Of a stretch of 64,000 bases of DNA, positions 1 through 64,000 are shown one piece after another. The number at the start of each line of letters is the position of its first letter. Within the stretch, counting starts at the first letter, position 1. The position numbers and the translations under genes were made by a program. The notes beneath the pieces were generated by a model that worked only from the letters and a program-made list of their open reading frames with translations, had not been told where the DNA came from and did not search any database. The stretch spans positions 1,282 through 65,281 of the forward strand of contig QNEE01000001.1 in assembly GCA_003645085.1 (NCBI GenBank), in the 5' to 3' direction. The DNA comes from a bacterium. Its GTDB lineage: Bacteria > UBP14 > UBA6098.

Positions 1-986
1 GGTCGGAGGAGAGAAATTTCCCGTCGGTGAACGACTATTTGAATTACCTGCATTACTTTCAGGACCATCCCGATGTCGGACTGAACGATGACAGTCCAAC
101 CTATAGAATATACGGCGCGTGCCTTTTTCCGATTTACCTTTCGGAAAACTACGGTGACACGGCAATAATAGACATCTGGGAGAGAGTGCCCGTTTTCACG
201 GAATACGGTGCCATCTATCGATGGGCGGATTCTGTCGGTGTCGCTCTCGACGACCTCTATGGCGATTTCGCCCGCTGGAATCTATTCGTGGGAGATTATC
301 ACCGCGATTTCGGTTATCCTGACGCCGACTCGATGCCCGAACCGGCGTTCATAATGCCTTCGGAATTCCCCGAAATTCTCGACGGCGGTGGTGCCGCGGT
401 CTATATCGACCTGGCCGATTCATACACCGGCGGCGCATGGGCGACCGTCGAGGGGGGCGACAGTGTTTCGGCGGTTCTATATGGAATTGTGCCTCACGGT
501 CGAACCGATACGCCGGATACATCCGTCGATATCTTCAATATAAACGACACTATCCCCGGCGTGTGGCGATACGACAAACTCATTGCCGTTGTCGCGAACC
601 TCAGCTCCTACTACGGCTGGGATGCCGACCTTGGAGATTTCCTCTATGGTCCGGCGCCATCGGCGACCGTCGAGCTACTAGGCGATGTCCTCGACGAACC
701 GCCCTATCCTAATCCTTATGTTCGCGGCGAATCTGGCTCTATCCGGTTTCCTTATGCCGTAAAGGAAGACACGCGGATGTTATTTGCCGTCTGGACATCT
801 GCCGGAGAGTTAGTCTATCAGGAAGAATTCGAGACCGTTAAAGGTTTCCATTATTCCCCTTCGGGTTCTTTTTCCTGGGAACCTCTAAACGAAGCCGGTG
901 AGCAACTTGCAGCAGGAATTTATATTTATCGCCTCGCCACCGAGAATAACAGCCATAAAGGGAAATTCGCTATAATTAACAAATGA
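1..986 (+). CDS. Secreted protein with T9SS C-terminal sorting domain, 5'-truncated at the window edge. The reading frame is open back to position 3; the ORF track begins at an internal GTG.
   Basis: C-terminus ...FSWEPLNEAGEQLAAGIYIYRLATENNSHKGKFAIINK is a typical Por_Secre_tail/T9SS CTD. There is no in-frame stop upstream of nt 27. The N-terminal part faintly resembles the C-terminal region of M6-like metalloproteases (uncertain). Confidence 0.6.
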   Translation, partial: SEERNFPSVNDYLNYLHYFQDHPDVGLNDDSPTYRIYGACLFPIYLSENYGDTAIIDIWERVPVFTEYGAIYRWADSVGVALDDLYGDFARWNLFVGDYHRDFGYPDADSMPEPAFIMPSEFPEILDGGGAAVYIDLADSYTGGAWATVEGGDSVSAVLYGIVPHGRTDTPDTSVDIFNINDTIPGVWRYDKLIAVVANLSSYYGWDADLGDFLYGPAPSATVELLGDVLDEPPYPNPYVRGESGSIRFPYAVKEDTRMLFAVWTSAGELVYQEEFETVKGFHYSPSGSFSWEPLNEAGEQLAAGIYIYRLATENNSHKGKFAIINK

Positions 987-1112
987 ACTCTGTAAAACGT
1001 TTAAAATTAGTGTTCTCGAGTTGGATTTGTTATGCGCACGACTTTAGTAGTGGTGCGCTAATGGTTTGTTGGATAAAGAGCTAGCCCACTTCGGTGGGTT
1101 CACCGATTGTGA

Positions 1113-1132
1113 GCGATTTCAATCGCTTTTTT
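1113..1132 (+). terminator. Rho-independent terminator candidate downstream of the first CDS. Two further hairpins lie upstream at 1034-1062 and 1085-1098.
   Basis: Hairpin gcgatttcaatcgc followed by a tttttt run. Confidence 0.5.
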
Positions 1133-1199
1133 CAATCGCCTTTACAGACAATTCCAATTTTGCAGGATTCTCAATAATTAAAAATATAGGAGCAGAAGA

Positions 1200-2234
1200 A
1201 TGAACTGGAAACTATTAGAGGAACTCAGCAACACTCCCGGCGCGCCGGGGCACGAAGAAGCTATCGCGAACATATTCAAGCGCGAGCTTGAAAATATAGC
1301 GACCGAAATCGAGACCGACCCGATGGGCAACGTTATCGCGCACATACCCGGCGACGGACCGCAAGTAGAACTCGACGCTCACACCGACGAGGTTGCGTTT
1401 ATTGTATCGAATATAGACGACGATGGTTTTGTTCGCGTGCAACCGTTGGGTGGTATCGACCCGCGGGTCTTTTATGCACAGCGTTTAGTAATCCACGGCA
1501 AGAAAGACCTGATTGGTATCGTCGGGGCGGTCCCGCCACACCTCACTCGAGGGAAAGAAACCGACCGCGACAAATCCGTTCCTATCGAGGATGCATTTAT
1601 CGACCTCGGCCTATCGGCGGAAAAAGTCCGGGAATCGGTTAGTGTCGGCGACATCGTTACGTTCCACAGCGTTTTTCACGACACCGGCGAAGCGGTTATC
1701 GGCAAAGCTTTCGACGACCGCGTCGGGGTTTTCGCTATGATAGAAGCGGCAAAAAACGTAAAAAAACCAGCTTGCGATTTATTCCTCGTTGCTGCTGTTC
1801 AGGAGGAGAGAGGTTTACGCGGCGCGCCGGTCGCAGCTTATAAAATTAACCCGGATATAGCGATTGCAATCGAGGGCACACTCGCCAACGACCTTCCCGA
1901 TGCACCGGCACACAAACGGCTCGCTTGCCAGGGATATGGTCCTGAGATTAGAATAACCGATAGATTGGCTATTATGGACAGGTCGCTCGTTAGGTTTCTG
2001 GGGGAACTCGCAGAGAGAAAGAATATCCCGCACCAGTTTATGGTCAAATCGGTAGGAACGACCAATGTCTCGTCGATTCAGACGACGGCGGGCGGCGTCC
2101 GCGTTGCGGCTATATCCGTAGCCGTGCGATACATCCATGGCCCCAACGGTCTCGTCAACAAGCGAGACATAGAAAACCAAATCGCCCTTATAAAAGCTTT
2201 TCTGGAAAACGCCGATAAAACGCCGCCGAGATAA
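1200..2234 (+). CDS. M42 family aminopeptidase (FrvX/YpdE-like).
   Basis: N-terminus MNWKLLEELSNTPGAPGHEEAIANIFKRELE..., metal-binding peptidase M42 architecture, AGGAG RBS 8 nt upstream, ATG start. Confidence 0.85.
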   Translation: MNWKLLEELSNTPGAPGHEEAIANIFKRELENIATEIETDPMGNVIAHIPGDGPQVELDAHTDEVAFIVSNIDDDGFVRVQPLGGIDPRVFYAQRLVIHGKKDLIGIVGAVPPHLTRGKETDRDKSVPIEDAFIDLGLSAEKVRESVSVGDIVTFHSVFHDTGEAVIGKAFDDRVGVFAMIEAAKNVKKPACDLFLVAAVQEERGLRGAPVAAYKINPDIAIAIEGTLANDLPDAPAHKRLACQGYGPEIRITDRLAIMDRSLVRFLGELAERKNIPHQFMVKSVGTTNVSSIQTTAGGVRVAAISVAVRYIHGPNGLVNKRDIENQIALIKAFLENADKTPPR

Positions 2235-2244
2235 TTGGGGGATT

Positions 2245-2841
2245 TTATTCCCGCCTCGGCCCGACAGGCATAAGGTAGAGCGGCACGCCCTCGACGCCGA
2301 AAAGCGCCGAGACCCTATCGTCGTGAAACGCGCCTATTGCGACGGTCGATAATCCCAATGCCTCGGCAACCAGATATATATTCTGTCCGATGTGCCCTAT
2401 CTCGATATGCACGTATCGTTTTCCGCGTTCGCCGTAACGCCGGGTAGTCCGTTCGTAAATACCGAAAAGACATATCACAGCCGAGGCGTCTTTTAATGCA
2501 GATTGGCGCAGGGCGGCATTTGCGAGGTCTTCAATAAAAAGACCTTCTTTGATAGGTTCCAAAGCGTGCGATTCCTCGATATACCGGTATATTGCCGGTT
2601 CGAGACCTTCGACATTCTCCGCGAGAAGGTAAATATCTATTGGATATGTCGCCCCTGCGCTCGGCGCGGCGCGAAATCCGCGAGAGCTCGTAATGCCGGC
2701 GGAGGCCCATAGAAGTTCGCTAACCTGTTCGAGGTTTATTCCGCCGGAGCCGTAAGACCGCCTGCTTCGTCTTTCCTCGATAGTCCGATGCAACGGCATA
2801 TCGGCACCCGGCGGCGGAGGCAATTTGATAATCTCACCCAT
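2245..2841 (-). CDS. Nitroreductase-family / SagB-type dehydrogenase-fold protein. Start assigned to the internal ATG at 2841; the ORF extends to 3108 but that extension would overlap the upstream cyclophilin gene by >100 nt.
   Basis: Motifs RRSRRSYGSG, ...LLWASAGIT..., and C-terminal nitroreductase-like segments (HIEIGHIGQNIYLVAEALGLSTVAIGAF). Typical ~200 aa size when started at 2841. Confidence 0.65.
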   Translation of the reverse strand: MGEIIKLPPPPGADMPLHRTIEERRSRRSYGSGGINLEQVSELLWASAGITSSRGFRAAPSAGATYPIDIYLLAENVEGLEPAIYRYIEESHALEPIKEGLFIEDLANAALRQSALKDASAVICLFGIYERTTRRYGERGKRYVHIEIGHIGQNIYLVAEALGLSTVAIGAFHDDRVSALFGVEGVPLYLMPVGPRRE

Positions 2842-2893
2842 AGCCGATATTATTATTAAGCCGATTAACAGGATTAAACAAACAAGTCTCTTC

Positions 2894-3490
2894 TTAGTCC
2901 TCGTCACCGCTAATGACCTCTGCCTTGCGGATATATACCGGTTCCACAGGCTTGCTCCCCGCCAGCGGGACCTTTTCGAGTTGATAGACAACATCCATTC
3001 CCGCAATGACCTTACCGAAAATCGTATATTGACCGTCGAGGTGCGGAGCAGCCTTGAACATAATATAGAACTGACTTCCGCTAGAGGCTTTATCGGGGTT
3101 AACGGCATCGCCGCGACGAGCCGCAGCGACCATACCGGCAGTATGCTTTAAATCCGAGAACTCCGCCGGGATAGTATAACCCGGGCCTCCGGTGCCGTCC
3201 CCTTTAGGGTCGCCGCCCTGTGCCATAAACCCTGGGATTATCCGGTGAAATGTTAAACCGTCGTAAAACCCCTCTTTTGCAAGTTTCACGAAATTCTCAG
3301 CGTGTTTCGGTGCGACATCCGCCAGAAGTTCGATATCGATATTGCCGAAATCGGTCGTCAACCTTACTACAGGGTTTTCGCTTTTGGCGGGCGCCGGTTG
3401 TGGTCGGTCGTCGTTGCCGTTCGCCGCACAACCAAAGCCGAAAACCAGAACTGCCGCGATTAACGTAAGAACTAAAACCATCTTTTCCAT
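2894..3490 (-). CDS. Cyclophilin-type peptidyl-prolyl cis-trans isomerase, predicted lipoprotein.
   Basis: FHRIIPGFMAQGGDP...GMVAAARRGD...SQFYIMFKAAPHLDGQYTIFGKV cyclophilin signature. Signal peptide with lipobox (LVFGFGC). Strong RBS GGAGGAAGG before ATG. Confidence 0.9.
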   Translation of the reverse strand: MEKMVLVLTLIAAVLVFGFGCAANGNDDRPQPAPAKSENPVVRLTTDFGNIDIELLADVAPKHAENFVKLAKEGFYDGLTFHRIIPGFMAQGGDPKGDGTGGPGYTIPAEFSDLKHTAGMVAAARRGDAVNPDKASSGSQFYIMFKAAPHLDGQYTIFGKVIAGMDVVYQLEKVPLAGSKPVEPVYIRKAEVISGDED

Positions 3491-3509
3491 CCTTCCTCCT
3501 CGGGATTAT

Positions 3510-6101
3510 TTATGGCGCCTCGTTTTCATTATTTTCGAGAGGTCCGCCATATTCTTTAAGTTTTTCTCTTGCCAGAGCGACTATGGAATCGTCTGTCGAT
3601 GTCTCAACCATCCTTAACCAGACCTGCTTGGCATCTTCTATTTTATCTCTGAACTCGAGAGCCAGCGATAGGTCGTAGAGAACGGTTTGGTCGTCGCTTC
3701 CCGAACAGAAACAGCTATCTAATCGATGCGGCATCAGGACATCGAAGGCTCGGTCGATTTCTCCGAGACGCACCGCGAACATTCCCATTTTTTCACCAAT
3801 CATGCAACGAATGCTGTCATTAGACAACGTATCGTAGACTATTTTCGCCAGCTCGAATCCACGTTCGTATTCTGCCATTTTGTAATTCACCCGCAGCAAA
3901 CCGATAAAGGCCTCGAACCAGACATAGGGATTAGCCCCCGTTTCACCGGTAAGACTCGTGTAAAGTATGCGCGCTTCGGTAAACCGCTCGAGACCCTCGT
4001 AGCTTCTCGCCAATCTTAATTCTGCCAGTTCAAGCTGCGTCGAATCTTTAGCGTTTTCCAGAACATTATTATACGTTGCAACAGCCCTTTCGAGCAGATT
4101 CTCTGCCGCATAGTAGTCCCCCAGAGCGATTACTCCTCTGGCTGCAAGCGGCGATTCCGGGAACTCCCCGAGAAGCTGCCCGAATATCTCGGATGCGGCT
4201 ACGGTATCGCCCATACCGAGATAACAATGGCCCATTCGGTAGCTGGCCTCGACCCAAAGAGAGTCCGGGATATTGCGCTTTCTCAATCTGTCGAACGCTA
4301 TCGCACCCTTTTCGTAATCACCAATCTCACAAAGATAGCCCCCGATATCTATTAGCAACTCTCCCACTAACGGCGAATCGGGATATTTTTCGAGAAACTT
4401 ATCCGTAATCTCGAGCGGGTCGGTGTAGATACCGAGGTGATAACGTGCGTGTTCCGCAAGAACCCGCGTTCTGTCGGCAGTCTCCCGTGAAACCGCGTAA
4501 GCCTCGACCTTATCGGCAAGCCGGATAAGCTCGGTATACCCTTTTCTTTTGTAGAGGATATCGGCGAGTTTGGGGACGACCTTTTCGGCGAGAGGGCTAC
4601 GACGATAGCTGGTTAAAAATTGCCACGCGGATTCCTCGACCTTTTCGGTATTGCCGAGAGCCTCGTAAGCCAGTATCAGGTTATATAACGCGTCGTCGCA
4701 AACATCGCCGCGGCAGGTGTTTAGAAAATCCCTTAGCTCCGAAGCTGCTCGACCGGGACGACCCTCCAAAAGAAAGGTTTCCGCATAGGTCGAACGCGCA
4801 CGCTCGGCGAAATCGTCGTCGAAACCCGAAAAAACCGTCGCAAAAAACATCCGCGCCTCTTCGTATTGCTTCGTTCGCAGGTAACACCAACCCAACCCCC
4901 AGCTTGTTTCACGGCGACGGTTCTCGCAGCAATCGAAAGCGAGCTGGTAATATCCTATCGCTTCCCGGTATCTACGCCTACGGTAAGCACACTCGCCAGC
5001 GAACAAGTTGCATTCTCCAACCAGAGCCATATCTTCGGCTATATCGGCGGAACGTAGAAATTGCGCCTGTGCCGCGGCAAGTTCGCCGTCCTGCATAAAA
5101 AGATATCCTATTCTAAGTAGGACATCGGCGTATAAATCTGGAGACAATTGAGCCAGAAGGGCGCTGTCCTGCGAGGCCTGAGTAGCGCGAGTTTCTATTT
5201 CACCTAAAAGGGAAAGATAAGGCAAGCGTCCGATATAAGGTGAATCGGGGAACCGGTGTCGTAACCGGTCGAAACCGCGCATAGCTGCAAGATGCCGTCC
5301 CTCCATAAAATCCACCGCACCCAGAAGAAAAAGCGCCTCGTCAGCCCACCAATGAGCGCTTTTACGAGAAGAAAAATCATAAAAACTTATCGCGGTTTCG
5401 AGGTGTTCCCTACAAGTTTCCCATTCGCCTCTGGCAAAAGAACCGGCCCCGATACGGTAGTTTATTTCCCCTTCTAGAAGACTCCTCGGGTACTTTTGAA
5501 GAAGGTTAATAAATACGACCCTCGACGAATCGGTCGCACCCAATCTTCCGAGAGACACACCCTGAAGGTAACCTGCCATAAGGCGCATTATCGCCTGTCC
5601 GCTTTTACCTGAAGAAAGTGATGCAAACAAAGTAGCTGCCGAATCGTATTCGCTATTTGAAAAATGCCATACAGCTAACCAGAAATTCCCCCATGGCGGG
5701 CTTCGTGTGCTAAAAACCTCACGCAACCGCCCCGGTCTGCCGCTACTCTGGATACAGTCCCCGAGCCAGAAAGCCGCCCAATCCATAGCAGGAGGCGAAC
5801 TCGGCTCGGAAATCGCTTGTGCATAACTTTTTAGGGCGCGCGTGTTCCAATCGGCAGATTGATAGCTGTAAGCCATTATTAGAGCACGTTGGACGCTATA
5901 ATCACCAGCGCGGTCTCGTGGAATAAAATAATGCGCGGATTGAGGGGAAACCTCGATTAACCGTTTCGACCAGTAATCTGAAAACCGGCTTTCGTCGGAT
6001 GGTTGCGCCAGCGAGACCGCCGTAAAAACGAATATAAGCAGCAAGCTATTCGGGTTTCTCGATAGCCTGCTCCAACTCGTCTTCATCTCTTGGCGGTGCA
6101 T
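3510..6101 (-). CDS. Large periplasmic tetratricopeptide-repeat (TPR) protein with signal peptide. Alternative start at 6086.
   Basis: 863 aa. Signal peptide LLLIFVFTAVSLAQP. Repeated TPR-like helical pairs (many A/Y/L/G periodicities, e.g. ...YRMGHCYLGMGD..., ...ARSYEGLERFTEA...). Confidence 0.7.
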   Translation of the reverse strand: MHRQEMKTSWSRLSRNPNSLLLIFVFTAVSLAQPSDESRFSDYWSKRLIEVSPQSAHYFIPRDRAGDYSVQRALIMAYSYQSADWNTRALKSYAQAISEPSSPPAMDWAAFWLGDCIQSSGRPGRLREVFSTRSPPWGNFWLAVWHFSNSEYDSAATLFASLSSGKSGQAIMRLMAGYLQGVSLGRLGATDSSRVVFINLLQKYPRSLLEGEINYRIGAGSFARGEWETCREHLETAISFYDFSSRKSAHWWADEALFLLGAVDFMEGRHLAAMRGFDRLRHRFPDSPYIGRLPYLSLLGEIETRATQASQDSALLAQLSPDLYADVLLRIGYLFMQDGELAAAQAQFLRSADIAEDMALVGECNLFAGECAYRRRRYREAIGYYQLAFDCCENRRRETSWGLGWCYLRTKQYEEARMFFATVFSGFDDDFAERARSTYAETFLLEGRPGRAASELRDFLNTCRGDVCDDALYNLILAYEALGNTEKVEESAWQFLTSYRRSPLAEKVVPKLADILYKRKGYTELIRLADKVEAYAVSRETADRTRVLAEHARYHLGIYTDPLEITDKFLEKYPDSPLVGELLIDIGGYLCEIGDYEKGAIAFDRLRKRNIPDSLWVEASYRMGHCYLGMGDTVAASEIFGQLLGEFPESPLAARGVIALGDYYAAENLLERAVATYNNVLENAKDSTQLELAELRLARSYEGLERFTEARILYTSLTGETGANPYVWFEAFIGLLRVNYKMAEYERGFELAKIVYDTLSNDSIRCMIGEKMGMFAVRLGEIDRAFDVLMPHRLDSCFCSGSDDQTVLYDLSLALEFRDKIEDAKQVWLRMVETSTDDSIVALAREKLKEYGGPLENNENEAP

Positions 6102-6876
6102 ATAATTGGGAAAGTCCTATACCTATTGAAGTTTCGCTTTTGCCCCAGTAGCTCGTTTCTAATCCTAAAACATAACCTTTACCGATGTCTATGTCAAGCC
6201 CGATAACAGGTTTCGGATATTGACCCGGGTCGTTGAAAAAACCCGATAGCCTGGCATACGGTTCACCCGAATCCTCGGAATATGATTTCCTGTATTTCCG
6301 ACCCGTAATATAGGTCCAATGAACCCCTATATAAGGCTTAGTCCGTCCGAATCGCCAACTACCGTAAAACCCGATGTCGAAATTCTGGTATCTATATGAA
6401 TCCACGAAATGCAAAAGACCACCACCGAATTGGACTTCGTCCGAACTTCGCGTGGTTAGCCACGAGGCGGTTACATACCAGCGAAGCGGGTATCGCGCGG
6501 TCCATCTGCACCCGATACTCGGATAGAAGACGGCGTAATGCATCCTGACGCCCAATCCGAACGCGAGCTCTTGCTTACCGTTGAAATCCTCTTGAGCAGT
6601 GCTGTGGCTCGGCATATCGATATCGGCCATACCGAAATAACCGTAAATATCCGTAAAACGGAATATCCCCAGTGACGGTTTTATAAGCACCCTGCGGCTA
6701 TTTAATTTATAGTCCGGACCCTCGTAACGGATTTTCCACTTTTCATAATCGAATTCTACCCCCGTGCCGAATTTATTATATGGCGTCTCCGATGTGGGAT
6801 TACCGACCATTATACCAAAAACAGGCAGAATGAAAGTGGTAACGGCAAACGCGATTATGGCCGCATTTTTCGGCAT
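6046..6876 (-). CDS. Predicted outer-membrane beta-barrel protein (hypothetical).
   Basis: Signal peptide (AIIAFAVTTFILPVFG). Aromatic-rich alternating hydrophobic pattern (YGYFGM, FGLGVRMHY, GFYGSWRFG, GLDIDIGKGYVLGLETSYW) typical of OM beta-strands. AAGGAG RBS. 48-nt gap after the giant gene. Confidence 0.5.
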   Translation of the reverse strand: MPKNAAIIAFAVTTFILPVFGIMVGNPTSETPYNKFGTGVEFDYEKWKIRYEGPDYKLNSRRVLIKPSLGIFRFTDIYGYFGMADIDMPSHSTAQEDFNGKQELAFGLGVRMHYAVFYPSIGCRWTARYPLRWYVTASWLTTRSSDEVQFGGGLLHFVDSYRYQNFDIGFYGSWRFGRTKPYIGVHWTYITGRKYRKSYSEDSGEPYARLSGFFNDPGQYPKPVIGLDIDIGKGYVLGLETSYWGKSETSIGIGLSQLYAPPRDEDELEQAIEKPE

Positions 6877-6924
6877 ACCAATCTCCTTTTTAGGGGACGG
6901 GTTCTATTATACCGCCCCCGGTTT

Positions 6925-9900
6925 TTACTGCTCTTCTTTAATATAAAACTCGGTTCTCGGCGCTTCTATGACCGTCTCCGGTATTCCCTCGATATCCTCT
7001 TCCGGGGGTCTACCCGGGCGCCTACGAGCATAACCTACCTGAGTAGTCAACATTCCCCCTGTGCTATTTATAGTCGCCATTAACACTCCGATACTCGCCC
7101 CTCCGGTATCTGCAGCGGTGCAGGTCCAGCTTGCTTCTCCGGTGTTTCCCGTTGTTTGCGGATTAGCCGTAACGATAGTTACATTCGCGCCGGAAAGCGT
7201 AATATCCTCACCGCATATCGGATTATCCCACTGGTCGACTATACGGACTGAAGTAATAAAATCGCAGGTGTATGGAACCGAACTGGGAGCATTGATAGTC
7301 GAATTACTCGAGCTGGGCAGGTCGTGTTTAAGATATACAGTTCCACTTGTTACGACTCCGCCGATATTCGCGGTTACATTCACCGCTTTCGCGGTATCCT
7401 GCCCGCAATAATCGTCGCGGAATACGTTTGCGCCGGTATAGGTGCTTACCGCGTAACTACTGTAACATTCGTTAACGGAAGTTACCGGCGAGGTTACCGA
7501 ACCCCAGTCGGTTATCAGGTTTACACTCGTTCCGTCCGTAACCGGATTCCTGTTGACGTCCCATATAGAGACTTGAATCTCCGCTGTTCCGGTGGCGTCG
7601 GCATAGACAACCGCGGGCGAAATCGAAATAGCCATGCTGTCCGCCGGACCGCTATTATAGAAATATACGGTATCCGCACGCACGCCGCTCGTATCTCTCG
7701 TTTCCGCGATTATCGTAACGATACCGGTAGTGCCTCTGGGGTCGGCCGAATACCAGGTCGCAAAGGCGAACCCCGAATCGTCGGTTACGGAGGAGGTCGT
7801 TATCGCGCCCTGTAAAGCGGTGAACCATACGGCAGTTCCCGGCGCTACAGGATTATCGAACGTATCGGTAACGATAGCCATAATCGAGTTACTAACACCA
7901 TCGATATCCCAACCGCGCACATTACAATCCTCTCTCGATACCGAAACATTGAACGGCAGACCGCTGCCGATGGTTATCCTCGGCGCACGGGAGTCGATAG
8001 ACCCGCCGCCGGGGATATAAGCGACGGCTTCGACGACCATAGAGCCTGACCTATCGCCGCTTCGTGCGGCGACACTCGCGCGACCGGCCATCGTATAGAC
8101 TGTATCGCTGACCAACGCGCCGCCGGGTATCAACTCGGGATTTATCGAGCCGCCGGTCGGATAATCGACAATTCGGAACACGACCGCGCAGCTATCGCGG
8201 ACTGGATTGTCATACTCGTCGTATATTACAGCTTCGATTACCGCTTGGTCAATCTCGCCCACTCCGCGGATATAGATAAAATCACGGCTTACCGCGATAT
8301 CCATAGTATGCGGCGGGCCGGCGTATAGTAGTATGTTCGCGTGTTCTGACAAACCATCGACGGTAGCTGTAATCCCTGTCAGGCCGGCATTCAGTCCCGG
8401 GGTATAAAGCGTGGCGTAGAAACCGCTATCATCGGTGGCTACAATCGGGTCGGCGACGCTGCCTGTTCCGACGCTATCGACACTCAAATATACGTATGTC
8501 CCCGGCGCAACCGGATTATCCGCGGCATCGGTTACGTAACCGGAAACGATGCTCGTTATGCTGCTTCCGACTGTAGCTGTATCGGGCACGACGGTCAGCG
8601 TGATTTCATCCGGAGAACCGGCTTCGTAGGTAATTGTTACGAAAGCGGTTTCGCTCTGACAGATAGCGCGAATAGTATCGACACCGCTCGTATCCGCGGC
8701 GACGAGAATAGCCTCGGCGACACCGCTCAATAACGAATCTACGGGCGTAATCAAACCCATCTGTGCCGTGAAACGCACCGTTACGCCGTCAGATACCGGG
8801 TTGCCGAGACTATCTAAAACCGTAACGTGAACGTCCGCAGTCGAAATTCCGTCGGCGGGCAACCCGCGCGGTGAAATCGATATTATTATCGTATCGACCG
8901 TCGTAGCCAGATAATCTATCGGTAGATACCCGTTAACACCGCCGCTGGTCGCCTGCAGGTAAGATGAACCTATTCTGGTTGGTGAGGTAACCTTGAACGG
9001 AACTCCGCCTAAAGGTCCCGTTACCGCCATAGGGGGCGTTACAGACCCGAGGTCGAGCGTAAACGTAATAGCCTCGCCCGGAATACCGTTCCCGAAAGCG
9101 TCCTCGACCCAAACCGAATCGGCGAGTGTATCCACGCCGTCGGCGTAGAGTTGAACGAAATTCGTATCGAATCGGACAACCGCTATATCTCCCGGCAGGA
9201 AATAGACCGAGATAGTATCCGAATATATCGTATCGACGTAAGCGTAGACAAAGGTGCTTCCGATTACGGTCGGAGTGAACAGATGGACAGTAGCCCCGCC
9301 GTCGGTTGTAGTTTCGCGGTTCGGATTAAGAAGACCCTCGACACTACCGAGCGTCGTATCCTGCCCGAATCTCACGATAGTGCCGTCGGCAATAGGCATA
9401 CCCAAAGTATCGGCGACGAATGCTGTTATGTCGGCGAAAGTAACACCGTCTGCAGGCATATATCTCGGTGTAATTGAAAGTATAACCTCTCCGACATCTG
9501 TCGGGTCGAGCTGGATTTGCGTTACGCCCTCCGCGCCCTCGCAGTTCGCGCGGACAATAGCGACACCCGCGTAGCGTCCGGCTCTGAATGGAACATCGAC
9601 CCAACCGGAGTCGTCGGTCGCCGCGACACTCCATATCGTTCCGTAATCGGGCGGGTCGATAGAGAAATTAACGGCGTGTCCTGCGCCCACTTTATTGCCA
9701 AATGCATCGGTAATTTCTCCGTGAATCATCGTCGTATCCGTCTCATCGGCCATAAGAGTGGTTCTTCCCGGGGTAAGCCAGACATACGCAGGCGGGCCGG
9801 ACTCGAAAAGGATTGCCACGGTATCGGTCGAGTCGCCGCAGGTAGCGACGAGGCTGTCCCAACCTACGCTCGTATAGGCTGTTATCGTTGCGTTGGCCTC

Positions 9901-12900
9901 GCCGTCGGTAGTCGTAGTGAAGACTGGTGAAACATTCCCAAGTGAAAGGTCGGAGAACCGGACCGTAGTTCCGTCCGATACCGGATTGTCTGTCGTATCC
10001 AGAACGTAGACGATAACATCAGCGGTGCTTGCGCCGTCTGCTGTGAGGATTGTCGGGACGACCGTCAGGTTAACCTCCTTGACCTCCGTTGAAGTGAATT
10101 CGATAAGTATGTTCGCGTGAGCATCCCCGGATGTGGCGGTAACGTTAGAGAAACCGCTGACCGAGCCGGAAACCAAGCGAACACTCGCACGCCCAGAACT
10201 ATCCGTATATGCCGTAGTAACAATATCACCCAACGTTGCCGAGAAAGTTACCTCTTCACCGGGGCTAACCGGATTGCCATATTCGTCATAAACCTCTACG
10301 AATATTGTGCATATATCCGCGGAATTTGCGCTAATAACCGTATCCGAAGCCGAGATATACATAACTGACGGCGGTCCCGGCACGAACCGGGCATAAGCGG
10401 TATCGATTGCGGTTCCGCCGGCGCTTGCTGTTACATATACGGTATCTGCCGGTGTGGTTCCCGCAATAAGACTGCTCGTCGCAACTCCACCCAGTGTATA
10501 AGCTACCGCCGGACTGATAATCCCGTCGCTTGTTCCGAAACGAACCATCGTGCCGTCGGAGACCGGAAGACCAGTGGAATCCCATACTACCGCTGTAAGA
10601 TTAGCGGTTTCGACACCGTTTGCCGTTAGCTGCGGCGGATTAACCACGAGAAGTAACGATTCCGCAAGAAGCGGAAGGAAATTCAACGTCGCATATCCCG
10701 TAACTCCGCTGCATCTCGCAGACAAACTCGCCGTGCCGAAATCTGTTTCTGCAATAACCACCGTATAGGAAAACCCGGAATCGTTTGTTGCGCTTGCAGG
10801 TGTAACATAGCCTATAGTGATATCGTAACTAATCGGCAGACCCGGCGTAACGGGGTTCCCGAAAGCATCTGTAACCTCGACCCATACCGTCTGTGTGTCC
10901 GCCCCGTCCGCATACATATCCCTTATCGGCAGGACGAATGCGACAATAGCAGGCGGACCGGGTATGAAATCGACCACAGCGGTATCCGCGACAGTCGGGC
11001 TTACCGAAGCTATAATTGTGTCGGGACCCGTAGTAATCCCCGCGATAAGCTGCGCTGTAACCTGACCGTCCACAGTATAAGCCGTCCGCGGGGTTACGAT
11101 ACCACCACCTCGACTTTCGAAAAATACGGGGGTATTATCCGAAACCGGACGAATCCCACCCGTCGTATCCAATACCGAAGCGAGAAGGTTGCTGGTAGAA
11201 CTGCCGTCGGCGAGAATACGTATCGGGTTCGCGACGAGGTCTATTACGTCGGCAGTAAGCGCATAGAAATAGTATGGTCTGCTGCCGACAGCGACACCGC
11301 TTCGAGCGGTTACAAAAGCCGGACCGGTTTCCATACTCGAAAGAAGCGTTCGAGCCGTCCCCGAATCCGAATCGACAACGCTCGGCGAGATAATCTCGCC
11401 ACGGCTGGTCTCGAATGTAACCTCGGTTCCGATATTAACAGGATTATGGTAAGCGTCGTAGACCCTGACAACGACATCGTAACCTGCGCCGTCGGCCGGA
11501 AGCGTATCGGCATAAGTCGTATCGAACTCGATAGTCGCGGGTTCTCCAGGAATATAGGTAACCATAGCCGAATCGACTACTGTGGCGCCGACTGTGCCGA
11601 TAATCAACCCCTGACCGACATCGACGGGTGCGGTAAGAATCGCGGTAGCCTGCCCACCGGAAGTAAACGCGATACGCGGAGTGATAATACCTGTAGGCCG
11701 GCCTCCCGTCGTATCCTGTGTGAACGTAACGCGCGTATTATCGCTAACTGGTAATCCGCCGGCATCGTAGACATAGGCCGTAATATCCGCGGTGCTCGTC
11801 CCGTCTCCCGGAAGTATAGTCGGTATGACATTTACGATAATTTCGGCAGCAGTGAGCGAGTCGAAGAACACATCCACAAACTCGATAGCCTCTCCGCAAC
11901 GAATAGTTACCAGCGCGTGTCCCGACTCGGTAGAAGCGGTCAATCGGGTAAAGGCATAACCGGAAGTATTTGTATAGCCTGTTGGAATAATAGAACCGAG
12001 TGTCGTCTCGAACGATACGGGCGTAGCGGGAGCAACCGGGTTCGGATAGCGGTCGTAAACGGTGCATGCAATGGCAGCCACAGATGCGCCGTCGGCATAT
12101 AAAGTCCCGGGGATGGCATACGCGACTATCCGCGAAGCCGGTCCGGGATTCAGGCGAATGGTAGTTCTACCGGTATCGGACCCTGCGATAGCCCATATTT
12201 CGATACCGGGTGTAGCGACTGTATCCGCTTTGAGTACCGTAGTCGCTACTCCGCTGTCGGTATAGGCATCTGCGGGTAGCGGCAGCGCAAGACCGCTGGG
12301 AACCTCGAAACGAACCTGAGTATTGTTCGATACGAGATGACCGCCGGCGGAATAGACATAAGCATAGAGCTTGGTTGTGCTCGTGCCGTTGGCTACAAGT
12401 TCGGCAGAATCTGCAACGAGCAGGACATTATCGACAGTAGTAGCTTGTAGATTTATTTCTCCGTAACCCATAGCCTCGCCGCAATAGGCAAGAATAACGG
12501 CGTTGCCGGGTTCGAGTCCGGCGACCAACAGGGATTTGGCGATACCGGAAGTATCGGTTATCGCCGTAGGCGTTATCGTCCCGAGGCTGGTTTCGAATCT
12601 CACATTTTCCCCGGCTTCGAGATGGTTCCCATACTGGTCGAGGACTTCTGCGTAGATGAATATATCGTCGGCACCATCGGCCCAGATAGTATCGGTTGGA
12701 GTATGAGCCGTATCCGACCAGACGTTGATTGTCGTGGCCGGTCCGGGCTTTACAAAGATACGCACGCTATCTATAAGAGTATCCGGAGGCACCGCCATAG
12801 TGTCGAACACCTCTCCGATAATCCAGGCTTCACCAGTGCCGACCTGTGTGCTGGCAGTAAATATTGTTACACAACTACCGCCGAAAGTCAGCTTGGGTGA

Positions 12901-15900
12901 AACAACTGTCCCGGCCGTATCCGCAGGCCGGACGCGGAAATTGACCCGCGTGCCGTCCGTTATCGGGCTGCCTTCCCAGTCGAAAACCTGACAGGTTATA
13001 ATAGATTGAGACATACCGTCGGCGACAAGCTCGACAGGGTCGGCAGTCAACAGCAATGCACCGACATCGCTCTTGCGGAACGTAACTTGCGTAAGCTCGA
13101 ATTTCCCGCTGCTTTGCGCCCAGACCCGTGCGATTCCCGGTTCGGTCCCGGCGGTTAACATAGAGAAAGCGTCCCCAGCCGAATTCGTCATCGTATTCGA
13201 CGGCGCAATAGTTCCGAGGTCCGTTCCGAACGAAACGGATTCACCTGAAAGCAGTCGATTGCCGAAATCGTCGTAAAGAGTGGCGGTTATTTGCGATTCG
13301 TCGCGTCCGTTGGCCGCTATCGTATCCGGATTGGATTGTATATCGATAAACGAGAGAACTCCCGGTAATATCTGGATAAATACGGCGTCGCTTATCGTAT
13401 CGACCGAAGCTTGTATCCATACGCGACCACGTTTTGTTGTAACACGAAATTGAGTCTCCGCGATACCTGTCGTTGTGTAGGCTATCGTCGGTATTAATGA
13501 ACCGAGCGTATCCGACGGCGTAAGCAGTGTATCCCATATCGTATCCGGCCACATCGAGAATATTACCGGCGTGCCGTCGGATACGGGATTTCCAAGGCTA
13601 TCCAGGACGCTGGCCCGGCACGTTGTTTCGGAATACCCGTCTGCCTGCATAACGACATCATCGACCATAAGCGCGACCGTGAAGACGTTAGTCGGTGTAA
13701 ATACAACGTCGACTTCCCCGCGAGCGATTCCTGAACGACCGACCACTCTCGCAACACCTTGGTCGAAAGAACTGCGAAGGTAGACCTCGACTACACCCGC
13801 GCTGTTCGTTTCATCCGACACCGGGAACACTTCCCCACGACTTGTAGAGAACGTTACCTCGATACCGCCTCTAACGGGATTGCCGAACCGGTCGAACACA
13901 TAGGCGCGGATTGTATCCACACTGAAACTGTCTGCCGGTAAGGTTCCGATGGAAGCCGCCATATAGATGCTGTCCGGTTCCCCGGGAACGAGGTCGCACG
14001 AGACCGAATCGGAGATATAGAAACCGAGCGTATCGCCGACATAACCGACGATATGGCAGGTTTGCGCTTTCGTCCCCGCTGTAAATGTCGAAACAAAGGA
14101 ACCACTATCGGTATAAGCTGTTCCCGGCGAAATATATCCGAGGTCGATGCCACTCGTGTCGGGTATTACATATATATGAACGGGTGTCCCGTCCGTAATC
14201 GGATTCCCTAGGCTATTACGAACCATTCCTGAAACCTCCGCCGAGGACCGACCGTCTGCAACAAGCAAACTCGGGTCTATCGTAATAAACATCTCATCGA
14301 CGTTAGCCGGTATAAAATCGACACGACCGACATCTACCGCTTCGCCCGAAGTCGCGGTAATTAAGGCTGTTCCCGGGACTATCCCGCTTTGCAAACTCGT
14401 AATAGCGACTCCTGTCGTGCCGGCTATTATTTCCGTAACGGCGATAGTATCTATATTACCGAGAGTCGTCGAAAAATAGACGAGGTGCCCCGGCGCAACG
14501 CGGTTACCCATCGGGTCGAAGACATAAGCATTGATATCGGTGCGCGATGCCCCATCCGCGATAAGACTCGCCGAATCGGGGATTATTTCTATTAGATATG
14601 GTTCGCCTGCCCTGAAAGAAACATAGACCGTGTCCGAGACATAATACGTATCAGTCGGGTCGCCCACATAGCCGATAACCATAGCGGTATCGACATCGGA
14701 ACTGGCGCGGAGAGTTACCTCGGCAGCACCGCTCGTAGTATATGCCACACCGGGGAATATATTCCCCGCACTTGTCGTGAAGAAAATCGGCGTGGAGTCC
14801 GAAACACCGACCCCGGAAGTATCGAGAACGAGTGCATGCACTATCGTTTGGCTTACACCGTCGGCGATAAGAGACATACTATCCGTGAACAGGTCGATAG
14901 CGCCGACTGTAAGTGGAATAAGGTCTATCATAGTATAGCCGGCCGGGCCGCTCTCGCATGTTCCCGTGATTACCGCTCTGCCGACGCCGACACCCGCCTG
15001 GAAAGTTACATCGCTCGGGCCTGTAATATCTGTAAACGTATAAGTCGGGAACATCGTTCCCAGTTCCGATTCGGGGCCGACGACGAAATTAATTCGCTCA
15101 CCAGATTCCACAAGATTGCTATACTCGTCGTAGACCCATGTTCGCACTGTGCATATACTCGAGCCGTTGGCATAAAGGACGTTCGGGATAGCCTGCATAG
15201 TTACGCTAAACGGCGGTCCGGGCGTGAATATAACCTGAACGGTATCCGATAGCGAATCGGCCACTCGCGCCGAGACATAAGCCGTTCCTGTATTCGGCTC
15301 GGAATAGAGCCTGACGACCGCCTCGCCGTCCGTGGTCGTGGCGAGTGTGTCTATGCTGCCGAAATCGGCTCCGCCGCCGTCGACAGAATGGAAAATTACC
15401 AGAGTTCCGTCGTTGATAGGTTGCCCGAGTTCGTTGAGGACCTTGGCTGTTACCGTAGAATAGCTTTCGCCGTCGGCTGGTATCCGTCTCGGCTCTGCGC
15501 GAAGGCTTAAATACGCTGGCGGTGCGATATCCAGATTAACCTGAACTACCGCATGGCGGCCCTCCGCCTCGATATCTATACGTGCGATTGTGGGCACAAC
15601 TCCGGCAGTTAGCACTGCGTCGGCCTGCCCGGAAGAATTAGTATAGGTAACGTTTGGTGTTATCGAACCCGCGGTAGTCTCGAAACGAACCTCGATGCCC
15701 GCGCCGACCGAGTTGCCGTAGCGGTCGTATAACCTCGCGTGGACAATCGTGAACGCCTCGCCGTTGGCGGGTATCGCTGCGTCGTCGGCCCAGGCCTCGA
15801 TGCTGTCCACCGGGCCGGCAATCAGGTCGAGGAAAGTGTTCGCGCAATTAGTGCTGTCTGTGCAAGCCTGAACCCAGATTCTCCCGGTTTCCGTCGCGCT

Positions 15901-18900
15901 GCGAATTTGCACTACGGCTTCGCCGTCTGTGGTAAAGCCGACAGTCGGCGATATAAACGCTTTCGCCGTATCATCCGGCAATCCGGAAACCGTGTCTATG
16001 CTGAAATAGACCGGCGTCCCGTCGCTTATAGGCATACCGAGGCTATCCGTAACATAAGCCCTTACGAATGTGCTGGAAAGCGCATCGGCGACTATCGCAC
16101 TCGTGTCTGTGGTTACGCTTATATATCGAACGTCCGAATTAGTAAGTATCAAATAAATCTCGTTATGCGCCTCTTCTGCAGATACTCTTACTCTGGCCTC
16201 TCCCGGAACGCGTCCGGAAGTGAACAGTGCGTTCGCGTGACCGAAGGAGTTTGTCGTCTCGGTCGTCGGGTCTATAGTCCCTTTGTTTGCATCGAAACCG
16301 ACTGTAACCCCGGCGTCTACAGGGTTGTCGTAACGGTCGAATATCTCGACGTGGATATCGCTGGTAGAGAAACTATCCGCCGGTATAATAGTATCGGATG
16401 CCTCTATATAAATACTATCCGGAGGTCCCGGGATAAGCTCTATCATCACGCTTTCTATCACGGTCGGGCTGGCTTCTGCAATAATATAAGCTGTCCCGGC
16501 GTTGCGGTCTGCGGTAAGCGTAGCGTAGAACCATCCACTATCCGTATGCGCTGTTCTGGGCATCATATTGCCATAAGGGCCGAGACTATCTGTCGTTACG
16601 GACAATACTACGGGACTGCCGTCAGAAATAGGTCCCCCGAGGTCGTTAACCACGCGCCCGGAAACATCGGCGGTGCTATAGCCGTCCGCGACAATCTCGA
16701 CCGGGTCGACATATAAGAACATATCATCTGCCTGTGTATTGGTTAAATCTACCGTAGTTTGTCCTATGGCGGTGCCAGAAACTCCCCAAACAACAGCCGT
16801 TCCGGGTGTAATACCGGAATACAAACGCACAGTAGCTTCACCAAGCGAATTCGTATAAGCCGCCGAATCTATTGTCCCAAGTGTAGTGGAGAAATTGATT
16901 TTTTCGCCCGCTCCAACTAGATTGTCGTTGAGGTCGTAGACAACCGCCTGTATAGTGGTATAAGTATCGCCGTCGGCGGGGATACTCGATGGAATTGCGG
17001 TTAGAGTGATTGTTGCCGGAGGTCCGGGAACGAAATCGACAGTGCAGGTGCCGGTTACGCTATCGCCGGCGTCGCCGGTTATCGTCGCTGTGCCTACCGT
17101 CGTGGCGCTACGCAACGTCGTGGTCGCCTCGCCGTCCACAGTATAACCGATACCGGGGAAAACGAACCCAAGGTCTGTCGAAAACCTGATAGGAGTATTA
17201 TCTGGAACGGAAAAGCCCGAACTATCGCTCACAAAAGCCCTGATAGTAGTAGTGCTAATACCATCCGCCACAAGAGAAGCTGTATCCGAGGAAAGATATA
17301 TTTCGGCCGCCACAATGGTTGTGAAACAAACGTCGTCGTAATCGGTATAAACCGTTCCACCTTCGTCTTCCGCGCTCGCAGATACCCAGGTAACACCTAT
17401 TACGTCGGAATATATCTCTGTCGTAACCTGACCGAGACTATCGGTGTTACCGACGGTAACGGCAAAACTACCGAACGGCGCCGCCGAGAACGTAACCTCG
17501 ACGCCCGATACGGGATTATCGTAAGCGTCATAGACCGTCGCGATAACGTCTGCGGTCGATATCCCATCTGCGGGGACGCTATCCGGAGTAACCTGAACCG
17601 TAACTCTGGCAACATCTCCGGCGATAAATTCTACTATCGAACTATCCGAAAGACCGTAGACATCCCCATAAACGACCGCCTTCGTAACAATCTCTGGCGC
17701 GCGCCAAGTAATACTAGCGTCTCCGCCGGCGGTTACCGCGAATGTATCCATATCTCCTACGGGGAATCCGGTATAAATATCTCGGTTCCAGAAACGCACG
17801 ACGGTTCCATCGGCTACCGGTTCCGCGTATTCGTTAAGAACCCGCGCCTTCACAACGGTAGAATCTGTTCCGTTTGCGACAACCCTGTTCGGGTTCGCGG
17901 TAACCGTTATATATGCCGCTATCGGCTCTATTTGCTCGACATCGAAAAGGGCTTGAGCGGTTATTTCATCTGCCGGATAATTACCGTAAGGTCCATTTAC
18001 ATATTTCGCAATCATCGCCGCAGTTCCAACAACGTTGGATGCGCGGTAAATTGTATGAGCCTCCCCTTGACTATCGACAATAGCAGGGGTCGAGATTAAC
18101 CCCGGGACAATGGTAATACCGGGGTCGAAATCGAATAATATCGGTGTTCCGGGTCTAGCATAGTTTAAATATACGTCTCGGACGGTGGCTGTAATCGTGC
18201 TGCGTGCCCGTCCGTCTGCAAAAATGGAATCCGGGTCAACGTCCACCTCGATATACACCGGGCAATCAGCAACATAGTGGACGAACGCTGTATCGGCTAT
18301 CATCCCGGAATCGGCCGAAGCGATAATAGTATCTACCAATGCGGCCGTTGTCGCGTGAAGTTCCGCCGAAGCTTCACCTCCCACTGTAAACCCGAATCCG
18401 GGGACAAGGGTGCCTCGCGATGCCGTAAAATCTACTTGTGTATCGTCGGATACTGGCCGACCGCCTGCGTCGAAGACGCTCGCATGAACTACGGTATTTC
18501 CGCCGACAGTAATCTCGATATCGTCGGTATATATAATTATATATGCAGGGCCAGTAGAAATTATTTCTATTGGCACGGTCTCGACAGCACCGTCGATAGA
18601 AGCGCGGATAACGACCCTGCCGACTATAGTCCCGCCGGTATAAGTAGTTCTGGCGACGCCGAGGCTGTCCGTGGCCATCGGTGAGATAACATTCCCCATC
18701 GTATCCGGAATCGCCTCGAAAGTAACGTCCCTGCCGGATTCGGCGTGGTTCCCGAAAGCGTCGTAACATTCTGCGACAATCTCGGAACGTTCGCCGCCGG
18801 CGGAAAGCAGTGTATCGGGCGTAGCAGTCAATATTATAGTAGCCACCGGGCCGGGGCCGACAGTTATCGTCTTCGTATCGGCGACAGCATCGCAGGTCGC

Positions 18901-21900
18901 GATAATAACCCCCCTGCCGGCGATAGTATCCGGGTGGAACGTGGCCAAAGCCTGACCATCCGTAGTAGTCGGGCTTGCCGGGTCGACAAATCCTATCTCC
19001 GGCAAATCGACAGTAAAATGAACCCGGGCGCCATCGCGAATCGGGTCGCCAAGACTGTCATAGACCTGAGCCTTAACACCCATCGTTTTGCCGATATGCA
19101 CGTGCAGGCTATCGGTAGTTAATACGATTTCTCCGGCGGCACCGGGGCCGATATACACCGTTTTTGTGTCGGCTACCGAGCCGACAGTCGCTATAATATC
19201 GCAGTCCCCGGCGAACGTATCCGCGCGGAATTCAGCCGTGGCCACGCCACCGGACGTTATGGGGTGCGCCGGAACGACCTCGCCGTAACCGACCGGCTCG
19301 ACGGTGAAATTGACTATCGTTCCGTCGGTTATCGGCGCTCCGATACTATCGAAAACCTCGGCGGTAACACCCATCCGGCTTTCGAAATCGAGAGTCGTGC
19401 TATCTATCGATAGGACAATATCGCCAGCTAAAGCTCCTGTGAGCCAGACGCTCACGTTTTGTGTTACATCCGGGTCGGAGATAAGTTTGGCGTTAATTAC
19501 AGCTTCTCCGGTTGTATAATGGCTCTTGAATTTGGTGCTACATATACTCGCCGCATTCGTTATCTGGGTTTCGAGTGTTAAATGGCCGAAATCCTCGCTA
19601 CCCGTAACCATAGAGAACTCTACAAGATGGCCCTCGCCGACCGGATTGAAATGAGCGTCAGTTAAATAGGCCTCGATAATGCTCGAGCTCGCGCTGTCTG
19701 CGGGTATCGTATCAGGGGTTGCCGTCAACTCTATCCTCATAGGAACATCGGGCATAAACGCAACCTGCATACTATCCACCGCGCTATCCGCGACCCCTGT
19801 AACAACGGAAACATAGACCCACGTTGTGCCTATCGTGGTCGGCGCGATTAGTAATACCCCTGCATAACCCGGAAGCAACGAACCTTCCCCCGTATATGTT
19901 GTGAATTCATCATAGAAAGGAGCCATATCGTAAGCTGGCGAGCCACCCCCCATCAGGCTTCTCGGGTCGACACGCGCCCTTGGGGCGCTTTCCGCTATAT
20001 CTTTCTCTTCGCTTATTCGTTCGATTACTCCTATATCGCCACCGTCGCCTGTAAATAGCGCCGTTCGCCTCGCGAGCGGCATAAACGTTCCCATATCCGT
20101 GCGGAATGTAACCGGTGTGCCGTCGGAGCAGGGCCTGTCGTAGTCGTCGGTAATATAAACAAGGATAGTGCATTGGTCGGCGCCGTCAGCCGTAGCCGAA
20201 TCGAAATCCGCGAGAACGCGCAACTCCTTCGGCAGAATCGGATAGAAATATATTTGTCCGTGACCCGGCGTAGCTCCGGAGGCGGTCGCCGTAATCGTAT
20301 GCCACCCGGTGTTTCGCGAACTCGTCAGTTCGGTTTGCGCGCGCCCGGTGGCGTCGGTATTGTCCGAAACGGGATTAACCGAACCGCCGTCCTCGTCGGT
20401 AGAAAAAGTAACCTGAATTCCAGCCCCGACGGGATTGTCGTAAGCATCGAAAACATCCGCCCAGACCGTGCAAGTATCCTGATTATCGGCGAGAATGCTG
20501 TCGCGGCTGAAACTAACGTCGATTCGGCTCGGCTCTCCGGGAAGGAACGGAATATAAATCGTATCCGTAGCCGTAATCACAGTATCGGCAAGCAGTGTAT
20601 CGAACATTTGATACCACGCAGCGACCATACATGAATCGGCAAGGTAACCGCTTGTTAGAATAACACTGCAAAAACCGCCCGAAGTCGTCGCCTCGCGACT
20701 ATCCGCCGTAAAATTCCCTTTTCCTTTATCGAGCAACGACCTTTGCCGAACTCGCGAACTCGATAATGTCCCGAGGTCCGTAAAGAACTTTATCCGGACT
20801 CCATCTGTAACCGGGTTATACAACGAATCGAGAACCTCGGCCGTTATAATAGATTGGCTTAAACCGTCGGCGGGAAGCTGGTTCGGCAGTGCATTCAACT
20901 GGATATATTTTGGAATTGTGCTTGTCAAAAGCACTTCGGTGTAACCCGATGCTCCTTCGCAGGTCGCGGTAACGCGCGCGTAACCCGTCGTTACTCCGCT
21001 GGTTAATACTGTAGTTGCGCGTCCGGCGGTATCGGTCAGCGCGGAGGCCGGGAACACAGTTCCTTTATCGGTTGCGAAATCGACCGTCCAGCCGGTATTG
21101 CAGGTATTGCCGTATTCGTCGTAGACCGTCGCCGTTATTAACGTAGTATCGTGCCCATCGGCGTTGATTACGGTTCTCGCGGCGTCCACAACCACACTTA
21201 TCGGGTCGCCGGCTGTGAACGTTACATAAGCCGTATCGGCGATAGTTCCCGTAGTTCCGACCGCTGCGCTGGCGGTGAGTTCGACCTTGTGAGCCGTCGT
21301 GGAACTTCGTAAGCGGAGACGTGCGTATCCGTCCACTGTATATGCGACCATCGAAACGGCCGGACGCCTTTTAAAAGTCAGTGCCGCCGGGTGGCGAAGA
21401 GCCGCCATAGCCGGACTCGTTTTCTTCGAGTTTGGCGCAATCCTGCCCCTTCCGACCTCTTCTGCAGGGGCGGATTTATAGGCCTCGATGGGCAATAGTG
21501 TGCCGTCCTCGGCAGTAAATAGGATTTCCGTGCCGTCGGGCGCCGGAGTTCCAGTCGCACCGACCGTTACGTAAGCCGAAAGTTCTGTCTCGCTGTTGCC
21601 GTCCGCGGGAATACTCGTCGGGTCGGCCCGAAGGTCGATAAAATCTACATCCGGAATTTCGAGTATCCAGATGCTGTCCACAGCGGACACCGAATCGTAA
21701 ATCCCCTGCACCGTAGCGGACATAACCACCAGCCTGCCAGTATTGGGCGCGATAAAGTGTCCGGTAACTATACCATCCGCGTCCGTAATAGCATAATTAT
21801 CTACCGTAAGGATAATATCACCGAGATTGCCCTCGATAAAATTGAAAAGAACCTTATGGTTCTGGAGACCGCTATAACTGGCATCGAGAACGGTCGCGGT

Positions 21901-22401
21901 AAGGTCTATCTGGCTGGTGCCGTCGGCATAGACCGTGTCGGGTTCGGCGACGAAATAGATATAAGCCGGGTCGGTATAATTGGTAGGAAGAACGGTTATA
22001 TACAACCGTTTCGTTCGGATTTGCTCGGCGGTAACCTTGACGATAATCGTCGCCGTGTAGTTCGCCGTGCTGTCCTGTTCTGTCTGGAAAACGGTCGTAG
22101 CTATACCGCTGCTGTTTGTCAGAACCTTCTGGTTTTCGATAGTCCCATAATTCGTTGTGAACTCGACGGGAGCATCCGGAACCGGGTTCCCCGTTTCCGT
22201 TCCGACTACCAAAGCATAAACATTCGTCTCATCCCCCGCGATTAACGTCGAATAATCTGCCCATACGCTGTCGATTAGATAATCCGTGTCCGGGAATCCA
22301 ACCGTCCCACTTTTGCCGCAACCGCCGGCGAAAATAAGGGCAGAAATCGCAAGCGAAATTCCCGCCCAAATGATTAAACGAAATATATCTTTTTTATTCA
22401 T
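6925..22401 (-). CDS. Giant (5158 aa) cell-surface lipoprotein made of tandem bacterial Ig-like (Big_1 / invasin-intimin type) domains; putative adhesin.
   Basis: N-terminal lipoprotein signal MNKKDIFRLIIWAGISLAISALIFAGGC. Dozens of ~95-100-aa repeats sharing the motif ...TAxVxDxxGNPVxDGTxVxFxTxLGT...YTxSxGxAxxxLxSGxxxGTAxVxA... AAGGAG RBS 7 nt before ATG. Single uninterrupted ORF of 15.5 kb. Confidence 0.85.
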   Translation of the reverse strand: MNKKDIFRLIIWAGISLAISALIFAGGCGKSGTVGFPDTDYLIDSVWADYSTLIAGDETNVYALVVGTETGNPVPDAPVEFTTNYGTIENQKVLTNSSGIATTVFQTEQDSTANYTATIIVKVTAEQIRTKRLYITVLPTNYTDPAYIYFVAEPDTVYADGTSQIDLTATVLDASYSGLQNHKVLFNFIEGNLGDIILTVDNYAITDADGIVTGHFIAPNTGRLVVMSATVQGIYDSVSAVDSIWILEIPDVDFIDLRADPTSIPADGNSETELSAYVTVGATGTPAPDGTEILFTAEDGTLLPIEAYKSAPAEEVGRGRIAPNSKKTSPAMAALRHPAALTFKRRPAVSMVAYTVDGYARLRLRSSTTAHKVELTASAAVGTTGTIADTAYVTFTAGDPISVVVDAARTVINADGHDTTLITATVYDEYGNTCNTGWTVDFATDKGTVFPASALTDTAGRATTVLTSGVTTGYARVTATCEGASGYTEVLLTSTIPKYIQLNALPNQLPADGLSQSIITAEVLDSLYNPVTDGVRIKFFTDLGTLSSSRVRQRSLLDKGKGNFTADSREATTSGGFCSVILTSGYLADSCMVAAWYQMFDTLLADTVITATDTIYIPFLPGEPSRIDVSFSRDSILADNQDTCTVWADVFDAYDNPVGAGIQVTFSTDEDGGSVNPVSDNTDATGRAQTELTSSRNTGWHTITATASGATPGHGQIYFYPILPKELRVLADFDSATADGADQCTILVYITDDYDRPCSDGTPVTFRTDMGTFMPLARRTALFTGDGGDIGVIERISEEKDIAESAPRARVDPRSLMGGGSPAYDMAPFYDEFTTYTGEGSLLPGYAGVLLIAPTTIGTTWVYVSVVTGVADSAVDSMQVAFMPDVPMRIELTATPDTIPADSASSSIIEAYLTDAHFNPVGEGHLVEFSMVTGSEDFGHLTLETQITNAASICSTKFKSHYTTGEAVINAKLISDPDVTQNVSVWLTGALAGDIVLSIDSTTLDFESRMGVTAEVFDSIGAPITDGTIVNFTVEPVGYGEVVPAHPITSGGVATAEFRADTFAGDCDIIATVGSVADTKTVYIGPGAAGEIVLTTDSLHVHIGKTMGVKAQVYDSLGDPIRDGARVHFTVDLPEIGFVDPASPTTTDGQALATFHPDTIAGRGVIIATCDAVADTKTITVGPGPVATIILTATPDTLLSAGGERSEIVAECYDAFGNHAESGRDVTFEAIPDTMGNVISPMATDSLGVARTTYTGGTIVGRVVIRASIDGAVETVPIEIISTGPAYIIIYTDDIEITVGGNTVVHASVFDAGGRPVSDDTQVDFTASRGTLVPGFGFTVGGEASAELHATTAALVDTIIASADSGMIADTAFVHYVADCPVYIEVDVDPDSIFADGRARSTITATVRDVYLNYARPGTPILFDFDPGITIVPGLISTPAIVDSQGEAHTIYRASNVVGTAAMIAKYVNGPYGNYPADEITAQALFDVEQIEPIAAYITVTANPNRVVANGTDSTVVKARVLNEYAEPVADGTVVRFWNRDIYTGFPVGDMDTFAVTAGGDASITWRAPEIVTKAVVYGDVYGLSDSSIVEFIAGDVARVTVQVTPDSVPADGISTADVIATVYDAYDNPVSGVEVTFSAAPFGSFAVTVGNTDSLGQVTTEIYSDVIGVTWVSASAEDEGGTVYTDYDDVCFTTIVAAEIYLSSDTASLVADGISTTTIRAFVSDSSGFSVPDNTPIRFSTDLGFVFPGIGYTVDGEATTTLRSATTVGTATITGDAGDSVTGTCTVDFVPGPPATITLTAIPSSIPADGDTYTTIQAVVYDLNDNLVGAGEKINFSTTLGTIDSAAYTNSLGEATVRLYSGITPGTAVVWGVSGTAIGQTTVDLTNTQADDMFLYVDPVEIVADGYSTADVSGRVVNDLGGPISDGSPVVLSVTTDSLGPYGNMMPRTAHTDSGWFYATLTADRNAGTAYIIAEASPTVIESVMIELIPGPPDSIYIEASDTIIPADSFSTSDIHVEIFDRYDNPVDAGVTVGFDANKGTIDPTTETTNSFGHANALFTSGRVPGEARVRVSAEEAHNEIYLILTNSDVRYISVTTDTSAIVADALSSTFVRAYVTDSLGMPISDGTPVYFSIDTVSGLPDDTAKAFISPTVGFTTDGEAVVQIRSATETGRIWVQACTDSTNCANTFLDLIAGPVDSIEAWADDAAIPANGEAFTIVHARLYDRYGNSVGAGIEVRFETTAGSITPNVTYTNSSGQADAVLTAGVVPTIARIDIEAEGRHAVVQVNLDIAPPAYLSLRAEPRRIPADGESYSTVTAKVLNELGQPINDGTLVIFHSVDGGGADFGSIDTLATTTDGEAVVRLYSEPNTGTAYVSARVADSLSDTVQVIFTPGPPFSVTMQAIPNVLYANGSSICTVRTWVYDEYSNLVESGERINFVVGPESELGTMFPTYTFTDITGPSDVTFQAGVGVGRAVITGTCESGPAGYTMIDLIPLTVGAIDLFTDSMSLIADGVSQTIVHALVLDTSGVGVSDSTPIFFTTSAGNIFPGVAYTTSGAAEVTLRASSDVDTAMVIGYVGDPTDTYYVSDTVYVSFRAGEPYLIEIIPDSASLIADGASRTDINAYVFDPMGNRVAPGHLVYFSTTLGNIDTIAVTEIIAGTTGVAITSLQSGIVPGTALITATSGEAVDVGRVDFIPANVDEMFITIDPSLLVADGRSSAEVSGMVRNSLGNPITDGTPVHIYVIPDTSGIDLGYISPGTAYTDSGSFVSTFTAGTKAQTCHIVGYVGDTLGFYISDSVSCDLVPGEPDSIYMAASIGTLPADSFSVDTIRAYVFDRFGNPVRGGIEVTFSTSRGEVFPVSDETNSAGVVEVYLRSSFDQGVARVVGRSGIARGEVDVVFTPTNVFTVALMVDDVVMQADGYSETTCRASVLDSLGNPVSDGTPVIFSMWPDTIWDTLLTPSDTLGSLIPTIAYTTTGIAETQFRVTTKRGRVWIQASVDTISDAVFIQILPGVLSFIDIQSNPDTIAANGRDESQITATLYDDFGNRLLSGESVSFGTDLGTIAPSNTMTNSAGDAFSMLTAGTEPGIARVWAQSSGKFELTQVTFRKSDVGALLLTADPVELVADGMSQSIITCQVFDWEGSPITDGTRVNFRVRPADTAGTVVSPKLTFGGSCVTIFTASTQVGTGEAWIIGEVFDTMAVPPDTLIDSVRIFVKPGPATTINVWSDTAHTPTDTIWADGADDIFIYAEVLDQYGNHLEAGENVRFETSLGTITPTAITDTSGIAKSLLVAGLEPGNAVILAYCGEAMGYGEINLQATTVDNVLLVADSAELVANGTSTTKLYAYVYSAGGHLVSNNTQVRFEVPSGLALPLPADAYTDSGVATTVLKADTVATPGIEIWAIAGSDTGRTTIRLNPGPASRIVAYAIPGTLYADGASVAAIACTVYDRYPNPVAPATPVSFETTLGSIIPTGYTNTSGYAFTRLTASTESGHALVTIRCGEAIEFVDVFFDSLTAAEIIVNVIPTILPGDGTSTADITAYVYDAGGLPVSDNTRVTFTQDTTGGRPTGIITPRIAFTSGGQATAILTAPVDVGQGLIIGTVGATVVDSAMVTYIPGEPATIEFDTTYADTLPADGAGYDVVVRVYDAYHNPVNIGTEVTFETSRGEIISPSVVDSDSGTARTLLSSMETGPAFVTARSGVAVGSRPYYFYALTADVIDLVANPIRILADGSSTSNLLASVLDTTGGIRPVSDNTPVFFESRGGGIVTPRTAYTVDGQVTAQLIAGITTGPDTIIASVSPTVADTAVVDFIPGPPAIVAFVLPIRDMYADGADTQTVWVEVTDAFGNPVTPGLPISYDITIGYVTPASATNDSGFSYTVVIAETDFGTASLSARCSGVTGYATLNFLPLLAESLLLVVNPPQLTANGVETANLTAVVWDSTGLPVSDGTMVRFGTSDGIISPAVAYTLGGVATSSLIAGTTPADTVYVTASAGGTAIDTAYARFVPGPPSVMYISASDTVISANSADICTIFVEVYDEYGNPVSPGEEVTFSATLGDIVTTAYTDSSGRASVRLVSGSVSGFSNVTATSGDAHANILIEFTSTEVKEVNLTVVPTILTADGASTADVIVYVLDTTDNPVSDGTTVRFSDLSLGNVSPVFTTTTDGEANATITAYTSVGWDSLVATCGDSTDTVAILFESGPPAYVWLTPGRTTLMADETDTTMIHGEITDAFGNKVGAGHAVNFSIDPPDYGTIWSVAATDDSGWVDVPFRAGRYAGVAIVRANCEGAEGVTQIQLDPTDVGEVILSITPRYMPADGVTFADITAFVADTLGMPIADGTIVRFGQDTTLGSVEGLLNPNRETTTDGGATVHLFTPTVIGSTFVYAYVDTIYSDTISVYFLPGDIAVVRFDTNFVQLYADGVDTLADSVWVEDAFGNGIPGEAITFTLDLGSVTPPMAVTGPLGGVPFKVTSPTRIGSSYLQATSGGVNGYLPIDYLATTVDTIIISISPRGLPADGISTADVHVTVLDSLGNPVSDGVTVRFTAQMGLITPVDSLLSGVAEAILVAADTSGVDTIRAICQSETAFVTITYEAGSPDEITLTVVPDTATVGSSITSIVSGYVTDAADNPVAPGTYVYLSVDSVGTGSVADPIVATDDSGFYATLYTPGLNAGLTGITATVDGLSEHANILLYAGPPHTMDIAVSRDFIYIRGVGEIDQAVIEAVIYDEYDNPVRDSCAVVFRIVDYPTGGSINPELIPGGALVSDTVYTMAGRASVAARSGDRSGSMVVEAVAYIPGGGSIDSRAPRITIGSGLPFNVSVSREDCNVRGWDIDGVSNSIMAIVTDTFDNPVAPGTAVWFTALQGAITTSSVTDDSGFAFATWYSADPRGTTGIVTIIAETRDTSGVRADTVYFYNSGPADSMAISISPAVVYADATGTAEIQVSIWDVNRNPVTDGTSVNLITDWGSVTSPVTSVNECYSSYAVSTYTGANVFRDDYCGQDTAKAVNVTANIGGVVTSGTVYLKHDLPSSSNSTINAPSSVPYTCDFITSVRIVDQWDNPICGEDITLSGANVTIVTANPQTTGNTGEASWTCTAADTGGASIGVLMATINSTGGMLTTQVGYARRRPGRPPEEDIEGIPETVIEAPRTEFYIKEEQ

Positions 22402-22475
22402 AGAGACGCTCCTTTATTCTTAAATTGGCAAACTCTCTATTACACTTACTATTATACTAATTCTCTTTAAGTGGA
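22402..22475 (-). promoter_or_regulatory. Candidate promoter/5' leader of the giant adhesin gene, inside a 346-bp AT-rich intergenic region (22402-22747).
   Basis: On the minus strand the sequence reads ...TTAAAGAGAATTAGTATAATAGTAAG... (TATAAT-like -10) about 50 nt upstream of the RBS/ATG. The region is markedly AT-rich compared with its flanks. Confidence 0.3.
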
Positions 22476-22747
22476 TTGTCAAGGGAAATTTCGTTTTTTA
22501 TGCACAGAAAACCTTTAGGTGAAAATGGTTATCCCTAAAATCCACCTAATATTTTTTGTTTTTACTATATATAATAAAAAAGATGCAAATTTTATGCCGT
22601 AGAAGAAACCCACTTAAATAAAGGCTTTGCGGATTATGTTGCAGGTGAGTTTATTGCATTTTGCACGAAAAAACTTTATAATGCAATTCTCTATAGAAAT
22701 ACGTTCCGGGAGGTTCATCCGAACCGGAAAGAACGGTATATTCCGTA

Positions 22748-23713
22748 TTAAAAAACCAATCTTAGGGTATCTCTTGAAATACCTTTTGCTCCAAACCCCT
22801 CTTTGAAACGGGCAAGACCGAAATTCGGCTCCATATCGAGCGTATAGGTCCCGAAATCCAGCCATGAAAATCCTCGCTCTATCGCCCACTGGAAAATATG
22901 CCGGAAAACGAGATTCAGCGGACGGAATTCCTGCGCGTCTTCACGGTGGCTTATGTAAAAAGCAATAACGGCCTGTTCGTCGACCTCCCAGATATTGACT
23001 CCCGCGACCGGTTCACCGTCGAGTATGGCATTAAATTGATGTATCTTGTCGGGAAAACGTTTTTTCAGGTCGAGAAGTTCTTCGAGCGTATGTGTTGGTT
23101 TGGTGTTATGCCGGGCGTATAGATTGGCCTTTAAGATATCGTAGAACGCCGGAATATCGCCTTGCTCTGTTACTTTAACACCGGCTTTTTCCGCTTTTCG
23201 CGCGGCTGTGCGCGCTTCCGGACGGAATAACGCAAAGGCTTCCTCTCCCGTTTTCCCGAGCCTGAGCACAGCCGTTAATTCGCGTTTAACAATTACTCCG
23301 CCGTGCCGCATAAGCGCAAAATCTACGTGCTCATCCGGAAAGCGATGATATACCAGCGGAACTCGCGTGAACTCGATTCCTTCAAAATCGTTTCTTATTG
23401 CCCACTCAATCCAGACATCGACCATACGATGCGCCGGTCTTATTCCTACCTTTGTCGAACAGGCTATGCCGCCGAAACTCGCTCCGGGATGGCTTGCGTA
23501 TATCCGTTTTCCGTCTCTGAAAGCGACTGCCCCGGGAAGAACTCCGGCCCATTTACCCCTGTCGTCGAAAATAAGATGGTGATGTTCGAATCTATCATCG
23601 GGATGGTAACTTAAAAACCGTTGGGTATGGAATATCGTGCCGTTGTTCGCTTTTGAAACGAAATCGTCCCAGCGAGCGGCAAGTTCGGGTGTATATTCGA
23701 TAGCTTTCATCAA
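22748..23713 (-). CDS. FemAB-like / GNAT-fold acyltransferase (VimA/EpsI-like family).
   Basis: 321 aa. No signal peptide. Acetyltransferase-like C-terminal half (…NIWEVDEQAVIAFYISHREDAQEFRPLNLVFRHIFQWAIERGFSWLDFG…) resembling BioF2-like/FemAB-family (Acetyltransf_6) proteins. Start ATG overlaps the stop of the upstream gene (ATGA). Confidence 0.55.
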   Translation of the reverse strand: MMKAIEYTPELAARWDDFVSKANNGTIFHTQRFLSYHPDDRFEHHHLIFDDRGKWAGVLPGAVAFRDGKRIYASHPGASFGGIACSTKVGIRPAHRMVDVWIEWAIRNDFEGIEFTRVPLVYHRFPDEHVDFALMRHGGVIVKRELTAVLRLGKTGEEAFALFRPEARTAARKAEKAGVKVTEQGDIPAFYDILKANLYARHNTKPTHTLEELLDLKKRFPDKIHQFNAILDGEPVAGVNIWEVDEQAVIAFYISHREDAQEFRPLNLVFRHIFQWAIERGFSWLDFGTYTLDMEPNFGLARFKEGFGAKGISRDTLRLVF

Positions 23714-25980
23714 TCTCCCCTGATTAATGCCACTTTGCCGCGGAGAGTTCCGCTACTCGACGGTGCCGACAGCAGATAAATTCCACTTGCAACCGGTTCT
23801 CCAGCGTTGTTTCGACCGTCCCATAAAGCCGTCGATATGGATGACCTATCTGAAACAGATATTGTCCGGATAGGTTGGCCATCGGGCGTATAAATATACA
23901 GATGGGCATCGGACGGTATTCCGGAAATACTCACCATATCCGTAGCTTTCCTATACCAGATGAAAGGATTGGGATAAACGACGAGTTCACCGTCGGACTC
24001 GGAACCCTCACCCAGTCCAGTATGAAGAACACTTATCGCGCCCTCGCCACAGAACCAGACATCGCCGGTTGTAGGATTAAAAGCTACCGCGTAAAGAACC
24101 TCGGTAGCGAGGTCGGTTCGTTCTTCTGGGAGTATATCGGGGGTATAGCTGGTTCTTATGGCGTGCCATGAGCTATCGGAGCTGCGATACATCGCCGCAC
24201 CGCTCTGGTCGGTAGTAATCCACACGTTGTTCCATTTATCGACAACTATATCGTTTACGCCGCTGCCGGCGTTTTCTGGAAGAGCCTGAATCGTAACCAG
24301 GCCGAATGCCGGGTCGATACTCGCGACGCCCCCCGCTACCGCAACCCAGGCTTTCCCTGTCGTATCCACATCGACTCTCTTCGCCGACGCACTCGGCAAT
24401 TCGTCGTTATAATTAACCACGAAGTCGTCCGAAAAACTTTCGAGGTCCGGCCCCACATCGACCATCGTAACCCCCTCGTCTTTGAGGACCAGCCAGATAC
24501 GACCCGAGCCGGCGGCTATATCGTAGACCAGATTATTCGGGAATCCCGACACTCCACTATAATAGCTCACAATCGGGTTTTCGAGGTCGCCATGTCTTTC
24601 GAATGCTGCCGCGACGAGATTCGATATAGCGAAATAGTTCGTTATCCACATCACATCCCGTTCGTCGTCGTAGGCTAACGCCCAGCAAAGCTCGTCATTT
24701 TCGCAACCGGGGTAACCCGTTAAAATGCTATTCGTTCGGTCGAATATCTCCCAGTCTCCGTTCGTAAAACGTTTATAGACACCGTATCCACTCGTTCCCG
24801 CCCACAATGTTCCGTCGCAATCGAGTTCTACCGCCTCGATTTTATATATGGTATTATATACTGCCATACTTATCGAGTCCGAAGAATCGGGTTCCATCGA
24901 CCTCGTATCGAAAACAGTCCATACGCCGTCGCGAAAACGGTTTATTCCATATCCGTGTGCTACTACCCAGACGTCGCCATTGGGAGCTATAGCTATATCG
25001 GTGAATCCTCCTCCGCGAGGGCAATTTATTGCATACGGCCATACAGTATCGTTTATCATCACACCGAAACCGACTTCGAGGCCGACATAAAGGGAATCGT
25101 TTAGCACTGTTCCTCGGTGTGCGGGGAAATAACCCTCGACTTGAATACGGTCGAAATCGCCGGGGTGGTCGTAGATAAAAAGCCCCGAATGACCTGCGGC
25201 GTAAAATTCCCCTTTATAATAGAAAAAACCGTCGATATCGCGGTCGTTCATCCAGGAATCGCTAACGGTGTCTATAATTATCCCGTCTGTCCAGAAAATC
25301 GTCGGCATATCCGTCGCTTGCTCCAGAGCGAACCACACACCGCCGGAATCGGCCATTAATGCCGTTATCGGTCTGTCCGTGCCTATAGTCTGCCATGCCT
25401 CGGGAACAAAAAGGTTGCTTCCAAGCCTACCGAAGGCAAGCCCCTCGTCGGTTCCAACCCAGAGAACCGTATCGTCCGCGGCGACACGGTTTACGGCTAT
25501 ATTGCTTTCGTAATCTCCGAATTTCATATAATTTTCGGCGACCTCTACAGCCTCGTAGCCCGGTAGAACGTTGAGTTTGCTGATACCCTGTCCCGTAGCC
25601 GCGTATAGATTTTCTCCCGCGGGAATAAGGTCGTTAACGGGAATATTAGCTCGTAAAAGGTCGGAATAGGTTGTCCAGACCTCGCCGTCCAAACGGCCGA
25701 GAGCGCCATTCGAGCAACCGTAATAGAGCTTGCCGTTATGAACAACCAAAGCCACAATCTCCAATCCACCCAACCCGTCTATATTCGTCATAATCTCGAT
25801 ATTCCCGCTACCCGGCTTATAAACCAATATCCCGCCCTTCGTTCCGGTATAAATCTTGCCTTCGAAAGACGCGATACTCATCGCATAGTTCATATCGGCA
25901 AACGTCTCCCAGGTTCCGGGAACCTGCGTTAAAGCAGTAACGACAAGCGATAAAGTAATTATTAAGTATAGGATTTTCAT
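23710..25980 (-). CDS. Secreted beta-propeller repeat protein (two-component-regulator-propeller-like repeats) with T9SS C-terminal domain.
   Basis: Signal peptide MKILYLIITLSLVVTALTQV. Repeated ...G-L--Y... propeller-like blades. C-terminus VVYPNPFIWYRKATDMVSISGIPSDAHLYIYTPDGQPIRTISVS...GIYLLSAPSSSGTLRGKVALIR is a T9SS CTD. Confidence 0.7.
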   Translation of the reverse strand: MKILYLIITLSLVVTALTQVPGTWETFADMNYAMSIASFEGKIYTGTKGGILVYKPGSGNIEIMTNIDGLGGLEIVALVVHNGKLYYGCSNGALGRLDGEVWTTYSDLLRANIPVNDLIPAGENLYAATGQGISKLNVLPGYEAVEVAENYMKFGDYESNIAVNRVAADDTVLWVGTDEGLAFGRLGSNLFVPEAWQTIGTDRPITALMADSGGVWFALEQATDMPTIFWTDGIIIDTVSDSWMNDRDIDGFFYYKGEFYAAGHSGLFIYDHPGDFDRIQVEGYFPAHRGTVLNDSLYVGLEVGFGVMINDTVWPYAINCPRGGGFTDIAIAPNGDVWVVAHGYGINRFRDGVWTVFDTRSMEPDSSDSISMAVYNTIYKIEAVELDCDGTLWAGTSGYGVYKRFTNGDWEIFDRTNSILTGYPGCENDELCWALAYDDERDVMWITNYFAISNLVAAAFERHGDLENPIVSYYSGVSGFPNNLVYDIAAGSGRIWLVLKDEGVTMVDVGPDLESFSDDFVVNYNDELPSASAKRVDVDTTGKAWVAVAGGVASIDPAFGLVTIQALPENAGSGVNDIVVDKWNNVWITTDQSGAAMYRSSDSSWHAIRTSYTPDILPEERTDLATEVLYAVAFNPTTGDVWFCGEGAISVLHTGLGEGSESDGELVVYPNPFIWYRKATDMVSISGIPSDAHLYIYTPDGQPIRTISVSDRSSISTALWDGRNNAGEPVASGIYLLSAPSSSGTLRGKVALIRGD

Positions 25981-27437
25981 ATTTTTTTAAAAAGGCTCGC
26001 TAAAAGCAGTAAAATCGGTGAAGCAAAAACGCTGCCGGTGCCCACCCAATCGCCGATTCTGGTGAAAAAGGTAGTTCGTTCATTCAACGGTATATCGCCT
26101 ACCAGAATGCCTTTTGTATTAAGCGGTATTTTTCCGACCATTCGACCTCTCTCATCGACAATAAGCGAGATACCCGTCTGTGCCGACCGGCCGATACCGA
26201 ATCTGTTCTCGACTGCGCGGAACCTGCAGAAATTAGCGTGTTGAAATGGTCCCGGGGTTGTGCCGAACCAGCCGTCGTTGGTTATATTCGCCAGGAATCG
26301 CGCCCCGTTCAAAGCGAATCGCCGCGCCGACCGTCCGAAAAGAACCTCGTAACAAATAGGACTCGAGAACTTCATCCCGTCTACATCGAAGACCACCGCT
26401 TTTTTCCCGCGCGCGAAATGGCTACCTCCGAGGTCGATTTTCTTTAGAAAAGGGAAAATGTCCTGAAAAGGTATCTGCTCGCTCATCGGAACGAGGTTCA
26501 TTTTATGATATACTCCTGCGACTTTCGTAGATGTTATCACCATAGCAGCATTATAATAGAAATTCTTCCTATCGGCCGGGTCGAAATCGAGTGTTCCGGT
26601 AAGTATTGGTGCCCCGGCCCGTTCGGAAGCGGCGGCCAGGTCGGCCACAATCTCCGGGTGGTTCCTGTGATAATATGCCGTTGCGGTCTCGGGAAGGACT
26701 ATAAGGTCGACCTTCTCTCCGATAGAATCTATCATCGCCGCATAGTAATCGATGTTTTTACGTCGGAATCTCCCGGACCATTTAAGGTCGGCGGAAATGT
26801 TCCCCTGCATCAGGGCTATACGGATATTCTCGCCGGCGGGAGGCTGTTTAAGCCGCCAGATACCATAACCGATGGGTATCGCAAAAACAACCAGAAGAGC
26901 CAGGCCGAATGTCCATTTCCTTTTCTCCGATATGGCTATACTCGCGATAAGAATGTTTATCACTATAACCCAAAAACTAATTCCCCTATGCCCGATTATA
27001 TCGGCCATCTGTATTATGACGATATAAGGGCCTTGTGTATAGCCAATATCCATCCACGGAAAACCTATCCTTCCAAAACCGCGCAGAAATTCCATACCGG
27101 TCCAGAGTATCGGCGCCGCCGCGAGCGCGAGAGGCAGGTTCCGCCTCTCGATAAACGAAAATACGACTCCAAACAGACCGTTATAAAGCGAGAGAATCAA
27201 GACCGCGCCTATCATACCGGCTACGGTCGGCAGAGCTATCCAATAGAGCGAAAGAAGGTTCGACGTAAAACCCCATATATAGGTCAACATAAAAGCGCTT
27301 CTATAATTTTTATCACGGAGGACAAATAGCAGTGGCACGACACAAAAATATGCCAGAAACGTGGTAAAAAAAGGAGGCTGTGACGAAGAAAAAAGCACTC
27401 CTCCGGCAACCGCGAAAACGACATCACGGAAATACAT
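25977..27437 (-). CDS. lnt: Apolipoprotein N-acyltransferase. Start assigned to the internal ATG at 27437; the ORF extends to 27512, which would overlap purM.
   Basis: N-terminal multi-TM region followed by a CN-hydrolase domain (…KVDLIVLPETATAYY…, …LANITNDGWFG…). Confidence 0.85.
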   Translation of the reverse strand: MYFRDVVFAVAGGVLFSSSQPPFFTTFLAYFCVVPLLFVLRDKNYRSAFMLTYIWGFTSNLLSLYWIALPTVAGMIGAVLILSLYNGLFGVVFSFIERRNLPLALAAAPILWTGMEFLRGFGRIGFPWMDIGYTQGPYIVIIQMADIIGHRGISFWVIVINILIASIAISEKRKWTFGLALLVVFAIPIGYGIWRLKQPPAGENIRIALMQGNISADLKWSGRFRRKNIDYYAAMIDSIGEKVDLIVLPETATAYYHRNHPEIVADLAAASERAGAPILTGTLDFDPADRKNFYYNAAMVITSTKVAGVYHKMNLVPMSEQIPFQDIFPFLKKIDLGGSHFARGKKAVVFDVDGMKFSSPICYEVLFGRSARRFALNGARFLANITNDGWFGTTPGPFQHANFCRFRAVENRFGIGRSAQTGISLIVDERGRMVGKIPLNTKGILVGDIPLNERTTFFTRIGDWVGTGSVFASPILLLLASLFKKI

Positions 27438-27457
27438 ACCTTCTCGAATATCCCTTT

Positions 27458-28501
27458 TCAAACTGTTCTCCGGAGGGTAACTGATTTTTCTCCTTCTACT
27501 ATTTCCCCACACCGAACAGCCGCTGCGCCAGCGCCGTTCAATAAAACGAGAGCCTCTGATATCCGTTTATCGGGAACCACGAGGAGATACCCCACCCCCA
27601 TATTAAATACCCTATACATCTCGTCCGGGGGGATATTACCCTCGCGGCGGATAAGCTCGAATATCGAAGGAATTTTAACATCCGAAAGGTCGACTCGAGC
27701 GGCGCAACCGTCCGGGAGAACACGAATCAAGTTTCCTTGTATTCCACCGCCCGTAATATGCGCCATTCCGTGAACCTCTACTTCTGTTGAAAGCAGAGAA
27801 CCGACCTGAGCGCGATAACTCGGGTGTATAGCCAGAAGGGCTTCGCCGACCGTTACCCCGTTCAGTATTTTCGGTGTGTCGTCGAGTTTAAACTTCCCGG
27901 AATCGAGAAGAACCATTCGTGCGAGAGAATAGCCGTTGGTCTGAAGTCCGTTGCTCGAAAGGGCTATCAATTTATCTCCGGGGCGAATCTTGCTACCATC
28001 GATAAGGGCATTTTCGGTCGTTTTGCCGATAATAAAACCGACGAGGTCGAAATCGCCCGATGAATAAACTCCGGGCATCTGAGCGGTTTCGCCGCCGATA
28101 AGCGCAAGACCGTTTCTCCGGCACGCTATAGATAGGCCCTCGACAATCTCCGCGACTCGCTCCGGCTCGAGATTGGCATAACCGATATAGTCGAGAAAAA
28201 AAAGCGGTTCGGCGCCGTGAACCAGAAGGTCGTTAACACAGTGGTTCACGAGGTCTCGACCGACCGTATTGTAAATTCCCGCGGCTGATGCTACCTTTGT
28301 TTTTGTGCCGACGCCGTCGGCGGACGCCAGTAGTAGATTATCCGACCCCGACGGAAATCGGAATACGCCTCCGAAAGCGCCGATTTCGCTCATAACATCA
28401 GGGGTAAACGTCTCTTTCGCGAGCCGGGCGATTCTATTCTTCGCCTTCTCCGCCGCAAGAATGTCGACACCCGCCTTTTTATAGGTCTCGCCGACGGTCA
28501 T
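27458..28501 (-). CDS. purM: Phosphoribosylformylglycinamidine cyclo-ligase (AIR synthetase).
   Basis: MTVGETYKKAGVDILAAEKA... and AIR synthase-related N/C domains. ATGA overlap with the upstream HD gene. Confidence 0.9.
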   Translation of the reverse strand: MTVGETYKKAGVDILAAEKAKNRIARLAKETFTPDVMSEIGAFGGVFRFPSGSDNLLLASADGVGTKTKVASAAGIYNTVGRDLVNHCVNDLLVHGAEPLFFLDYIGYANLEPERVAEIVEGLSIACRRNGLALIGGETAQMPGVYSSGDFDLVGFIIGKTTENALIDGSKIRPGDKLIALSSNGLQTNGYSLARMVLLDSGKFKLDDTPKILNGVTVGEALLAIHPSYRAQVGSLLSTEVEVHGMAHITGGGIQGNLIRVLPDGCAARVDLSDVKIPSIFELIRREGNIPPDEMYRVFNMGVGYLLVVPDKRISEALVLLNGAGAAAVRCGEIVEGEKSVTLRRTV

Positions 28502-29160
28502 GCCAGTTTCACTCCGTTCACTATAAGCTCGAATTTTGCGCCGAGATATTCTGCCGCCGACTTGCAGGCGTTCATCCGGTCGAGAAATATCTCGAAATAC
28601 TCCATCACCGAAGAAACCTTCGGGTCGATAAGTAGTTCTACCCCGATTATTTCCCCCTCGTTTTTAACATAGAGGTCGCTGTTCGTAACCGCGTAGTTCA
28701 CCCTGTCGTGAATATCCGAGATAATATCTCCCGTAGCTCGAACACGGCTTTTATGGACATCCGACTTATCGGCAAGAACGAGCGCGGCGGCAATATCCGA
28801 AACCGGGTCACCCTCGCCCTCGTGATGGTTGCCGATTGCCCCGATTATTTTATGAACCTCCGCGAACGGCATTCCAAGGCGAACTAATATGGACTTCGCG
28901 AGAATAGCTCCGGTAATCGCATGGTGTATCCGGTTTACCGAATTACCTATGTCGTGCAGGTGCGCCGCAATAGCGGCCAATTCGGCGGTCCGGTCGTCCC
29001 GCCCGATTTCCAGAAGCAATTTCTTTGCCCTTTCCGCGACAACATCGAGGTGTCGGTCGCCATGCTCTGTGTAGCCTATTTCCCCGAGATTATCGTTGGA
29101 TACTCTGATTAAATCTACGACCTCCGGGTCGCTTCGGACTATATCGTAAGTAATTTCCAT
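28498..29160 (-). CDS. HD-domain (HDIG-type) phosphohydrolase.
   Basis: H...HD motif (AAHLHDIGNSV...), 220 aa. Confidence 0.7.
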   Translation of the reverse strand: MEITYDIVRSDPEVVDLIRVSNDNLGEIGYTEHGDRHLDVVAERAKKLLLEIGRDDRTAELAAIAAHLHDIGNSVNRIHHAITGAILAKSILVRLGMPFAEVHKIIGAIGNHHEGEGDPVSDIAAALVLADKSDVHKSRVRATGDIISDIHDRVNYAVTNSDLYVKNEGEIIGVELLIDPKVSSVMEYFEIFLDRMNACKSAAEYLGAKFELIVNGVKLA

Positions 29161-29470
29161 TATTTTTACCTCGTTTTCAAAGGAGGCTGTTAAAATAGGC
29201 CTTTATTTGTAGTGTGTCAAGTCGTAACCGGACTAAGCGGTTTCCCAAAAATTTAATCCGAGCGGATTTTAGGTAAAAATTAATCGCCTGTTGTATAAAC
29301 AAAACTAAAGCAAATGTTATACCCATTTACCCGACAAATATCCTAATTTATTTCTTGCTTTCCACGAAAAGAAACTTATATTGATTTGATTTTCTCCGTA
29401 AATACGACCGAGGAAAGGCCTATTTTTTAGCTATTACGGCAGTTGTCGAAACTGATAATTAGGAATATAA

Positions 29471-30796
29471 ATGTTCGACCAGCTTACAGAAAAAATCGAA
29501 TCGGTTTTCAGAGGACTTACCTCGCGCGGACGTCTTTCCGAAAATAATATCCGCGACTCGTTAAAGGAAGTCCGAAGGGCGCTTCTCGCCGCGGACACGA
29601 ATTTCAGAGTCGCGAAGGAATTTATAGAGCGCGTTCAAGAAAAGGCTATCGGCAAAGAGGTCCTCGAGTCCATTACACCCGGACAACAGGTTATAAAGAT
29701 AGTCCACGACGAGTTGGTCGAACTTCTCGGAGGACAGGCCGTAAATGTCGAGTTGCCGCGCAAAACCCCGACTAACATTATACTAGTGGGGCTTCAGGGC
29801 TCGGGTAAAACTACTACCGCCGGTAAACTCGCTAAATTTTTCGCGAGGCGTCAGTTCAAACCGATGTTGGTCGCATGCGATATCCATCGTCCAGCGGCGG
29901 CGAAGCAACTCGAAATCGTCGGGAAACAAACCGGATTTCCAACATCGACCTTCATCGAAGGCGAATCGCCGCTGGACACCGCAAATCGGGCTCAGTTCGA
30001 GGCACGACAATCGGCGCGCGATTTATTAATTCTCGATACCGCCGGAAGGTTACATATCGACGAAGCTATGATGGCCGAAGCGTGCGAACTTGCCGAAGGA
30101 GTAAAACCCGACCTCGTTCTTCTCGTACTCGACGCTATGACCGGACAGGAAGCGGTTTCGGTAGGTGAGGCATTTACTAAAACTCTCGGCGTGGACGGTT
30201 TTATTCTTACAAAGCTCGATGGTGATGCACGCGGCGGGGCCGCTCTCAGTATTCGGGAAGTTACCGGAAAACCGATTTTCTTTACAGGAACCGGCGAAAG
30301 ATTCGACGCTCTCGAGCTTTTCCACCCCGACCGGATGGCAAACAGAATTCTTGGGATGGGAGACGTCGTTTCGTTGGTCGAGAAAGCCGAAAAGACGTTC
30401 GACGAAAAGAAAGCTCGGGAACTGGAACGTAAACTCCGCAAACAGCGTTTCGATTTAAACGATTTTCGAGAGCAACTTCGGCAACTTAAAAAGATGGGCC
30501 CGCTGGACGACCTTCTCGCGATGATTCCGGGCATTAAAAAATCTATGCTGAAAGGGATGAACACCGACGAAAGCGCAATCAAACGTATCGAGGCGATTAT
30601 CGATAGTATGACGGATAAGGAGCGAACCGAACCGGCGATAATAGACGGAAGCAGACGAAAACGTATCGCCGCCGGTAGCGGAACGTCGGTTCAGGAAGTC
30701 AATCGTCTTTTGAGACAATTTTTCGAGATGAAAAAAATGTTCAAAAAAATGAACCGCGGAGGGAAAATACTTATGCCCTCGGGGCTCAGATTCTAA
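29471..30796 (+). CDS. ffh: Signal recognition particle protein Ffh.
   Basis: MFDQLTEKIESVFRGLTSRGRLSE..., GTPase motifs GLQGSGKTTT, DTAGR, TKLDG. M-domain with Met-rich C-terminus. Confidence 0.95.
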   Translation: MFDQLTEKIESVFRGLTSRGRLSENNIRDSLKEVRRALLAADTNFRVAKEFIERVQEKAIGKEVLESITPGQQVIKIVHDELVELLGGQAVNVELPRKTPTNIILVGLQGSGKTTTAGKLAKFFARRQFKPMLVACDIHRPAAAKQLEIVGKQTGFPTSTFIEGESPLDTANRAQFEARQSARDLLILDTAGRLHIDEAMMAEACELAEGVKPDLVLLVLDAMTGQEAVSVGEAFTKTLGVDGFILTKLDGDARGGAALSIREVTGKPIFFTGTGERFDALELFHPDRMANRILGMGDVVSLVEKAEKTFDEKKARELERKLRKQRFDLNDFREQLRQLKKMGPLDDLLAMIPGIKKSMLKGMNTDESAIKRIEAIIDSMTDKERTEPAIIDGSRRKRIAAGSGTSVQEVNRLLRQFFEMKKMFKKMNRGGKILMPSGLRF

Positions 30797-30832
30797 TCGA
30801 TAATACAACGTCGAACAAAACGGAGGTAAAAC

Positions 30833-31183
30833 TTGGCAGTTCGTATCAGACTCAGAAGACAGGGAAAGAAAAAACAACCGTTCTACAGAATTGTCGCGGC
30901 GGATTCCCGCTCTCCGCGCGATGGCCGTTTCCTGGAAATTATAGGGCACTATAATCCTCTTCCGGAAACCGAAGTAATAGAAGTAAAAAGAGACCGCCTG
31001 ATATACTGGTTGAAGGAAGGCGCTCAACCGACAGAAACTATAAAGAACTTACTTAAGCGAAAAGGTATCTGGGAAGATATTATAGCGGAGGTCAAACCAC
31101 CCAAAATTCGCAAAAAAACAGAAACCGAACCTCAAGAGGCCACCGGTGAGGATGTGACTGAAGCACCTGAACAGGAGGCCTGA
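30833..31183 (+). CDS. rpsP: 30S ribosomal protein S16, TTG start, with a ~35-aa charged C-terminal extension.
   Basis: (M)[49 protein letters not shown] 6 nt upstream of TTG. Confidence 0.9.
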
Positions 31184-31208
31184 ACTTACAGAAGGAGAAG
31201 TGGGTAAA

Positions 31209-31439
31209 ATGAAGGAATTCATCGAGACTATCGCGAGAGCTCTGGTCGATAACCCGGATGAGGTCGATGTCCGCGAGGTCTCCGGGGAGAAGACTATCGT
31301 CTACGAACTCCGCGTTAACGAGAGCGACCTCGGCAAGGTTATAGGACGCGGTGGCCAGACTGCTCGTTCTATTCGCACCCTGCTGAGCGCCGTATCAGCA
31401 AAAATGGGTAAACGCGCGGTTCTGGAGATAATCGAATAG
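31209..31439 (+). CDS. KH-domain RNA-binding protein (YlqC/UPF0109 family). The ORF track starts at GTG 31200; the ATG at 31209 is preferred because of RBS spacing.
   Basis: …[16 protein letters not shown]… KH motif. Conserved position between rpsP and trmD. Confidence 0.8.
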
Positions 31440-31441
31440 AA

Positions 31442-32176
31442 TTGCGAATAGCGGCGCTAACCCTTTTCCCGGGTCTTTTCGAGACCTACAAGAGTGAAGG
31501 GCTTTTCGATAGGGCGGTAAATGCCGGCCTCGTGGACCTGACCGCGGTAGATATACGGGATTTCACTCTCGATAAACACCGGACGGCCGACGATATACCC
31601 TACGGCGGCGGACCGGGGATGGTAATGAAACCCGAGCCTGTAGTCCGCGCTGTGGAATCTCTCGGCGAGGACTTCGCCGGTGCCCGGACAATTATAATGA
31701 GCCCGCGAGGGTCTTTATTCACTCAGTCCGATGCGGAGGAGTTAAGCTTATGTTCCTCTATGGTGCTTATCTGTGGCCGATACAAGGGTATCGACGAGAG
31801 GGTTGCCGAGATTATCGGAGCTACCGAAATATCTGTTGGAGATTATATACTCGGTGCTGGTGAAATCGCTGCGCTGGCTGTTATAGATTCTGTCGTCAGG
31901 TTGATTCCGGGTTACCTCGGGGATATAGAATCCGCAGAGTCGGATTCGCTCGGTGCCCCTAACAGGCTGCTTTCGGCGCCCGAATATACTCGACCGCGAG
32001 AGTTCAGGGGACTGGGAGTCCCCGAAGTATTATTATCCGGCAACCACGCAGCTATCGAGAAATGGAAAAGACGGGAATCGTTGAGGATAACGTTAGAACG
32101 ACGACCGGAAATTCTCGAAAAAGCCGACCTTAGCGATGAAGAACGTCGCTATTTAGAAGGTTTGAAAAAACAATAA
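31442..32176 (+). CDS. trmD: tRNA (guanine37-N1)-methyltransferase, TTG start.
   Basis: (M)RIAALTLFPGLFE..., SPOUT/TrmD signature. Starts immediately after the KH gene. rimM is absent between the KH gene and trmD. Confidence 0.9.
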   Translation: MRIAALTLFPGLFETYKSEGLFDRAVNAGLVDLTAVDIRDFTLDKHRTADDIPYGGGPGMVMKPEPVVRAVESLGEDFAGARTIIMSPRGSLFTQSDAEELSLCSSMVLICGRYKGIDERVAEIIGATEISVGDYILGAGEIAALAVIDSVVRLIPGYLGDIESAESDSLGAPNRLLSAPEYTRPREFRGLGVPEVLLSGNHAAIEKWKRRESLRITLERRPEILEKADLSDEERRYLEGLKKQ

Positions 32177-32229
32177 ACAGTTATATATACCGAATTACTT
32201 GCTATCAACGAAATGAGGAGGAGATAACG

Positions 32230-35200
32230 ATGAAACCGAGGTGCATTTTTATTCTGTTTTTCTTATCGGCTTTGTCCATCGTCGGGTCGGTTACGTTTTC
32301 TAATCTCGGCGAGGAGTTTTTCCTTTGCTATCCTGGTAACGCCTGTCGCGAAACCGGAGGTAACCCGGTTCCGTTTTACAACGGTCAGATAATCCTGACA
32401 TCGACAGTCGCGACTATCGGGACTGTCCAGACGCGCACAGGGAGTTTTCTGGAGGAATTTACGATTCCGGCTTACGGAACCGCTACTGTCAGTATCGACT
32501 CTACGTTATGGCTCAGAAACTCCGAATATGTTTATGACCGTGGATTATCGATACGGGCGGCGGATACTATCGCGGCTTATTTTCTGTCATACGAGGAGCC
32601 GGGAGCTACAAACGATATGACTTTACTATTTCCGGTTCAGAGCCTTGGACAAGAGTATCTCGTTATGTGTTGGCGGGACAATATACCAACCTCCGGTTAT
32701 TTCCCGCACATTTTGAACCACGGCCCGAGTATGTTTGCTATTGTGGCGCCGTTCGATGGGACGCATATAACAATTACACCCTCGGTAACCACAGAGGGCG
32801 GTCATGCTGCCGGCGTTCCGTTCGATATTACTCTCGACGCCTACGAGGCATATCAGGTTCTGGCGAATTCGCCTTCGATTAGCGACCTTTACGACCTTAC
32901 GGGTTCGGAGATATTAGCCGACAAACCTGTAGCGGTATTTGCTGGTAGCCAACTCGCGTTTGTCCCGGATACGATTTTTGCGGCGGACTATCTTATCGAA
33001 CAAATCCCGCCTTTGACGGCGTGGGGTAAGAATTTCAACGCTTTCCCAATCGAGGGCAGGAATTGTTGGGAAAAGGATGTTCTAAAGATACTCGCTTCAG
33101 AAGATGCTACAACGGTTAATCTGGAAGATGCAAGCGGCGACACGATTATTCACCTCGACCGTGGAGAGTATTTCGAATGGAATGGTTATCCGTGCGACCC
33201 GGGGAATTACGTTCCTCTCGGCGGTTACGCCGCGGACTGCGAGGGTAAATTAATGGACAGCCCGACACGTATCGAATCCGATAAACCTATTCTTGTAGGG
33301 CAATTTATTACTGGCGGTGTCCTGACGAAATGCAATCCCGGTATATCCGGCTCGGGAAGCACGCCCTATGGCGACCCGGCATATATGATGATTCCTCCGG
33401 CGGAGCAATACGGCAAGCGATACGTATTCCTTATTCCCCCCGGCTACACTAACGACTATCTGAATGTCGCGATAGAGGGTGGTTACGAGGGGACGGTTAC
33501 GTTGGACGGCGGTCCGCCGACCTTCAGCACGAGCTGGTTCGATATCCCTTCGACTTCTATGCGCGGGGCACGTATCGAGGTCGACCCCGGAAACCACGTG
33601 CTTTTGGCCGATACGACTATGCTCCTGCAGATTTACGCATTCGACGACTACTGGGCGTCATACGCTGCTGTCGGCGGTCAGAAAATAGCGATAATCAACG
33701 CGGCATACGAGATAGTTAAATTCTGCGAATTAACACCTGCAATAAGCGGCTATAATACGCGGTGGCGCATAGTGTTAAGGCAGGTTATCGGGACAGGTTC
33801 GCATTCTATTACTATAGGCGATACTCTCCCGCCGGACTTTACTTTAAGTTCGACGCCCGTCGATATACAGCTTTTCGGTTCCGCGACACGCGATTCCGTT
33901 CTCGAACCGGTTCCGGGGGATAGTATCCTCGTATGGGGCTGGTTCAGTATGGAGGCTGAAGACTCGATAGTCATTACGTTCGACGCCGACATTCTCATCG
34001 GTGTCGAGGGCAGATTCGACAACGGCGTCTGGATAGCGAACGAATATGGCCTAAAAGCGGATAACGCTTACGGCTTGATGGACAGTCTCGACGATGTAGT
34101 CGTAATTATGCCTCCGATGCCTATCGCTGACGCTGGACCGGACACCTTTACAATGGCCGGAACGAGTATAAATATCGGCGGAAGCCCGACCGCGAGCAGC
34201 GGCACACCGCCATATATAATCGAGTGGACGAGCGACCCTGTCGGTTTCACCAGCAGCGACGCCAACCCGCTGGTTTCGCCCGCGGGATTAACCGAATATA
34301 TCGTTTGTGTAACGGATTCATTCGGGTTCTTCGATTACGACTCCTGCATTGTCGATATCACTATGGAAGAGAGGCATATCGAGTTCGGGATTGCCGACGG
34401 TTATCCGTGCGACATTGTGTATATCCCGCTCTATATCGATAGTATTCACTACTGTAGTATCGATAGTGCATGGATGCGTTTCGCGGTGGACCCGGATATT
34501 CTTACTCCTACGAATATTATTGTCTCGGGAACGATGACGGACGCGTGGGCAGTCTCCGGATTGAATATCGACGCGACATCGGGAACTATCGAGGCCTGGA
34601 TTCACGGCCCGAGGCTCGCCGATTTACCGGGAGGGATTCTGCTTATGCTGGAGGCGAGTATCGATTGTGAGGCTATCGGCGGAACGAGCAGCCCGGTCGT
34701 GGTGGACAGTTTCTTTTTCAACGACGGCCAACCGGCGGTAACCTGGTCACCCGGAATGTGTTTCGTGCAGCTTACGCCGGCACGTTTTTCCTGTGATATC
34801 AGACTCAATCGAACATCGGGGGTTCCGACGGAAGACAATGTGTTCACTATCGGTGCTACACACGCCGCTACCGACGGTTACGACGCCGGTCTCGACTGGA
34901 TTCTCGTGCCCGCACCTGCAACGTTCGTTCAGGGATTGCTGGATATCGACGACACGTTAAATCCGCATATCGAGGCGCTTCGGAAAGATATGCGTGATGT
35001 TTCTCCGCCCAAAACATGGCTTCTTATAACCGAGGGCGAGTCGAACGGCGTTGCACGGTGGTCGCCGGCGAGCTTGCCTGAAGGAGTTTTCCGTATCGAC
35101 GGCCTTGTCGATATGAAACGTGATACGATGATTTATTTCGGCCTCGACGATACGCTCGTCATAGAGTGGCTTGTGCCGGAATTGGAATCGGCAGGATTGA

Positions 35201-36282
35201 CGCTCTATTCCGGCTGGAATATGGTCAGCAGCCCGGTTCATCCGGCCGAGATACCGGCTAACGAGATATTCCACACAGAGTTTGGTGTGTTCCGCTATCT
35301 CAGTTTGGCGTGTTGTTATGATTTCGCCGACCTTATTCAGCGGGGAGAGGGCTATTGGGTCTGGTGTCCGGCGGAAACGACTATCTATATAGCGGGTAGC
35401 GAGATAACCGGTTATCGCTGGTCGGTCTATCGTGGGTGGAACCTTATCGGCGCGCCAAAAGAATGCGTATCGACTGCGGATATCGATATTACGCCGTCCG
35501 GCGGGATTCTCGGCGATATATATCATTGGGACGGCTCGACCTACATCGCTGTCGATTCGCTTTGCCCGGGCAAAGGTTACTGGCTGTTGAGCAACAACGA
35601 GGGAATATTACACGTTCCGACGGGGTATCGCCGGAGACCGTCTCCCGTTCCGGAAACTGTCTGGGAAACGGCGTTGACGCTTAAATTCGGCGATTCGATA
35701 GAACGGCTTTCGATTGGTTACGCGCCGGACGCTGCTTCGGGTCTCGGTTACGGCGATATCGCGCTGCCACCGGTTCCGCCGAATTCGGATGGTTACCTAT
35801 GTGCGCTTGTCGCCGACGGCATCCAGCTTGAGAGAGACTTATCGCCGGACAATCGTTGGGAATTGAATAACACGGAACAATGTGATATGAGTTTGGATAT
35901 CCCGGACGATATGAATATTCTTGTCGACGGTATCGAGATTACAGATGGTGTTCCTGTTCCACTTTCTGTCGGACGGCATATAATAGTCGCGTTAGCGGAG
36001 CGTCCGGAGAAATTCGCGGTTCTCGGTTGCGTTCCTAATCCGTTTAACGCGCAGACGGATATTGTAGTTGCGATTCCCCATAATGGGGCTGTTTTCGTGG
36101 AGATGTTCGACCTTTCGGGGCGCTCGGTATGGAGTGCCGAAAGCGATTATCCCGCCGGTATTGTCCGAATACCCTGGAAGGGTGAAGACCACACCGGTGC
36201 CGGAGTTTCGACCGGCCTTTATCTTGCCCGCGTTACATTCGCGGACGAGTCGATTGTCGTGAAGGCGATGTTTATAAAATAA
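32230..36282 (+). CDS. Large (1350 aa) secreted cell-surface protein with PKD/Ig-like region and T9SS C-terminal domain.
   Basis: Signal peptide MKPRCIFILFFLSALSIVGS. Internal PKD-like segment (…PIADAGPDTFTMAGTSINIGGSPTASSGTPPYIIEWTSDP…). C-terminus …VPNPFNAQTDIVVAIPHNGAVFVEMFDLSGRSVW…GLYLARVTF…KAMFIK is a T9SS CTD. AGGAGG RBS. Confidence 0.75.
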   Translation: MKPRCIFILFFLSALSIVGSVTFSNLGEEFFLCYPGNACRETGGNPVPFYNGQIILTSTVATIGTVQTRTGSFLEEFTIPAYGTATVSIDSTLWLRNSEYVYDRGLSIRAADTIAAYFLSYEEPGATNDMTLLFPVQSLGQEYLVMCWRDNIPTSGYFPHILNHGPSMFAIVAPFDGTHITITPSVTTEGGHAAGVPFDITLDAYEAYQVLANSPSISDLYDLTGSEILADKPVAVFAGSQLAFVPDTIFAADYLIEQIPPLTAWGKNFNAFPIEGRNCWEKDVLKILASEDATTVNLEDASGDTIIHLDRGEYFEWNGYPCDPGNYVPLGGYAADCEGKLMDSPTRIESDKPILVGQFITGGVLTKCNPGISGSGSTPYGDPAYMMIPPAEQYGKRYVFLIPPGYTNDYLNVAIEGGYEGTVTLDGGPPTFSTSWFDIPSTSMRGARIEVDPGNHVLLADTTMLLQIYAFDDYWASYAAVGGQKIAIINAAYEIVKFCELTPAISGYNTRWRIVLRQVIGTGSHSITIGDTLPPDFTLSSTPVDIQLFGSATRDSVLEPVPGDSILVWGWFSMEAEDSIVITFDADILIGVEGRFDNGVWIANEYGLKADNAYGLMDSLDDVVVIMPPMPIADAGPDTFTMAGTSINIGGSPTASSGTPPYIIEWTSDPVGFTSSDANPLVSPAGLTEYIVCVTDSFGFFDYDSCIVDITMEERHIEFGIADGYPCDIVYIPLYIDSIHYCSIDSAWMRFAVDPDILTPTNIIVSGTMTDAWAVSGLNIDATSGTIEAWIHGPRLADLPGGILLMLEASIDCEAIGGTSSPVVVDSFFFNDGQPAVTWSPGMCFVQLTPARFSCDIRLNRTSGVPTEDNVFTIGATHAATDGYDAGLDWILVPAPATFVQGLLDIDDTLNPHIEALRKDMRDVSPPKTWLLITEGESNGVARWSPASLPEGVFRIDGLVDMKRDTMIYFGLDDTLVIEWLVPELESAGLTLYSGWNMVSSPVHPAEIPANEIFHTEFGVFRYLSLACCYDFADLIQRGEGYWVWCPAETTIYIAGSEITGYRWSVYRGWNLIGAPKECVSTADIDITPSGGILGDIYHWDGSTYIAVDSLCPGKGYWLLSNNEGILHVPTGYRRRPSPVPETVWETALTLKFGDSIERLSIGYAPDAASGLGYGDIALPPVPPNSDGYLCALVADGIQLERDLSPDNRWELNNTEQCDMSLDIPDDMNILVDGIEITDGVPVPLSVGRHIIVALAERPEKFAVLGCVPNPFNAQTDIVVAIPHNGAVFVEMFDLSGRSVWSAESDYPAGIVRIPWKGEDHTGAGVSTGLYLARVTFADESIVVKAMFIK

Positions 36283-36439
36283 GGGGATGCACCCGAAACT
36301 GCCCGGGGTGTGGGAGAAAAAAGGCGACCACACAGGGCCGTCTATTTTTCAATTAGTCGCGCGGCTCCGGCTACGCAACGCAATTGCGCGATAATCTAGT
36401 AGGTCGAGCGTATCGCTCGACTGCGCGTGATGCAGCCAC

Positions 36440-37788
36440 ACATAGTAAGACCCAATATTTACTAGGGCAATTAGAAATGGATGGGTCGATTACTTCCACA
36501 ACCATATCCTTGTCAAACTGTTTTCTTATGCATTGGTGTCTTCGCGAGGAGGTCATACAAGCGCTATCGAGAGAATCCGAGAAGACATAGAGCGATTAAA
36601 ACGAGAGCTCCAAAAATGATAACAAAACCAATTCAACGCAATCTTTTTGGTGAAGAACTCGTAATCGTTCCGGAAACGGAAGGCATTAAGTATGCAGGCT
36701 CGAAGCTCAAACTGATTCCTCATATCATTGAACTCGTCCGTGAGACGAATGCCAAAACCATCTTGGATGGATTTTCTGGAACTACTAGGGTGTCGCAAGC
36801 ACTGTCCCAGTTGGGTTATAGAATTATCGCGAATGATGTAGCAATATGGTCGAGGATTTTTAGTATTTGCTATTTGCTGAATAAACGCCCTAGAAGTTAC
36901 TACGAAAGCATTATTGCTCATTTAAATTCTTTATCTCCCAAGTATGGATGGTTCACGGAAAATTATGGAGGAGAACCAAACAACGGTTCTGCCTTACAGA
37001 AAGACGGTTTCAAAAAGCCCTGGCAAATACATAACACAATGAAATTAGATGCAATTCGTGAAGAAATTGAACGGATGGAATTAGACGAAATTACGAAAGC
37101 GGTCTTGTTAACGAGTCTTATCCTTGCTCTCGACTCCGTGGACAGCACAATTGGCCATTACTCCTCTTATTTAAGCAAATGGTCGCCGAGGTCTTACAAT
37201 CGAATGGTGTTGAGGGTGCCTAAAGTAATCGAGCAAAAGGAAGAGCATGTCGTCTTTCAGAATGATATATTTGAACTTCTTGATAAGATAGAAGCTGATA
37301 TAGCCTATTTTGACCCGCCCTATGGGTCAAATAATGAAAAAATGCCGCCATCGAGAGTAAGATACTCTTCGTATTATCATATTTGGACGACAATTATCCT
37401 GAATGACAGGCCGAAACTCTTTGGGAGGGCTAGGAGGAGGTGTGATACGTCCGACACTGTGGCAGCCTCTGTGTTTGAAGAGTTTAGGAGAAATCCTGCA
37501 ACTGGCAGATTTATTGCGGTAGAGGCGATAGAACGTATGATTACGCAAATTAAGGCAAAATACGTTATTTTATCTTATAGTTCGGGTGGACGAGCAACTG
37601 CAGAAGACCTACAAGATTCTATAAAAAAGGTCGGGAAATTACAGAAGGTTGTTGAAGTGAATTATCAGAAAAATGTGATGGCTTGTATGAAATGGACAAA
37701 TGAGTGGATACGGGAAGCAGAAAAACCTCATCGGGAGTTCTTATTTCTTATAGAAAAGTAATGTCTAACAAAGCCTTACGCCTAACTT
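36440..37788 (+). mobile_element. Low-GC genomic islet carrying an orphan Dam-like DNA methyltransferase (horizontally acquired; no integrase or transposase seen).
   Basis: Visibly AT-richer (~40% GC by eye) than the flanking ~58% GC genes. Bounded on the right by the 44-bp repeat copy A. Confidence 0.4.
36616..37761 (+). CDS. DNA adenine methyltransferase, alpha-class (Dam/D12-like), apparently orphan. Start assigned to ATG 36616; the ORF track starts at 36481.
   Basis: N-terminal Dam-like SAM-binding region (IKYAGSKLKLIP…ILDGFSGTTRVSQAL, compare Dam KWAGGK…FVGAGSV) and downstream catalytic motif FDPPYGS (DPPY). Confidence 0.75.
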   Translation: MITKPIQRNLFGEELVIVPETEGIKYAGSKLKLIPHIIELVRETNAKTILDGFSGTTRVSQALSQLGYRIIANDVAIWSRIFSICYLLNKRPRSYYESIIAHLNSLSPKYGWFTENYGGEPNNGSALQKDGFKKPWQIHNTMKLDAIREEIERMELDEITKAVLLTSLILALDSVDSTIGHYSSYLSKWSPRSYNRMVLRVPKVIEQKEEHVVFQNDIFELLDKIEADIAYFDPPYGSNNEKMPPSRVRYSSYYHIWTTIILNDRPKLFGRARRRCDTSDTVAASVFEEFRRNPATGRFIAVEAIERMITQIKAKYVILSYSSGGRATAEDLQDSIKKVGKLQKVVEVNYQKNVMACMKWTNEWIREAEKPHREFLFLIEK

Positions 37789-37832
37789 CTATTCCGCCGG
37801 CGCTTTATAGCGGCAGGTGAGCTTAGTCGTTG
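37789..37832 (+). repeat. 44-bp repeat copy A (ctattccgccggcgctttatagcggcaggtgagcttagtcgttg), 27 bp downstream of the Dam-like MTase stop.
   Basis: 40/44 identical to the reverse complement of 47068-47111. Confidence 0.8.
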
Positions 37833-37866
37833 TGTAACGAGAATAAGGCAAAAAACCGAGATAACT

Positions 37867-38628
37867 ATGAAATGTAAAATGCTGGTATTACCACTAATCA
37901 TTACCCTTGTATCGGCCTATAATGCGATGGTTTTCGCCGAGTCGCTCGATGCCGAGAGCATAGTCCGCAAGGTAGACAAGCTATACCGCCATGAATCGAG
38001 CTACGCTAAGATGGAAATGCAGATAACGACACCGCACTGGGAACGGACGCTCGAGATGGAGGCCTGGAGCGAAGGTTTGGACAAAACCTTCATCGTAATA
38101 AACTCCCCTGCGAAGGAAAAAGGCACCGCGACGCTCCGTATCGGCAACGAGATGTGGAATTACCTGCCGAAAACAGACAAGACTATGAAAATCCCGCCTT
38201 CGATGATGATGAGTTCGTGGATGGGCTCTGATTTTAATAACGACGACCTCGTTAAAGAATCCTCGATGTTCGAGGACTACACATACGAGTTTTTCACGCC
38301 GGATGTGGTCGAGGATAGCATCATCTACCTCGTGCTAATCCCGAAAGAGAACACACCGATTGTATGGGGCAAAATCGAGCTGGCCGTCCGCGAAAGCGAT
38401 TATCTCCCTGTCTGGCAGAAATTCTACGACGAGAAGGGCGACCTGATGCGCGTTATGAATTTTAAAGAGATAAAACAACTAGGCGGCAAAACAATCCCGA
38501 CCGTAATGGAGCTTATTCCTAAAAATAAGGAAGGCCACATAACGGTGATAAGATACCTCGATGCGAAATTCGATATAAAACTCGACGACGATACATTTAC
38601 CCTTAGAAACCTACAGAAAAAGAGGTGA
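37867..38628 (+). CDS. LolA-like outer-membrane lipoprotein-sorting protein family member (partner of the FtsX-type permease).
   Basis: Signal peptide. ~250 aa. Conserved adjacency to a MacB/FtsX-like permease gene. Sequence features of the LolA_like/DUF4292-type beta-half-barrel family (inferred, not a strong motif match). Confidence 0.55.
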   Translation: MKCKMLVLPLIITLVSAYNAMVFAESLDAESIVRKVDKLYRHESSYAKMEMQITTPHWERTLEMEAWSEGLDKTFIVINSPAKEKGTATLRIGNEMWNYLPKTDKTMKIPPSMMMSSWMGSDFNNDDLVKESSMFEDYTYEFFTPDVVEDSIIYLVLIPKENTPIVWGKIELAVRESDYLPVWQKFYDEKGDLMRVMNFKEIKQLGGKTIPTVMELIPKNKEGHITVIRYLDAKFDIKLDDDTFTLRNLQKKR

Positions 38629-38742
38629 TAAATTAATCGCCCCCACATCCTGCTGGGAATTGCATGGAAAAGGGCTGGCACGTGGGTCGGCACGCGCCGA
38701 CGGGCGGATGGTTTTTGCGCCCGGAATATAATGTTCCTAAAT

Positions 38743-38780
38743 CCTACCGGGCATAGCAAAAACCGTGACAGCCCGGTAGG
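38743..38780. repeat. Perfect 10-bp-stem inverted repeat (cctaccgggc…gcccggtagg, 18-nt loop) in the 203-bp spacer between the LolA-like and permease genes.
   Basis: Seen directly in the sequence. No T-run follows on the + strand, so it is not a canonical terminator. It could be an attenuator or a REP-like element. Confidence 0.5.
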
Positions 38781-38831
38781 AAACGCGCAAATAAAACTTA
38801 TACTTAATTTATACTTGTAACCATCAGAAAG

Positions 38832-40046
38832 ATGCTACTAAAAATAGCGTTCAGAAATATCCTCCGCCAGAAGCGCAGAAGCTTCTTCACAATCCTTTCG
38901 ATTGCCGTCGGGTTCGCGTTCGCCTCGATAATGATAGCCTGGCGAATGGGCTCGTTCAATCTGGTTATCGACAAATTCACCCGCGCGTATCTCGGGCATA
39001 TCCAGATACACGCCGACGATTACCTCGATAAACCCTCGCTCTATAAAAATATCTCGGACTATAAATCTCTCGGCGAAAAAATAATGTCCGTCGAAGGCGT
39101 CGAATCGTTGGCACCGAGGATGCTCGCCGCCGGTCTCGGCACTGTTGGCGAAAAAAGCACCGCAATCCAGATTACTGGCATCGACCCCGCGCTCGAAAAC
39201 AACGCCACAGGTTTCCAGAATAAAATCGAAAGCGGCGAAAACCTACCCGAAAAACCGTCGCATAAGGTAATTCTCGGCAAGGGCCTGATGCAAAACCTCG
39301 ACGCTGAAATCGGCGACGAGTTCGTTGTTGTGTCGCAGGCAGCCGATGGCTCGATAGCGAACGACATGTATGAAATCATCGGCGTCGTGGTAACTGGCAA
39401 CGAATACTCCGACCAAATCGGTGTATATATGCATCTTGCCGACGCGCAGGAGCTTATGGTTCTCGAAAACCGAATCCACGAAATCGTAGTCATCACAAAT
39501 GATATCCGCAAGGTCGATAAATACGCCGCGCGAATCGAAGAAAAACTCGCCAATCCCGCGCTCGAAATCCTCCCGTGGAAAAAGGTCAACGAGTCGTTCT
39601 ATAAGATGATAAAGGCCAAAGAGCAGGCACAGTCCATTATGCACATTGTCATTATGATAATCGTCGCAATCGGCGTGCTGAACACGGTGCTGATGTCCGT
39701 GTTGGAGCGAATCCGCGAATTCGGCGTGCTGAAAGCGGTCGGCACACGGGCCTCGCAGATTTTCAGGATGATTATCACCGAGGCCTTTATCCTTTGCCTC
39801 GTCGGAATCTTAATCGGTATCGCAATCGGCCTAGCGGTGAACTATCCGATGTCGCTGCACGGGATTAAAGTTTTCGATTCGATGGACATCGGCGGAGTTC
39901 AATTCGACACGCTGAAAAGCGAGGTCAACGCGAGAAGCATATACGAGCCCGCGATAATCGTGTTCTTGACCTCACTTATAGTCAGCATATACCCAGCACT
40001 CAAAGCGGCAAGAACCCGCCCGGCAAAAGCGATGCGTTTCCATTAG
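38832..40046 (+). CDS. ABC transporter permease, MacB/LolCE FtsX-domain type.
   Basis: MLLKIAFRNILRQKRRSFFTILSIAVGFAF N-terminal TM, large periplasmic domain, and three C-terminal TM helices with the FtsX signature (…LERIREFGVLKAVG…). No ATPase gene is adjacent. Confidence 0.85.
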   Translation: MLLKIAFRNILRQKRRSFFTILSIAVGFAFASIMIAWRMGSFNLVIDKFTRAYLGHIQIHADDYLDKPSLYKNISDYKSLGEKIMSVEGVESLAPRMLAAGLGTVGEKSTAIQITGIDPALENNATGFQNKIESGENLPEKPSHKVILGKGLMQNLDAEIGDEFVVVSQAADGSIANDMYEIIGVVVTGNEYSDQIGVYMHLADAQELMVLENRIHEIVVITNDIRKVDKYAARIEEKLANPALEILPWKKVNESFYKMIKAKEQAQSIMHIVIMIIVAIGVLNTVLMSVLERIREFGVLKAVGTRASQIFRMIITEAFILCLVGILIGIAIGLAVNYPMSLHGIKVFDSMDIGGVQFDTLKSEVNARSIYEPAIIVFLTSLIVSIYPALKAARTRPAKAMRFH

Positions 40047-40320
40047 GTAAAATGGTTTCACACTGGGAAAGGCGGACTACAGACCCACCGCTAAGCGATA
40101 TCAATCGACATCGGCTTGTCCTCATCGCTCTCCGCGCCATCGAATTAGCCCGGCATATTCGTAAGTTATTAAATAACAATGAAATATCCATTTCCACCCC
40201 GTAGCGGTTCGACGATAGCAAACCCGTCACGATGCCTCGGTCGCGGAAACTACGCCCTTACGGTTCGTTTCGCATTTGCATTTGTAGGGGTCGTTCGTGA
40301 GCGCCTCGGACGACTCTCTG

Positions 40321-40848
40321 CTACTTCAATCTTTCCAGCGGAACTGCGCATACCGATTTCCGGGCGCAACCTGCGCACATATCGCCGCACCAGATAAGCT
40401 CGAACAGCGAATCGACGCGGTCGATTATTATGTGGTTGTCGGTGATAATCCCGGCCTCGAAATTGCGCCGATTTTTCGATTTAGCGCCTATACCCGCACC
40501 GGTCAGGTTCGCCGAGCCGAGATAAAGCAGTCTGCCATCGGCGAGAATCGTTTTTTGGTGAACTCGCGGGCAGCGGCGCATCGAGAAATTGTTAATCGAC
40601 GCGAGTTTCGCGGTTTTTGCCTTTTTAAGGAACCATTCTGAGGGCACTCCCGAATGCAGGATTCGGACCGCGAGGCCGTTTTTCGCACGCCTTGCGAGGT
40701 AATCGACTATCGATTCGCCGCGTTTGCCGTGCAGGATTGTCAACGCTTTAACGGTTGCGGTGGCGATATCGAGGCGGCTTTTCGCGCCGGCGATTAAACG
40801 TTCGACAACTTCCGTATAGTGGCCGGCGTTTTCGACGAACTCGAGCAT
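40321..40848 (-). CDS. Phospholipase D superfamily single-HKD protein (Nuc-like endonuclease family candidate).
   Basis: HxKx4Dx6GSxN motif: HQKTILADGRLLYLGSANLT. 175 aa. No signal peptide. C-terminal Cys cluster CGDMCAGCARKSVC. Confidence 0.65.
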   Translation of the reverse strand: MLEFVENAGHYTEVVERLIAGAKSRLDIATATVKALTILHGKRGESIVDYLARRAKNGLAVRILHSGVPSEWFLKKAKTAKLASINNFSMRRCPRVHQKTILADGRLLYLGSANLTGAGIGAKSKNRRNFEAGIITDNHIIIDRVDSLFELIWCGDMCAGCARKSVCAVPLERLK

Positions 40849-41325
40849 TCAGTCGACTAAATAGAAGGTCGCGTTTTCGGTCTCGACCGGCGGCGACGAC
40901 AGAAGGAAGGCTTTAGCCTCGTATTTACCGAGAAAAATCCCTTTTTCAGAAATGCTCGTGCAATCCCAGACTGCGCGGAAACGTGCGGTATCGCCGGGTG
41001 CCAGCGTCGTGTGGGAAATAGTCTGTGCGCAGGCGATACCCTCGAGAGAATTCCAGATAGGATGGTCGTCCCGACTAACAACGAATCTCGATTTACAGGC
41101 GGTTGGAAATGTCAGTTCGATTGTTTTTTCAGAAAGGGAGGTGACGGTCATCAAAAACTCGATTTCGGAGCCGAGGACGTAAGCGGAATCGGATAGTATC
41201 AGGCTCGCGGCGATTTTGCGGTTTTCCGATTGCGCATTGTTGGCGGTTTTCGGTTTTTTCGAGGCGCAGGACATAAACAGCGCCGCTATTACTATGGTGG
41301 TCGAGATATTTTTCGCTATCTGCAT
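40849..41325 (-). CDS. Lipoprotein with BsuPI-like (intracellular proteinase inhibitor fold) beta-sandwich domain; hypothetical.
   Basis: Signal peptide plus lipobox (ALFMSC). Segment SEKTIELTFPTACKSRFVVSRDDHPIWNS…TLAPGDTARF resembles the BsuPI family pattern. Abuts the PLD gene with no gap. Confidence 0.45.
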   Translation of the reverse strand: MQIAKNISTTIVIAALFMSCASKKPKTANNAQSENRKIAASLILSDSAYVLGSEIEFLMTVTSLSEKTIELTFPTACKSRFVVSRDDHPIWNSLEGIACAQTISHTTLAPGDTARFRAVWDCTSISEKGIFLGKYEAKAFLLSSPPVETENATFYLVD

Positions 41326-41354
41326 TTTACGAGAATCACCTGTATAGATGGGAC

Positions 41355-41807
41355 TTACGACTCGTTTTTCTTGAGAGTATCGATAAAATCGCCGGCGTTT
41401 TTCGATTTGAGAATCTCCTCGCGCGTGACAGGATTGTTCAGGATTCTCGAAAGTTCTGATAGGATATGAACGTGGTCGCCCGAGCCGTTTTTGGGAGATA
41501 TCAGCAAGAAGAAAATCCGCGCCGGTTTGCCATCGACAGAATCGAACTCGATACCATCAGGAGAGAGCCCCGCGACCATTTTCGGCGAACTGATATCGTC
41601 CATCTTGGCATGCGGGATAGCGATACCGTAACCGACGCCTGTGCTCAGTATCTCCTCGCGTTCGAGAACGGCCGCGAGGATTTCATTTTTGATACGAAGG
41701 TTGTAGACCTCGCAGAGCAAATCCACAAGTTCGGTAATAACCGATGGTTTGTTTTCGGATTCGAGCGGTATTTTAACGCCCCTTCGGGGCAAGTAATTGG
41801 TAAACAT
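41355..41807 (-). CDS. ptsN: PTS EIIA-Ntr (nitrogen regulatory IIA).
   Basis: …ILSTGVGYGIAIPHAKMD… PTS_EIIA_2 active-site His region. 150 aa. Confidence 0.85.
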   Translation of the reverse strand: MFTNYLPRRGVKIPLESENKPSVITELVDLLCEVYNLRIKNEILAAVLEREEILSTGVGYGIAIPHAKMDDISSPKMVAGLSPDGIEFDSVDGKPARIFFLLISPKNGSGDHVHILSELSRILNNPVTREEILKSKNAGDFIDTLKKNES

Positions 41808-41979
41808 CCTTTTCCTTCGCTATAGAAATTTCAGGCAGCTAAATTACCTACGGAGTCTAGGAATGTCAAGATTTTCTTTCCTCTTTATGTAATATTAATA
41901 AAACCGATTTCGGGGAATTATTTAGATTTTCCAGATATACCGTTGACTTTGAGTTATAATTTCCGTATTTTTCCAAGAA

Positions 41980-42420
41980 ATGGAAGACAGAATGCTCGAC
42001 ATTGTGGTAATTCTCGCCGAGAGGTTCCGTCGGGACCGGAAGCTTTTCTCGAATCCGAAAAGTATCCGGGACGAGCTTATAGAAAGAGGATATATGCCGG
42101 AGGATATCGACCGAGCGATTCAATGGGCATCGAATAGCCTCGAATACCCGGTCGGCAATTCTACCAGGATTCTATCCGCTTACGAACGCTCGCAGTTTAC
42201 TTCCGACGGTTGCGGATTGCTCCTTAAGCTCAGAAATCTGGGGCTTTTGAACGACGAGCACCTGGAGCTTATTATCGCCAGGTCCATATTGATGGACGAA
42301 GGCCCGATTGACGCCGAGGGTATTCGCTCGATGGCTATGATTTTCCTTTTCGATTTGAAGAATCACGAGAGCGGATTTCCTATCTATCTTGATTCCGGCG
42401 GCGGCGACATCGAGAACTGA
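41980..42420 (+). CDS. smg: Smg family protein (DUF494).
   Basis: LDIVVILAERF…DELIERGYMPEDIDRAIQW matches the Smg N-terminal pattern (VLMYLFE…AGFEREDIYNALLWL). Confidence 0.7.
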   Translation: MEDRMLDIVVILAERFRRDRKLFSNPKSIRDELIERGYMPEDIDRAIQWASNSLEYPVGNSTRILSAYERSQFTSDGCGLLLKLRNLGLLNDEHLELIIARSILMDEGPIDAEGIRSMAMIFLFDLKNHESGFPIYLDSGGGDIEN

Positions 42421-42444
42421 CCGGTCAATAACCAGTGGGATAAT

Positions 42445-43224
42445 ATGTATAGAAGGTATAGATGGAGTATGGACGGATACGGCAGGACTCCTGTCGGCAA
42501 GGGCGTAATCGGTCTAATTGTCGCATCCGGGATTTGTTTTTTGATGCAAATGGCTTCTCGGCACCTTATCGACGTTTTCGTCCTCGACCCGTCGAGAGCG
42601 CTGCCGGAACTCAAGCTTTACCAATTGGTTACCTATATGTTCCTTCACGGCGGCTTCTTTCACCTTTTTATTAATCTATTCGTCCTGTATATGTTTGGTC
42701 GGGAACTCGAAGGTTTATGGGGAACCAGCAGGTTCTTATTCTACTATTTTGTCAGCGGCATCGGCGCGGGTCTTGTTACCGCACTACTTTCGCGCTATCC
42801 GGTTGTCGGTGCAAGCGGAGCCATTTATGGATTACTTTTGGCTTACGGCGTCCTGTTCCCGAACCGGACAATTTTACTCTGGTTTTTCATCCCGATGAAA
42901 GCGAAATATCTGGTAATTCTATTCGCGGTTCTGGAGTTTTTCGCGAGTATGGGTGGTGGGGGCGACGGTATCTCGCATATTACTCACCTTGGCGGTATGG
43001 TTTTCGGCGGAGCATTGCTCGCTATCTGGCATCTCGGGGGGACACTCAAGAGAAAACGCAGGATGTCCGTTATTCACGACCTAACCGGCGGACCCGCAAG
43101 CCCCGCGAATGTCGACCGTATTCTGGACAAGGTTTTGCGCGAGGGCGTCGAATCGCTGACCGAGGACGAAAAACGAATACTTATCCGAGCGGGAAAATTC
43201 TACCAGCGGGATACGCGCAACTAA
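42445..43224 (+). CDS. Rhomboid-family intramembrane serine protease.
   Basis: GASGAIYGLL (catalytic Ser), HLGGMVFG (catalytic His), multiple TM helices. Confidence 0.85.
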   Translation: MYRRYRWSMDGYGRTPVGKGVIGLIVASGICFLMQMASRHLIDVFVLDPSRALPELKLYQLVTYMFLHGGFFHLFINLFVLYMFGRELEGLWGTSRFLFYYFVSGIGAGLVTALLSRYPVVGASGAIYGLLLAYGVLFPNRTILLWFFIPMKAKYLVILFAVLEFFASMGGGGDGISHITHLGGMVFGGALLAIWHLGGTLKRKRRMSVIHDLTGGPASPANVDRILDKVLREGVESLTEDEKRILIRAGKFYQRDTRN

Positions 43225-43228
43225 CCAG

Positions 43229-44341
43229 ATGAAAAGCGACGTCCTCTATCTCCCACAACGTGGCCAACATAGCGAAATGGCGGCCTCTCTCGGCGAATTA
43301 CTTAAAAATATCGAACTACCCTGGGCGAAAAAGAAATCCCGCATCGGAATAAAACTACATTGGGGCGAACCCGGCAATAAGACCTTCCTCCCGCCGGATT
43401 ACGCACGCGCAGTCGCCGGGGATATACTACGCCGTGGCGCGAAACCTTTTATTTTCGATACTACAACCCTATATCGCGGCGAACGAAAAAACGCGATAGA
43501 TTCGCTTTGGGTCGCGCATAAGCACGGTTTCGATTACGGCACCACCGGCGCGCCGGTTCTTGTCGCGGACGGCGTCTCTAAGAGGGATACGATAGTAATC
43601 CCTGTTCCCGGAAATCCAATCCACCAGAAAACGGTGAAGGTTGCTTCACTTGTGGATTATATCGACGGGATAATCACGCTATCGCATTTTAAGGGGCATA
43701 TAGCTTCGGGTTTCGGCGGCGTAATCAAAAACATCTCGATGGGTTTCGCATCGAGCGCGACCAAACAGGTGATGCACGGCGATGTGAAGCCGGAACTCGA
43801 GCCGGAGAAATGCGATTTATGCGGGACCTGCGCTGAATTCTGTCCGGAAGGCGCGATAACTTTAAGCGATAAACTCCCGATAATAGACCTCGATGCCTGT
43901 ATCGGTTGCGGCGAATGTATCGCTATGTGTCCGACCTGTGCGTTGCGAATTCAGTGGAATGCGAGACCGCAGGCGTTTGTCGAAAAACTCGCCGAGACCG
44001 CCGCCGCAGTCTGCGAACGTACGAGTGGGCGAATGTTGCATATAATAGTGCTGGCGAATATAACCCGCGAATGCGACTGTATGCCCAAAAAGATGGAGCC
44101 GTTAGTTCCCAACCTCGGGGTATTGGTTGGTGCCGACCCGATAGCGCTCGACAGCGCGGCCTGCGACCTTTTTAACGGCGCGAAACCGTTTCCCGGCTCG
44201 GGTATTATGTTGGGCGCGGAAGATAAGCTCGAAGTCCTTTTCCCGGAAATCCCCTATCGCCGCCAGCTCGAATACGGTGTGGAATTGGGGATGGGTTCGG
44301 TGGAATATAATTTAATAAGAATTGGGAATAGGCGTGAATAG
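43229..44341 (+). CDS. DUF362 domain protein with two 4Fe-4S ferredoxin motifs.
   Basis: Two cysteine clusters: CDLCGTCAEFCP and CIGCGECIAMCP. DUF362-type N-terminal region. Confidence 0.75.
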   Translation: MKSDVLYLPQRGQHSEMAASLGELLKNIELPWAKKKSRIGIKLHWGEPGNKTFLPPDYARAVAGDILRRGAKPFIFDTTTLYRGERKNAIDSLWVAHKHGFDYGTTGAPVLVADGVSKRDTIVIPVPGNPIHQKTVKVASLVDYIDGIITLSHFKGHIASGFGGVIKNISMGFASSATKQVMHGDVKPELEPEKCDLCGTCAEFCPEGAITLSDKLPIIDLDACIGCGECIAMCPTCALRIQWNARPQAFVEKLAETAAAVCERTSGRMLHIIVLANITRECDCMPKKMEPLVPNLGVLVGADPIALDSAACDLFNGAKPFPGSGIMLGAEDKLEVLFPEIPYRRQLEYGVELGMGSVEYNLIRIGNRRE

Positions 44342-44365
44342 CGGGGTTTTCCCCGTGCTTTTCTC
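44342..44365 (+). terminator. Rho-independent terminator after the DUF362 gene.
   Basis: cggggttttccccg hairpin followed by tgcttttctcc. Confidence 0.6.
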
Positions 44366-44634
44366 CTCGTAAAAAGGGCTTCCTAAAGCGGAAGATGTTG
44401 CTTCTAAAATACTTTTCCGAGATTTCAAATTTCACCCCCTAAAAACTATATTGGACATACTAAAACCCGCCGGCCGTGGCGTTTTATGCTGTGAGTAGTG
44501 CGCCGGGAGTTGTGAGTCCCGCGCCACACTCTCCGCTCTTTGCTATTTTATATAGAGACATTCGTGCTTTTTTACCGTCTTTGTATCCTTCGCGTTAGAG
44601 AGCTATCTCGCTGCATAGGATACAGAATATCGTC

Positions 44635-45996
44635 TCAATCGAGTTTTTCCCTACGAAAAATCCGCGCCACTTTCCGCCACATACGTGCAACCGCACCGAC
44701 GGTTTTGAAATGGCTCGACCAGATTGTGCGATAAAGCGTCCCGCCGCCGATAGCGACCATCACGAAATTCGGTAACCACATAGCCAGCCAGGGTGCGATA
44801 AAACCGCGGTCGGCGAGTTCCTCACCTCCTATTAAAAACGCCCAGTAGATTACGATAAAACCGAGACCGAGGCCGATGCCGACGCCGAGACCACCTTTGC
44901 GCGCCCAAACCCCCACCGGTGCGCCTACCAACAAGAAGAAAACGCATGCGAAAGGTAATGTTATCTTTTTATGGATTTCGACGCTATATTTGCGAATATA
45001 ACGACGGTGTGCTTTGACTGTATTCATCTGGCTTTTTATTGCGTGGAGTGTCGATTCGACACGTTTTCGAATCGAGCGGTATATCATAGACGGGTCGGAC
45101 GGAGTGTTTTTTCCGGACGGGATAAACGCGGCGCGAAAGGCTTTGTCCGAAAACTCCACGATATTATCCATCGAGCGCGCGATTGCTGAATCTTTCGCGG
45201 CGATTCTCTCTTTCATATCCTCGATTGTGAGTTCGCGGTCGCCGCGATGGCCGCTGTCGCGTCTCTGGAGCTTAAAGCCCAGGTCGCTGAACCGGATGGT
45301 CTGCCTGTCGAAATTTACCCGTGTGTGTTTGCTGGGGTCCTGCTCGTCGATTTCGTGGATAACGCCGTCGTAAAGCTCGAGAATCAGCACATCGCTATTT
45401 TCGGAATAACTCATCTTGCCATATTCGGCCTGCACGATTCTCGGGATACGGCGGTCCTGCTGGTCGTAAATAGTTATTCCCCGGAGTTCGTTCGTTTTCT
45501 CTTCGACTTCTTCGATATAGAGGCCGACGCCCGGGAAATCGTCGATAAAAACCCTTTCTTTAATCGCGAGCGCCGGTTTTTTTCGTTTAATATCCCCCAT
45601 CAGCATCTTTGCCTCGTAGTTGGCTTCAGGGAGAACGGAATTAGAAAAGAAAATCATAAAAACGGATAGGATAAGCGCGACCCCGAGCGGAAGAAACATC
45701 AGGCGAACGAGCGGTATTCCCGAGCTGACCGCGGCGATAATCTCGCGGTCTTCGGCGAGCCTCCCAAAGGCCATCAATCCGGCGATTAGGCAGGTCATCG
45801 GCACCGCGAGAGCGAGCATCCACGCGAGGTTTAACGAAAATAATTTCAAAACGATAAGCGGTTCTACACCTTTGGCGATAATCAGGTTCAGAATATCGAG
45901 GATAAAGTCCATAACCAGAACGAACATAATTATCGCCAACCCGCCGATAAACGGCATCAGGTGCTCGCGAAGGATGTATTTAGAGAGTATTTTCAC
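44635..45996 (-). CDS. LPS export ABC transporter permease LptF/LptG (YjgP/YjgQ family).
   Basis: MKILSKYILREHLMPFIGGLAIIMFVLV…; six-TM topology with a periplasmic insert. Confidence 0.85.
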   Translation of the reverse strand: MKILSKYILREHLMPFIGGLAIIMFVLVMDFILDILNLIIAKGVEPLIVLKLFSLNLAWMLALAVPMTCLIAGLMAFGRLAEDREIIAAVSSGIPLVRLMFLPLGVALILSVFMIFFSNSVLPEANYEAKMLMGDIKRKKPALAIKERVFIDDFPGVGLYIEEVEEKTNELRGITIYDQQDRRIPRIVQAEYGKMSYSENSDVLILELYDGVIHEIDEQDPSKHTRVNFDRQTIRFSDLGFKLQRRDSGHRGDRELTIEDMKERIAAKDSAIARSMDNIVEFSDKAFRAAFIPSGKNTPSDPSMIYRSIRKRVESTLHAIKSQMNTVKAHRRYIRKYSVEIHKKITLPFACVFFLLVGAPVGVWARKGGLGVGIGLGLGFIVIYWAFLIGGEELADRGFIAPWLAMWLPNFVMVAIGGGTLYRTIWSSHFKTVGAVARMWRKVARIFRREKLD

Positions 45997-46023
45997 CAGA
46001 ATGAGGGCAGTTACGTTCGGTTC

Positions 46024-46656
46024 CTAAGTGCATAATTCTTTGACGCCGCTAAACGTTTTGCGATGTATCGGGCAGGGGCCGAGGGTTCTGATAGCTTCTT
46101 TATGCTTCCGGGTCGGATAGCCGGAATTTTGAGAAAAGCCGTAACCCGGGTAGTGAGTATCGAAATATGTCATCAGGTTATCTCGCGAAACCTTCGCCAC
46201 AATACTAGCCGCCGATATCGCAAGGTGCTTGCCATCCCCGCCGATTATGGTTTTTTGAGGGATTTTCGTAAATGGAATCCGCCGATTGCCGTCGATTAAA
46301 AGCATCTGCGGTTTCGTTTCGAGCGAGGATGCCGCTCGCGCCATAGCGAGAAGCGAGGCGTTCAAGATGTTGATTCTGTCGATTTCGGACGGTGTTACCC
46401 ACCCTACAGAAACGGCCACGGCTTTCGTTAGTATATAATCGAAAAGCTCCCGCCTTAATTTATTATGCAGGAGCTTCGAGTCGTTTATATATTCGGGGAC
46501 TTCCTTATAATCCCATATAACCGCGGCGGCCACTACGGGGCCCGCGAGCGGTCCGCGTCCCGCTTCATCCACCCCGGCGAATCTATAACCTTTGCGAAGA
46601 AGCTCTTTTTCCAGGTTAGAAAAGCCAACGCCGATTAGCCTCCGTGGTGAAGCCAT
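46024..46656 (-). CDS. rnhB: Ribonuclease HII.
   Basis: GVDEAGRGPLAGPVVAAAV motif. Directly downstream of rplS. Confidence 0.9.
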   Translation of the reverse strand: MASPRRLIGVGFSNLEKELLRKGYRFAGVDEAGRGPLAGPVVAAAVIWDYKEVPEYINDSKLLHNKLRRELFDYILTKAVAVSVGWVTPSEIDRINILNASLLAMARAASSLETKPQMLLIDGNRRIPFTKIPQKTIIGGDGKHLAISAASIVAKVSRDNLMTYFDTHYPGYGFSQNSGYPTRKHKEAIRTLGPCPIHRKTFSGVKELCT

Positions 46657-46657
46657 C

Positions 46658-47011
46658 TCACTTTTTTGCTCTCTTTTCTTTAACTTTAGCGGCCTTGCCC
46701 TTTTTCTTGCGGAGATAATATAGTTTAGCTCTACGGACCTTACCGTGCTTAATAATCTCTATTTTCGTAACGTTAGGCGAATGGATAGGAAAAACTCTTT
46801 CGACACCGACTCCGCCGGAGACCTTGCGAACGGTCATCGTCTCGGTCGAGCCGCTGCCTTTCCGGCTGAGGACTATCCCCTGAAAAGCTTGGACACGTTC
46901 CTTGTCCCCTTCTTTAATGCGAACATGGACCTTAACCGTGTCGCCCGGACCAAACTCGGGCAATTCCTTAATTTGCGATGCGGTTACGTTTCTGATTATT
47001 GCGTCGGACAT
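46658..47011 (-). CDS. rplS: 50S ribosomal protein L19.
   Basis: [52 protein letters not shown]…. Confidence 0.95.
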
Positions 47012-47067
47012 TTTAATCTCCTCCTCCTATGATAAAAGCCTACTTTTCTTTATTCTAGATTTTATTC

Positions 47068-47111
47068 CAACGTCTAAGCTCACCTGCCGTTATAGAGCGC
47101 CAGCGGAATAG
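47068..47111 (-). repeat. 44-bp repeat copy B (caacgtctaagctcacctgccgttatagagcgccagcggaatag), the inverted copy of A. It lies 20 bp downstream of the beta-class MTase stop codon on the minus strand.
   Basis: 40/44 identical to the reverse complement of 37789-37832. Same position and orientation relative to its MTase as copy A. Confidence 0.8.
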
Positions 47112-47130
47112 CAGTCAGGTGGGGCGTTTA

Positions 47131-48174
47131 TTATGTGTTTATGTCACTTATATCTATTAATTCGTATTCAGGCTTAGGAGTAAAAAGGTCTCCTTTTAAT
47201 GTCTCTATTTTCTTGATAGTTGCTTTTATTGCATGTTCTGATTTATCTATACCAATCCACTTTCTACCAAGTAAATGAGCAGATTTTAATGTAGTTCCTG
47301 ATCCACAGAAGCAATCTAATACAATACTTTTACGATTGGACGATGTTTTGATAATTAAATCTAACATATCAGAATTCTTTTCTGTTGGATACGTTGGATA
47401 TTGTGGGTCTTTAAACTCCCAAATATCCTGAACTCTTTTACCTTCTCTTTCATCGGCAAAAATAATCTTTCTTGGGTTACCCGTCTTTGACCATTCAATA
47501 AGCCCTTCTTTATCCCATTGTTCAAGTGTTTCTACATCTGTTCTCCAATGTCTTCCTTTAGGAGGTAGCATTCCTTTAAACGGTTGGTTAGATTTACCGT
47601 TTTCCGTTTCACCTGGAGCATGTATGGGAACCGTTGTATATCTTCTTCCCTTTTCTATTTTTGGAAATAGTTTTTTTAAGTCATCTTCAGAGTATTTTTC
47701 TCTAGGTTCATTCCAAATCGGTTCCTGTGATTTTGTATAAAATAGAATAAGGTCTTTAATATTGCCATATCCTATTCTATTAAAGTTTTTAGGGTTACAT
47801 TTTATTCTTGTTATATCATTACGGAAATTTTCTATCCCAAATACTTCATCCATCATTACTTTTACATAATGTCCAATCTTATAATCAATATGAAGATAAA
47901 TTGACCCTTTATCTGTTAGCAACTCTTTTATTAACAGCAATCTTTGTCTTAAAAATTCGATAAAATCTTCTCCTATTAATTTATCAGAGTAAGCAATATC
48001 TCCATTTCGTGAATTACTTATTGTTGACGCTCTGCCATCAGTAATTGTAAAATTTCCATTTGTTGCAAATGGAGGGTCAATATACACTAAATCTATCTTT
48101 CCTTTTAAGTTTCTGGTGCTTAAAAGATATTTAAGACCTTCAATATTATCGCCTTTTATTATTATATTTTTCAT
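47131..48174 (-). CDS. Site-specific DNA methyltransferase, beta-class amino-MTase (N6-adenine or N4-cytosine).
   Basis: Motif IV LVYIDPPFATNG near the N-terminus. Motif I VLDCFCGSGTT near the C-terminus (beta-class circular permutation). Confidence 0.85.
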   Translation of the reverse strand: MKNIIIKGDNIEGLKYLLSTRNLKGKIDLVYIDPPFATNGNFTITDGRASTISNSRNGDIAYSDKLIGEDFIEFLRQRLLLIKELLTDKGSIYLHIDYKIGHYVKVMMDEVFGIENFRNDITRIKCNPKNFNRIGYGNIKDLILFYTKSQEPIWNEPREKYSEDDLKKLFPKIEKGRRYTTVPIHAPGETENGKSNQPFKGMLPPKGRHWRTDVETLEQWDKEGLIEWSKTGNPRKIIFADEREGKRVQDIWEFKDPQYPTYPTEKNSDMLDLIIKTSSNRKSIVLDCFCGSGTTLKSAHLLGRKWIGIDKSEHAIKATIKKIETLKGDLFTPKPEYELIDISDINT

Positions 48175-48185
48175 TATTTAAGAAC

Positions 48186-48977
48186 CTATAATTGGTAAAG
48201 GAATTCACGCAGAACTAAAGCACTCATGATATTATAATCTTGTAATTCTTCAGTTATTCTGCGATACATTTTATTTCTACCCTCAATATAGAGTACACCA
48301 TCTAATATTGCAACTTTAATTGCGTCAACATCTGTTGTTACTGTACTGACAGCATCGTTAAATTGGGCATTTTGATGCCCGCCAAAATCTGTTAAGAACT
48401 TTGCCTCCCCAATAACATATTGATTGTTGAATCTTGCCACAAAATCCAACCCTTTTTTATGATTATAGCCAAGATGCTCTCTTGCAAACCGCATCATCTC
48501 TGCATCTCCAGCATCTAATATGGCATTCTCATCAGAATTTATAAATTGTTCAAAAGGAATAGGCCTCACTCCAAGTACACCTCTATTCAACCATCTTCTA
48601 AATAATGGACCAATTTGTCTATTTGTTTCTTTTGGTTCTGAACATCTCTCATAAATTTTTTCTAATCCCATTTCATAAAGGCGCCCGCATAATCTATTAA
48701 CAGTTTGTGGATTTCTTTCTATTGCCGATTTGTCTCGTTTTAAATATGCAACATAGGAATCCTTGATTGGAAATAAATCAAACCTTAACAGTGTTTTTAG
48801 AAGTTCGATATTATTTTGACTATTGAAGTATTCCTCAACAGATTCCCATAATTCGTCATCAATATCTCTTATTCCTTCTGGAATAGTAGGATACACACTA
48901 AATAATTCGTCTAAGTAGTTTCTTTGATTAGCAAACTCAATACTTAATTGTGTCCAATAGTTCATAAATTTCTCCAT
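48186..48977 (-). CDS. Putative Type II restriction endonuclease (PD-(D/E)xK candidate) partnered with the MTase.
   Basis: 263 aa, no known housekeeping similarity. Possible catalytic …D…VIGEAKF (ExK) segment. Located immediately upstream of the MTase. Confidence 0.55.
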   Translation of the reverse strand: MEKFMNYWTQLSIEFANQRNYLDELFSVYPTIPEGIRDIDDELWESVEEYFNSQNNIELLKTLLRFDLFPIKDSYVAYLKRDKSAIERNPQTVNRLCGRLYEMGLEKIYERCSEPKETNRQIGPLFRRWLNRGVLGVRPIPFEQFINSDENAILDAGDAEMMRFAREHLGYNHKKGLDFVARFNNQYVIGEAKFLTDFGGHQNAQFNDAVSTVTTDVDAIKVAILDGVLYIEGRNKMYRRITEELQDYNIMSALVLREFLYQL

Positions 48978-49114
48978 TTGTTTTTACACACAATTCTTTA
49001 TATTTAACATTATCGGTAAATTCCTGCTAAATGTCAAGTCCGAGTAGAGAATTTTAATAGTATATTTCTGACCGTTTTTAAAGGGGGTATTTTCGCTTTC
49101 ATTATTTGGACTTA

Positions 49115-52100
49115 CTACCGAATAAGAAGAACCTTCGCGCCGCGACTTTGCGCGACGGAAACAGGTCTTATATAATATACGCCCGAAGGAAGATTTTCGG
49201 CCTTAAATGTGAATTTATATGTTCCCGGTGATAACCGTCCGCCAAAGGGCGTAGAAACGATTCTACCGGTTATATCGAAAATATCTAACTCGATTTGCAT
49301 CTCGTTCTTCGCGGAGACGCGAATTTCTATCGAAACCGTTTCGTTAAAGGGATTCGGCCAGACACGGTCAACAGAGATTTCGTCTGGCACCGTTTTATAT
49401 TCTTCGATAGAACCTCCGGTTCCGAGCGGCATCCAGATTTTCAGAGTGGTAATATAGGAAGCGCTTTCCGATGTTAAACGAACCGGAACCTCGATAAGGC
49501 TGTCTGTGGGCGAATAGACGGCTGTGCTACACAAAATCACGCTAGAACCGTTATATAGTCTATCTCCAGCCGGTATATCTCCAAGTAGAATCGGTGTGGC
49601 GCCCGGATACGCGAAAGGTGTCGCTATTACTTCGGCCTCAACTCCTGGGGCATCAGCACCACCGCCGTTTTCTATGCGCATCCTTATTCCGACCAACTCC
49701 CCCGGCTCGATTATCCCGTTGTCGTTGCCGAACGAATCGTCGAAAGAAAGGCTGTCGAGTAGGTAAAGCCAAGGGGAAGTGGAAGACATAGCTCCCCCCA
49801 ACGGGATACTTATATCGAAAGTATCATAATATTCGTAGGTTATACACCCGCCAGCAAGAACGAGTGAGAAATCCAACAGGCTTCCGGGGACAAGCTCGGG
49901 TGAGACGCTTATATTAAAACCGGGAGAAAGCGACCGGGCGGAAACCGCCGGGAAAGCATATATATCGTTGTAGTCGAGGGTAATAATAACGCTGTCTTCG
50001 TCTGTAGATAGGATTCCGACGACGTATTCCGCTGCGGCAAACGTATTATTGTGCAAATCGATACATATATCCGCGACCTCGCCAACATCGAGAACCCCGT
50101 TGTCATTGCCATAGGGATAAAAATCGTGGATACAAACGGAATCTATACCTGCAGAAAACCGATGGATGCCGGCTACGGGCTGGAAGGCTTTTAGCCACGG
50201 ACCGTCCGGGTGACCGCTAATAAGAATTGAAAAAAAGACCGTATCGACCGAGGGAAAATCCTCCGGGACAACAAAACGCACCTCGTCACCCTCTATTGTA
50301 TCCCATGTCGCCGCCGCCGGGAAGTCCGAAAGCGAATCGAGCCAGATTACAGGCACACTACAACCGACTTTACCCGTCAGTGTCGTGGCCGTATCCATCC
50401 CGAGATTCACAATGCGCGGATAAAAGCTATAAGTTTCGCCGGGGTTTATCAGACTATCGCCGTTGCCGGCTATCTCATTATAGCATATAGGCGCGGAATA
50501 TATCACGACTCCGGAAACGATAACGTCGATGGTGTCAACAAATGGATGCAGATTCGGTCCGGTTACGACTAAGATTATTTTCCGCGACGGGTCTGGAAAG
50601 ACGTCTATATCGATAGAGGCATCGCCCGCCGGATTCGTAATCGCGAAAGACATCGTGCTGTCCTGTGTTATCGCGACTCTCGCGTTTTCGACCGGAACAC
50701 CACCGGCAAAAACGGTAACGGGCACGGTGCAAAATCCCGCCGGTAAAGCGGACGGATATGTAACTTCGGGATATTGTATCGGCGCCGTCCAGGCGAGCAT
50801 TTCCGGGCTACCTATCAGGTTCGCCGTTTTATATTCGTAAACGGCTCTCGAGGAGCCTCCGAATTCCGCCCACATCTCGTTCTTTCCGTATGTGTGCGCA
50901 GCGGCGAGTTCGTTCAGGCCGACCTCGAGAAGCCCCTCGGAAATATGTTTCGAGAGGGAGGACCGTTCTAGAGAATATACGCTTACAACGGACTGCCCGA
51001 ACCAAGCTACCGAACCGCGAGGATTGGCAACCGACCCGGCGCGTGTGCTTAGTTCGCATATATTGTCATCGCCGGCGTGGAACCTGCCGGTTACGCAGGT
51101 TATCGAGTTCGTTACGGGGCATTTGCGTCCGGTGTTAAGGTTATATAGGTTTGTAAACGGATAATACCAATCGGGAAAGGCCTGGCCACGATAGACGACA
51201 TAGCTGCAACCCGCCTGAATGTATGGCAAAACGTCGCTACTCGTATGCCCCAGGGAATCCCTGAAAACCGGCGCCGATATAAAACCGTTCGCAAGGGATT
51301 GTTCCATTGCATATATCACGGCCGCCGCGTAAGAGGAATCGACAGGCCCATACGGCGGGCCGTCCTCGTTGACCACCCCTACCGCACGCACCCACCAACT
51401 ATCGGCCATATCCGGTTGCATCTCGAAATTTAAGTGCTTTCTTACGAGAATATCGACGTGACTATCGGTATCGCACGACATTCTCCCCGGGAAAATATCC
51501 GGAAATTGGTCGACACCGTCAACACAACCGTAGTAGTTATCCCCCGTTCCGTAGTCGCCCCACTCGTAAGTCGGTATCTGGTCCGAATCACCTATAAACA
51601 GCAAATAAACCGGTGGAATCGCCCATGTGTCGTAAGCGGTCTGGATATACGATTTAATACTCGCCAGACTGGTCCCGGTAACGCTCGTTGGGACCACTAT
51701 CGTCGGGATACCTTTCAGAAGTTTCCACTCTATCCAGGGTTGGACCGCATAGACAAAACCATCGTAGGCGATAACCAGCAATTCCGCACCGTCATCCGGG
51801 TCCCATTCGGTCGCTGAATATGTCGCCCGGTTGGGAATAGCGGCGTCTGGGTTTACGAGCGTGGCGCGATACAACCGCTCGAAAGCGGGATGGTAAAGCC
51901 TTCTATCGCACGCTGTTCCCTCCCCACCCGTATGATTAACGACGATTTCCGCGTTTCGCATAAATCTGATGCCGCGGTTAGGGTCATATTCCACTGGTAT
52001 CAGGTCTATGGCCGCTATCTCTACCCCGCGAATTGTGAACGAACCAATAAATTCGGCACCGCCGCCGAAGGACCGAGAATACAATTGCTTATCGATATCA

Positions 52101-52450
52101 GGGGAATCGCCCGGATAGTTCGTTATCGAACCGACCGGTGCAGGTAGGATATCGACCCAATCCGACCAGTCGATATCGACAAGGTCGACCGAAATATCCG
52201 AACCGCGAGGTATCGCTACTCTATAAACTCGCCCACAAAGACACGGGGCTCCCGGTTTTCCACGGTAACCGAAACCGTCGAGACCGAGGCGAAAATAGCC
52301 TTTGCCCATCTCATCTATCGAAGGTTCCGACAATTCGACCGAGAATCGCGTGAATTCTGAATTGTCGGCGATAAGATGTGCGTTGTCGAGACCGACCGTC
52401 GCCCCGGCGAGGATAATCAGGATAATATAAAGTGATATTTTCATGGACAT
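49115..52450 (-). CDS. C25-family cysteine peptidase with T9SS C-terminal domain; PorU-like (T9SS sortase) candidate.
   Basis: Signal peptide. Segment …AELLVIAYDGFVYAVQPWIEWKLLKGIPTIVVPTSVTGTSLASIKSYIQTAYDTWAIPPVYLLFIGDSDQIPTY… matches the gingipain/PorU (C25) N-terminal catalytic region. C-terminus …VWPNPFNETVSIEIRV…GVYYIRPVSV…KVLLIR is a T9SS CTD. Size (1111 aa) is similar to PorU. Confidence 0.65.
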   Translation of the reverse strand: MSMKISLYIILIILAGATVGLDNAHLIADNSEFTRFSVELSEPSIDEMGKGYFRLGLDGFGYRGKPGAPCLCGRVYRVAIPRGSDISVDLVDIDWSDWVDILPAPVGSITNYPGDSPDIDKQLYSRSFGGGAEFIGSFTIRGVEIAAIDLIPVEYDPNRGIRFMRNAEIVVNHTGGEGTACDRRLYHPAFERLYRATLVNPDAAIPNRATYSATEWDPDDGAELLVIAYDGFVYAVQPWIEWKLLKGIPTIVVPTSVTGTSLASIKSYIQTAYDTWAIPPVYLLFIGDSDQIPTYEWGDYGTGDNYYGCVDGVDQFPDIFPGRMSCDTDSHVDILVRKHLNFEMQPDMADSWWVRAVGVVNEDGPPYGPVDSSYAAAVIYAMEQSLANGFISAPVFRDSLGHTSSDVLPYIQAGCSYVVYRGQAFPDWYYPFTNLYNLNTGRKCPVTNSITCVTGRFHAGDDNICELSTRAGSVANPRGSVAWFGQSVVSVYSLERSSLSKHISEGLLEVGLNELAAAHTYGKNEMWAEFGGSSRAVYEYKTANLIGSPEMLAWTAPIQYPEVTYPSALPAGFCTVPVTVFAGGVPVENARVAITQDSTMSFAITNPAGDASIDIDVFPDPSRKIILVVTGPNLHPFVDTIDVIVSGVVIYSAPICYNEIAGNGDSLINPGETYSFYPRIVNLGMDTATTLTGKVGCSVPVIWLDSLSDFPAAATWDTIEGDEVRFVVPEDFPSVDTVFFSILISGHPDGPWLKAFQPVAGIHRFSAGIDSVCIHDFYPYGNDNGVLDVGEVADICIDLHNNTFAAAEYVVGILSTDEDSVIITLDYNDIYAFPAVSARSLSPGFNISVSPELVPGSLLDFSLVLAGGCITYEYYDTFDISIPLGGAMSSTSPWLYLLDSLSFDDSFGNDNGIIEPGELVGIRMRIENGGGADAPGVEAEVIATPFAYPGATPILLGDIPAGDRLYNGSSVILCSTAVYSPTDSLIEVPVRLTSESASYITTLKIWMPLGTGGSIEEYKTVPDEISVDRVWPNPFNETVSIEIRVSAKNEMQIELDIFDITGRIVSTPFGGRLSPGTYKFTFKAENLPSGVYYIRPVSVAQSRGAKVLLIR

Positions 52451-52588
52451 TTAAAGAAATAAATACATCATACATAATACTACGTAATCTCAGGCATAAG
52501 GTCAAATCAATTCGTTCTCTTGCCCAGATTTTTTAGTCCGCCGTTTTATATGAAACAGACTTGAATATCTAGATTTAATTTGTATTTT

Positions 52589-54457
52589 ATGTCCGTGAAT
52601 AATGATTTCGATATTGTAGTCGTCGGTGGAGGTCACGCCGGCGTCGAGGCTGCAGTCGCTGGCGCGCGATTCGGTTTTAAGATTGCCCTCGTTACTTTCC
52701 GCCGAAGCGCTATCGGCCGGATGAGTTGTAATCCGGCTACCGGGGGGCTGGCAAAAAGCCAGGTAGTCCGCGAGGTCGATGCCCTCGGAGGAATAATGGG
52801 AATCTGCGCCGACGAAACGGCGATACAATACAGAACCCTAAACAAAAAGAAGGGTGCCGCCGTCAGAGCGACCCGATGCCAGAACGACAGAGCATCTTAC
52901 GAAAAGGCTGTTCAGAGTAGACTCGGGGAATTCCCCGATATCACGGTTGTTGAGGGTGAAGCCTCGTCGATTTTGACCCGCAAGGGAAAGGTCGAGGCCG
53001 TATTATTGACAGATAGCTCGCGGATAGATTGCTGCGCGGCGATAATCGCCACGGGGACGTTTCTCGGCGGGAAAATATTCACAGGCCGCGATGAAAGACT
53101 CTCCGGCAGGCGGGGCGAACCGCCGGCTATGGAACTTTCCAAGTGGCTCGAATCGGCGGGCATAAAACTGCTTCGTTTCAAAACCGGGACGCCGCCGAGA
53201 ATATCGACGAAAAACGTCGATTACGATTCCCTAGTCATTCAACCCGGCGAGGACGATTATCGGCCGTTCTCTATATTCACCGAAAACCGCCTATCTATCG
53301 AAAGACAATTTCCCTGCTGGATAACCTACACTACCGAAAAAAGTTGCGATATAATACGTAAGAATATCGAGCTTTGCCCGATGTTCGACGGCAGAATCGC
53401 CGGAACCGGCCCGCGATATTGCCCATCTCTCGAGGTCAAAGTAGTGCGCTTCACAGATAGAACGAACCATACTGTTTTCCTCGAACCCGAAGGAATAAAT
53501 GTGCCCGAACTTTATGTCAACGGGGTTTCTATGAGTGTGCCAGCAGACATCCAGGAAAAGGTTCTGCACACTATTCCGGGTCTCGAGAATTGCATTATGA
53601 CAAAGCCCGGTTACGCGGTAGAATACGACTGTATAGACCCGCGCCAGCTCGATAAGACACTCGAATACCGGGAAATAGAAAACCTGTATTTTGCCGGGCA
53701 GGTCAATGGAACCAGCGGCTATGAAGAAGCCGCCGGTCAGGGGGTTTACGCCGGAATAAACGCGGCACTTAAACTTAAAGGCGAAAAACCGTTTACACTC
53801 GAACGAAAAGAAGCTTATATAGCAGTAATGATAGACGACTTTCTTACCCGGGGGGTCGACGAACCATATAGACTGTTCACATCCCGCGCGGAAAACCGTC
53901 TTAGGCTTCGCGAGGACAACGCAATCCGAAGAATGCTTCCATATTCAGAAAGATACAGGCTGTTACCGGAAGATAAAATCGAGAAATACAATCGGTATAT
54001 CGATATTTACTGGGAAGAGATGAGGCGTCTTTCGAAAATAAACGTATCGAAGCGGTTTGCGCGACATTTATCCGGGCCGGGTAGACCGACCGGAGAAAGA
54101 TATCTGAAAATACCGGGCGCGAAATACGAGGATTTGGTAAATGACGGAGTCGGGAACATATCTTTACCCGAGGAGGTTATCGAATGGCTCGAGGTCGATA
54201 TAGCATACGATGGTTTTATTCGTCGCGAGGACGCACGCGCGGAAAGGACCGAAAATATATTGAGGATTCGGATACCGGAGAGGTTCGATTTTAATAAAGT
54301 TCATTCTCTTTCTACGGAAGCGCTGGAAAAGTTGAATGCACGAAGACCCGTGACCCTTGCGGAGGCTTCTGAGATACCCGGAATAACGCCGGCGGATATA
54401 TTTACTCTTTTTGCGGCGATACGAAAGTCTAATGTTTCACGTGAAACAATTATATAG
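52589..54457 (+). CDS. mnmG: tRNA uridine-5-carboxymethylaminomethyl modification enzyme MnmG (GidA). The ORF track starts at TTG 52580.
   Basis: [26 protein letters not shown]-binding motif; 620-aa class. Confidence 0.95.
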
Positions 54458-55111
54458 ATGATTGAGAAACAGGTAGAATTTCTTTTCGAGACTGCACAAA
54501 AACACGTTTTTGAATTCCCAAAAGAAGCGCGGGGCAGATTTTTGCTTTACGGTTCTCTTATCCGAAAAACCACAAGCAGCTTTAATTTAGTATCGAAAAA
54601 CGAAATCGAACGGCTTGGTCGCCGTCATTTTCTCGACTCTCTATCCCCGCTATTATTCGGTATAATTAAGCCTCCTGCGAAACTGCTGGACATAGGCTCC
54701 GGCGCCGGATTGCCCGGTATCCCTCTCGCTATAGCTGAACCGGGTTTAGAGATTAGTATGCTCGAATCCGTCTCAAAAAAAGCCCGTTTTATCGACAGGG
54801 CAATAAAAGAAATCGGCCTGCGAAACGCCGAGATTCTCGCTATCAGACTGGAAAAGCTCCCTCAAAATCCGATATTCGAATACTGCACCGCCCGCGCTGT
54901 CTCATCGATTGAAAAACTTCTTCCCAGTATATATCCGCATTTGAAAACGCGCGGGAAAGCTATATTTTTCAAGGGGCAAAATCCTGAACGGGAAATAGAA
55001 AAAGCTCGAATAATATCGGAAGAAATAGGCTTTCAAAACCCAACAGTATTCAAACTCCCCGACGATTTATCGCCCTGTAATCGCACCCTCGTAGTCTATG
55101 AAAAGACTTAA
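54458..55111 (+). CDS. rsmG: 16S rRNA (guanine527-N7)-methyltransferase RsmG (GidB).
   Basis: LLDIGSGAGLPGIPLAI SAM motif. Follows mnmG with TAGATG overlap. Confidence 0.9.
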   Translation: MIEKQVEFLFETAQKHVFEFPKEARGRFLLYGSLIRKTTSSFNLVSKNEIERLGRRHFLDSLSPLLFGIIKPPAKLLDIGSGAGLPGIPLAIAEPGLEISMLESVSKKARFIDRAIKEIGLRNAEILAIRLEKLPQNPIFEYCTARAVSSIEKLLPSIYPHLKTRGKAIFFKGQNPEREIEKARIISEEIGFQNPTVFKLPDDLSPCNRTLVVYEKT

Positions 55112-55686
55112 AGCTGTCTATCGGGACGGTCGTCTATTTGCTGAGATTTAGCACCCGAAAGCAACTCCCGGTTTTTCCAGAAATAGTCTATTCCGGTAAT
55201 CCAGGCCAGAGCGAAAACGACAATAAGCGACGCAGTTCCCAACCAGAAACCCTCTACGCGACCCCCAAAAGCTATATAGGAAATTATGCCTATCAGACTA
55301 ACTAATTCAAAAATGGTTTTTGCTTTAGCCATTCTACTCGGAAGAATGCGGCGTCCGCGATTTAATCCCCAGAACCTGAAACTCGTTACCACAACATCGC
55401 GCACGATTATCCCGATAACCGGCCATATATCCGTAAAGCCGGTCGCTGCCACGGCCGCGAGCGCAAATCCCGAAAGCAATTTGTCCGCTACCGGGTCTGC
55501 GAACTGGCCGAAACCGGTAACAACCTTATGTCTTCGAGCAAAAAAACCGTCGAGCCAGTCTGTTAGCGCGCCGACCAGGAACAAACCAAGGCCTACTTTT
55601 AGCCAGATACCGCCGTTATTTAACGATAAAAAAACGAGCGGGGCTAAAATAATCCTTACAACGGTTAGCGCGTTGGGGAAGTTCAT
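55108..55686 (-). CDS. pgsA: CDP-diacylglycerol--glycerol-3-phosphate 3-phosphatidyltransferase (CDP-alcohol phosphatidyltransferase).
   Basis: …NALTVVRIILAPLVFL…DWLDGFFARR… CDP-OH-P-transferase motif. Confidence 0.85.
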   Translation of the reverse strand: MNFPNALTVVRIILAPLVFLSLNNGGIWLKVGLGLFLVGALTDWLDGFFARRHKVVTGFGQFADPVADKLLSGFALAAVAATGFTDIWPVIGIIVRDVVVTSFRFWGLNRGRRILPSRMAKAKTIFELVSLIGIISYIAFGGRVEGFWLGTASLIVVFALAWITGIDYFWKNRELLSGAKSQQIDDRPDRQL

Positions 55687-55952
55687 ATTTCTTCGCCGAA
55701 GCCCTCGGCAAAAAGCTTTTCGATAGCCTCTACGGCCTTTTTCTCATCGGGGCCATCGACCTCCAAAAGCAGAACCGTGCCTTTTGCCGCAGCTAATATC
55801 AAAACACCCATAATGCTCTTTGCATCCACCGTTAGTTCGTCTTTCTTAATCGTTATTCGGGAACGAAAACGGGCCGCTGTATGGACAAGCATAGTAGCCG
55901 GACGCGCGTGTAGGCCGAGCTTGTTGACTACACGTATCTCCTTCGTAATCAT
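55683..55952 (-). CDS. ptsH: Phosphocarrier protein HPr.
   Basis: …NKLGLHARPATMLV… active-site His15 region; 89 aa. Confidence 0.9.
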   Translation of the reverse strand: MITKEIRVVNKLGLHARPATMLVHTAARFRSRITIKKDELTVDAKSIMGVLILAAAKGTVLLLEVDGPDEKKAVEAIEKLFAEGFGEEI

Positions 55953-55964
55953 GCGGCTATCCCT

Positions 55965-57074
55965 TTAGACATTTCTGGCATAAAACATACCGGGTAATCT
56001 CTTTATCAGGTCGCGCATCTCCAGTTCCGTCAGCGTCGACATAACGTGCTGGGTGTCCATATTAGTTTCGCGGGCGATAACATCGATATGTTTCGGCTCG
56101 TAATCCAGAGCCTCGAAAAGGACTTTTAATACTCCGTCGAGACCCTTAGCGATATCTAACGCCTTTCTCCGAGCCTCTTTCGCAAGTTCGGGGACCCCGA
56201 GCGATTGGATAATTTGCGATGGTTCGGTTACTGGAATCGCGCCTTGTTGAATAAGCATATTAGTGCCGTCGGACGTCGGTCTGTCGACAGGCCCGGGTAA
56301 CGCAAAGACTTCTCTGCCCTGGTTCGCGGCGAATTCTGCCGTTATCAAAGCGCCGCTGCTCTTACCCCCCTCTATTACGAGCACACCGAGCGATATACCG
56401 CTGATAATCCTGTTTCGCCTCGGGAAATTATGCCCGATAGGTTGTGTTCCCATAGGCAATTCACTGATAACCGCGCCGGTCTCGATAATGCTCTCATATA
56501 GTTTTGTATGCATCATCGGGTAAACCACATCGACACCGCAGCCGAGCACCGCAATGGTTCTTCCGCCTGCTTTCACCGCCGCCTCCTGCGCTTCTGCGTC
56601 GATACCCATCGCCATACCGGAGACTACCGTAATATTCTGTTCGACAAGGTATTTTGCGAAACGCCTGGCCTGGTCTATCCCGTAGCGTGTCGCCCTCCGT
56701 GTTCCTACAATCCCTACGGCGACATCATCTAGAGGCTGCAGTTTGCCCTTAACGTATAGAACCGTCGGTGGGTCGAAAATAGAACGAAGTAATTTCGGGT
56801 ATTCTTTATCTAACGGTGTAACTATCGTTACATTTTCGCGCTCGATTAAATCTATTTCATTTTGTATGAATTCGTCTTTTTCGGGTTCATACGCAAGTAT
56901 CCCATTGACCGCGCTCGGCGGTATAAATTGCCCTAAAGAGGCTCTGTCTTGCCGAAAAACAGATTTCGCGTCGCCAAAACGCTCCAGAAGCGTTTTAGCG
57001 GTAACGGCGCCGATGTGCGGCGCTCGTGTCAGGGCGAGGTGCCAGAATATTCTCTGCTTTTCAGCAGGGTCCAT
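55965..57074 (-). CDS. dprA: DNA-processing protein DprA (Smf).
   Basis: Rossmann-like DprA domain (…VVSGMAMGIDAEAQEAAVKAGGRTIAVLGCGVDVVYP…) plus a C-terminal winged-helix region. Confidence 0.9.
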   Translation of the reverse strand: MDPAEKQRIFWHLALTRAPHIGAVTAKTLLERFGDAKSVFRQDRASLGQFIPPSAVNGILAYEPEKDEFIQNEIDLIERENVTIVTPLDKEYPKLLRSIFDPPTVLYVKGKLQPLDDVAVGIVGTRRATRYGIDQARRFAKYLVEQNITVVSGMAMGIDAEAQEAAVKAGGRTIAVLGCGVDVVYPMMHTKLYESIIETGAVISELPMGTQPIGHNFPRRNRIISGISLGVLVIEGGKSSGALITAEFAANQGREVFALPGPVDRPTSDGTNMLIQQGAIPVTEPSQIIQSLGVPELAKEARRKALDIAKGLDGVLKVLFEALDYEPKHIDVIARETNMDTQHVMSTLTELEMRDLIKRLPGMFYARNV

Positions 57075-58053
57075 TTCTCTCTATCATATTATTTTCGAGT
57101 AGTTTTCGATAAACAGAATCGAGGAGTTCTTGTAATCCCTCACCCGTAACGGCGCTTATTAAAAAGGCGTCTTTGCCGAGAATGTCAAGCCAATTTACGT
57201 TCTGGTCGACCGAGTCGAGCTTTGTCCCGACAACGAGTCGCTGCTTTTTCGAGAGAATTCCATCGGCATAGCTGTCGAGTTCACTTTCCAGCATCTTCAA
57301 TCCCTCCGCCGGATTATCATTAAGGTCCACCAATAGCAATATCAAGCGTGTTCTCTCGATATGTCTTAAGAATTCGAGACCGAGCCCCTTTCCCTCGTGC
57401 GCACCTTCGATAAGCCCCGGTATATCACAGACAACGAACCGCCTTTCAGGGTCGAGTTCCACAATGCCGAGGTTCGGTTCTTTCGTTGTGAACGGGAACG
57501 GCGCGATTTTCGGGCGCGCTTTACTAATCCGCGATAAAAGCGTCGATTTGCCGGCGTTTGGCGCTCCGGCGAATCCGACATCCGCTATAAGTTTCAATTC
57601 GAGGATAACCTCGCGTTCCTCTCCCGGTTCACCGGCCGTAGCCTTTCTCGGGGCCTGGTCTCGCGAAGTCGCAAAAGATGCGTTTCCTCTGCCTCCACGC
57701 CCTCCTCTGGCTATAACGAACCTTCCCTCGGTAAGGTCTGCGAGAATTTCTCCTGTTTCGGCTCTTTTAACTATAGTTCCGGGCGGAACATCGATTATTT
57801 TGTTTTTTCCGTCGGCGCCGGTTTTATTGCCTCCCTCTCCGGGTTTGCCATTTCCGGCTTTATATTTATGAACATAATAGAAATCGAGAAGGGTCGACAT
57901 ATTCCTATCGACCCTGAATACAACATCGCCTCCTTTACCGCCATTTCCCCCAGCTGGACCTCCCCGAGGCACATATTTTTCCCGCCTGAATGCAACGCAT
58001 CCGTCTCCGCCTTTGCCGGCGATAACCTTTATCTCGACCCTGTCGATAAACAC
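57061..58053 (-). CDS. obg: GTPase Obg/CgtA.
   Basis: MFIDRVEIKVIAGKGGDGCVAFRREKYVPRGGPAGGNGGKGGDV… Obg fold plus G-domain (GAPNAGKSTL). Confidence 0.95.
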   Translation of the reverse strand: MFIDRVEIKVIAGKGGDGCVAFRREKYVPRGGPAGGNGGKGGDVVFRVDRNMSTLLDFYYVHKYKAGNGKPGEGGNKTGADGKNKIIDVPPGTIVKRAETGEILADLTEGRFVIARGGRGGRGNASFATSRDQAPRKATAGEPGEEREVILELKLIADVGFAGAPNAGKSTLLSRISKARPKIAPFPFTTKEPNLGIVELDPERRFVVCDIPGLIEGAHEGKGLGLEFLRHIERTRLILLLVDLNDNPAEGLKMLESELDSYADGILSKKQRLVVGTKLDSVDQNVNWLDILGKDAFLISAVTGEGLQELLDSVYRKLLENNMIERNGPC

Positions 58054-58823
58054 TAAATCCTGCGACCTTTAAGCGAAACCTCGAGCAATCGGGCCAATCT
58101 GTCTGGAGACAGATTCCTACGTAGGTGCCCGCGAACGGCAAGGGAAATTGCGCCCGTCTCCTCGGAAACCAGAACAACCAACGCATCCGTTTCTTCCGAA
58201 AGCCCCACCCCCGCGCGGTGACGCATTCCGAGAATACGCTGGTAGCGGGGGTTGGACGTCAGCGGAAGCTCGCATCCCGCGGAGACAATCCTGTCGTTTT
58301 CTATTATAACAGCACCGTCGTGAAGAGGGGTATGTGGAGTAAAGAGCGTAACCAACAGTTCTGCGCTCAGTTCCGCGTTAACTTTCTTTCCTGTTTCCAT
58401 ATAACTTTTAAGACCGACCTCGCGTTTAATAACGATTATAGCCCCGACGCTCGCTTCGGACAATAATCCCACAGCTTCTACGACCTCGGCAACAGTTTCC
58501 GTTCCCTCTGCGGACAGAAATTTTCGAAACAAAGGAGTATTGCCGAGTCTCGTCAGAACGTTCCTTAATTCCGGTTGAAAAACCACGAGAAATGCGATAA
58601 GCCAGACCGTCCCGAGGCGCATTATAAGCCATTTCAATGAATTCATGCTGAGCCACGTCGAAAGAAAAACCAGAAAGAGTATCAACCCAAGGCCGACAAG
58701 CATTGTAACGGCACGCGTGCCGCGCATAAGCATTATAAATTGATAAACGATAAACGCTACTATCAATATATCGAGAACATCGACAATACCAAATTCCATA
58801 AACACTATCTTAAAAAGTGTCAT
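58053..58823 (-). CDS. cdaA: Diadenylate cyclase CdaA (DisA_N domain, membrane-anchored).
   Basis: N-terminal TM helices; DAC domain motifs …HDGAVII… and …RHRAGVGLSEETDALVVLVSEETG…. Confidence 0.85.
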   Translation of the reverse strand: MTLFKIVFMEFGIVDVLDILIVAFIVYQFIMLMRGTRAVTMLVGLGLILFLVFLSTWLSMNSLKWLIMRLGTVWLIAFLVVFQPELRNVLTRLGNTPLFRKFLSAEGTETVAEVVEAVGLLSEASVGAIIVIKREVGLKSYMETGKKVNAELSAELLVTLFTPHTPLHDGAVIIENDRIVSAGCELPLTSNPRYQRILGMRHRAGVGLSEETDALVVLVSEETGAISLAVRGHLRRNLSPDRLARLLEVSLKGRRI

Positions 58824-59677
58824 CCTACAACCGCCGGTTTATAATCATCTTTATAATTCACAATCTCGGCCAGAACATCGAGCATCTGACGGGTAGCCGC
58901 GACATCGTGAACACGCAATATATCTACACCGCAAATCGCGGCCCAGGCGAATGTCGCCAGACTGCCGAAAAGCCTTTTCTCGGGGGAAACGCCGCCGAGT
59001 ATCGCGCCGATAAAGGCTTTACGCGAAGTCCCCAAAACTACTTTATGTCCAGAATTGCAAAACCTTTCGAGATTATGAAGGATGTCGAGGTTGTCGTCGA
59101 TAGGCTTCCCACGCCTTTTGCCAAAACCTATTCCCGGGTCTATCCAGATATTCTCTTTGCGGATGCCGTTACTTATTGCATAATCGGCTCTCTCCTCGAG
59201 AAAACCTTTTATCTCGCCTATAGTGTCTTCGTAATATGGTTTATCCTGCATATTTCTGGGATTGCCTTTCATATGCATAATAACAACGGGACACCCTCGT
59301 TCGGCAATTAACGGAGCCATTTCGGCGTCGAAACGCAACGCCGATATATCGTTGACTACACTCGCACCGGCATCCAGTGCCGCGCGGGCGACTTCGGCCT
59401 TATAGGTGTCTATCGAAATCGGCACCTGCGGATTTTTAGCGAGACCTTCGATAACCGGTAATACACGCATCAGTTCAGCTTCTACGGAAAGCGGTTCTGC
59501 TCCGGGGCGCGTAGATTCGCCACCGACATCTATATAGTCCGCGCCATCTTCGACAAGCCTTAGTCCATGTTCTATTGCTGCGGAAGCGTCGAAAAATCTG
59601 CCGCCGTCCGAAAAACTATCGGGAGTAACATTAACAACCCCCATCAATTCTGTATTTGAAGGATTATGCATCTCCAT
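58820..59677 (-). CDS. folP: Dihydropteroate synthase.
   Basis: …MGVVNVTPDSFSDGG… pterin-binding signature. Confidence 0.9.
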   Translation of the reverse strand: MEMHNPSNTELMGVVNVTPDSFSDGGRFFDASAAIEHGLRLVEDGADYIDVGGESTRPGAEPLSVEAELMRVLPVIEGLAKNPQVPISIDTYKAEVARAALDAGASVVNDISALRFDAEMAPLIAERGCPVVIMHMKGNPRNMQDKPYYEDTIGEIKGFLEERADYAISNGIRKENIWIDPGIGFGKRRGKPIDDNLDILHNLERFCNSGHKVVLGTSRKAFIGAILGGVSPEKRLFGSLATFAWAAICGVDILRVHDVAATRQMLDVLAEIVNYKDDYKPAVVG

Positions 59678-59718
59678 CTGTTCTGGGCAATGGGTAAATA
59701 AACTAGAAGGATTCGCTT

Positions 59719-59745
59719 AACCAGAACCTATCCAATAGGTTCTGG
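59719..59745 (-). terminator. Strong 12-bp-stem hairpin (accagaacctat-cca-ataggttctggt) overlapping the ftsH stop codon; candidate terminator or attenuator between ftsH and folP.
   Basis: Perfect inverted repeat seen directly in the sequence, followed on the minus strand by a T-containing stretch (…agtttattt…). Confidence 0.45.
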
Positions 59746-61719
59746 TGTAGGTTTTGTGCCGATAGCCGGGCTTACGCTCTCCTCTTCGGCGTCCGTCCTG
59801 GTCTCGAGCGCTTCTTCCACTTTAACGTTTCGTTGTTCTATCGCCCGGGTGACAGGTTTGCCCTCGAGAACAAGGTCTATCTCTTCGCCGGACAGCGATT
59901 CGTATTCGAGCAATCCTTTAGCGAGCAGGTGTAATTTATCTATATTTTCAGAGAGTATTTTCTTTGCCTGCTCGAGCGCACCCTCAACAAGAGAAGCCAC
60001 TTCTTCGTCGATTAAACGTTTGACCTCGTCTGAATGACTCGAATGTCTCGTAATTAATTCTTTCCCGAGAAAAACCTCGTCCCCTTTGGTCGTGAAATCC
60101 AGCGGGCCCAGTTTTTCGCTCATTCCCCATTCACAAACCATTTTGCGCGCTATATTCGTCGCCGATTCTATATCCGAATTGGCATTTGTCGTCGGGTCGT
60201 CGAAGATGAGCATCTCGGCGGCTCTCCCACCAAGGTGATGCACAAGCACCGTTTTCAAATAGCTTTTCGTATATATATATCGGTCCTTTTTGGGAATAAA
60301 TGCGGTCAAACCTAGTGCCATCCCGCGCGGTATTATTGTTACTTTGTGAACAGGGTCACCACCCGGCAAGAGTTTAGCTATCAATGCGTGACCGGCTTCG
60401 TGGTAGGCCGAAACCTTCTTCTCCTCGGGTGAAATCACGAGGCTTCGCCTTTCGGCACCCATCATAACCTTATCGCCGGCGCGTTCGAAATCATTCATAT
60501 CGACTTCGTCTTTAGAATCGCGTGCGGCAAGTAAAGCAGCCTCGTTGACGATATTAGCCAGGTCTGCGCCGGAAAGGCCGGCAGTTCCTTGGGCTATCGT
60601 TGCCAAATTGACGTCCTTTGCAAGCGGGATACCGCGTGTGTGAACCCTGAGTATGCCCTCGCGTCCTTTCACATCCGGTAGATTGATAACCACCCGGCGG
60701 TCGAATCTACCGGCGCGCAATAGAGCCGGGTCGAGGACGTCCGGGCGGTTGGTCGCCGCGAGAACGATAACCCCCACGTTAGCGTCGAAACCATCCATCT
60801 CGACCAATATCTGGTTTAACGTCTGCTCTCTCTCGTCGTGCCCTCCGCCCAGACCTGTGCCGCGCTGACGTCCTACCGCGTCTATTTCGTCCACGAATAC
60901 GATACACGGTGCGTTAGCTTTCGCATTATCGAAAAGGTCGCGCACCCGGCTCGCGCCGACGCCGACGAACATCTCGACAAAATCGCTTCCCGACACACTA
61001 AAGAAAGGAACCCCGGCCTCGCCGGAAACCGCTTTTGCGAGAAGGGTCTTCCCCGTTCCGGGAGGGCCGAGAAGAAGTACTCCTTTGGGTATCTTACCGC
61101 CGAGCTTGGAAAAATGTTTCGGGTTCTTTAAAAACTCGATAACCTCACTCAATTCCTGTTTCGCTTCCTCGCAATCGGCGACATCCTCGAAAGTAACGCG
61201 GGCGCGGTCGGGGGTTATCCGTTTCGCTCTGGATTTTCCAAAGGAAAACAATCCTTTTTGATTCCCCTGGAATTTATAGATAAGAAGGAAATAGAAAAGC
61301 GGAATAAGCAGCCACGGTAGAATCGAGATAACTATAGAAAACCAACCTGAACTTTTCTCCTTAGCCAGAATCTTGACATCGTTCTCGCGGAGTAAGGTTA
61401 CCAGTTCGGGGTCCTCGAACGGAATAAAAAGCTCGAATTTAGGGTATCGGCCTTTTCCTCTACCCGTAGAAACCACCTTTGGAGCGACGAATTCCCCCTC
61501 GACTTTTTTTTCGATAAAGGTAACCTCGGAAATATTGCCTTTCTCTGCCTCGGATATGAATTCCGAGTAGCTCAGTTTAAGCACCGGGCTCCGTTCGCCG
61601 TAAAATAATTGCGAAAAAGTCAAAGCCGCAGCCAGAAGTAAAAGCCAGATAGCGATAGCCATACTTCTGGGTTTCCAGTTGCGTTTCGGCGTCGGTATTT
61701 TCTTACCCGTTTTATCCAT
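59728..61719 (-). CDS. ftsH: ATP-dependent zinc metalloprotease FtsH.
   Basis: Two N-terminal TM helices; AAA+ module ([13 protein letters not shown], …DEIDAVG…); HEAGH zinc-binding motif. Confidence 0.95.
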
Positions 61720-61761
61720 ATCCTGTTTTGATTTTATCGAAGAACTCGATATTAATAGTTA

Positions 61762-62145
61762 CTACATTACATATTCCTCATTTTCCATTTTTTCTTTGCA
61801 ATCCACGCAGTAAGGAGTATAGGGTATCGCGCGTAGCCGCTCGAACGGAATTTTCTCTCCGCATTCTACGCAAAGGCCGTAGGTTCCTTTATCGATACGA
61901 GCAAGCGCGTCATCGATAAGCGATAGAATCTCATTCTCGGTCGAGGCGAGAACATAAGCTTTCTCATATTCGGCGGTCTCGGCACCCATATCGGCGGGGT
62001 GTGTCGTAAAACTCGAAACCTCCCCTGTTGTTTCCTTGCGGTTCTTGTGTAGCATATTGCTCTCGAATCGACCGATTTCGCCTTCGATTTCCTCCCTTAA
62101 AACCATAAGCATTTTTTTGAATCTTTGCAGTTCCCTTGTTCTCAT
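61762..62145 (-). CDS. DksA/TraR-family C4-type zinc-finger transcription factor.
   Basis: C-terminal CVECGEKIPFERLRAIPYTPYCVDC four-Cys zinc finger with an N-terminal coiled-coil. Confidence 0.8.
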   Translation of the reverse strand: MRTRELQRFKKMLMVLREEIEGEIGRFESNMLHKNRKETTGEVSSFTTHPADMGAETAEYEKAYVLASTENEILSLIDDALARIDKGTYGLCVECGEKIPFERLRAIPYTPYCVDCKEKMENEEYVM

Positions 62146-62222
62146 ATCCTTCCCCGTTTTTATTGATTTATTTTTAAATTATAATCTTTTATTGGGCATT
62201 ATTCAAGCCCTATTTAGGCGCA

Positions 62223-64000
62223 TTATATTCTCCGAACCGATATAACAGTTTCGTTTTCGTCTATAACCCAGTTTTTAGTGAACTCTGCGTCCTTTAACTG
62301 TTCGAGTTTCAGCTCGACCGCAAGAACCTCGTTCCTTATCCATCCGGAATGCGTCTCTATCGCGGTGGCAATCTCTTCGGCGGTCTCGATACCGACCGCT
62401 ATCCGGTCGGTTACACCGAAACCGGCTTGCTTACGGGTGTTCTGAATCCTATTGACCAGCTCGCGGGCGAGGCCCTCGGCGATAAGTTCCTCTGTAAGAG
62501 CCGTATCCAGAGCCACCGCGAGGTCGTCGTCGAAAGCCACCGAAAGGCCTTTAATAGACGTTGTTTCAGTAATAAGGTCATTCTCTATATCGAGAAATGT
62601 CTTTTCGCCCGCTATCGTAATTTCGAGAGTCCCGGTTTTGACCGCTTTCTCTATAGTATCCGAGGGCAAACCCGCCAGCACTTCGCCTAATTCCTTTATA
62701 TATTTACCGAAGCGTGGTCCGAGCACTTTATAATCCGGTTTTACCGAGTAACTGAAAAGATTTCCCCGCTTCGCCGATTCGACCGCTTTCACATTAAGTT
62801 CTTTTTTGATAAGTTCGGTCGCCCAACCCGGAAGCTTCTCGCCGCTATCTTCAGATATAATAAGTCTGCTCAAAGGCTGACGGATTTTGAGGTTCGCTTC
62901 CTGCCTCGCGTTTCGCCCCATAGTAACCACTCGTTCGGCGAAAGCCATCTCCTTCTCGAGGTCGATATCGATATTCGATTCGTCCGCCGAGGGAAACTCG
63001 GTTAGATGAACGCTTTGAACAACGTTTTCGAGATTCTCGTTAAGCCCGCGCCAGATAATATCGGCGGTAATTGGCACAAACGGCGCAATAAGTCTAGAAA
63101 CCGTCGAAAGCGCATCGTAAAGAACCCTATAGCATGCGAGTTTGTCGTCGTCCAGTCCGCTGCCCCAGAAACGTTTCCGCGAAAGACGAATATACCAATT
63201 CGATAATTCATCGATTACAAAAGAGGATATCTTCCGCGTTGCACGAGTAACTTGATATTCATCGAGGTCCGTGCGAACCTCTTCTACAAGCGTATTAAAG
63301 CGGCTTCTCAACCAGAGGTCCATCATCGTAGGTTCACCTGCGGGCATATCTGGTGTCCAGCCGTCGATATTCGCATAAAGCGCGAAAAAGCCGAAGGCGT
63401 TACGTAGCGTATCGAAAAACGTTCTGCGGACTTCTCCTACACCGTCGGTATCGAATCTCGTTGGAAGCCATGGCGCGCTCGTGGTAACGAGATACCAACG
63501 CAATGGGTCTGCGCCGTAATCTGCGATAACCTGCACGGGGTCGACGGCATTACCCCGGCTTTTCGACATCTTTTGGCCGTCCTTATCCTGAACGAGGCCG
63601 TTGACCAGACACCTCTCATAGCTCGATTTGCCCTTAATAAAAGTGGCTATCGCGAGAAGTGTATAGAACCACCCTCTTGTCTGGTCCACACCTTCACATA
63701 TAAATGCCGCGGGGAAAAAATCCGGTTCGAAATCTTCCTTGTGCTCGAACGGGTAATGGCATTGCGCAAAAGGCATAGCGCCGCTGTCGAACCAGCAATC
63801 GATAACGTCCGGGACCCGGTGCATTATGCCGCCGCATTGCGGACATTTAAGGGTAACCTTGTCGATAAACGGCTTGTGGACATCCATTCCCTCAGAATAG
63901 CCCTCGATAGCCATCTCTGATAATTCAGCGAACCCGCCTATAGCGTGCTGATGCCCGCAATCGTCGCAGACCCAGATAGGCAAAGGTGTTCCCCAATAGC
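62223..64000 (-). CDS. ileS: Isoleucyl-tRNA synthetase (type 2), C-terminal ~590 aa. The gene continues beyond the window end.
   Basis: …EGVDQTRGWFYTLLAIATF… and KMSKS (QKMSKSRGNAVDP) motifs. The ORF is open to the window edge. Confidence 0.85.
   Translation of the reverse strand, partial: YWGTPLPIWVCDDCGHQHAIGGFAELSEMAIEGYSEGMDVHKPFIDKVTLKCPQCGGIMHRVPDVIDCWFDSGAMPFAQCHYPFEHKEDFEPDFFPAAFICEGVDQTRGWFYTLLAIATFIKGKSSYERCLVNGLVQDKDGQKMSKSRGNAVDPVQVIADYGADPLRWYLVTTSAPWLPTRFDTDGVGEVRRTFFDTLRNAFGFFALYANIDGWTPDMPAGEPTMMDLWLRSRFNTLVEEVRTDLDEYQVTRATRKISSFVIDELSNWYIRLSRKRFWGSGLDDDKLACYRVLYDALSTVSRLIAPFVPITADIIWRGLNENLENVVQSVHLTEFPSADESNIDIDLEKEMAFAERVVTMGRNARQEANLKIRQPLSRLIISEDSGEKLPGWATELIKKELNVKAVESAKRGNLFSYSVKPDYKVLGPRFGKYIKELGEVLAGLPSDTIEKAVKTGTLEITIAGEKTFLDIENDLITETTSIKGLSVAFDDDLAVALDTALTEELIAEGLARELVNRIQNTRKQAGFGVTDRIAVGIETAEEIATAIETHSGWIRNEVLAVELKLEQLKDAEFTKNWVIDENETVISVRRI

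Follow-up and report, generated by a model that had tools for sequence, protein, structure and literature searches.

Genes and products of the locus

The window analysed here, a 64,000-nt stretch of contig QNEE01000001.1, carries five open reading frames on the minus strand which encode, in order, a giant lipoprotein, a β-barrel protein, a TPR protein, a cyclophilin and a nitroreductase-fold protein (Table 1), and a check of the reading frames confirmed both the positions and the junction lengths given for them in a preliminary description of the locus. The genes are closely spaced, with a 48-nt gap between the giant and barrel genes, a 56-nt overlap between the barrel and TPR genes (41 nt if the latter starts at Met6, position 6086), a 19-nt gap in front of the cyclophilin gene and, at the last junction, either a 52-nt gap or a 14-nt overlap, depending on whether the nitroreductase gene starts at ATG 2841 or GTG 2907. 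None of these four junctions contains a terminator-like hairpin. The unit is bounded by a convergent M42 peptidase gene that ends at 2234, next to the nitroreductase stop at 2245, and the only candidate for its start is a sigma-70-like site upstream of the giant gene, a weak indication in that it is a consensus match only and such matches in that region are no more numerous than in shuffled sequence. Export signals are present on all five products, and the five genes form a tightly packed, conserved, same-strand unit that encodes envelope proteins only.

Table 1 Features of the five-gene unit and its surroundings in the window
Feature	Length	Position	Strand	Basis
Giant Big_1/Invasin_D3 lipoprotein gene	5158 aa	6925..22401	(-)	ORF
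Outer-membrane beta-barrel gene	276 aa	6046..6876	(-)	ORF, AF2, Foldseek, synteny
Secreted TPR solenoid gene	863 aa	3510..6101	(-)	ORF, Pfam, AF2
Cyclophilin-type peptidyl-prolyl isomerase gene	198 aa	2894..3490	(-)	PF00160
SagB-type nitroreductase-fold gene, from GTG 2907 (most likely start)	~220 aa	2245..2907	(-)	PF00881, TIGR03605
Sigma-70-like promoter match, TTGACA-17-TAGTAT		22454..22482	(-)	consensus match 10/12

The giant protein has a signal peptide with the lipobox LIFAGGC (Cys28) followed by a 13-aa Gly/Ser/Pro tether, and its chain matches the Pfam models Big_1 and Invasin_D3 at 447-505 bits per half, in 12-18 stretches each, and ends in the tail ...YARRRPGRPPEEDIEGIPE...EFYIKEEQ. 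Neither a barrel, a LysM domain nor a T9SS C-terminal domain was found in the protein, and the NCBIfam models for type A and type B sorting domains had no match in its last 599 residues. In composition it resembles secreted adhesins, being acidic with few Lys and Cys residues, and proline makes up only 5.4% of the residues, which is at odds with the proline-rich Ig repeats that had been put forward as the reason for a cyclophilin at this locus. With roughly 50 Ig domains, the 5158-residue chain would be too large for a periplasm.

The 276-aa protein starts with a Sec signal peptide, after which a conserved GNP motif stands at the mature N-terminus, and the mature chain of about 235 residues ends in an acidic tail. 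Its AlphaFold2 model (pLDDT 79, pTM 0.70) is a β-barrel of approximately 10-12 strands, the model being compatible with 10, 11 or 12, and three of the strands are 19-22 residues long and probably protrude. All Foldseek matches of the model are outer-membrane barrels (omptins, autotransporter translocators and FapF), although of a generic kind at TM about 0.42, and weak matches to OMP_b-brl occur in 11 of 25 members of the family. Conserved residues that are polar or small (E41, S60, R62, G107, G109, G226, D228 and E240) lie on the side of the strands that faces away from the lipid. These properties agree with the earlier assignment and mark the protein as a genuine outer-membrane barrel. The family matched no Pfam or NCBIfam model and is previously undescribed, with barrels of about 250 aa. 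An intimin/invasin barrel was rejected in the absence of an IAT_beta signal (hhalign probability to the YeeJ N-terminus 0.35%), an autotransporter domain was likewise rejected, and PorP/SprF was rejected as neither its models nor any others in NCBIfam or Pfam matched. The gene is present once per locus, with no second copy elsewhere in the window.

A Sec signal peptide precedes the TPR repeats (Pfam TPR_6 and related models) that fill most of the 863-aa protein, as expected of the periplasmic TPR protein described previously. The AlphaFold2 model (pLDDT 81.5) has about 47 helices and retrieves only generic TPR scaffolds in Foldseek, and of the 14 cysteines six are invariant among orthologues. 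The best named similarities are to YbgF/CpoB and BamD, but the YbgF/CpoB score of 86.5 bits lies below the cutoff of 90.1, and those for BamD and PorW are likewise below their cutoffs.

The 198-aa cyclophilin matches PF00160 at 174 bits and carries the lipobox VFGFGC, in line with its earlier description as lipid-anchored; three of the four relatives read have a lipobox as well. The last protein of the unit matches PF00881 at 96 bits and the SagB-type model TIGR03605 at 131 bits (cutoff 78.4), and carries a conserved I(K/Q)LPxPPG motif. Its open frame reaches position 3108 and gene callers begin it at ATG 2841, whereas the sequence makes GTG 2907 the most likely start. The latter adds a K/R-rich hydrophobic N-terminus, TRTKKRLVCLILLIGLIIISA. 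Four relatives have an equivalent hydrophobic segment, which in three of them lies in frame ahead of the called ATG and in the remaining one at the called start. The segment is most likely a signal peptide or a membrane anchor that the gene callers missed.

Conservation of the lipoprotein-barrel pair

All known members of the barrel family come from uncultivated organisms. In each of the 16 distinct loci with upstream sequence, a Big_1/Invasin_D3 gene lies directly upstream of the barrel gene on the same strand; these include the window and seven further close loci with barrel identities of 50-65%, L009 (34%) and L023 (28%), and, at 21-27%, L007, L011, L012 (a fragment), L020, L021, L022 and L024. 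The two genes are separated by -4 to 60 nt, with one further gap of 289 nt, and the Big_1 partner varies from 697 to 6710 aa; at 21-27% barrel identity it is 697-2022 aa long, lies 11-31 nt upstream and has a lipoprotein signal in every case where the N-terminus was read. The signal is followed by a tether of 13-19 residues in all seven distinct full-length partners, that of the window included, six of which have a Lys at position +3 after the Cys. The pair is flanked by ribosomal and UvrC genes in L020, by pilMNOPQ in L007 and L024 and by a T2SS/T4P-like cluster in L021, and since the flanking genes vary in this manner, the linkage does not reflect an inherited neighbourhood alone. The linkage of lipoprotein and barrel is strict across deep divergence.

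All Zixibacteria-like relatives examined, down to barrel identities of 28-34%, retain the adhesin-barrel-TPR-PPIase order noted in the preliminary description together with the nitroreductase gene. The order is kept in L009 despite a TPR identity of only 24% and unrelated flanks, and in L003 across an inversion of the downstream block, and the overlapping junctions are conserved as well. Orthologues of the TPR protein were found in the clade of the window only, and every one with an examined locus is inside the cassette, so that neither the barrel nor the TPR gene was seen apart from a Big_1 gene in the loci covered. Beside the distant pairs (21-27% barrel identity), however, the TPR, cyclophilin and nitroreductase genes are all absent; the only TPR gene near the L021 pair is an unrelated one of 388 aa at a distance of four genes. 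The constant core consists of the lipoprotein and the barrel only. Of the operon-level display unit envisaged earlier, the compact and conserved set of envelope genes thus stands, while its extension to all five genes does not hold for the family at large, and the TPR protein is not a necessary partner of the barrel.

A proposed cognate barrel for invasin-like lipoproteins

Judging from gene linkage only, we favour, with a probability of roughly 0.55, a reading in which the barrel is a dedicated partner for the surface display or anchoring of invasin-like lipoproteins, supplemented by a lineage-specific periplasmic accessory set. The core would be a two-gene module of an N-terminally lipidated Big_1 repeat protein and a dedicated barrel encoded directly downstream, the barrel most likely being the cognate outer-membrane partner by which the Ig-repeat array is moved to the cell surface and held there. 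In the preferred version of this model, the barrel would enclose the short, near-constant tether of 13-19 residues behind the lipidated Cys, with the acyl chains left in the inner leaflet while the Ig array is outside. The pair would then be a counterpart of the inverse autotransporters, split in two and locked by its lipid, and BAM might assemble it much as it threads RcsF through OmpA/C/F. If the barrel has 10 strands, on the other hand, its polar, Gly-rich interior could be closed, which counts against a threaded chain. In the Zixibacteria-like lineage, the pair would have gained three further periplasmic genes that are putatively co-transcribed with it: the long TPR scaffold would hold the unfolded or partly folded 5000-residue substrate or bridge it to the barrel, and the lipoprotein cyclophilin would serve as a folding catalyst or holdase, while the third product, an exported SagB-like protein of flavoprotein fold, is assigned no role. 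The company of such a barrel and such lipoproteins in very distant bacteria points to an undescribed mode of displaying or anchoring lipoprotein adhesins.

The proposed topology, with the lipid anchor in the inner leaflet, a tether in the barrel and the rest outside, has parallels in RcsF, which is threaded through OmpA/C/F, and in the plug-and-barrel complex of LptE and LptD. To our knowledge, however, the barrels in those cases are general porins or the LPS translocon and not dedicated partners encoded beside the lipoprotein gene. Genetic coupling of a small barrel to an Ig-repeat surface protein, with a passenger of the same Big_1/Invasin_D3 repeats, is found in the inverse autotransporters (type Ve), such as intimin, invasin, YeeJ and FdeC, of which SinH with Rat-like proteins represents a further, two-partner variant. 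The present barrel differs from theirs in being encoded by a separate downstream gene with its own signal peptide and in the lack of detectable likeness described above, and the passenger differs in being lipidated at its N-terminus, with no LysM domain in the system. Two-partner inverse autotransporters whose Ig-like substrates have genes of their own have been proposed, with ZirT/ZirS as an example (PMC4943183). They count as a precedent for the favoured reading, together with InvL, a barrel-less invasin-like lipoprotein in need of its own route to the surface (PMC9245377), and SprB, with its adjacent cognate barrel SprF (PMC9143113).

Alternative readings

A possible but less favoured explanation is that the functional link is limited to the lipoprotein and the barrel, and that the TPR, cyclophilin and nitroreductase-fold proteins are general envelope-maintenance factors whose shared transcript is historical. 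Candidate functions are those of a TPR factor resembling YbgF/BamD, a PPIase of the periplasm and a redox protein, with which the named similarities and generic fold matches of the TPR protein would agree, and the cassettes all come from one lineage, with none of the three genes beside the distant pairs. Since the three are confined to a single phylum-level lineage, their linkage might be partly historical; against this, gene order and overlaps survive the divergence, changed flanks and local inversion noted above, and the TPR orthologues keep to the giant-bearing clade and to the neighbourhood of the giant gene.

A somewhat unlikely alternative is that the lipoprotein is exported by another machine, which could be a general lipoprotein flippase or, as for InvL and PulA, the secretin of a T2SS or type IV pilus. 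The barrel would then not be a conduit; it would regulate the adhesin or serve as its receptor for docking or anchoring at the surface. The distant pairs are often located at the 3′ end of pilMNOPQ, which they directly follow at 16-19 nt in L007/L025 and L024, and probably in L022 as well, and the L021 pair is inside the T2SS/T4P-like cluster. This suggests that export may run through a secretin and that the barrel may have a different task. Omptins, 10-stranded barrels that are not channels, are among the best fold matches, and the long protruding strands could be a docking element; a comparable role is assumed for SprF, which is thought to anchor SprB and not to conduct it (PMC9143113). A precedent is InvL of Acinetobacter baumannii, an invasin-like adhesin of Ig repeats with a lipidated N-terminus and no barrel domain, which needs a dedicated surface route (PMC9245377) and is displayed via the T2SS and GspN (PMC9245377, PMC12802150). 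Residues just behind the lipidated Cys are important for its sorting (PMC12802150). InvL is, however, 492 aa long, as against 697-6710 aa here, and a cognate barrel gene is not mentioned for it in these papers, whereas the present family always has a dedicated barrel adjacent. Furthermore, no secretin or pilus genes were found near the cassette in the window or in close relatives, the L020 pair sits among housekeeping genes, and the lipoprotein is tied much more strictly to the barrel than to any secretin.

The preliminary description compared the barrel and the TPR protein to a Slam-type (type XI) translocator split into two proteins and suggested that the cyclophilin folds the proline-rich Ig repeats. 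The barrel gene indeed adjoins that of its putative lipoprotein substrate, as in Slam, and is overlapped, in a conserved manner, by a periplasmic TPR gene. As membership in the Slam family this is already contradicted, with no DUF560 signal in 25 barrel-family members at E<=1 and a smaller barrel of about 10-12 instead of 14 strands, and the model as a whole appears very improbable. In Slam, reported from Proteobacteria, the TPR domain is always fused to DUF560 and the substrates share an eight-stranded barrel domain, as in TbpB (PMC5449769), whereas here the TPR protein is separate and dispensable for the family at large, the substrate consists of Big_1 repeats throughout and is not proline-rich, and the lineage lies outside the Proteobacteria.

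A type IX arrangement, with the giant protein as T9SS cargo and the barrel as its PorP/SprF-like cognate anchor, is the least credible reading, since the giant protein has a lipobox and no sorting domain of either type, including the type B domain of SprB, and the barrel has no PorP/SprF signature and is smaller than a 14-stranded FadL-type barrel would have to be, even though the host is related to the FCB group and its genome carries components and cargo of a T9SS, namely a PorZ-like protein, a C25 peptidase with a sorting tail and several proteins with C-terminal sorting domains. The order of a giant repetitive adhesin gene and a cognate small barrel gene nevertheless resembles that of sprB and sprF in Flavobacterium, where SprF is required for secretion and anchoring of SprB, and a PPIase is listed among the T9SS and gliding proteins pulled down with SprB (PMC9143113), a parallel to the cyclophilin of the present cassette.

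The lipoprotein and barrel genes of the cassette

The preliminary description had placed the genes of a giant lipoprotein, a barrel protein, a TPR protein, a cyclophilin and a nitroreductase-fold protein in one co-oriented series, and the five minus-strand open reading frames are confirmed together with their junctions, which are, in gene order, a gap of 48 nt between giant and barrel, an overlap of 56 nt between barrel and TPR, and then gaps of 19 and 52 nt, the last one counted to the ATG at 2841. All five products are predicted to be envelope proteins. A scan of the window places terminator-like hairpins in none of the cassette junctions, and a putative sigma-70-like site (10/12, a consensus match only) lies 53 nt 5′ of the start of the giant gene.

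Features of the cassette and its surroundings in the window
Feature	Position	Strand	Remark
M42 aminopeptidase gene	1200-2234	+	convergent, bounds the unit
Nitroreductase-fold ORF	stop 2245; called ATG 2841, proposed GTG 2907	-	ORF
Cyclophilin ORF, 198 aa	2894-3490	-	ORF; PF00160
TPR ORF, 863 aa	3510-6101	-	ORF
Barrel ORF, 276 aa	6046-6876	-	ORF
Barrel acidic C-terminal tail	6046-6100		conserved in close relatives
Barrel Cys123	6508-6510		sole Cys
Giant ORF, 5158 aa	6925-22401	-	ORF
Giant C-terminal tail	6925-7030		non-Ig
MXAN_6640-like metalloprotease fragment	27-986		sub-threshold T9SS C-terminal sorting-type match
PorZ-like propeller protein	23710-25980		T9SS part
Lnt	25977-27512		two genes upstream of giant
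IgGFc-binding-domain protein, 1350 aa	32230-36282		sub-threshold T9SS C-terminal sorting-type match
D12-class N6-adenine DNA methyltransferase	36481-37761		lowered GC, 0.445
LolA-like protein	37867-38628
LolC/E-like permease	38832-40046
LptF/G	44635-45996
Low-GC island	46000-50000		GC 0.40-0.42 vs about 0.50
N6/N4 DNA methylase	47131-48174		in low-GC island
Tsp45I-type restriction enzyme	48186-48977		in low-GC island
PorU-like C25 peptidase with sorting tail	49115-52450		T9SS

The giant carries Big_1/Invasin_D3 repeats along its whole length (447-505 bits per half, in 12-18 stretches each, by Pfam), and its sequence predicts a lipoprotein signal with the lipobox LIFAGGC and lipidation at Cys28. 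The intimin model matches the N-terminal 600 aa weakly, whereas in the last part of the protein Pfam matches Ig-type domains only. Barrel and LysM domains were looked for in the giant and not found, and NCBIfam models detected no T9SS type A or B sorting domain in its last 599 aa at E ≤ 0.1. The composition is acidic and poor in Lys and Cys, which would fit an extracellular adhesin.

Neither Pfam nor NCBIfam has a model that matches the 276-aa protein, and a PDB sequence search with the profile of its family returned only marginal barrel matches, yet its earlier assignment as a barrel is borne out at the level of structure. In the AlphaFold2 model, built with 19 homologues (pLDDT 79, pTM 0.70), a signal helix is followed by a beta-barrel, and all significant Foldseek matches in the PDB are outer-membrane barrels, each at a TM-score of only about 0.42, namely the omptins Pla and OmpT, the translocators NalP, EspP, Hbp and EstA, and FapF. 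DSSP assigns 12 strand elements to the model, of which two pairs are maybe single kinked strands each, giving a count of 10-12 for a mature protein of ~235 residues. Conserved polar and small residues appear on the non-lipid faces of the modelled strands. A protease function akin to omptins was rejected, as a conserved Asp/His set is missing and glycines are the sole family-wide invariant residues, and so was the idea that giant and barrel are joined by readthrough or fusion, since all family members keep a signal peptide of their own on the barrel. Each locus has one barrel gene, and the rest of the window contains no paralogue. The only cysteine, Cys123, is invariant in the close clade and in the model lies in a periplasmic turn.

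Conservation of the lipoprotein–barrel pair

Close relatives of the barrel comprise 19 homologues at 50-65% identity, some of them from bins labelled candidate division Zixibacteria, Zixiibacteriota or UBP14, and a genome scan with the barrel alignment found 6 close species only. The order of the five genes is kept in every close locus with enough sequence, and the giants are 5052-5394 aa long where complete. In the close locus L003 the downstream block (M16, dUTPase, M28, a 530-aa protein and M42) has the opposite orientation to that in the other loci, with the five cassette genes intact. The TPR gene of L001, from a metagenome assembly, is split into two ORFs (414 and 404 aa; 10938-13365), while on the near-identical L002 contig it is intact (808 aa; 10938-13364), and in L010 a nitroreductase gene is uncalled, yet detected by tblastn at 7077-7969; both are likely frameshifts or assembly errors and not biology.

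Few distant barrels were recovered by a word-indexed profile search; they were revealed by an exhaustive one, which extends the family to about 70 cluster representatives (70 found, 20 with E ≤ 1e-10), with pairing scored in 16 loci. A profile scan of metagenomes gave two loci, one duplicating the distant locus L007. At 34% barrel identity, L009 retains the full five-gene order with a 6710-aa giant and a 4-nt giant-barrel overlap, its TPR protein being only 24% identical and its flanking genes unrelated, and L023, at 28%, has giant, barrel and TPR genes in order up to the contig end. In the loci at 21-27% identity a Big_1/Invasin_D3 gene still lies directly 5′ of the barrel gene, at gaps of 11-31 nt; the partners measure 697 aa (L011), 852 aa (L020), 931 aa (L024), 939 aa (L022), 1065 aa (L007) and 2022 aa (L021), and in L012 a Big_1-like C-terminal fragment occupies this place. 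TPR, cyclophilin and nitroreductase-fold genes are adjacent in none of these seven loci. The pair stands amid housekeeping genes in L020, at the 3′ end of a pilM-pilN-pilO-(pilP)-pilQ series with gaps of 16-19 nt in L007 and L025 (L007 1618-10771) and in L024 (745-8756), probably also 3′ of pilMNOPQ in L022, and within a T2SS/T4P-like cluster that includes sigma-54 activators in L021 (1-20750). In all seven distinct full-length partners, that of the window included, a lipoprotein signal is followed by a Gly/Ser/Pro-rich tether of 13-19 residues before the first Ig strand, with Lys at +3 in six.

The adhesin-barrel linkage noted in the window is kept in all 16 of the 16 distinct loci whose sequence extends upstream of the barrel, each pairing it with a Big_1 protein. 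Genomes rarely contain Big_1 proteins, and across such different neighborhoods and partner sizes neither chance nor inherited synteny can explain this pairing. As judged from sequence comparison, the lipoprotein and the barrel are a functional pair.

A candidate display mechanism and its alternatives

To our knowledge, the crossing of the outer membrane by lipoproteins and their retention at the surface are unsolved outside a few cases, namely Slam, T2SS cargo, the Bacteroidota export signals and RcsF. Here a compact, strictly linked substrate-partner pair is found, in which a lipoprotein whose fold is well understood is matched with one small barrel, and which could be moved to E. coli. A chain of ~50 Ig domains presumably cannot reside in a periplasm, and this, together with the adhesin-like composition, makes the barrel most plausibly the partner for delivery of the lipoprotein to the surface and for its retention at that site. 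The separate small barrel would assemble around the short tether that follows the lipidated Cys of the invasin-like lipoprotein, allow passage of the Ig array through the outer membrane and also lock it mechanically. The lipid would stay in the inner leaflet, the tether would lie within the barrel, and the Ig array would be extracellular.

We favor this threaded topology over the alternatives. First, the tether is short and differs little in length between small and very large partners. Next, the conservation within the barrel family appears, on the model, to fall on the lumen side. Finally, the arrangement would give a load-bearing lock, a possible way for adhesins of half a megadalton to be fixed firmly enough to withstand load. 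A barrel closed with 10 strands, however, would argue against threading. The main rival is export of the lipoprotein via a secretin, as for InvL, with the barrel as a docking site only; it draws on the pil and T2SS surroundings of the distant pairs, which hint at a connection with secretins or pili, secretin genes being adjacent in L007, L024, L025 and L021 but not in the window. For the threaded reading as a whole, we put at roughly one in four the probability of a new two-gene display system, a split, lipid-locked inverse autotransporter in uncultivated FCB-related phyla, to which Zixibacteria would add three factors for substrates of 5000-6700 residues: a TPR protein as chaperone or scaffold, a PPIase and a protein of flavoprotein fold. 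The chance that the pair represents a split, type V-like system with a new mechanism is real and of the same order. The pairing would also give the intimin/invasin passenger fold a third attachment mode, the other two being a fused barrel and a lipid anchor combined with T2SS export.

Among known systems, the inverse autotransporters (type Ve) share the Big_1/Invasin_D3 passenger with the giant, but their 12-stranded IAT_beta barrel is part of the passenger's polypeptide, whereas here the barrel is separate and downstream and the giant is lipidated. IAT_beta has no match in the separate barrel, and hhalign against YeeJ residues 1-480 gave a probability of 0.35%. The nearest substrate analogue is InvL, which, like PulA, is a T2SS surface lipoprotein with a lipoprotein signal such as is predicted for the giant; no cognate barrel has been described for InvL. 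SprB/SprF is alike in its giant-then-barrel order and T9SS-bearing host, whereas the sorting domain and the signature of the 14-stranded PorP/SprF family are missing here; the window barrel, P0110, P0053 and P0041 match no family at all in NCBIfam or Pfam. The type Va autotransporter beta-domain (PF03797) matches weakly in only 2/25 members (best E 9e-4), hhalign against the C-terminal 300 aa of Ag43 gave a probability of 0.12%, and Foldseek likeness to NalP, EspP and Hbp reaches a TM-score of only about 0.4.

The split translocator of the Slam type that was proposed in the preliminary description fails in every defining feature tested. Slam has a 14-stranded DUF560 barrel, whereas DUF560 (PF04575) matches neither the window barrel nor any of the 25 family members at E ≤ 1, and the ~235-residue mature barrel has 10-12 modelled strands. 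The TPR part of Slam is fused N-terminally to the barrel, as in all members of a Slam survey (PMC5449769), whereas here it is a separate gene, missing beside distant family members. Slam substrates are lipoproteins with a TbpB/fHbp-like eight-stranded barrel domain, whereas the giant has a lipobox but is Big_1/Invasin_D3 throughout. The logic resembles Slam, yet the module is not Slam-like by descent. No literature describing the barrel family or a lipoprotein-barrel pairing was found, which, coverage being incomplete, is absence of evidence only.

Accessory genes and genomic surroundings

The TPR, cyclophilin and nitroreductase-fold genes are a lineage-specific addition to the pair, so that the dedicated module envisaged earlier stands for the lipoprotein-barrel core and not for this set, which occurs in one lineage only. 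Within that lineage several observations argue for a functional tie to the pair. Although flanks are rearranged and TPR identity falls to 24%, the gene order and the overlaps at the gene starts persist, all three products are predicted to be exported, and the clade with the accessory genes is the one with substrates of 5000-6700 residues. The giants of this clade also bear, after the last Ig domain, C-terminal tails absent from distant partners: one that is conserved and not Ig-like (S/A-RRRP, an acidic stretch, IPE, EFF/EFY) is shared by the window and its close relatives, and L009 has a different, acidic one. In the close, Zixibacteria-like relatives the C-terminus of the barrel is likewise a conserved acidic tail, ..QAIE(K/R)P(D/E), and distant pairs without the TPR gene have neither tail. 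Extended tails are the kind that TPR domains bind, and those of giant and barrel may be TPR ligands. The arrangement provides an annotation rule for an orphan 'hypothetical' outer-membrane family and its TPR, PPIase and nitroreductase-fold neighbors in Zixibacteria-like genomes.

The TPR protein has a Sec signal peptide and TPR over most of its length, and its orthologues were found in the same clade only (16 at ≥54% identity, next match 23%). It falls below the cutoffs of the YbgF/CpoB, BamD and PorW models, and its structural model (about 47 helices, pLDDT 81.5) matches generic TPR solenoid scaffolds only, with nothing specific on its role. Of its 14 Cys, six do not vary between orthologues; together with Cys123 of the barrel and an exported flavoprotein-fold protein, these hint that the cassette could involve redox or disulfide chemistry. 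The cyclophilin (PF00160, 174 bits against a cutoff of 21.7, residues 42-192) has a lipobox in its sequence. Its suggested role in folding proline-rich repeats does not hold, the giant containing 5.4% Pro. There is, as a precedent, a PPIase that co-purifies with outer-membrane secretion and anchoring machinery in an SprB/SprA pull-down (PMC9143113).

The nitroreductase-fold protein matches the SagB-type model TIGR03605 (131 bits, cutoff 78.4). Its frame is open 5′ of the called ATG, and a GTG preceded by AGAGG adds the N-terminus TRTKKRLVCLILLIGLIIISA. Comparison with the genes of L002, L003, L005 and L009 showed an equivalent in-frame hydrophobic segment 5′ of the called ATG in three relatives, where callers use an internal ATG equivalent to that of the window, and at the called start in L009; a conserved motif, I(K/Q)LPxPPG, follows the segment. 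This conserved segment suggests that the protein is exported or membrane-anchored, which appears unusual for the family, and that its gene shares 14 nt with that of the cyclophilin. Genes for a cyclodehydratase or a precursor peptide were not seen in the cassette, which, together with the export signal or anchor, makes a role in azoline oxidation of TOMMs unlikely.

Elsewhere in the window, the low-GC island is probably a horizontally acquired restriction-modification system, and among ORFs of at least 150 aa no restriction partner is obvious for the D12-class methyltransferase. Genes of lipoprotein and outer-membrane biogenesis (Lnt, LolA-like, LolC/E-like and LptF/G) cluster near the giant gene, possibly by coincidence.

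Follow-up and report, generated by a model that had tools for sequence, protein, structure and literature searches.

A giant lipobox-bearing Big_1 protein and its conserved barrel, TPR and cyclophilin gene cassette: a candidate surface-fibre locus in a Zixibacteria-like bacterium

A single bacterial gene of 15.5 kb that encodes a chain of Ig-like domains behind a lipoprotein signal peptide raises the question of where such a protein resides in the cell envelope and how it would get there. The gene lies at positions 6925 to 22401 on the minus strand of the window, by which we mean the whole 64,000-nucleotide stretch of DNA analysed here, and its product is deposited as 'hypothetical protein DRQ36_00040' (RKZ31968.1). 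It starts with ATG and runs as one intact ORF of 5158 aa, and the mature form of the encoded protein, referred to below as the giant, has a mass of 535 kDa and a pI of 4.05. The intergenic region 5′ of the gene is AT-rich and 347 bp long. A promoter-like site at 22451 to 22482 on the minus strand, read from the sequence as a consensus match only, consists of TTGACA (22482-22477), a 17-nt spacer and TAGTAT (22459-22454), the last of which is overlapped by a perfect TATAAT (22456-22451), and the ribosome-binding site is AAGGAG at 22414-22409.

The body of the giant is an array of Big_1/Invasin_D3 Ig-like domains. Pfam places Big_1 (PF02369) and Invasin_D3 (PF09134) throughout the protein above the gathering score, with 12-16 matching stretches in each third and E-values of 1e-102 to 1e-124 per third. 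An HMM iterated from the sequence of the giant divides this region into 49 contiguous domains, each about 97 aa long (aa 43-5122; 7036 to 22275, minus strand), joined by linkers of mostly 1 aa, in agreement with the 45-50 consecutive Ig/Big_1 repeats proposed in the initial annotation. From D3 to D45 the domains alternate between types A and B, the sole exception being D9-D10, which are both type B; insertions are present in D3, D5 and D7, and D46-D49 form an atypical C-terminal module. Pairwise identity among the domains is 27% at the median and reaches at most 54.5%, and Tandem Repeats Finder returned 0 arrays from the DNA of the gene, which bears out the earlier description of the repeats as diverged and free of recent amplification. 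An ortholog of 5394 aa, which we reassembled from two overlapping loci, is 55% identical to the giant and matches it domain for domain, with a change in copy number at the D9/D10 unit only. This correspondence indicates that the array is old and stable, and the 55% identity between orthologous domains stands against about 27% between paralogous ones. A homolog search with the first 400 aa of the giant returned one fragment and missed both the giant itself and the known ortholog, and was not used.

The N-terminus carries a signal peptide with a lipobox (aa 1-28; 22318 to 22401, minus strand) that reads MNKKDIFRLIIWAGISLAISALIFAGG followed by C, with the lipobox portion ...AISALIFAGGC placing the cysteine at residue 28. 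We applied a PROSITE PS51257-type test, which combines a basic n-region, a hydrophobic h-region, a lipobox of the form [LIVMFWSTAG](2)-[LIVMFYSTAGCQ]-[AGS]-C and a Cys at 15-35, and found that the giant and three relatives all match. The lipobox Cys is kept in P0020, in the CAYWOR ortholog and in the distant 697-aa relative of L014, and this conservation, together with the pattern match, substantiates the lipoprotein signal peptide noted earlier. Cys28 is therefore predicted to be lipidated and to form the N-terminus of the mature giant. It is separated from the first Ig domain by a 14-residue linker, and a Bacteroidota-type lipoprotein export signal is absent after it, residues +2 to +6 being GKSGT. 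Genes for Lnt, for a LolA-like protein and for a LolCE-like permease lie in the same window, from which it follows that the organism possesses a pathway for outer-membrane lipoproteins.

The most informative feature of the locus, which the initial annotation missed, is a conserved barrel/TPR/cyclophilin cassette downstream of the giant gene. The cassette runs from the giant Big_1 lipoprotein through a small outer-membrane beta-barrel, a TPR protein and a lipoprotein cyclophilin to a nitroreductase. The barrel gene (6046 to 6876, minus strand) begins 49 nt past the giant gene with its own AGGAG ribosome-binding site, and between the two genes there is no terminator-like site, which we counted toward co-transcription. 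Its product is a 276-aa protein with an SPI-type signal peptide and without a Pfam or NCBIfam family. The TPR gene (3510 to 6101, minus strand) shares 56 nt with the 3′ end of the barrel gene and encodes 863 aa with a cleavable signal peptide (...AVSLA before the cleavage site, QP after it); its orthologs are about 855 aa long and 54-61% identical, and the gene was found behind the barrel gene wherever the downstream DNA sufficed. The next gene (2894 to 3490, minus strand), which holds a conserved position within the cassette, encodes a 198-aa cyclophilin-type peptidyl-prolyl isomerase (PPIase; Pfam Pro_isomerase, E 3e-51) whose lipobox, VFGFG followed by C, marks it as a predicted periplasmic lipoprotein. 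By their N-terminal sequences, both the TPR protein and the PPIase bear export signals. The last conserved gene of the cassette encodes the nitroreductase-family protein (2245 to 2841, minus strand; about 198 aa as called by other pipelines).

The partner protein combines its signal peptide with an all-beta closed-barrel fold, as expected of an outer-membrane beta-barrel. An AF2 model from the single sequence (pLDDT 31) was discarded, and the rerun with an alignment of 19 homologs reached pLDDT 78 and gave an all-beta barrel of about 11-12 predicted strands. Foldseek of this model against the PDB returned 158 matches at E<=1e-3, and the 50 matches listed are all outer-membrane barrels or engineered variants. 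They include omptins, FapF and the autotransporter translocators NalP, EspP, Hbp and EstA at TM 0.4-0.47; FapF, NalP, EspP, Hbp and EstA are polypeptide-conducting 12-strand barrels, and at TM <= 0.47 the fold matches of the model are generic. Among relatives of the barrel, Pfam matches to OMP_b-brl and to the Autotransporter beta-domain range from weak to moderate. Two relatives pass gathering scores: P0061 reaches 52.5 bits against a threshold of 26 for the Autotransporter beta-domain and 38.4 against 28.7 for OMP_b-brl, and on the latter P0029 reaches 29.4. Searching PDB sequences with the profile of the barrel found nothing at E<=10, neither PF11924 nor DUF560 (Slam) matched any of the 19 homologs at E<=1, and hhalign against YeeJ residues 1-520 gave a probability of 0.7%. 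The family is rare, with 70 profile matches among 1.84e9 representative proteins. None of these 70 is a 'Rosetta stone' fusion of barrel and Big_1; two long matches were considered as fusions and rejected, P0061 being a tandem barrel and P0073 an unrelated GEVED/fn3 protein.

Gene linkage ties this rare barrel to Big_1 proteins. At every locus with readable upstream DNA, about 15 distinct loci, a Big_1 gene lies directly 5′ of the barrel homolog, and across these loci the barrels range from 65% identical to so divergent that they match with profile E-values of 1e-13 to 1e-21. The linked Big_1 proteins are 697, 5052, 5158, 5277, 5394, 6710 and 9325 aa long, and the smallest natural version pairs the 697-aa cargo with a 255-aa barrel. 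Cassette genes frequently overlap, by 4-56 nt, and such overlapping reading frames suggest translational coupling. The cassettes were found in Zixibacteria-like bacteria, and because all of them come from one apparent lineage, inherited synteny is not fully separable from functional coupling.

On balance, we favour a reading in which the giant is a lipid-anchored surface fibre with a dedicated barrel/TPR/PPIase module for its export or anchoring. Under this model, the conserved cassette would be an envelope system whose cargo, or fibre component, is the giant. The giant would be exported by Sec, lipidated and delivered to the outer membrane by Lol, and the barrel and TPR protein, acting as translocon or anchor, would help to pass its chain through the outer membrane. 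The giant would remain tethered by its N-terminus, either by the lipid alone in a Slam-like manner or by its short N-terminal linker held within the barrel lumen, the latter amounting to an inverse-autotransporter topology in which a separate protein provides the barrel in trans. The cyclophilin could speed the folding of the many proline-containing Ig domains, and the result would be a rod, roughly 180 nm long, that points out from the cell surface. The conserved C-terminal tail of the giant and the nitroreductase have no role in this model.

Alternatively, the giant may be a surface lipoprotein fibre that is exported by a general route, either a T2SS as for InvL or a phylum-wide lipoprotein flippase, with the cassette genes accessory or unrelated and kept in place by synteny. 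InvL is an invasin-like lipoprotein that uses a general secretion system (PMC9245377), and the generic fold matches of the barrel would fit an unrelated role. In addition, the synteny between the window and the CAYWOR genome also covers upstream HD, AIRS, Lnt, PorZ-like and FemAB-like genes with no obvious link to the giant, so broad synteny does exist in the lineage. However, the adjacency of barrel and Big_1 survives barrel divergence where the remaining neighbourhood has changed, and it holds even with a Big_1 partner of just 697 aa. The very rare barrel family was not seen away from Big_1 at any readable locus, and the overlapping frames, in suggesting translational coupling, likewise argue against genes that merely travel together. 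We consider export by a general route unlikely.

A second alternative places the giant inside the cell envelope, as a periplasmic scaffold anchored to the inner leaflet and running along the membrane, with its tail perhaps tied to the barrel or the TPR protein. The giant has no recognised outer-membrane translocation signal, and the TPR protein and PPIase are both predicted to be periplasmic. All 49 domains are positionally conserved and close relatives span only 5052-5394 aa, and this suits an adhesin less well than a structural element. The tail itself is a 36-aa acidic segment (6928 to 7035, minus strand) that ends ...YARRRPGRPPEEDIEGIPETVIEAPRTEFYIKEEQ, and its RRRP motif and aromatic patch are conserved among close orthologs, so that it could serve as a TPR-binding peptide. 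On the other hand, those tandem Big_1 arrays that have been characterised, as in intimin, invasin and FdeC, are passengers outside the cell, a rod of ~180 nm is too long to span the periplasm, and export explains more easily the presence of a dedicated barrel resembling polypeptide-conducting barrels. The range of 697 to 9325 aa among distant members also speaks against a fixed ruler, and we regard a periplasmic scaffold as quite improbable.

The tail was considered both as a barrel strand donated in trans and as a TPR-binding peptide. Its motif is not conserved in distant members, and the distant giants have acidic tails of different sequence, every one with a hydrophobic patch.

The adhesin role given in the initial annotation is a guess. 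The giant lacks a distinct tip or lectin domain; in its last 1958 aa Pfam finds Ig-type matches only. Its one-to-one domain conservation with the ortholog fits a structural fibre of fixed design better than an adhesin that evolves quickly. The S-layer-like fibre offered in the same annotation gains no support from these results.

The window also encodes T9SS parts and CTD proteins, including PorZ-like and PorU-like C25 proteins, and a third alternative would make the giant a T9SS cargo with a divergent CTD hidden in its atypical last domain, D49. T9SS CTDs are themselves small beta-sandwiches, and D49 fits the Big_1 profile weakly. However, the last 499 aa of the giant match no NCBIfam model at E<=0.01, including the type A and type B CTDs, whereas three neighbouring proteins do match, and PF18962 (T9SS CTD) has no match in the giant, where Pfam shows Ig-type domains only. 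D49 is not terminal, being followed by the 36-aa acidic tail, which is not a T9SS CTD; a lipobox would be unexpected on a T9SS cargo, and small family members stop directly behind an ordinary Ig domain. A cryptic CTD was rejected on the missing CTD matches in the last 499 aa, and we see very little chance that the giant is a T9SS cargo. That the giant lacks a T9SS CTD, as first described, holds up, and of the four other CTD proteins then counted in the window three were verified and the fourth was not: the proteins of 32230-36282 and 49115-52450 score above the TIGR04183 cutoff, and the PorZ-like protein of 23710-25980 scores below it.

That the gene is an assembly artefact or pseudogene, with collapsed repeats giving a spurious long ORF, has nothing found in its favour beyond the general proneness of repeat-rich genes to mis-assembly, and we give it practically no credence, since the gene holds no DNA tandem repeats, its repeats share just ~27% protein identity, assemblies agree across it, a strain variant is equally long and other genomes hold colinear orthologs of similar size. 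Three assemblies from different pipelines, whose reads possibly overlap, cover 8.4-9.9 kb of the gene at 100% identity, and the strain variant P0091 differs by 9 substitutions with its length unchanged at 5158 aa. The single uninterrupted ORF of the initial annotation therefore stands, its 5158 codons being intact, and assembly collapse was rejected on the absent tandem arrays and the agreement between assemblies.

Among known systems, the inverse autotransporters (type Ve: intimin, invasin, FdeC, YeeJ) share with the giant a tandem Big_1/Invasin_D3 passenger, an outer-membrane barrel of about 12 strands, here in the partner, and the topology we propose, with the N-terminus at the membrane and the C-terminal chain outward. 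Unlike them, the giant has no barrel in cis, LysM or lectin tip, as Pfam matches neither a barrel nor LysM in its 5158 aa and the first Ig domain begins at aa 43; its barrel is a separate gene and not PF11924. Intimin and invasin have a C-terminal lectin-like tip, which is not universal in type Ve and which the giant lacks. The giant also starts with a lipobox and has 49 domains, compared with 4 to about 20 in inverse autotransporters. The ZirT and SinH barrels have separately encoded Ig-like substrates (PMC4943183), so that there, as here, a barrel gene adjoins a separate Ig-like-domain gene and the barrel is proposed or shown to export its partner. However, ZirT and SinH are bona fide inverse autotransporters (PF11924) encoded 5′ of the substrate, whereas the barrel described here is encoded downstream and its family, which is unannotated, is unrelated to theirs; the locus also includes genes for a TPR protein and a PPIase, and its substrate is a lipoprotein.

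Slam combines TPR repeats with a barrel and has adjacent lipoprotein substrates (PMC5449769). In these type XI systems (Neisseria Slam1/2; TbpB, HpuA), as in our cassette, TPR and barrel are genetically linked to a lipobox-bearing neighbour. Slam moves its neighbour's product to the cell surface, as the cassette may do for the giant. In Slam, however, TPR repeats and a 14-strand DUF560 barrel form one polypeptide, which is reported only in Proteobacteria, whereas here a TPR protein of 863 aa and a barrel of 276 aa are separate, and the cargo is an Ig chain rather than the TbpB-like handle/barrel fold. By this comparison, the cassette would resemble Slam and the ZirT/SinH two-partner systems in function but is a member of neither.

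Leptospira LigA and LigB are lipoproteins built of about 12-13 Big_2 domains that are displayed on the cell surface. Like these and InvL of Acinetobacter baumannii, the giant would be a surface lipoprotein with an Ig-like chain and no barrel in cis. InvL has 3 Ig-like domains and a lectin-like cap and is T2SS-dependent (PMC9245377). Neither InvL nor the Lig proteins are known to have a dedicated barrel/TPR/PPIase cassette, and neither come near 49 domains. The initial statement that such an anchored fibre is unusual among T9SS-bearing bacteria was too strong, as surface-exposed lipoproteins are described as commonplace in Bacteroidota (PMC6222051, PMC11573676) and lipoprotein Ig chains are known from InvL. 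In size, the closest parallels are SiiE, described as a giant rod-like adhesin of 53 BIg domains secreted by a T1SS (PMC5466336), and a Mobiluncus adhesin described with 51 Ig-like domains (PMC10619420); as so described, both match the giant in domain number, mass and a rod-like fibre of about 50 Ig-like domains. SiiE has no Sec signal and leaves by T1SS, whereas the giant has a Sec/SPII signal, a predicted lipid anchor and a partner barrel. The N-terminal Sec/SPII signal sets the giant apart from T1SS RTX/BIg adhesins of the SiiE and LapA type in general, and Pfam has no RTX/HemolysinCabind match in it. The Mobiluncus adhesin is anchored to a Gram-positive wall, and the giant is instead predicted to be lipid-anchored with a partner barrel. 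In the literature we found nothing specific on this cassette or on giant Ig proteins of Zixibacteria.

Outside Proteobacteria, the passage of lipoproteins and of very long adhesin-like fibres through the outer membrane is poorly understood. Cargo, barrel, TPR protein and PPIase of the locus described here make up a candidate system that is compact, conserved and genetically separable. We tentatively raise the possibility, to which we give less than even weight, that the barrel, together with the secreted TPR protein and the lipoprotein cyclophilin, is a dedicated and undescribed outer-membrane machine that both exports and anchors lipidated Big_1 fibres as long as 9325 aa. If true, this would in effect be an inverse autotransporter or Slam made of separate parts, representing a new secretion-system class or subclass, and its host lineage would be non-proteobacterial (Zixibacteria / FCB). 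The array is in addition a clean natural case of a stable alternating A-B Ig super-repeat, with 49 domains one-to-one at 55% identity between species, and bears on how cells prevent misfolding between adjacent tandem-repeat domains. Finally, annotation is gained for 'hypothetical' genes that are among the largest of Zixibacteria genomes.

The giant gene is a single ATG-start ORF of 5158 codons (window 6925-22401, minus strand), and its product is already in the databases as RKZ31968.1, 'hypothetical protein DRQ36_00040 [bacterium]'. In Pfam, Big_1 (PF02369) and Invasin_D3 (PF09134) matches run along the whole protein, with no other fold class among them, and a profile iterated from the giant itself delineates 49 contiguous domains of ~97 residues (D1-D49, aa 43-5122) joined by linkers of mostly one residue. 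The initial annotation, which had called an uninterrupted ORF with about 45-50 Big_1-type repeats and proposed the Pfam search, is confirmed in this observation. Its description of the repeats as diverged in DNA also holds, as Tandem Repeats Finder detected no DNA repeats in the gene and the identity between domains has a median of 27% and a maximum of 54.5% (D9/D10). It had further raised the concern that the ORF is a collapse of repeats during assembly. However, three assemblies from different pipelines agree at 100% identity over the 3′ 8.4-9.9 kb of the gene, and in a strain variant (P0091) 9 residues are substituted with no change in length, so the ORF is not an assembly artefact. The mature protein (535 kDa, pI 4.05) is abundant in Thr, Val, Ala, Gly and Asp, with only 0.9% Lys.

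The array has a two-domain periodicity, with domains two apart being 33% identical versus 25% for adjacent domains. When each domain was classified against two consensus types, a strict B-A-B-A alternation was observed from D3 to D45, with its sole break at D9-D10, both of type B. A PGPP start and a TNSxG loop mark the type A domains, and type B domains read ADGxST...PVSDGTPV...T-TDGxA. Three membrane-proximal domains, D3 (aa 250-395), D5 (aa 494-617) and D7 (aa 721-882), bear insertions of 25-65 residues that appear basic or disordered. To compare the array across genomes, a full ortholog of 5394 aa and 51 domains (O1-O51) was rebuilt from two overlapping loci on contig CAYWOR010000001.1. Domain-by-domain BLAST pairs W1-W8 of the giant with O1-O8 and W11-W49 with O13-O51, the sole mismatch being W27, which scores best against O21 and only slightly lower against O29, its positional counterpart. 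The giant has two copies of the D9/D10 unit and the ortholog four. Orthologous domains match better (mean best 114 bits) than the best paralogs (56.5 bits), the D3, D5 and D7 insertions are kept in position and size (137, 121 and 158 aa), and conservation is lowest at W23-W28 and at the distal end (W48-W49, 39-45%). The one-to-one matches, the higher scores over paralogs and the kept insertions show that the array is old and that each domain is conserved individually, without concerted evolution.

The N-terminus of the giant, MNKKDIFRLIIWAGISLAISALIFAGG followed by C, conforms to the PS51257-type lipobox rule, as do a 58%-identical fragment (P0020), the 5394-aa ortholog and a distant 697-aa family member, which supports the lipoprotein signal predicted in the initial annotation. 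At the other end, the last 499 residues match no NCBIfam model, in agreement with the proposed lack of a T9SS C-terminal sorting domain (CTD). In the same search, TIGR04183 (T9SS type A CTD) detected CTDs in the proteins at 32230-36282 and 49115-52450 and matched the PorZ-like protein at 23710-25980 weakly; three of the four other CTD proteins claimed for the window were thereby verified, and the fourth was not. A 36-residue tail after the last domain, ending ...RRRPGRPPEEDIEGIPETVIEAPRTEFYIKEEQ, is kept among close orthologs. More distant giants have different acidic tails, each including a hydrophobic patch, and no such tail is present in small family members.

The neighbouring gene (window 6046-6876, minus strand) encodes a 276-aa protein with a signal peptide. 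It starts 49 bases past the stop codon of the giant with an AGGAG ribosome-binding site in front, and no terminator-like site lies between the two genes. The intergenic stretch (6877-6924, minus strand) holds a GC-rich imperfect hairpin, CCGGGGGCGG...CCCGTCCCC, just before the AGGAG and without a T-run, which may serve in processing, stability or translational coupling. The 276-aa protein has no Pfam or NCBIfam match, and AlphaFold, with an alignment of 19 homologs, models it as an all-beta barrel (pLDDT 78). Among the Foldseek matches listed against the PDB (best 50 of 158), only outer-membrane barrels were found, led by omptins, the FapF polypeptide transporter and the 12-strand translocator domains of the autotransporters NalP, EspP, Hbp and EstA. 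The best TM-scores are 0.4-0.47, so the likeness is generic and not specific. Relatives of the barrel match PF03797 (Autotransporter beta-domain) and PF13505 (OMP_b-brl), and the family is rare, with 70 proteins at E<=1e-3 among 1.84 billion cluster representatives. The nearly invariant motif NPTxETPYERFG directly follows the signal peptide (residues 25-36), and the sole invariant Cys, C122, lies in a predicted loop (YPxxGC). At the C-terminus, a conserved acidic tail (...IE+P+) comes after an internal ...GLSQLY strand, and there is no terminal aromatic residue.

The TPR gene that comes next shares 56 nt with the barrel gene, and its 863-aa product has a cleavable signal peptide. After it lie genes for a cyclophilin PPIase, which likewise bears a lipobox, and for a nitroreductase-family protein (window 2245-2841, minus strand); the latter gene ends the cassette and has no evident role in an envelope fibre system. 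In a survey of about 15 distinct contigs from several metagenomes and MAGs, a Big_1-domain protein lies directly 5′ of the barrel homolog, on the same strand, at every locus with readable upstream DNA. These proteins include giants of 5052, 5158, 5277, 5394, 6710 and 9325 aa and, at a distant locus, a complete 697-aa Big_1 lipoprotein; at two other distant loci the upstream gene is visible only as its C-terminal Big_1 domain. The linkage holds for barrels that are 65% identical as well as for ones so diverged that their profile E-values are 1e-13 to 1e-21. The TPR and PPIase genes come next at all loci with enough downstream DNA, the nitroreductase in nearly all of these, and past that gene the surroundings vary between loci. 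For two homologs the source is given as 'candidate division Zixibacteria', so the window probably derives from this lineage. Different cassettes occur at L012 (NPID01000336.1; GCA_015657875.1), with the 6710-aa giant and a distant barrel, and at L029 (NPID01000815.1), whose TPR identity and gene coordinates equal those of L028. The two share the WGS prefix NPID01 and may be paralogous cassettes of one genome, or stem from a mixed bin or from another assembly. Three exported proteins, the outer-membrane barrel among them, form a conserved and probably co-transcribed set of partners.

Further genes of the window, for Lnt, a LolA-like protein, a permease of LolCE-like type, LptF/G and both PorZ-like and PorU-like proteins, indicate a diderm organism with a lipoprotein-sorting pathway and T9SS parts. 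Upstream of the giant (22748-29160, minus strand) lie HD-domain, AIR-synthase-like, Lnt (apolipoprotein N-acyltransferase), PorZ-like (a beta-propeller with a weak CTD) and FemAB/GNAT-like acyltransferase genes, in the same order as in the 50-55%-identical CAYWOR genome (L011, 3281-9726). The LolA-like, MacB/FtsX-type (LolCE-like) and LptF/G genes are at 37867-40046 (plus strand) and 44635-45996 (minus strand), so outer-membrane biogenesis genes cluster in the same window as the giant. The 1350-aa protein at 32230-36282 (plus strand) combines an IgGFc_binding domain (E 6e-63) with its type A CTD. The 1111-aa Peptidase_C25 protein with a Por_Secre_tail at 49115-52450 (minus strand), PorU-like or gingipain-like, provides evidence that this non-Bacteroidota lineage has a T9SS. 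Within a low-GC island (46000-50000; 0.40-0.42 versus about 0.50 elsewhere) lie genes for a Tsp45I-type restriction enzyme (48186-48977) and for an N6/N4 DNA methylase (47131-48174), so the island is probably an R-M system gained by horizontal transfer. GC content also dips, to 0.445, at a D12-class methylase gene (36481-37761).

The giant is a lipobox-bearing chain of 49 Ig domains. We propose that it would be lipidated and carried to the outer membrane, where the barrel and the TPR protein would move it across and/or hold it, with the cyclophilin helping its folding. The invasin structure gives roughly 3.6 nm per Ig domain. At this spacing, the end product would be a surface rod of about 180 nm tethered by its N-terminus. 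The whole lipoprotein could be flipped in a Slam-like manner, or the 14-residue linker after the Cys could be threaded through the barrel lumen, giving the topology of an inverse autotransporter whose barrel is provided in trans; both fit the data equally well.

The cassette may work like an inverse autotransporter, a ZirT/SinH two-partner system (PMC4943183) or Slam (PMC5449769), but it is a member of none, because Pfam finds no PF11924 barrel either in cis in the giant or in trans in the barrel homologs, DUF560 is absent and the TPR repeats belong to a protein of their own. In hhalign, the partner barrel reaches a probability of 0.7% against the N-terminal part of YeeJ, where the YeeJ barrel is located. 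The interpretation in the initial annotation is supported in part, as 'unusual among T9SS-bearing bacteria' was over-stated given that InvL is a lipoprotein version of an invasin-like chain (PMC9245377) and that Bacteroidota routinely have surface lipoproteins (PMC6222051, PMC11573676). Giant Ig-repeat fibres with similar domain numbers have likewise been described, in SiiE (PMC5466336) and in Mobiluncus (PMC10619420). Surface lipoproteins and two-partner display of Ig fibres are already known kinds, and the cassette has a realistic, though less than even, chance of being a new machine for export or anchoring. The novelty lies in the dedicated set of partner genes, which is strictly linked to the Big_1 gene and is a candidate system for displaying the giant.

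Follow-up and report, generated by a model that had tools for sequence, protein, structure and literature searches.

The two inverted repeats that lie beside displaced ribosomal-protein genes in this 64-kb window (the whole stretch of DNA analysed) are integron attC sites, each of which ends its own low-GC gene cassette. The gene order around them is likely to reflect isolated integron cassettes, or SALINs, that sit beside an independent and probably older inversion between trmD and rplS, most economically a single event from about 32.2 to 47.0 kb. Events in which a cassette inserts outside an integron are already known, and the inversion, as a change to a conserved ribosomal operon, is commonplace and lineage-specific.

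The operon in question is the ffh–rpsP–KH–trmD–rplS–rnhB–lptFG block. Its retained half, ffh-rpsP-KH-trmD (29471..32176, plus strand), was recognized by Pfam and by collinearity with relatives, and includes the Pfam-assigned genes rpsP (30833-31183), a KH gene of the KhpA type (31200-31439) and trmD (31442-32176), all on the plus strand. The displaced half consists of rplS and rnhB (46024..47011, minus strand) together with lptFG, as judged from Pfam and the synteny of relatives; Pfam places rnhB at 46024-46656 and rplS at 46658-47011, both on the minus strand. These Pfam-confirmed calls bear out the split order described in the initial annotation, with rpsP-KH-trmD on the plus strand and rplS-rnhB about 14.5 kb away on the minus strand. 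The body of the displaced segment (37867..45996) encodes, by Pfam, LolA_like, FtsX/MacB permease, PLD, BsuPI, PTS-EIIA2, DUF494, rhomboid, DUF362/Fer4 and LptF/G proteins, the last on the minus strand. Downstream of trmD is the gene of a 1350-aa protein (32230..36282, plus strand) with a Pfam IgGFc_binding domain, a putative T9SS cargo whose C-terminus gave a weak Ig-like Pfam match; its GC3 of 0.60 is on par with that of neighbouring genes, and its composition looks native. On the other side, a Pfam-assigned C25 peptidase gene with a Por_Secre_tail (49115..52450, minus strand) flanks the proposed right breakpoint.

That trmD and rplS are commonly adjacent in bacteria, as had been stated at the outset, was borne out across many phyla, with rplS on the same strand no more than about 1.5 kb downstream in roughly 60 of 80 trmD loci; in those loci rnhB usually comes next after rplS. 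The lineage relatives sampled have an rplS 72-80% identical to that of the window by tblastn. Every one of them keeps ffh-rpsP-KH-trmD-rplS-rnhB-lptFG collinear, with a trmD-rplS spacer of 37-92 nt. The synteny break proposed earlier is therefore real, in that the window is broken where every sampled relative is intact, and because all of these relatives keep the block collinear, the break is derived. The best named match to rplS is from a Zixibacteria MAG, at 71% identity. None of the other genes of the segment is shared by the relatives within 10 kb. Homologues of the LolA-like gene are not lineage-specific.

The absence of rimM, which the initial annotation had listed as part of the disruption, is a true observation with a different meaning. 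The gap between KH and trmD is 2 nt, so rimM is absent between them, and tblastn with six RimM queries found none in the whole 64-kb window. The relatives also have no rimM at the block; the absence is lineage-wide and is therefore unrelated to the rearrangement. A misassembly of the window was considered and rejected, as an independent 16.8-kb JGI contig (L010/L001, 99.76% identical) has the same order from KH to the MTase gene.

The repeats themselves are real. Their arms, at 37781-37832 and 47068-47119, measure 52 nt (44 bp had been given at first), lie 9235 nt apart and are complementary at 46 of 52 positions (88%). No other inverted pair in the window comes close to them, the next-best being 27-35 nt at 74-81%, and the similarity of the arms extends into GAATAA if an 8-nt indel is allowed. 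The longest run of perfect identity between them is 16 nt, and RecA-type recombination normally needs longer identity than this. The left repeat belongs to attC_A (37763..37835, plus strand; covariance model, 78.2 bits), which begins 2 nt past the Dam stop codon and has the R'' box GTCTAAC (37763-37769) and the R' box GTTGTGT (37829-37835). The right repeat belongs to attC_B (47065..47136, minus strand; covariance model, 86.5 bits), with the R' box GTTGGAA (47071-47065) and a degenerate R'' box, ACATAAT, that overlaps the MTase stop codon and in which AAC has been changed to AAT. The left arm of attC_A is decayed, and the bottom strands of both sites fold poorly (z +0.29 for attC_A and −0.15 for attC_B), no better than shuffled sequences, so that their status as attC sites rests on membership of a wider family. 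Both have by now lost part of their left arms and are therefore probably frozen in place. A covariance-model search with filters off found no third attC in the window, and the two that it holds, 9.2 kb apart on opposite strands, are not a direct array.

The family came to light in a metagenome scan with a 20-base core as the search pattern. The scan returned 8 unrelated contexts, and in all 8 about 50 additional bases outside the query pattern are conserved. The copies end in xxCTAAC...GTTAGxx, with AAC in 8 of 10 and GTT in 9 of 10, and the R''/R' boxes at these ends fit RYYYAAC and GTTRRRY; for the R-M cassette of the window, the junction of cassette and empty site falls exactly at G|TT. When folded, the bottom strands of four members (L108, L110, L111 and L112; z of −2.9 to −5.6) have an R-box stem, then a spacer that stays unpaired, then a stem of 13 bp from which one T and one G bulge, closed by a loop of 20 nt; the hairpin features of attC sites, and attG sites, are described in PMC12614218. 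The proposed structure has 84% of cells paired, and sliding the partners lowers this to 26-52%. Covariation in the alignment does not exceed that of column shuffles, since the search pattern had kept the right arm constant. The covariance model also revealed direct arrays, with four sites on one strand in L109 and two each in L110, L112, L111 and L119, and the two in L110 bracket a cassette of an N6_N4 MTase and a TdeIII REase. The window sites begin 0-2 nt after the stop codon of a low-GC gene, the same placement as in L109 and L110. Members of the family are present in many metagenome contigs and in one IMG/VR viral contig. No integron integrase or attI was found in the window or in the examined parts of the metagenome loci, Pfam detected no tyrosine recombinase among the scanned window ORFs, and Rfam gave no attC-type match even at E <= 10.

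The cassette that ends in attC_B is a two-gene R-M system of 1923 nt (47071..48993, minus strand; GC ~0.33), delimited by Pfam and by strains with an empty site. Its genes, both assigned by Pfam and both on the minus strand, encode a Tsp45I-family REase (48186-48977) and an N6_N4 MTase (47131-48174), with GC3 of 0.18-0.25. In two strains, L004 and L005, whose flanks are 98.9-99.2% identical to the window, the cassette and attC_B are precisely absent, and the C25-peptidase gene leads directly to rplS-rnhB. The empty site reads ...AAAGAG|TTGGAAT, where the window cassette ends ...CTTAGACG|TTGGAAT. These two strains are more divergent (~1%) than the cassette-bearing strains (0.4% or less). The empty site and attC_B have the 9-mer ATAACGGCA in common, and for that reason the sites in L004 and L005 could be excision scars and not naive sites. 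A sigma-70-like promoter site, TTGACA-17-GATAAT, with 11 of 12 matches by sequence (49009..49037, minus strand), now faces Tsp45I-MTase-rplS-rnhB, and the strains with an empty site carry it unchanged; from the end of its −10 hexamer to the first base of the cassette is a distance of 16 nt. The R-M cassette is inserted at a G|TT downstream of the promoter-like site and upstream of rplS. Because it landed so close to the −10 hexamer, its promoterless genes could be transcribed from this near-consensus promoter, with rplS-rnhB now downstream of them.

The other cassette (36471..37829, plus strand), recognized by Pfam and a drop in GC, carries the gene of Dam, a D12-class N6-adenine MTase, with the ORF at 36616-37761 or alternatively 36481-37761. 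On the right it ends at position 37829, with the G of G|TT, and its left end is predicted at A|TTAGAA, around 36470/36471; at 36.45-36.5 kb the GC content, about 0.55 until there, falls to about 0.40. No empty site for this cassette was found, and in the 6-kb region scanned Dam has no promoter-like site ahead of it that matches at more than 9 of 12 positions. For such insertions, an integron integrase encoded elsewhere would recombine the folded bottom-strand attC of a circular cassette with a double-stranded genomic 5'-G|TT-3', and the junction would then be resolved by replication.

The displacement of rplS-rnhB would be a separate event, and the inversion is probably older than the cassettes. 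That an inversion was the cause, as the initial annotation held, agrees with where rplS now lies, inverted and at the distal end of the displaced block, as a single inversion would leave it. One inversion of about 32.2-47.0 kb, with predicted breakpoints in the trmD-rplS spacer and the C25-cargo spacer, would give today's junctions of trmD with the cargo gene and of C25 with rplS; it is the most economical explanation of the order, with no extra events. The ancestral trmD-rplS spacer reconstructed in this way is about 53-57 nt, within the range of the relatives. The proposed left breakpoint is the spacer between trmD and the cargo gene (32177..32229, plus strand, from the sequence), in which a GTT immediately follows the stop codon of trmD and the 11-mer GAGGAGGAGAT (32215-32225) lies at the RBS of the cargo gene. 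A second copy at the RBS of rplS (47016..47026, minus strand) is a candidate microhomology for the right breakpoint. By 11-mer count, these two copies of GAGGAGGAGAT, inverted relative to each other and one at each proposed junction, are the only ones that the window has, against a chance mean of 0.03, and the copy on the rplS side is also present in the cassette-less strain L004. The inversion may have taken place at this 11-nt inverted microhomology, now the RBS of both the cargo gene and rplS, and the two copies could also simply be strong Shine-Dalgarno sequences.

It is unlikely that the inversion was itself an off-target product of the integrase, formed between two inverted sites, a G|TT that directly follows trmD and a G|TTGGAAT on the 5' side of rplS, with the second site reused later for the cassette. 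GTT is indeed found at both proposed junctions on opposite strands, the site on the rplS side is integrase-competent to judge from the cassette inserted there, and there is a plasmid precedent (PMC10127599). Yet a GTT is expected by chance in spacers this long (>50%), the genome is without a known integrase, and the 11-mer microhomology offers an alternative breakpoint some 45 nt away. A broader proposal, which is given a similarly small probability, is that the integron integrase, or its breaks, also caused the ~15-kb inversion and that the R-M cassette captured the promoter feeding the essential genes rplS-rnhB, which would tie loss or silencing of the cassette's transcription unit to ribosomal-protein expression. 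If true, this position would stabilise a selfish R-M cassette.

The initial annotation had placed the breakpoints at the repeats, with the segment from 37.8 to 47.1 kb inverted, or reversibly invertible, through them. Such recombination, whether homologous or integrase-mediated between inverted attC/R' boxes, is very improbable. It is true that the repeats are a genuine inverted pair around a segment that has rplS at one of its ends, that integron integrases can invert DNA between inverted GTTRRRY-like sites (PMC10127599), and that the empty site shares its 9-mer with attC_B. But the repeats are attC sites, and the derived junction of C25 with rplS exists in L004 and L005 with no attC_B, essentially the kind of arrangement that the initial annotation had itself set against its proposal. 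Re-inversion at the repeats would, as it had claimed, bring trmD and rplS into collinear orientation; it would not restore their adjacency, since 5.6 kb, made up of the Dam cassette and the native-composition 1350-aa gene, which has no attC, would remain where the relatives have 37-92 nt, and an extra, unexplained insertion would be needed. The shortness of the longest identical run (16 nt), the structural decay of both attC copies and the lack of a recombinase gene next to the segment, or anywhere in the 64 kb, point the same way. Reversibility finds little room, as about 12 junction-spanning contigs from at least 6 samples have one orientation and no alternative junction, although these are consensus assemblies that a minority form could escape.

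Two further readings concern the nature of the repeats. A REP/MITE-like element, or an IS200/IS605 hairpin end moved by a Y1 transposase, would account for a hairpin-forming element of about 70 nt in many contexts, and an IS200-like Y1 transposase does lie between two matches in L111. Such a transposase is found in only 1 of 9 loci, however, the sites are always 3' of co-oriented ORFs and in direct arrays, the mobile unit is one or more genes plus one site and not a pair of sites, and the RYYYAAC/GTTRRRY ends, the G|TT junction and the bulged T and G are at odds with this origin, which is most improbable. That the LolA-like gene and rplS share an upstream element of cis-regulation (a leader, a terminator or a small RNA) is scarcely credible. 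Each copy does lie 35-57 nt before the gene that follows and is co-oriented with it, but Rfam has no match even at E <= 10, the window copies have no significant fold, rplS functions without the element in L004 and L005, and members of the family precede unrelated genes.

The preferred reading, integron cassettes beside an independent inversion, can be set against known systems. SALINs, their 5'-GWT-3' genomic target, expression from resident promoters and the excision of genome-inserted cassettes were described by Loot et al. (10.1101/2022.09.11.507474, a preprint, later Nat Microbiol 2024, cited in PMC12614218). The window sites fall within the definition of SALINs, attC sites with no other att site or integrase nearby. 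Like SALINs at attG, the window insertions have a single attC 3' of one or more promoterless genes and neither an integrase nor an attI in the vicinity, occupy a minimal G|TT (5'-GWT-3') a short way past a resident promoter, and are polymorphic for presence or absence among near-identical strains. They differ from known SALINs in a host from a poorly known, uncultured lineage, in carrying an entire R-M system of two genes in one case and an orphan Dam in the other, in insertion between a promoter and an essential ribosomal-protein gene, in the partial decay of both attC sites and in that the part of the integrase is here deduced. Sedentary chromosomal arrays and CALINs, such as the Vibrio VCRs, resemble the family in their highly similar attC sites and in the direct arrays of L109, L110 and L112, which separate small ORFs and defence genes, whereas the window has only its two distant, oppositely oriented sites, with array and intI not seen in 64 kb. 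The window resembles the off-target inversions of Souque et al. 2023 (PMC10127599) in that inverted GTT-containing sites border its inverted segment of 10-15 kb and that an integron integrase has evidently visited the genome; the published case was tied experimentally to an active plasmid IntI1, whereas the link in the window is positional and its attC sites are not both at breakpoints. As in homologous inversions between inverted IS or rRNA repeats, part of the displaced and inverted segment is enclosed by inverted repeats, but those of the window are short (52 nt), imperfect (88%) and perfect over at most 16 nt, one is absent in strains with the derived order, and re-inversion fails to give the ancestral adjacency.

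What appeared to be a recombination scar thus becomes a natural, population-polymorphic insertion of integron cassettes outside an integron, at a minimal G|TT shortly downstream of a promoter. The case agrees with, and extends, recent experimental work on insertion at attG and on the storage of defence genes in integrons. Annotators who meet short inverted repeats beside methylase islets should test whether they are attC sites before taking them for substrates of inversion.

The gene map of the window, as confirmed by Pfam, places ffh (29471-30796), rpsP (30833-31183), a KhpA-type KH protein (31200-31439) and trmD (31442-32176) on the + strand, followed on the same strand by the cargo gene, which encodes a 1350-aa IgGFc_binding-domain protein (32230-36282), a D12-class Dam methyltransferase (36616-37761 or 36481-37761), a LolA_like gene (37867-38628) and an FtsX/MacB permease (38832-40046). 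PLD, BsuPI and PTS-EIIA2 genes (-) and DUF494, rhomboid and DUF362/Fer4 genes (+) lie between the permease and LptF/G (44635-45996, -). Beyond these, rnhB (46024-46656), rplS (46658-47011), an N6_N4 DNA methylase (47131-48174), a Tsp45I-family restriction enzyme (48186-48977) and a C25 peptidase with a T9SS tail (49115-52450) are all on the - strand, and mnmG (52580-54457) is on the + strand. The same order from KH to the methylase was found on an independent 16.8-kb JGI contig (99.76% identical), so the arrangement is not an assembly artefact and the broken trmD/rplS order described in the initial annotation is real. Several public assemblies end at ~46.51 kb, inside rnhB, which was considered as a structural polymorphism and rejected: the end of NODE_603 (ERZ1742239) is a Nextera adapter (CTGTCTCTTATACACATCT...; window ~46512-46520, tails of L009 and L002) and that of NODE_3192 is a chimeric tail of 40 nt from a different rnhB allele. 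These ends are assembly artefacts and reflect no structural variant. The host is represented in the database by RKZ31977.1 and RKZ31990.1, and the best named rplS match is a Zixibacteria MAG at 71%. Elsewhere in the window, a giant ORF of 5158 aa (6925-22401, -), in which several families of direct repeats are spaced ~588 nt apart (repeat scan, D1-D4), probably encodes a repetitive surface or adhesin-type protein.

Across many phyla, rplS is directly 3' of trmD in ~60 of 80 trmD loci, usually with rnhB next; the best match to trmD in the genome collection queried was only 55% identical, making it informative on general order and not on close relatives. By BLASTP, the window's own lineage (trmD 62-73% and rplS 73-82% identical) is set apart from all else in the database. 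When loci of these relatives were collected by tblastn (L096-L107; rplS 72-80%, trmD 66-73% identical to the window), ffh-rpsP-KH-trmD-rplS-rnhB was collinear in every one examined, with lptFG next where the contig extends. The separation of trmD from rplS is thus derived, and the split into ffh-rpsP-KH-trmD (+) and rplS-rnhB-lptFG (-) is, in this comparison, specific to the window's species. RimM queries had no match in the window or within ±10 kb in the relatives' loci, and rimM was absent between KH and trmD (window 31439-31442) in every lineage member examined, including L096-L105. The gene is indeed missing from the window, as the initial annotation had it, though not as part of the rearrangement, since relatives with the collinear block also lack it; its absence is a lineage trait.

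The inverted repeat pair to which the broken order had been attributed also exists, with arms at 37781-37832 and 47068-47119 (52 nt, 88% complementary, 9235 nt between them), and is much stronger than any other inverted pair within the window. Each copy directly follows a DNA methyltransferase stop codon, is co-oriented with that gene and ends a low-GC islet (GC 0.33 at 47-49 kb and ~0.40 at 36.5-37.8 kb, against ~0.50 elsewhere), the GC3 of the R-M genes being 0.18-0.25. A metagenome scan with the 20-base core of the repeat recovered 8 contigs with entirely different flanks, all of which conserve ~50 bases outside the search pattern; the collection is not exhaustive, and the scan missed this species' own JGI contigs. 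The aligned family has a 5' inverse core xxCTAAC and a 3' core GTTAGxx or GTTRRRY, separated by an imperfect palindrome, GCTC(C)ACCTG(A)CCGC ... GCGGCAGGTGAGC, that encloses a loop of 20 nt. When the sites of four metagenome loci (L108, L110, L111 and L112) are folded as single-stranded DNA, their bottom strands form an R-box stem, a spacer left unpaired, a stem of 13 bp from which one T and one G bulge, and a terminal loop, with z-scores of -2.9 to -5.6; attC sites are recognised by their extrahelical bases and by the GTTRRRY motif (PMC10127599). The proposed attC structure is paired in 84% of cells, as opposed to 26-52% with partners slid by 1-3 columns, while covariation did not exceed that of column shuffles, as expected because the search pattern fixed one arm. 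With a covariance model built from ten copies, direct-orientation arrays were found, with 4 sites in L109 and 2 each in L110, L112, L111 and L119.

Some of these loci have features of their own. L110:582-3145 is a complete cassette between two attC sites of the same family, carrying a different type II R-M system (N6_N4 methylase and TdeIII endonuclease), and it opens with bases (TTATGTGTAAAAATAAATGGAGA) similar to those at the beginning of the R-M cassette in the window (TTGTGTGTAAAAACAAATGGAGA). In L111, a locus that is otherwise chromosomal-looking (ArgJ, FAD oxidase), two attC-like matches flank an IS200-like Y1 transposase with an HTH tail (L111:5217-5987). A 16-mer scan of viral contigs gave five matches, four being coincidences in coding sequence and one a related attC-like site in L119, an IMG/VR contig classified as viral that has two such sites with a shorter loop (1727-1801 and 2240-2339).

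In both window copies the left arm is mutated, and neither folds better than shuffled sequence. Folded alone they gave no significant structure, which at first counted against a hairpin element, and the metagenome family alone showed the attC hairpin. Judged by their sequence, the repeats qualify as integron attC sites on every defining feature open to test, and the copies in the window (attC_A, 37763-37835, +; attC_B, 47065-47136, -) appear to be decayed members that are probably immobile. Rfam contained nothing relevant (gathering threshold over the whole window; E ≤ 10 around both repeats), and the window has no tRNA and hence no tRNA-type att site. A dif/Xer site near the insertion point, suggested by a ATAATGTTAAAT resemblance and inspected by eye, was rejected for want of a XerC arm. 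Since the covariance model with filters off finds only the two known attC sites in the window and no tyrosine or serine recombinase is among the ORFs scanned, the window holds two isolated cassettes, termed SALINs in IntegronFinder (10.1101/2022.09.11.507474), inserted at attG-type sites, with a predicted role for an integrase.

The R-M cassette (47071-48993, 1923 nt, -) can be compared with its empty site in L004 and L005, contigs from other samples in which the L19 protein is identical to the window's and the flanks are 98.9-99.2% identical. There, rplS comes directly after the C25 peptidase gene, and both the R-M genes and attC are lacking. With a slash marking the junction, the empty-site spacer reads ...GATAATGTTAAATATAACGGCAAATATAAAGAG/TTGGAATCTAGAATAAAG..., the window's right junction ...GAGCTTAGACG/TTGGAATAAAATCTAGAATAAAG... 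and its left junction ...GATAATGTTAAATATAAAGAA/TTGTGTGTAAAAAC.... The cassette is bounded at G/TT, which fits recombination between attC and a genomic site, the reported target consensus being 5'-GWT-3' (10.1101/2022.09.11.507474). Identity to the window is 99.6-100% in strains with the cassette and ~99% in those without it, which fits gain of the cassette within a sub-lineage. The empty site (L004:2238-2264) shares ATAACGGCA with attC_B (window 47080-47090, -), the only family member with A, not G, at that position within it. Two indels, of 12 and 5 nt, and a G→A change at the crossover base set the empty site apart from the window, a density of differences much above the ~1% background, and it may be the scar of an excision or what is left of an old attC. 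Look-ups by exact protein placed Dam and the R-M methyltransferase in the window's own context only, and so yielded neither an array copy nor an empty site for Dam. A promoter-like TTGACA-17-GATAAT (11/12 match to consensus) has its -10 hexamer 16 nt upstream of the cassette's first base; inserted cassettes are reportedly expressed when near a resident promoter (10.1101/2022.09.11.507474), and this one would now drive Tsp45I-MTase-rplS-rnhB. An AAG→TAG in-frame stop is present in the N6_N4 methylase in two samples, 3300013103 and ERZ27227322 (L006:1-360 and L008; window equivalent ~47240, -), the gene caller ending a 73-aa fragment there, and in some populations the cassette is apparently in decay.

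The split block itself could be explained by a single inversion from 32.2 to 47.0 kb, with one breakpoint in the trmD-rplS interval and the other separating C25 from the cargo gene. An ancestral order of trmD(+), then rplS rnhB lptFG ... ftsX(-) LolA(-) cargo(-), then C25(-) would be converted by one such event into exactly the window's order, minus the two cassettes, and the reconstructed ancestral trmD-rplS spacer of ~53-57 nt is within the relatives' range. The 11-mer GAGGAGGAGAT has exactly two copies in the 64-kb window (chance mean 0.03), at 32215-32225 (+) and 47016-47026 (-), mutually inverted and each 4 nt upstream of a start codon, at the RBS of the cargo gene and of rplS, the two genes next to the proposed breakpoints. 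The 11-mer could have served as microhomology for the exchange, or the copies could be no more than two unusually strong Shine-Dalgarno sequences; one as strong was seen in no other gene examined in the region. None of the segment's other genes is shared by relatives within 10 kb. Reconstruction of the ancestral neighbour of LolA-FtsX did not discriminate between breakpoint models: the homologues, 60-70% identical, are spread over many phyla, the contigs of the lineage relatives carry none, and the LolA-like homologues are not lineage-specific. Four-fold GC3 from the LolA-like gene to lptFG (37867-45996) is 0.57-0.74, mostly at least 0.63, and 0.52-0.62 in most genes on either side. GC skew, in bulk and at four-fold sites, follows the coding strand, with no replication signal to date or delimit an inversion. 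Off-target inversion by an integrase, as seen on a plasmid (PMC10127599), might also have produced the rearrangement, and GTT triplets do occur at both proposed junctions on opposite strands, although these are expected by chance in spacers of such size.

The 32.2-47.0 kb inversion differs from that of the initial annotation, in which the repeats were the breakpoints. The C25-to-rplS junction is present without attC_B in L004 and L005, in essence the observation that the initial annotation had named as refuting its model, though the two contigs might be excision products. Re-inverting 37.8-47.1 kb would give trmD-cargo-Dam-attC-rplS, leaving 5.6 kb from trmD to rplS as against 37-92 nt in relatives, so the ancestral adjacency would not be restored. 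As the cargo gene is native in composition (GC3 0.60) with no attC 3' of it, an extra, unexplained 4-kb insertion would be needed. The longest run of identical bases between the repeats is 16, too few for efficient RecA-dependent exchange. The window's orientation was found in all of about a dozen contigs (at least 6 samples) crossing either junction, a count from assemblies, which report the majority form only. The defining features of an invertible segment, and of repeat-mediated inversion, were tested and not found.

In an improbable further reading, integrase activity was the cause of the inversion as well, and its place between the promoter and rplS stabilises the R-M cassette. The case is one of natural, polymorphic defence-type cassettes, one an R-M system and one an orphan Dam, inserted outside an integron, and beside them a conserved ribosomal operon has undergone an ordinary inversion specific to the lineage.

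Follow-up and report, generated by a model that had tools for sequence, protein, structure and literature searches.

Both copies of an inverted repeat in a 64,000-nucleotide stretch of bacterial DNA (hereafter the window) are very probably attC sites of integron gene cassettes that lie outside any integron. The two cassettes, here called A and B, are type II restriction-modification (R-M) operons with the gene order R, M, attC. Each consists of a lone attC and its cassette, and the 64-kb window encodes no tyrosine recombinase; the two are thus SALINs (single attC sites lacking integron-integrase), isolated cassettes of the attG-insertion type. The element belongs to a known kind, and what is new here is an unusually clean natural example of it. 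In this way an unexplained repeat becomes annotation: two integron-derived R-M cassettes outside any integron.

The repeat pair and its place in the window

The initial annotation described a 44-nt repeat at 37789-37832 on the plus strand with an inverted second copy at 47068-47111. Direct comparison with the reverse complement confirms the pair, which differs at 4 of 44 positions (40/44 identity). A repeat search extends it to 52 nt at 88% identity (37781-37832 / 47068-47119), the longest inverted repeat of the window. Exact matches to its 16-nt core, CGGCAGGTGAGCTTAG, occur in the window only at the two copies; allowing up to three mismatches raises the number to three, where chance would give about 0.3. 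Copy A begins 27 nt past the stop codon of a methyltransferase (MTase) gene of the D12 class, and copy B 19 nt past that of a beta-class (N6_N4) MTase gene. The position just past MTase stop codons and the identical orientation relative to the MTase are therefore as first annotated, and Pfam assignments (PF02086 on the plus strand, PF01555 on the minus strand) agree with the further claim that the two MTases are of different classes and lie on opposite strands.

The functional unit is longer than the 44-mer. Alignment of relatives with the window copies reveals about 30 further conserved bases 5' of 37789, so that the 44-mer is the 3' part of a 72-nt site, scored by covariance models at 60-83 bits. 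In A this site starts 3 nt past the stop codon; in B it overlaps the stop. The two sites are 9.2 kb apart on opposite strands, and each has the same orientation as the genes on either side; the downstream one is a LolA-like lipoprotein gene (37867-38628) after copy A and rplS after copy B. The features concerned are as follows.

37764-37835, plus strand: attC_A; covariance scores 73.8 bits (model R1) and 60.7 bits (model R2); aligns with the family
37763-37769 and 37829-37835, plus strand: attC_A boxes R'' GTCTAAC and R' GTTGTGT
36616-37761, plus strand: D12-class (alpha) N6-adenine DNA MTase, 381 aa; Pfam PF02086, E 2e-24
47065-47136, minus strand: attC_B; covariance scores 83.2 bits (R1) and 69.5 bits (R2); 17 of 23 pairs Watson-Crick
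47136-47130 and 47071-47065, minus strand: attC_B boxes R'' ACATAAT and R' GTTGGAA
47131-48174, minus strand: N6/N4 (beta-class) DNA MTase, 347 aa; Pfam PF01555, E 2e-42
46658-47011, minus strand: rplS (ribosomal protein L19); Pfam PF01245; identical protein in filled and empty contigs

Model R2 is the broader of the two covariance models. Run with filters off over the 64 kb, it returns only two significant sites, B at 69.5 bits and A at 60.7 bits, and its next-best match scores 13.8 bits (E 0.25). A weak third copy had been suspected near 49094-49128. Neither covariance model matches there, and when that segment is aligned locally to the family consensus the best score is 11, which equals the 90th percentile for random windows. 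Over the whole 72 nt, A and B are 72% identical to each other and 79-82% identical to attCs of other phyla, which makes them independent family members and not duplicates. The whole window contains no Rfam family at gathering thresholds, and a tRNA/tmRNA scan of it found none; the element is thus neither a known RNA family nor a tRNA-derived att site. Viral contigs scanned with the core pattern gave 0 matches, which argues that the element is not phage-borne.

The rest of the window includes a single 5158-aa open reading frame (ORF) on the minus strand (6925-22401). It has many internal degenerate repeats (families D1-D6 and D9-D13) and probably encodes a giant repetitive protein of the surface or adhesin type. 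At 49115-52450 (minus strand) lies the gene of a C25-family peptidase that carries a T9SS C-terminal sorting domain, and at 32230-36282 (plus strand) that of a 1350-aa IgGFc-binding-like protein with an FlgD-Ig-like C-terminus. The T9SS-sorted peptidase and the FlgD-Ig-like C-terminus together suggest a host in a T9SS-bearing (FCB-type) lineage.

attC anatomy, arrays and cargo of the family

Relatives of the element were collected in two ways. When one genome per species was scanned with a degenerate core of 22 bases, six contigs of metagenome-assembled genomes (MAGs) were retrieved, labelled Campylobacteraceae, Desulfosoma, Nitrospirae, Thermodesulfovibrio, Deltaproteobacteria and 'bacterium'. 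Covariance model R1 and a metagenome scan (34 contigs) brought 66 matches, 50 of them distinct. The family consensus, CCTAAC-AAATC-GCTC(C)ACCTG(A)CCGCTAT-loop-ATAGCGGCAGGTGAGC-TTAGTC-GTTAGGC, folds as a long imperfect hairpin with two single-base bulges. CTAAC and GTTAG stand on either side of this hairpin and form base pairs with one another. The boxes read YMTAAC (R'' consensus) and GTTAGGC or GTTATGC (R' consensus); unpaired spacers of 5-6 nt separate them from a 16-bp L stem. Counted from the beginning of R'', the bulged bases occupy positions 17 and 23; they are C and A in the top strand, G and T in the bottom strand, and belong to the 5' arm, the one with the top-strand AAC. Terminal loops range from 2 to about 40 nt across the family, and some array members have wholly different stem sequences within the same architecture.

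These are the features by which attC sites are defined (Nivina 2016, PMC5027507): R' and R'' boxes (RYYYAAC / GTTRRRY), an L box, an unpaired central spacer and extrahelical bases that adjoin L'' on the arm bearing the top-strand AAC. AAC is the sole conserved triplet of attC and the terminal structure is variable; in attCaadA7 the extrahelical bases are G16 and T23 (PMC5027507). All attC features defined in that work are present in the family. In an alignment of the distinct members, 89% of cells are paired, against 25-43% when the partners are slid; the R-box pairs are 82% and the L helix 91% paired. Changes on both sides are seen at 15 of 23 pairs (13 of 16 in the L helix) and none of 500 shuffles reaches the observed values, in an alignment that was fitted to the model, so that the counts are biased towards the structure. 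As single-stranded DNA, the first relatives aligned fold at -12.6 to -17.9 kcal/mol (z -2.3 to -3.9), and intact members of the family at -15 to -19 kcal/mol (z down to -4.4). The initial annotation had seen no conserved stable hairpin in the repeat. The element does form one, and its 5' arm lies upstream of 37789-37832, the segment first described. A dif/Xer-like site, considered for a partial dyad around TTTATA, was dropped, as the extended alignment shows the long hairpin and the R boxes.

Family members lie where attCs are expected to lie. In most of the 63 non-overlapping matches a co-oriented ORF precedes the element and stops within about -8 to +14 nt of it, frequently inside R''. The ORFs show no relation to each other, and their products are cargo typical of cassettes: HicA and YafQ toxins, GNAT, glyoxalase, GmrSD, TylF-type methyltransferases, ankyrin and ADH. 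Co-oriented arrays hold seven sites in 7.4 kb (L021), eight in 7 kb (L044), four (L027), three (L029) and at least six (L059), spaced roughly 0.5-2.3 kb apart. In one case a family attC sits about 1.9 kb from a bona fide integron integrase: the Nitrospirae MAG contig L003 encodes an integrase with the IntI-specific insertion (TIGR02249, 393 bits against a cutoff of 265) and has two attCs besides, one of them a close family member. On this contig (275-3023, minus strand) the integrase gene lies upstream of the cassettes and is co-oriented with them, unlike the divergent arrangement of classical integrons. Three other candidates for IntI were rejected: L028 9746-10567 is XerD-like and scores under the IntI cutoff, and L061 5046-5720 and L062 1109-2320 are generic tyrosine recombinases. 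The MAGs with members are assigned to Campylobacterota, Desulfobacterota, Nitrospirota and Thermotogota, labels that may carry binning errors. Three long contigs (L031, L036 and L039, of 21, 58 and 209 kb) share the same 190-aa ORF followed by a family attC, a single site in the stretches examined; they probably represent more SALINs, or isolated cassettes, with attCs of this family.

Both window copies follow MTase genes, of different classes and in the same orientation, and homologous R-M pairs elsewhere carry the element too, so that one could envision an attachment site dedicated to MTase or R-M cassettes and always placed at MTase 3' flanks. We consider this very improbable. The link to MTases, on which the initial annotation had put weight, dissolves outside the window: among 41 distinct ORFs upstream of family members there, 0 encode a DNA MTase (D12 or N6_N4), and the cargo is diverse. 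The full attC anatomy and the close member on a contig with an integron integrase also count against such a dedicated site. That both window cassettes are R-M operons simply happens to be so.

A hairpin repeat of the REP/MITE or RAYT/IS200 type, dispersed in intergenic regions, is slightly less probable again. The element is short, palindromic and intergenic, and on one contig (L001) it is preceded, at a distance of about 1 kb, by a gene for an IS200-like Y1 transposase. However, such a transposase is absent from most loci, the window holds just two copies, and near-identical copies are spread over phyla instead of being high-copy in one genome. Members are also strictly co-oriented with the abutting preceding ORF, recur at one-cassette intervals and are flanked by RYYYAAC and GTTRRRY boxes. 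The initial annotation had named a dispersed REP/MITE-like element with no preference for MTase flanks as the outcome that would speak against it; the lack of preference proved correct, while the REP/MITE character did not.

The two cassettes and their insertion sites

The features that define the extent of the cassettes are these.

47071-48993, minus strand: cassette B, complete, 1923 bp, 5' TTGTGTG...R...M...attC...G 3'; the alleles differ by exactly this segment
48186-48965, minus strand: Tsp45I-family type II restriction endonuclease (REase), 259 aa; Pfam PF06300, E 2e-125
48993/48994, minus strand: left junction of cassette B, from a three-way alignment of the window, L059 and L010
49009-49037, minus strand: predicted sigma-70-type rplS promoter, TTGACA-17-GATAAT; consensus match 11/12, the best in the region
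36455-36619, plus strand: REase remnant of cassette A, last ~54 codons; tblastn 70-78% identity to residues 225-278 of the 278-aa ORFs of L053 and L054

Cassette B is present in some strains and missing from others. Eight contigs encode an identical L19 protein: six carry the R-M pair and the element, and two (L010 and L011) are without them. In these two the C25 peptidase gene is followed directly by rplS, and attC_B is missing. Identity to the window flanks is 99.6-100% in filled contigs and 98.9-99.2% in empty ones. The empty allele reads ...AAATATAAAGAG|TTGGAATCTAGAATAAAG... (AAAGAG|TTGGAAT) at the junction. In the filled allele the left junction is ...AAATATAAAGAA|TTGTGTGTAAAAAC... (AAAGAA|TTGTGTG) and the right junction ...GAGCTTAGACG|TTGGAATAAAATCTAG... 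(TTAGACG|TTGGAAT), with the attC_B crossover, G|TT, between 47071 and 47070. The target GTT agrees with the genomic attG consensus, 5'-GWT-3' (Loot et al., bioRxiv 10.1101/2022.09.11.507474).

The fit to a simple G|TT insertion is imperfect. The base 5' of the left junction is A in the filled and G in the empty allele, and indels of 12 and 5 nt lie within about 30 nt of the junction. All these differences fall at window 48994-49010 and 47055-47064, compared with L010 2225-2262. The 12-nt direct-repeat unit, CGGCAAATATAA, is found in the empty allele only, and the 5-nt indel is AAAAT; the flanks of the filled and empty alleles are otherwise about 99% identical. These junction-side differences could be intergenic polymorphism, a footprint of insertion or excision, or a re-tuned rplS leader.

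The same cassette exists in an array elsewhere. In the metagenome contig L059 its homolog is 81.6% identical at the nucleotide level over 1926 bp (blastn span, window 48993-47077). The homology begins right behind the G of the attC-like 3' end in front of it, at the first T, and extends into a family attC that is intact (85 bits; -18.7 kcal/mol, z -3.9). This cassette is part of the L059 array of at least six co-oriented attCs. The pair of Tsp45I-type REase and N6/N4 MTase is found in L061-L064 as well as in L059, and the REase homologs are uniformly 259 aa. In L063 the same R-M type lies between two other attCs, next to ThsB-TIR cassettes. L063 (1048-2078) and L064 (792-1822) each have two adjacent ThsB-like TIR-domain ORFs before the Tsp45I-type R-M cassette, a defence-cassette cluster in an environmental integron attC array. 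The GC content is 32.8% in cassette B, 41% in cassette A and about 50% in the host. The samples that hold the cassette B homolog array (JGI 3300033141 and 3300033148; L059/L060) and the one that holds the window's strain (3300033149; L007/L049) have adjacent numbers, and donor-type arrays and recipient may co-occur in one habitat.

Cassette B landed in the 5' untranslated region of rplS, its junction about 15 nt downstream of the predicted -10 box. The promoter match is present and identical in the empty-site contigs. Neither a terminator-like nor a promoter-like site was found between the M gene and rplS, and within the cassette no promoter-like match reaches the strength of the one at rplS. 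Cassette B is thus most likely transcribed from the predicted rplS promoter, with rplS read through behind it. This predicted read-through agrees with the report that genome-inserted cassettes are expressed when they are near host promoters (Loot et al., bioRxiv 10.1101/2022.09.11.507474).

Since the element stands 35-57 nt upstream of the next start codon in the sense orientation, it might also be taken for a transcription terminator, or for a 5' leader or regulatory RNA of the LolA-like gene and rplS. That is about as improbable as the REP/MITE reading. There is no T-tract, and the terminator scan was negative at both sites; the window copies fold no better than shuffles and match no Rfam family; and strains about 99% identical to the window's have rplS without the element. 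The attC anatomy and the filled and empty alleles instead bear out the initial annotation's preference for a DNA-level recombination site or cassette boundary over a terminator.

Cassette A is a reduced version of the same arrangement. In relatives, the D12 MTase (381-383 aa in homologs, up to 89% identical) is preceded by a 278-aa ORF, presumably its cognate restriction endonuclease, with overlapping stop and start codons. In the window stop codons lie just upstream of the REase remnant in the same frame, and GC content drops at the start of the remnant, from 57% (36283-36454) to 41%. A deletion removed the 5' four-fifths of the cassette A REase gene together with the cassette's 5' boundary; since only the last ~54 REase codons are kept, the D12 MTase is an orphan left by 5' deletion of an R-M cassette. 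The attC_A crossover, G|TT, lies between 37829 and 37830. A TTAGTC at 36353 was rejected as the original 5' end of the cassette: it is one mismatch from TTAGAC, about 1.5 such matches are expected, and its surroundings (36283-36454) have host-like GC.

The intact counterpart of cassette A is preserved elsewhere. L053 carries the complete D12 R-M pair preceded by another attC that ends G|TTAGAC, the exact complement of the cassette's R'' (GTCTAAC), as a circularising cassette requires. Mesotoga contigs carry the same D12 R-M pair followed by a decayed attC of the same family. In L053 (2993-4566) only R'' and the beginning of L'' (TCTAACAAATCGCTAC...) are left of the attC that follows the pair. 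An IS110-family transposase gene is close by on the downstream side, which suggests that an IS inserted into this attC.

A search for the empty site of cassette A recovered no such allele: all four contigs with an identical LolA-like neighbour also carry the MTase, and the next homologs of that neighbour are just 66-69% identical. With no empty site found and the 5' boundary deleted, we infer by analogy with cassette B that cassette A would have reached its locus in the same way. The hexamer TTGTGT at 37830-37835, which follows attC_A and is presumed host sequence, is identical to the first six bases of cassette B (48993-48988). Such sharing is expected had B once followed A in an array; under the standard model it would be coincidence (~1/256, with TT fixed).

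Insertion, decay and relation to known systems

The bottom strand of attC folds into an imperfect hairpin that IntI cuts within 5'-AAC-3', equivalent to G|TT on the coding strand (PMC5027507), and the cassette, once excised as a circle, enters attI or, with lower specificity, genomic attG (Loot et al., bioRxiv 10.1101/2022.09.11.507474). For the window, insertion would have been catalysed by an IntI encoded elsewhere in the genome or acting in trans. Cassette B would have joined the chromosome at the G|TT of the rplS 5' UTR, to be expressed thereafter from the rplS promoter with rplS downstream in the same read-through. Cassette A has lost most of its REase gene, leaving the orphan MTase.

Both window attCs are probably decaying and now poorly mobile or immobile, to judge from their sequences. 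Neither copy folds better than shuffles (z ~0), and 14 of 23 pairs are Watson-Crick in A and 17 of 23 in B, compared with 17-23 for most members. In attC_A the 5' (L'') arm has decayed and there is no stable fold; in attC_B the AAC of R'' is mutated to AAT, in a box that overlaps the stop codon of M. The last 6 nt of each window R' are host-derived, as expected after insertion. Present-day recombination competence of either copy appears doubtful.

With one attC sequence family common to cassettes of at least five phyla in communities of anoxic and sediment type, one may tentatively imagine a cross-phylum cassette pool, complete R-M systems among its members, that seeds chromosomes, perhaps ones without integrons, and from which a cassette captured the rplS promoter; we regard this broader scenario as possible and rather unlikely. 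If it held, transcription of rplS through the R-M operon could hold the cassette fast and promote the decay of its attC hairpin, and off-integron insertion would be a natural route that spreads defence systems and makes orphan MTases in uncultured lineages.

Apart from that scenario, the window documents one path to orphan methyltransferases, by deletion of the REase gene from an R-M cassette, and an essential ribosomal protein gene that is now downstream of an acquired R-M operon. It also offers a base-pair-resolved natural case of the attG route, otherwise demonstrated experimentally in E. coli: one population holds both the filled and the empty allele, and an array elsewhere carries the same cassette. 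The attC family and its covariance model are usable for tracing cassette exchange between phyla in environmental metagenomes.

Like integron attCs, or 59-base elements, the family has R''/R' boxes with AAC/GTT, an L box, a spacer, two extrahelical bases and a variable loop. As in integron gene cassettes, attC stands at the 3' end of promoterless ORFs, the members form co-oriented arrays and the ends are at G|TT. Unlike integron attCs, the window copies are solitary, outside any integron and partly decayed (the L'' arm in A, AAC to AAT in B). High similarity in sequence, beyond a common structure, across many different cassettes is shared with the Vibrio cholerae repeats (VCRs) and other species-specific attC families; in contrast to VCRs, this family occurs in MAGs of several phyla and not in one genus, a distribution to which binning errors may contribute.

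R-M systems of type II are already known as cargo of integrons. Compact type II R-M operons as single cassettes are a likeness to the defence cassettes of chromosomal and mobile integrons (Darracq et al., bioRxiv 10.1101/2024.07.02.601686; 'Mobile integrons encode phage defense systems', bioRxiv 10.1101/2024.07.02.601719), as are the GmrSD, ThsB-TIR and toxin genes of the related arrays. The window cassettes differ in that they lie outside integrons and one has degenerated to an orphan methyltransferase.

SALINs and attG insertions are the closest likeness (bioRxiv 10.1101/2022.09.11.507474; IntegronFinder 2.0, PMC9024848): one attC and its cassette without an integrase in the neighbourhood, a 5'-GWT-3' target (GTT) and a position beside a host promoter able to drive a promoterless cassette. 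The case differs from the E. coli assay of Loot et al. in being a natural filled/empty polymorphism of an uncultured bacterium, in the G/A substitution and the 12-nt and 5-nt indels that flank the junction, and in its target, the 5' UTR of an essential ribosomal protein gene.
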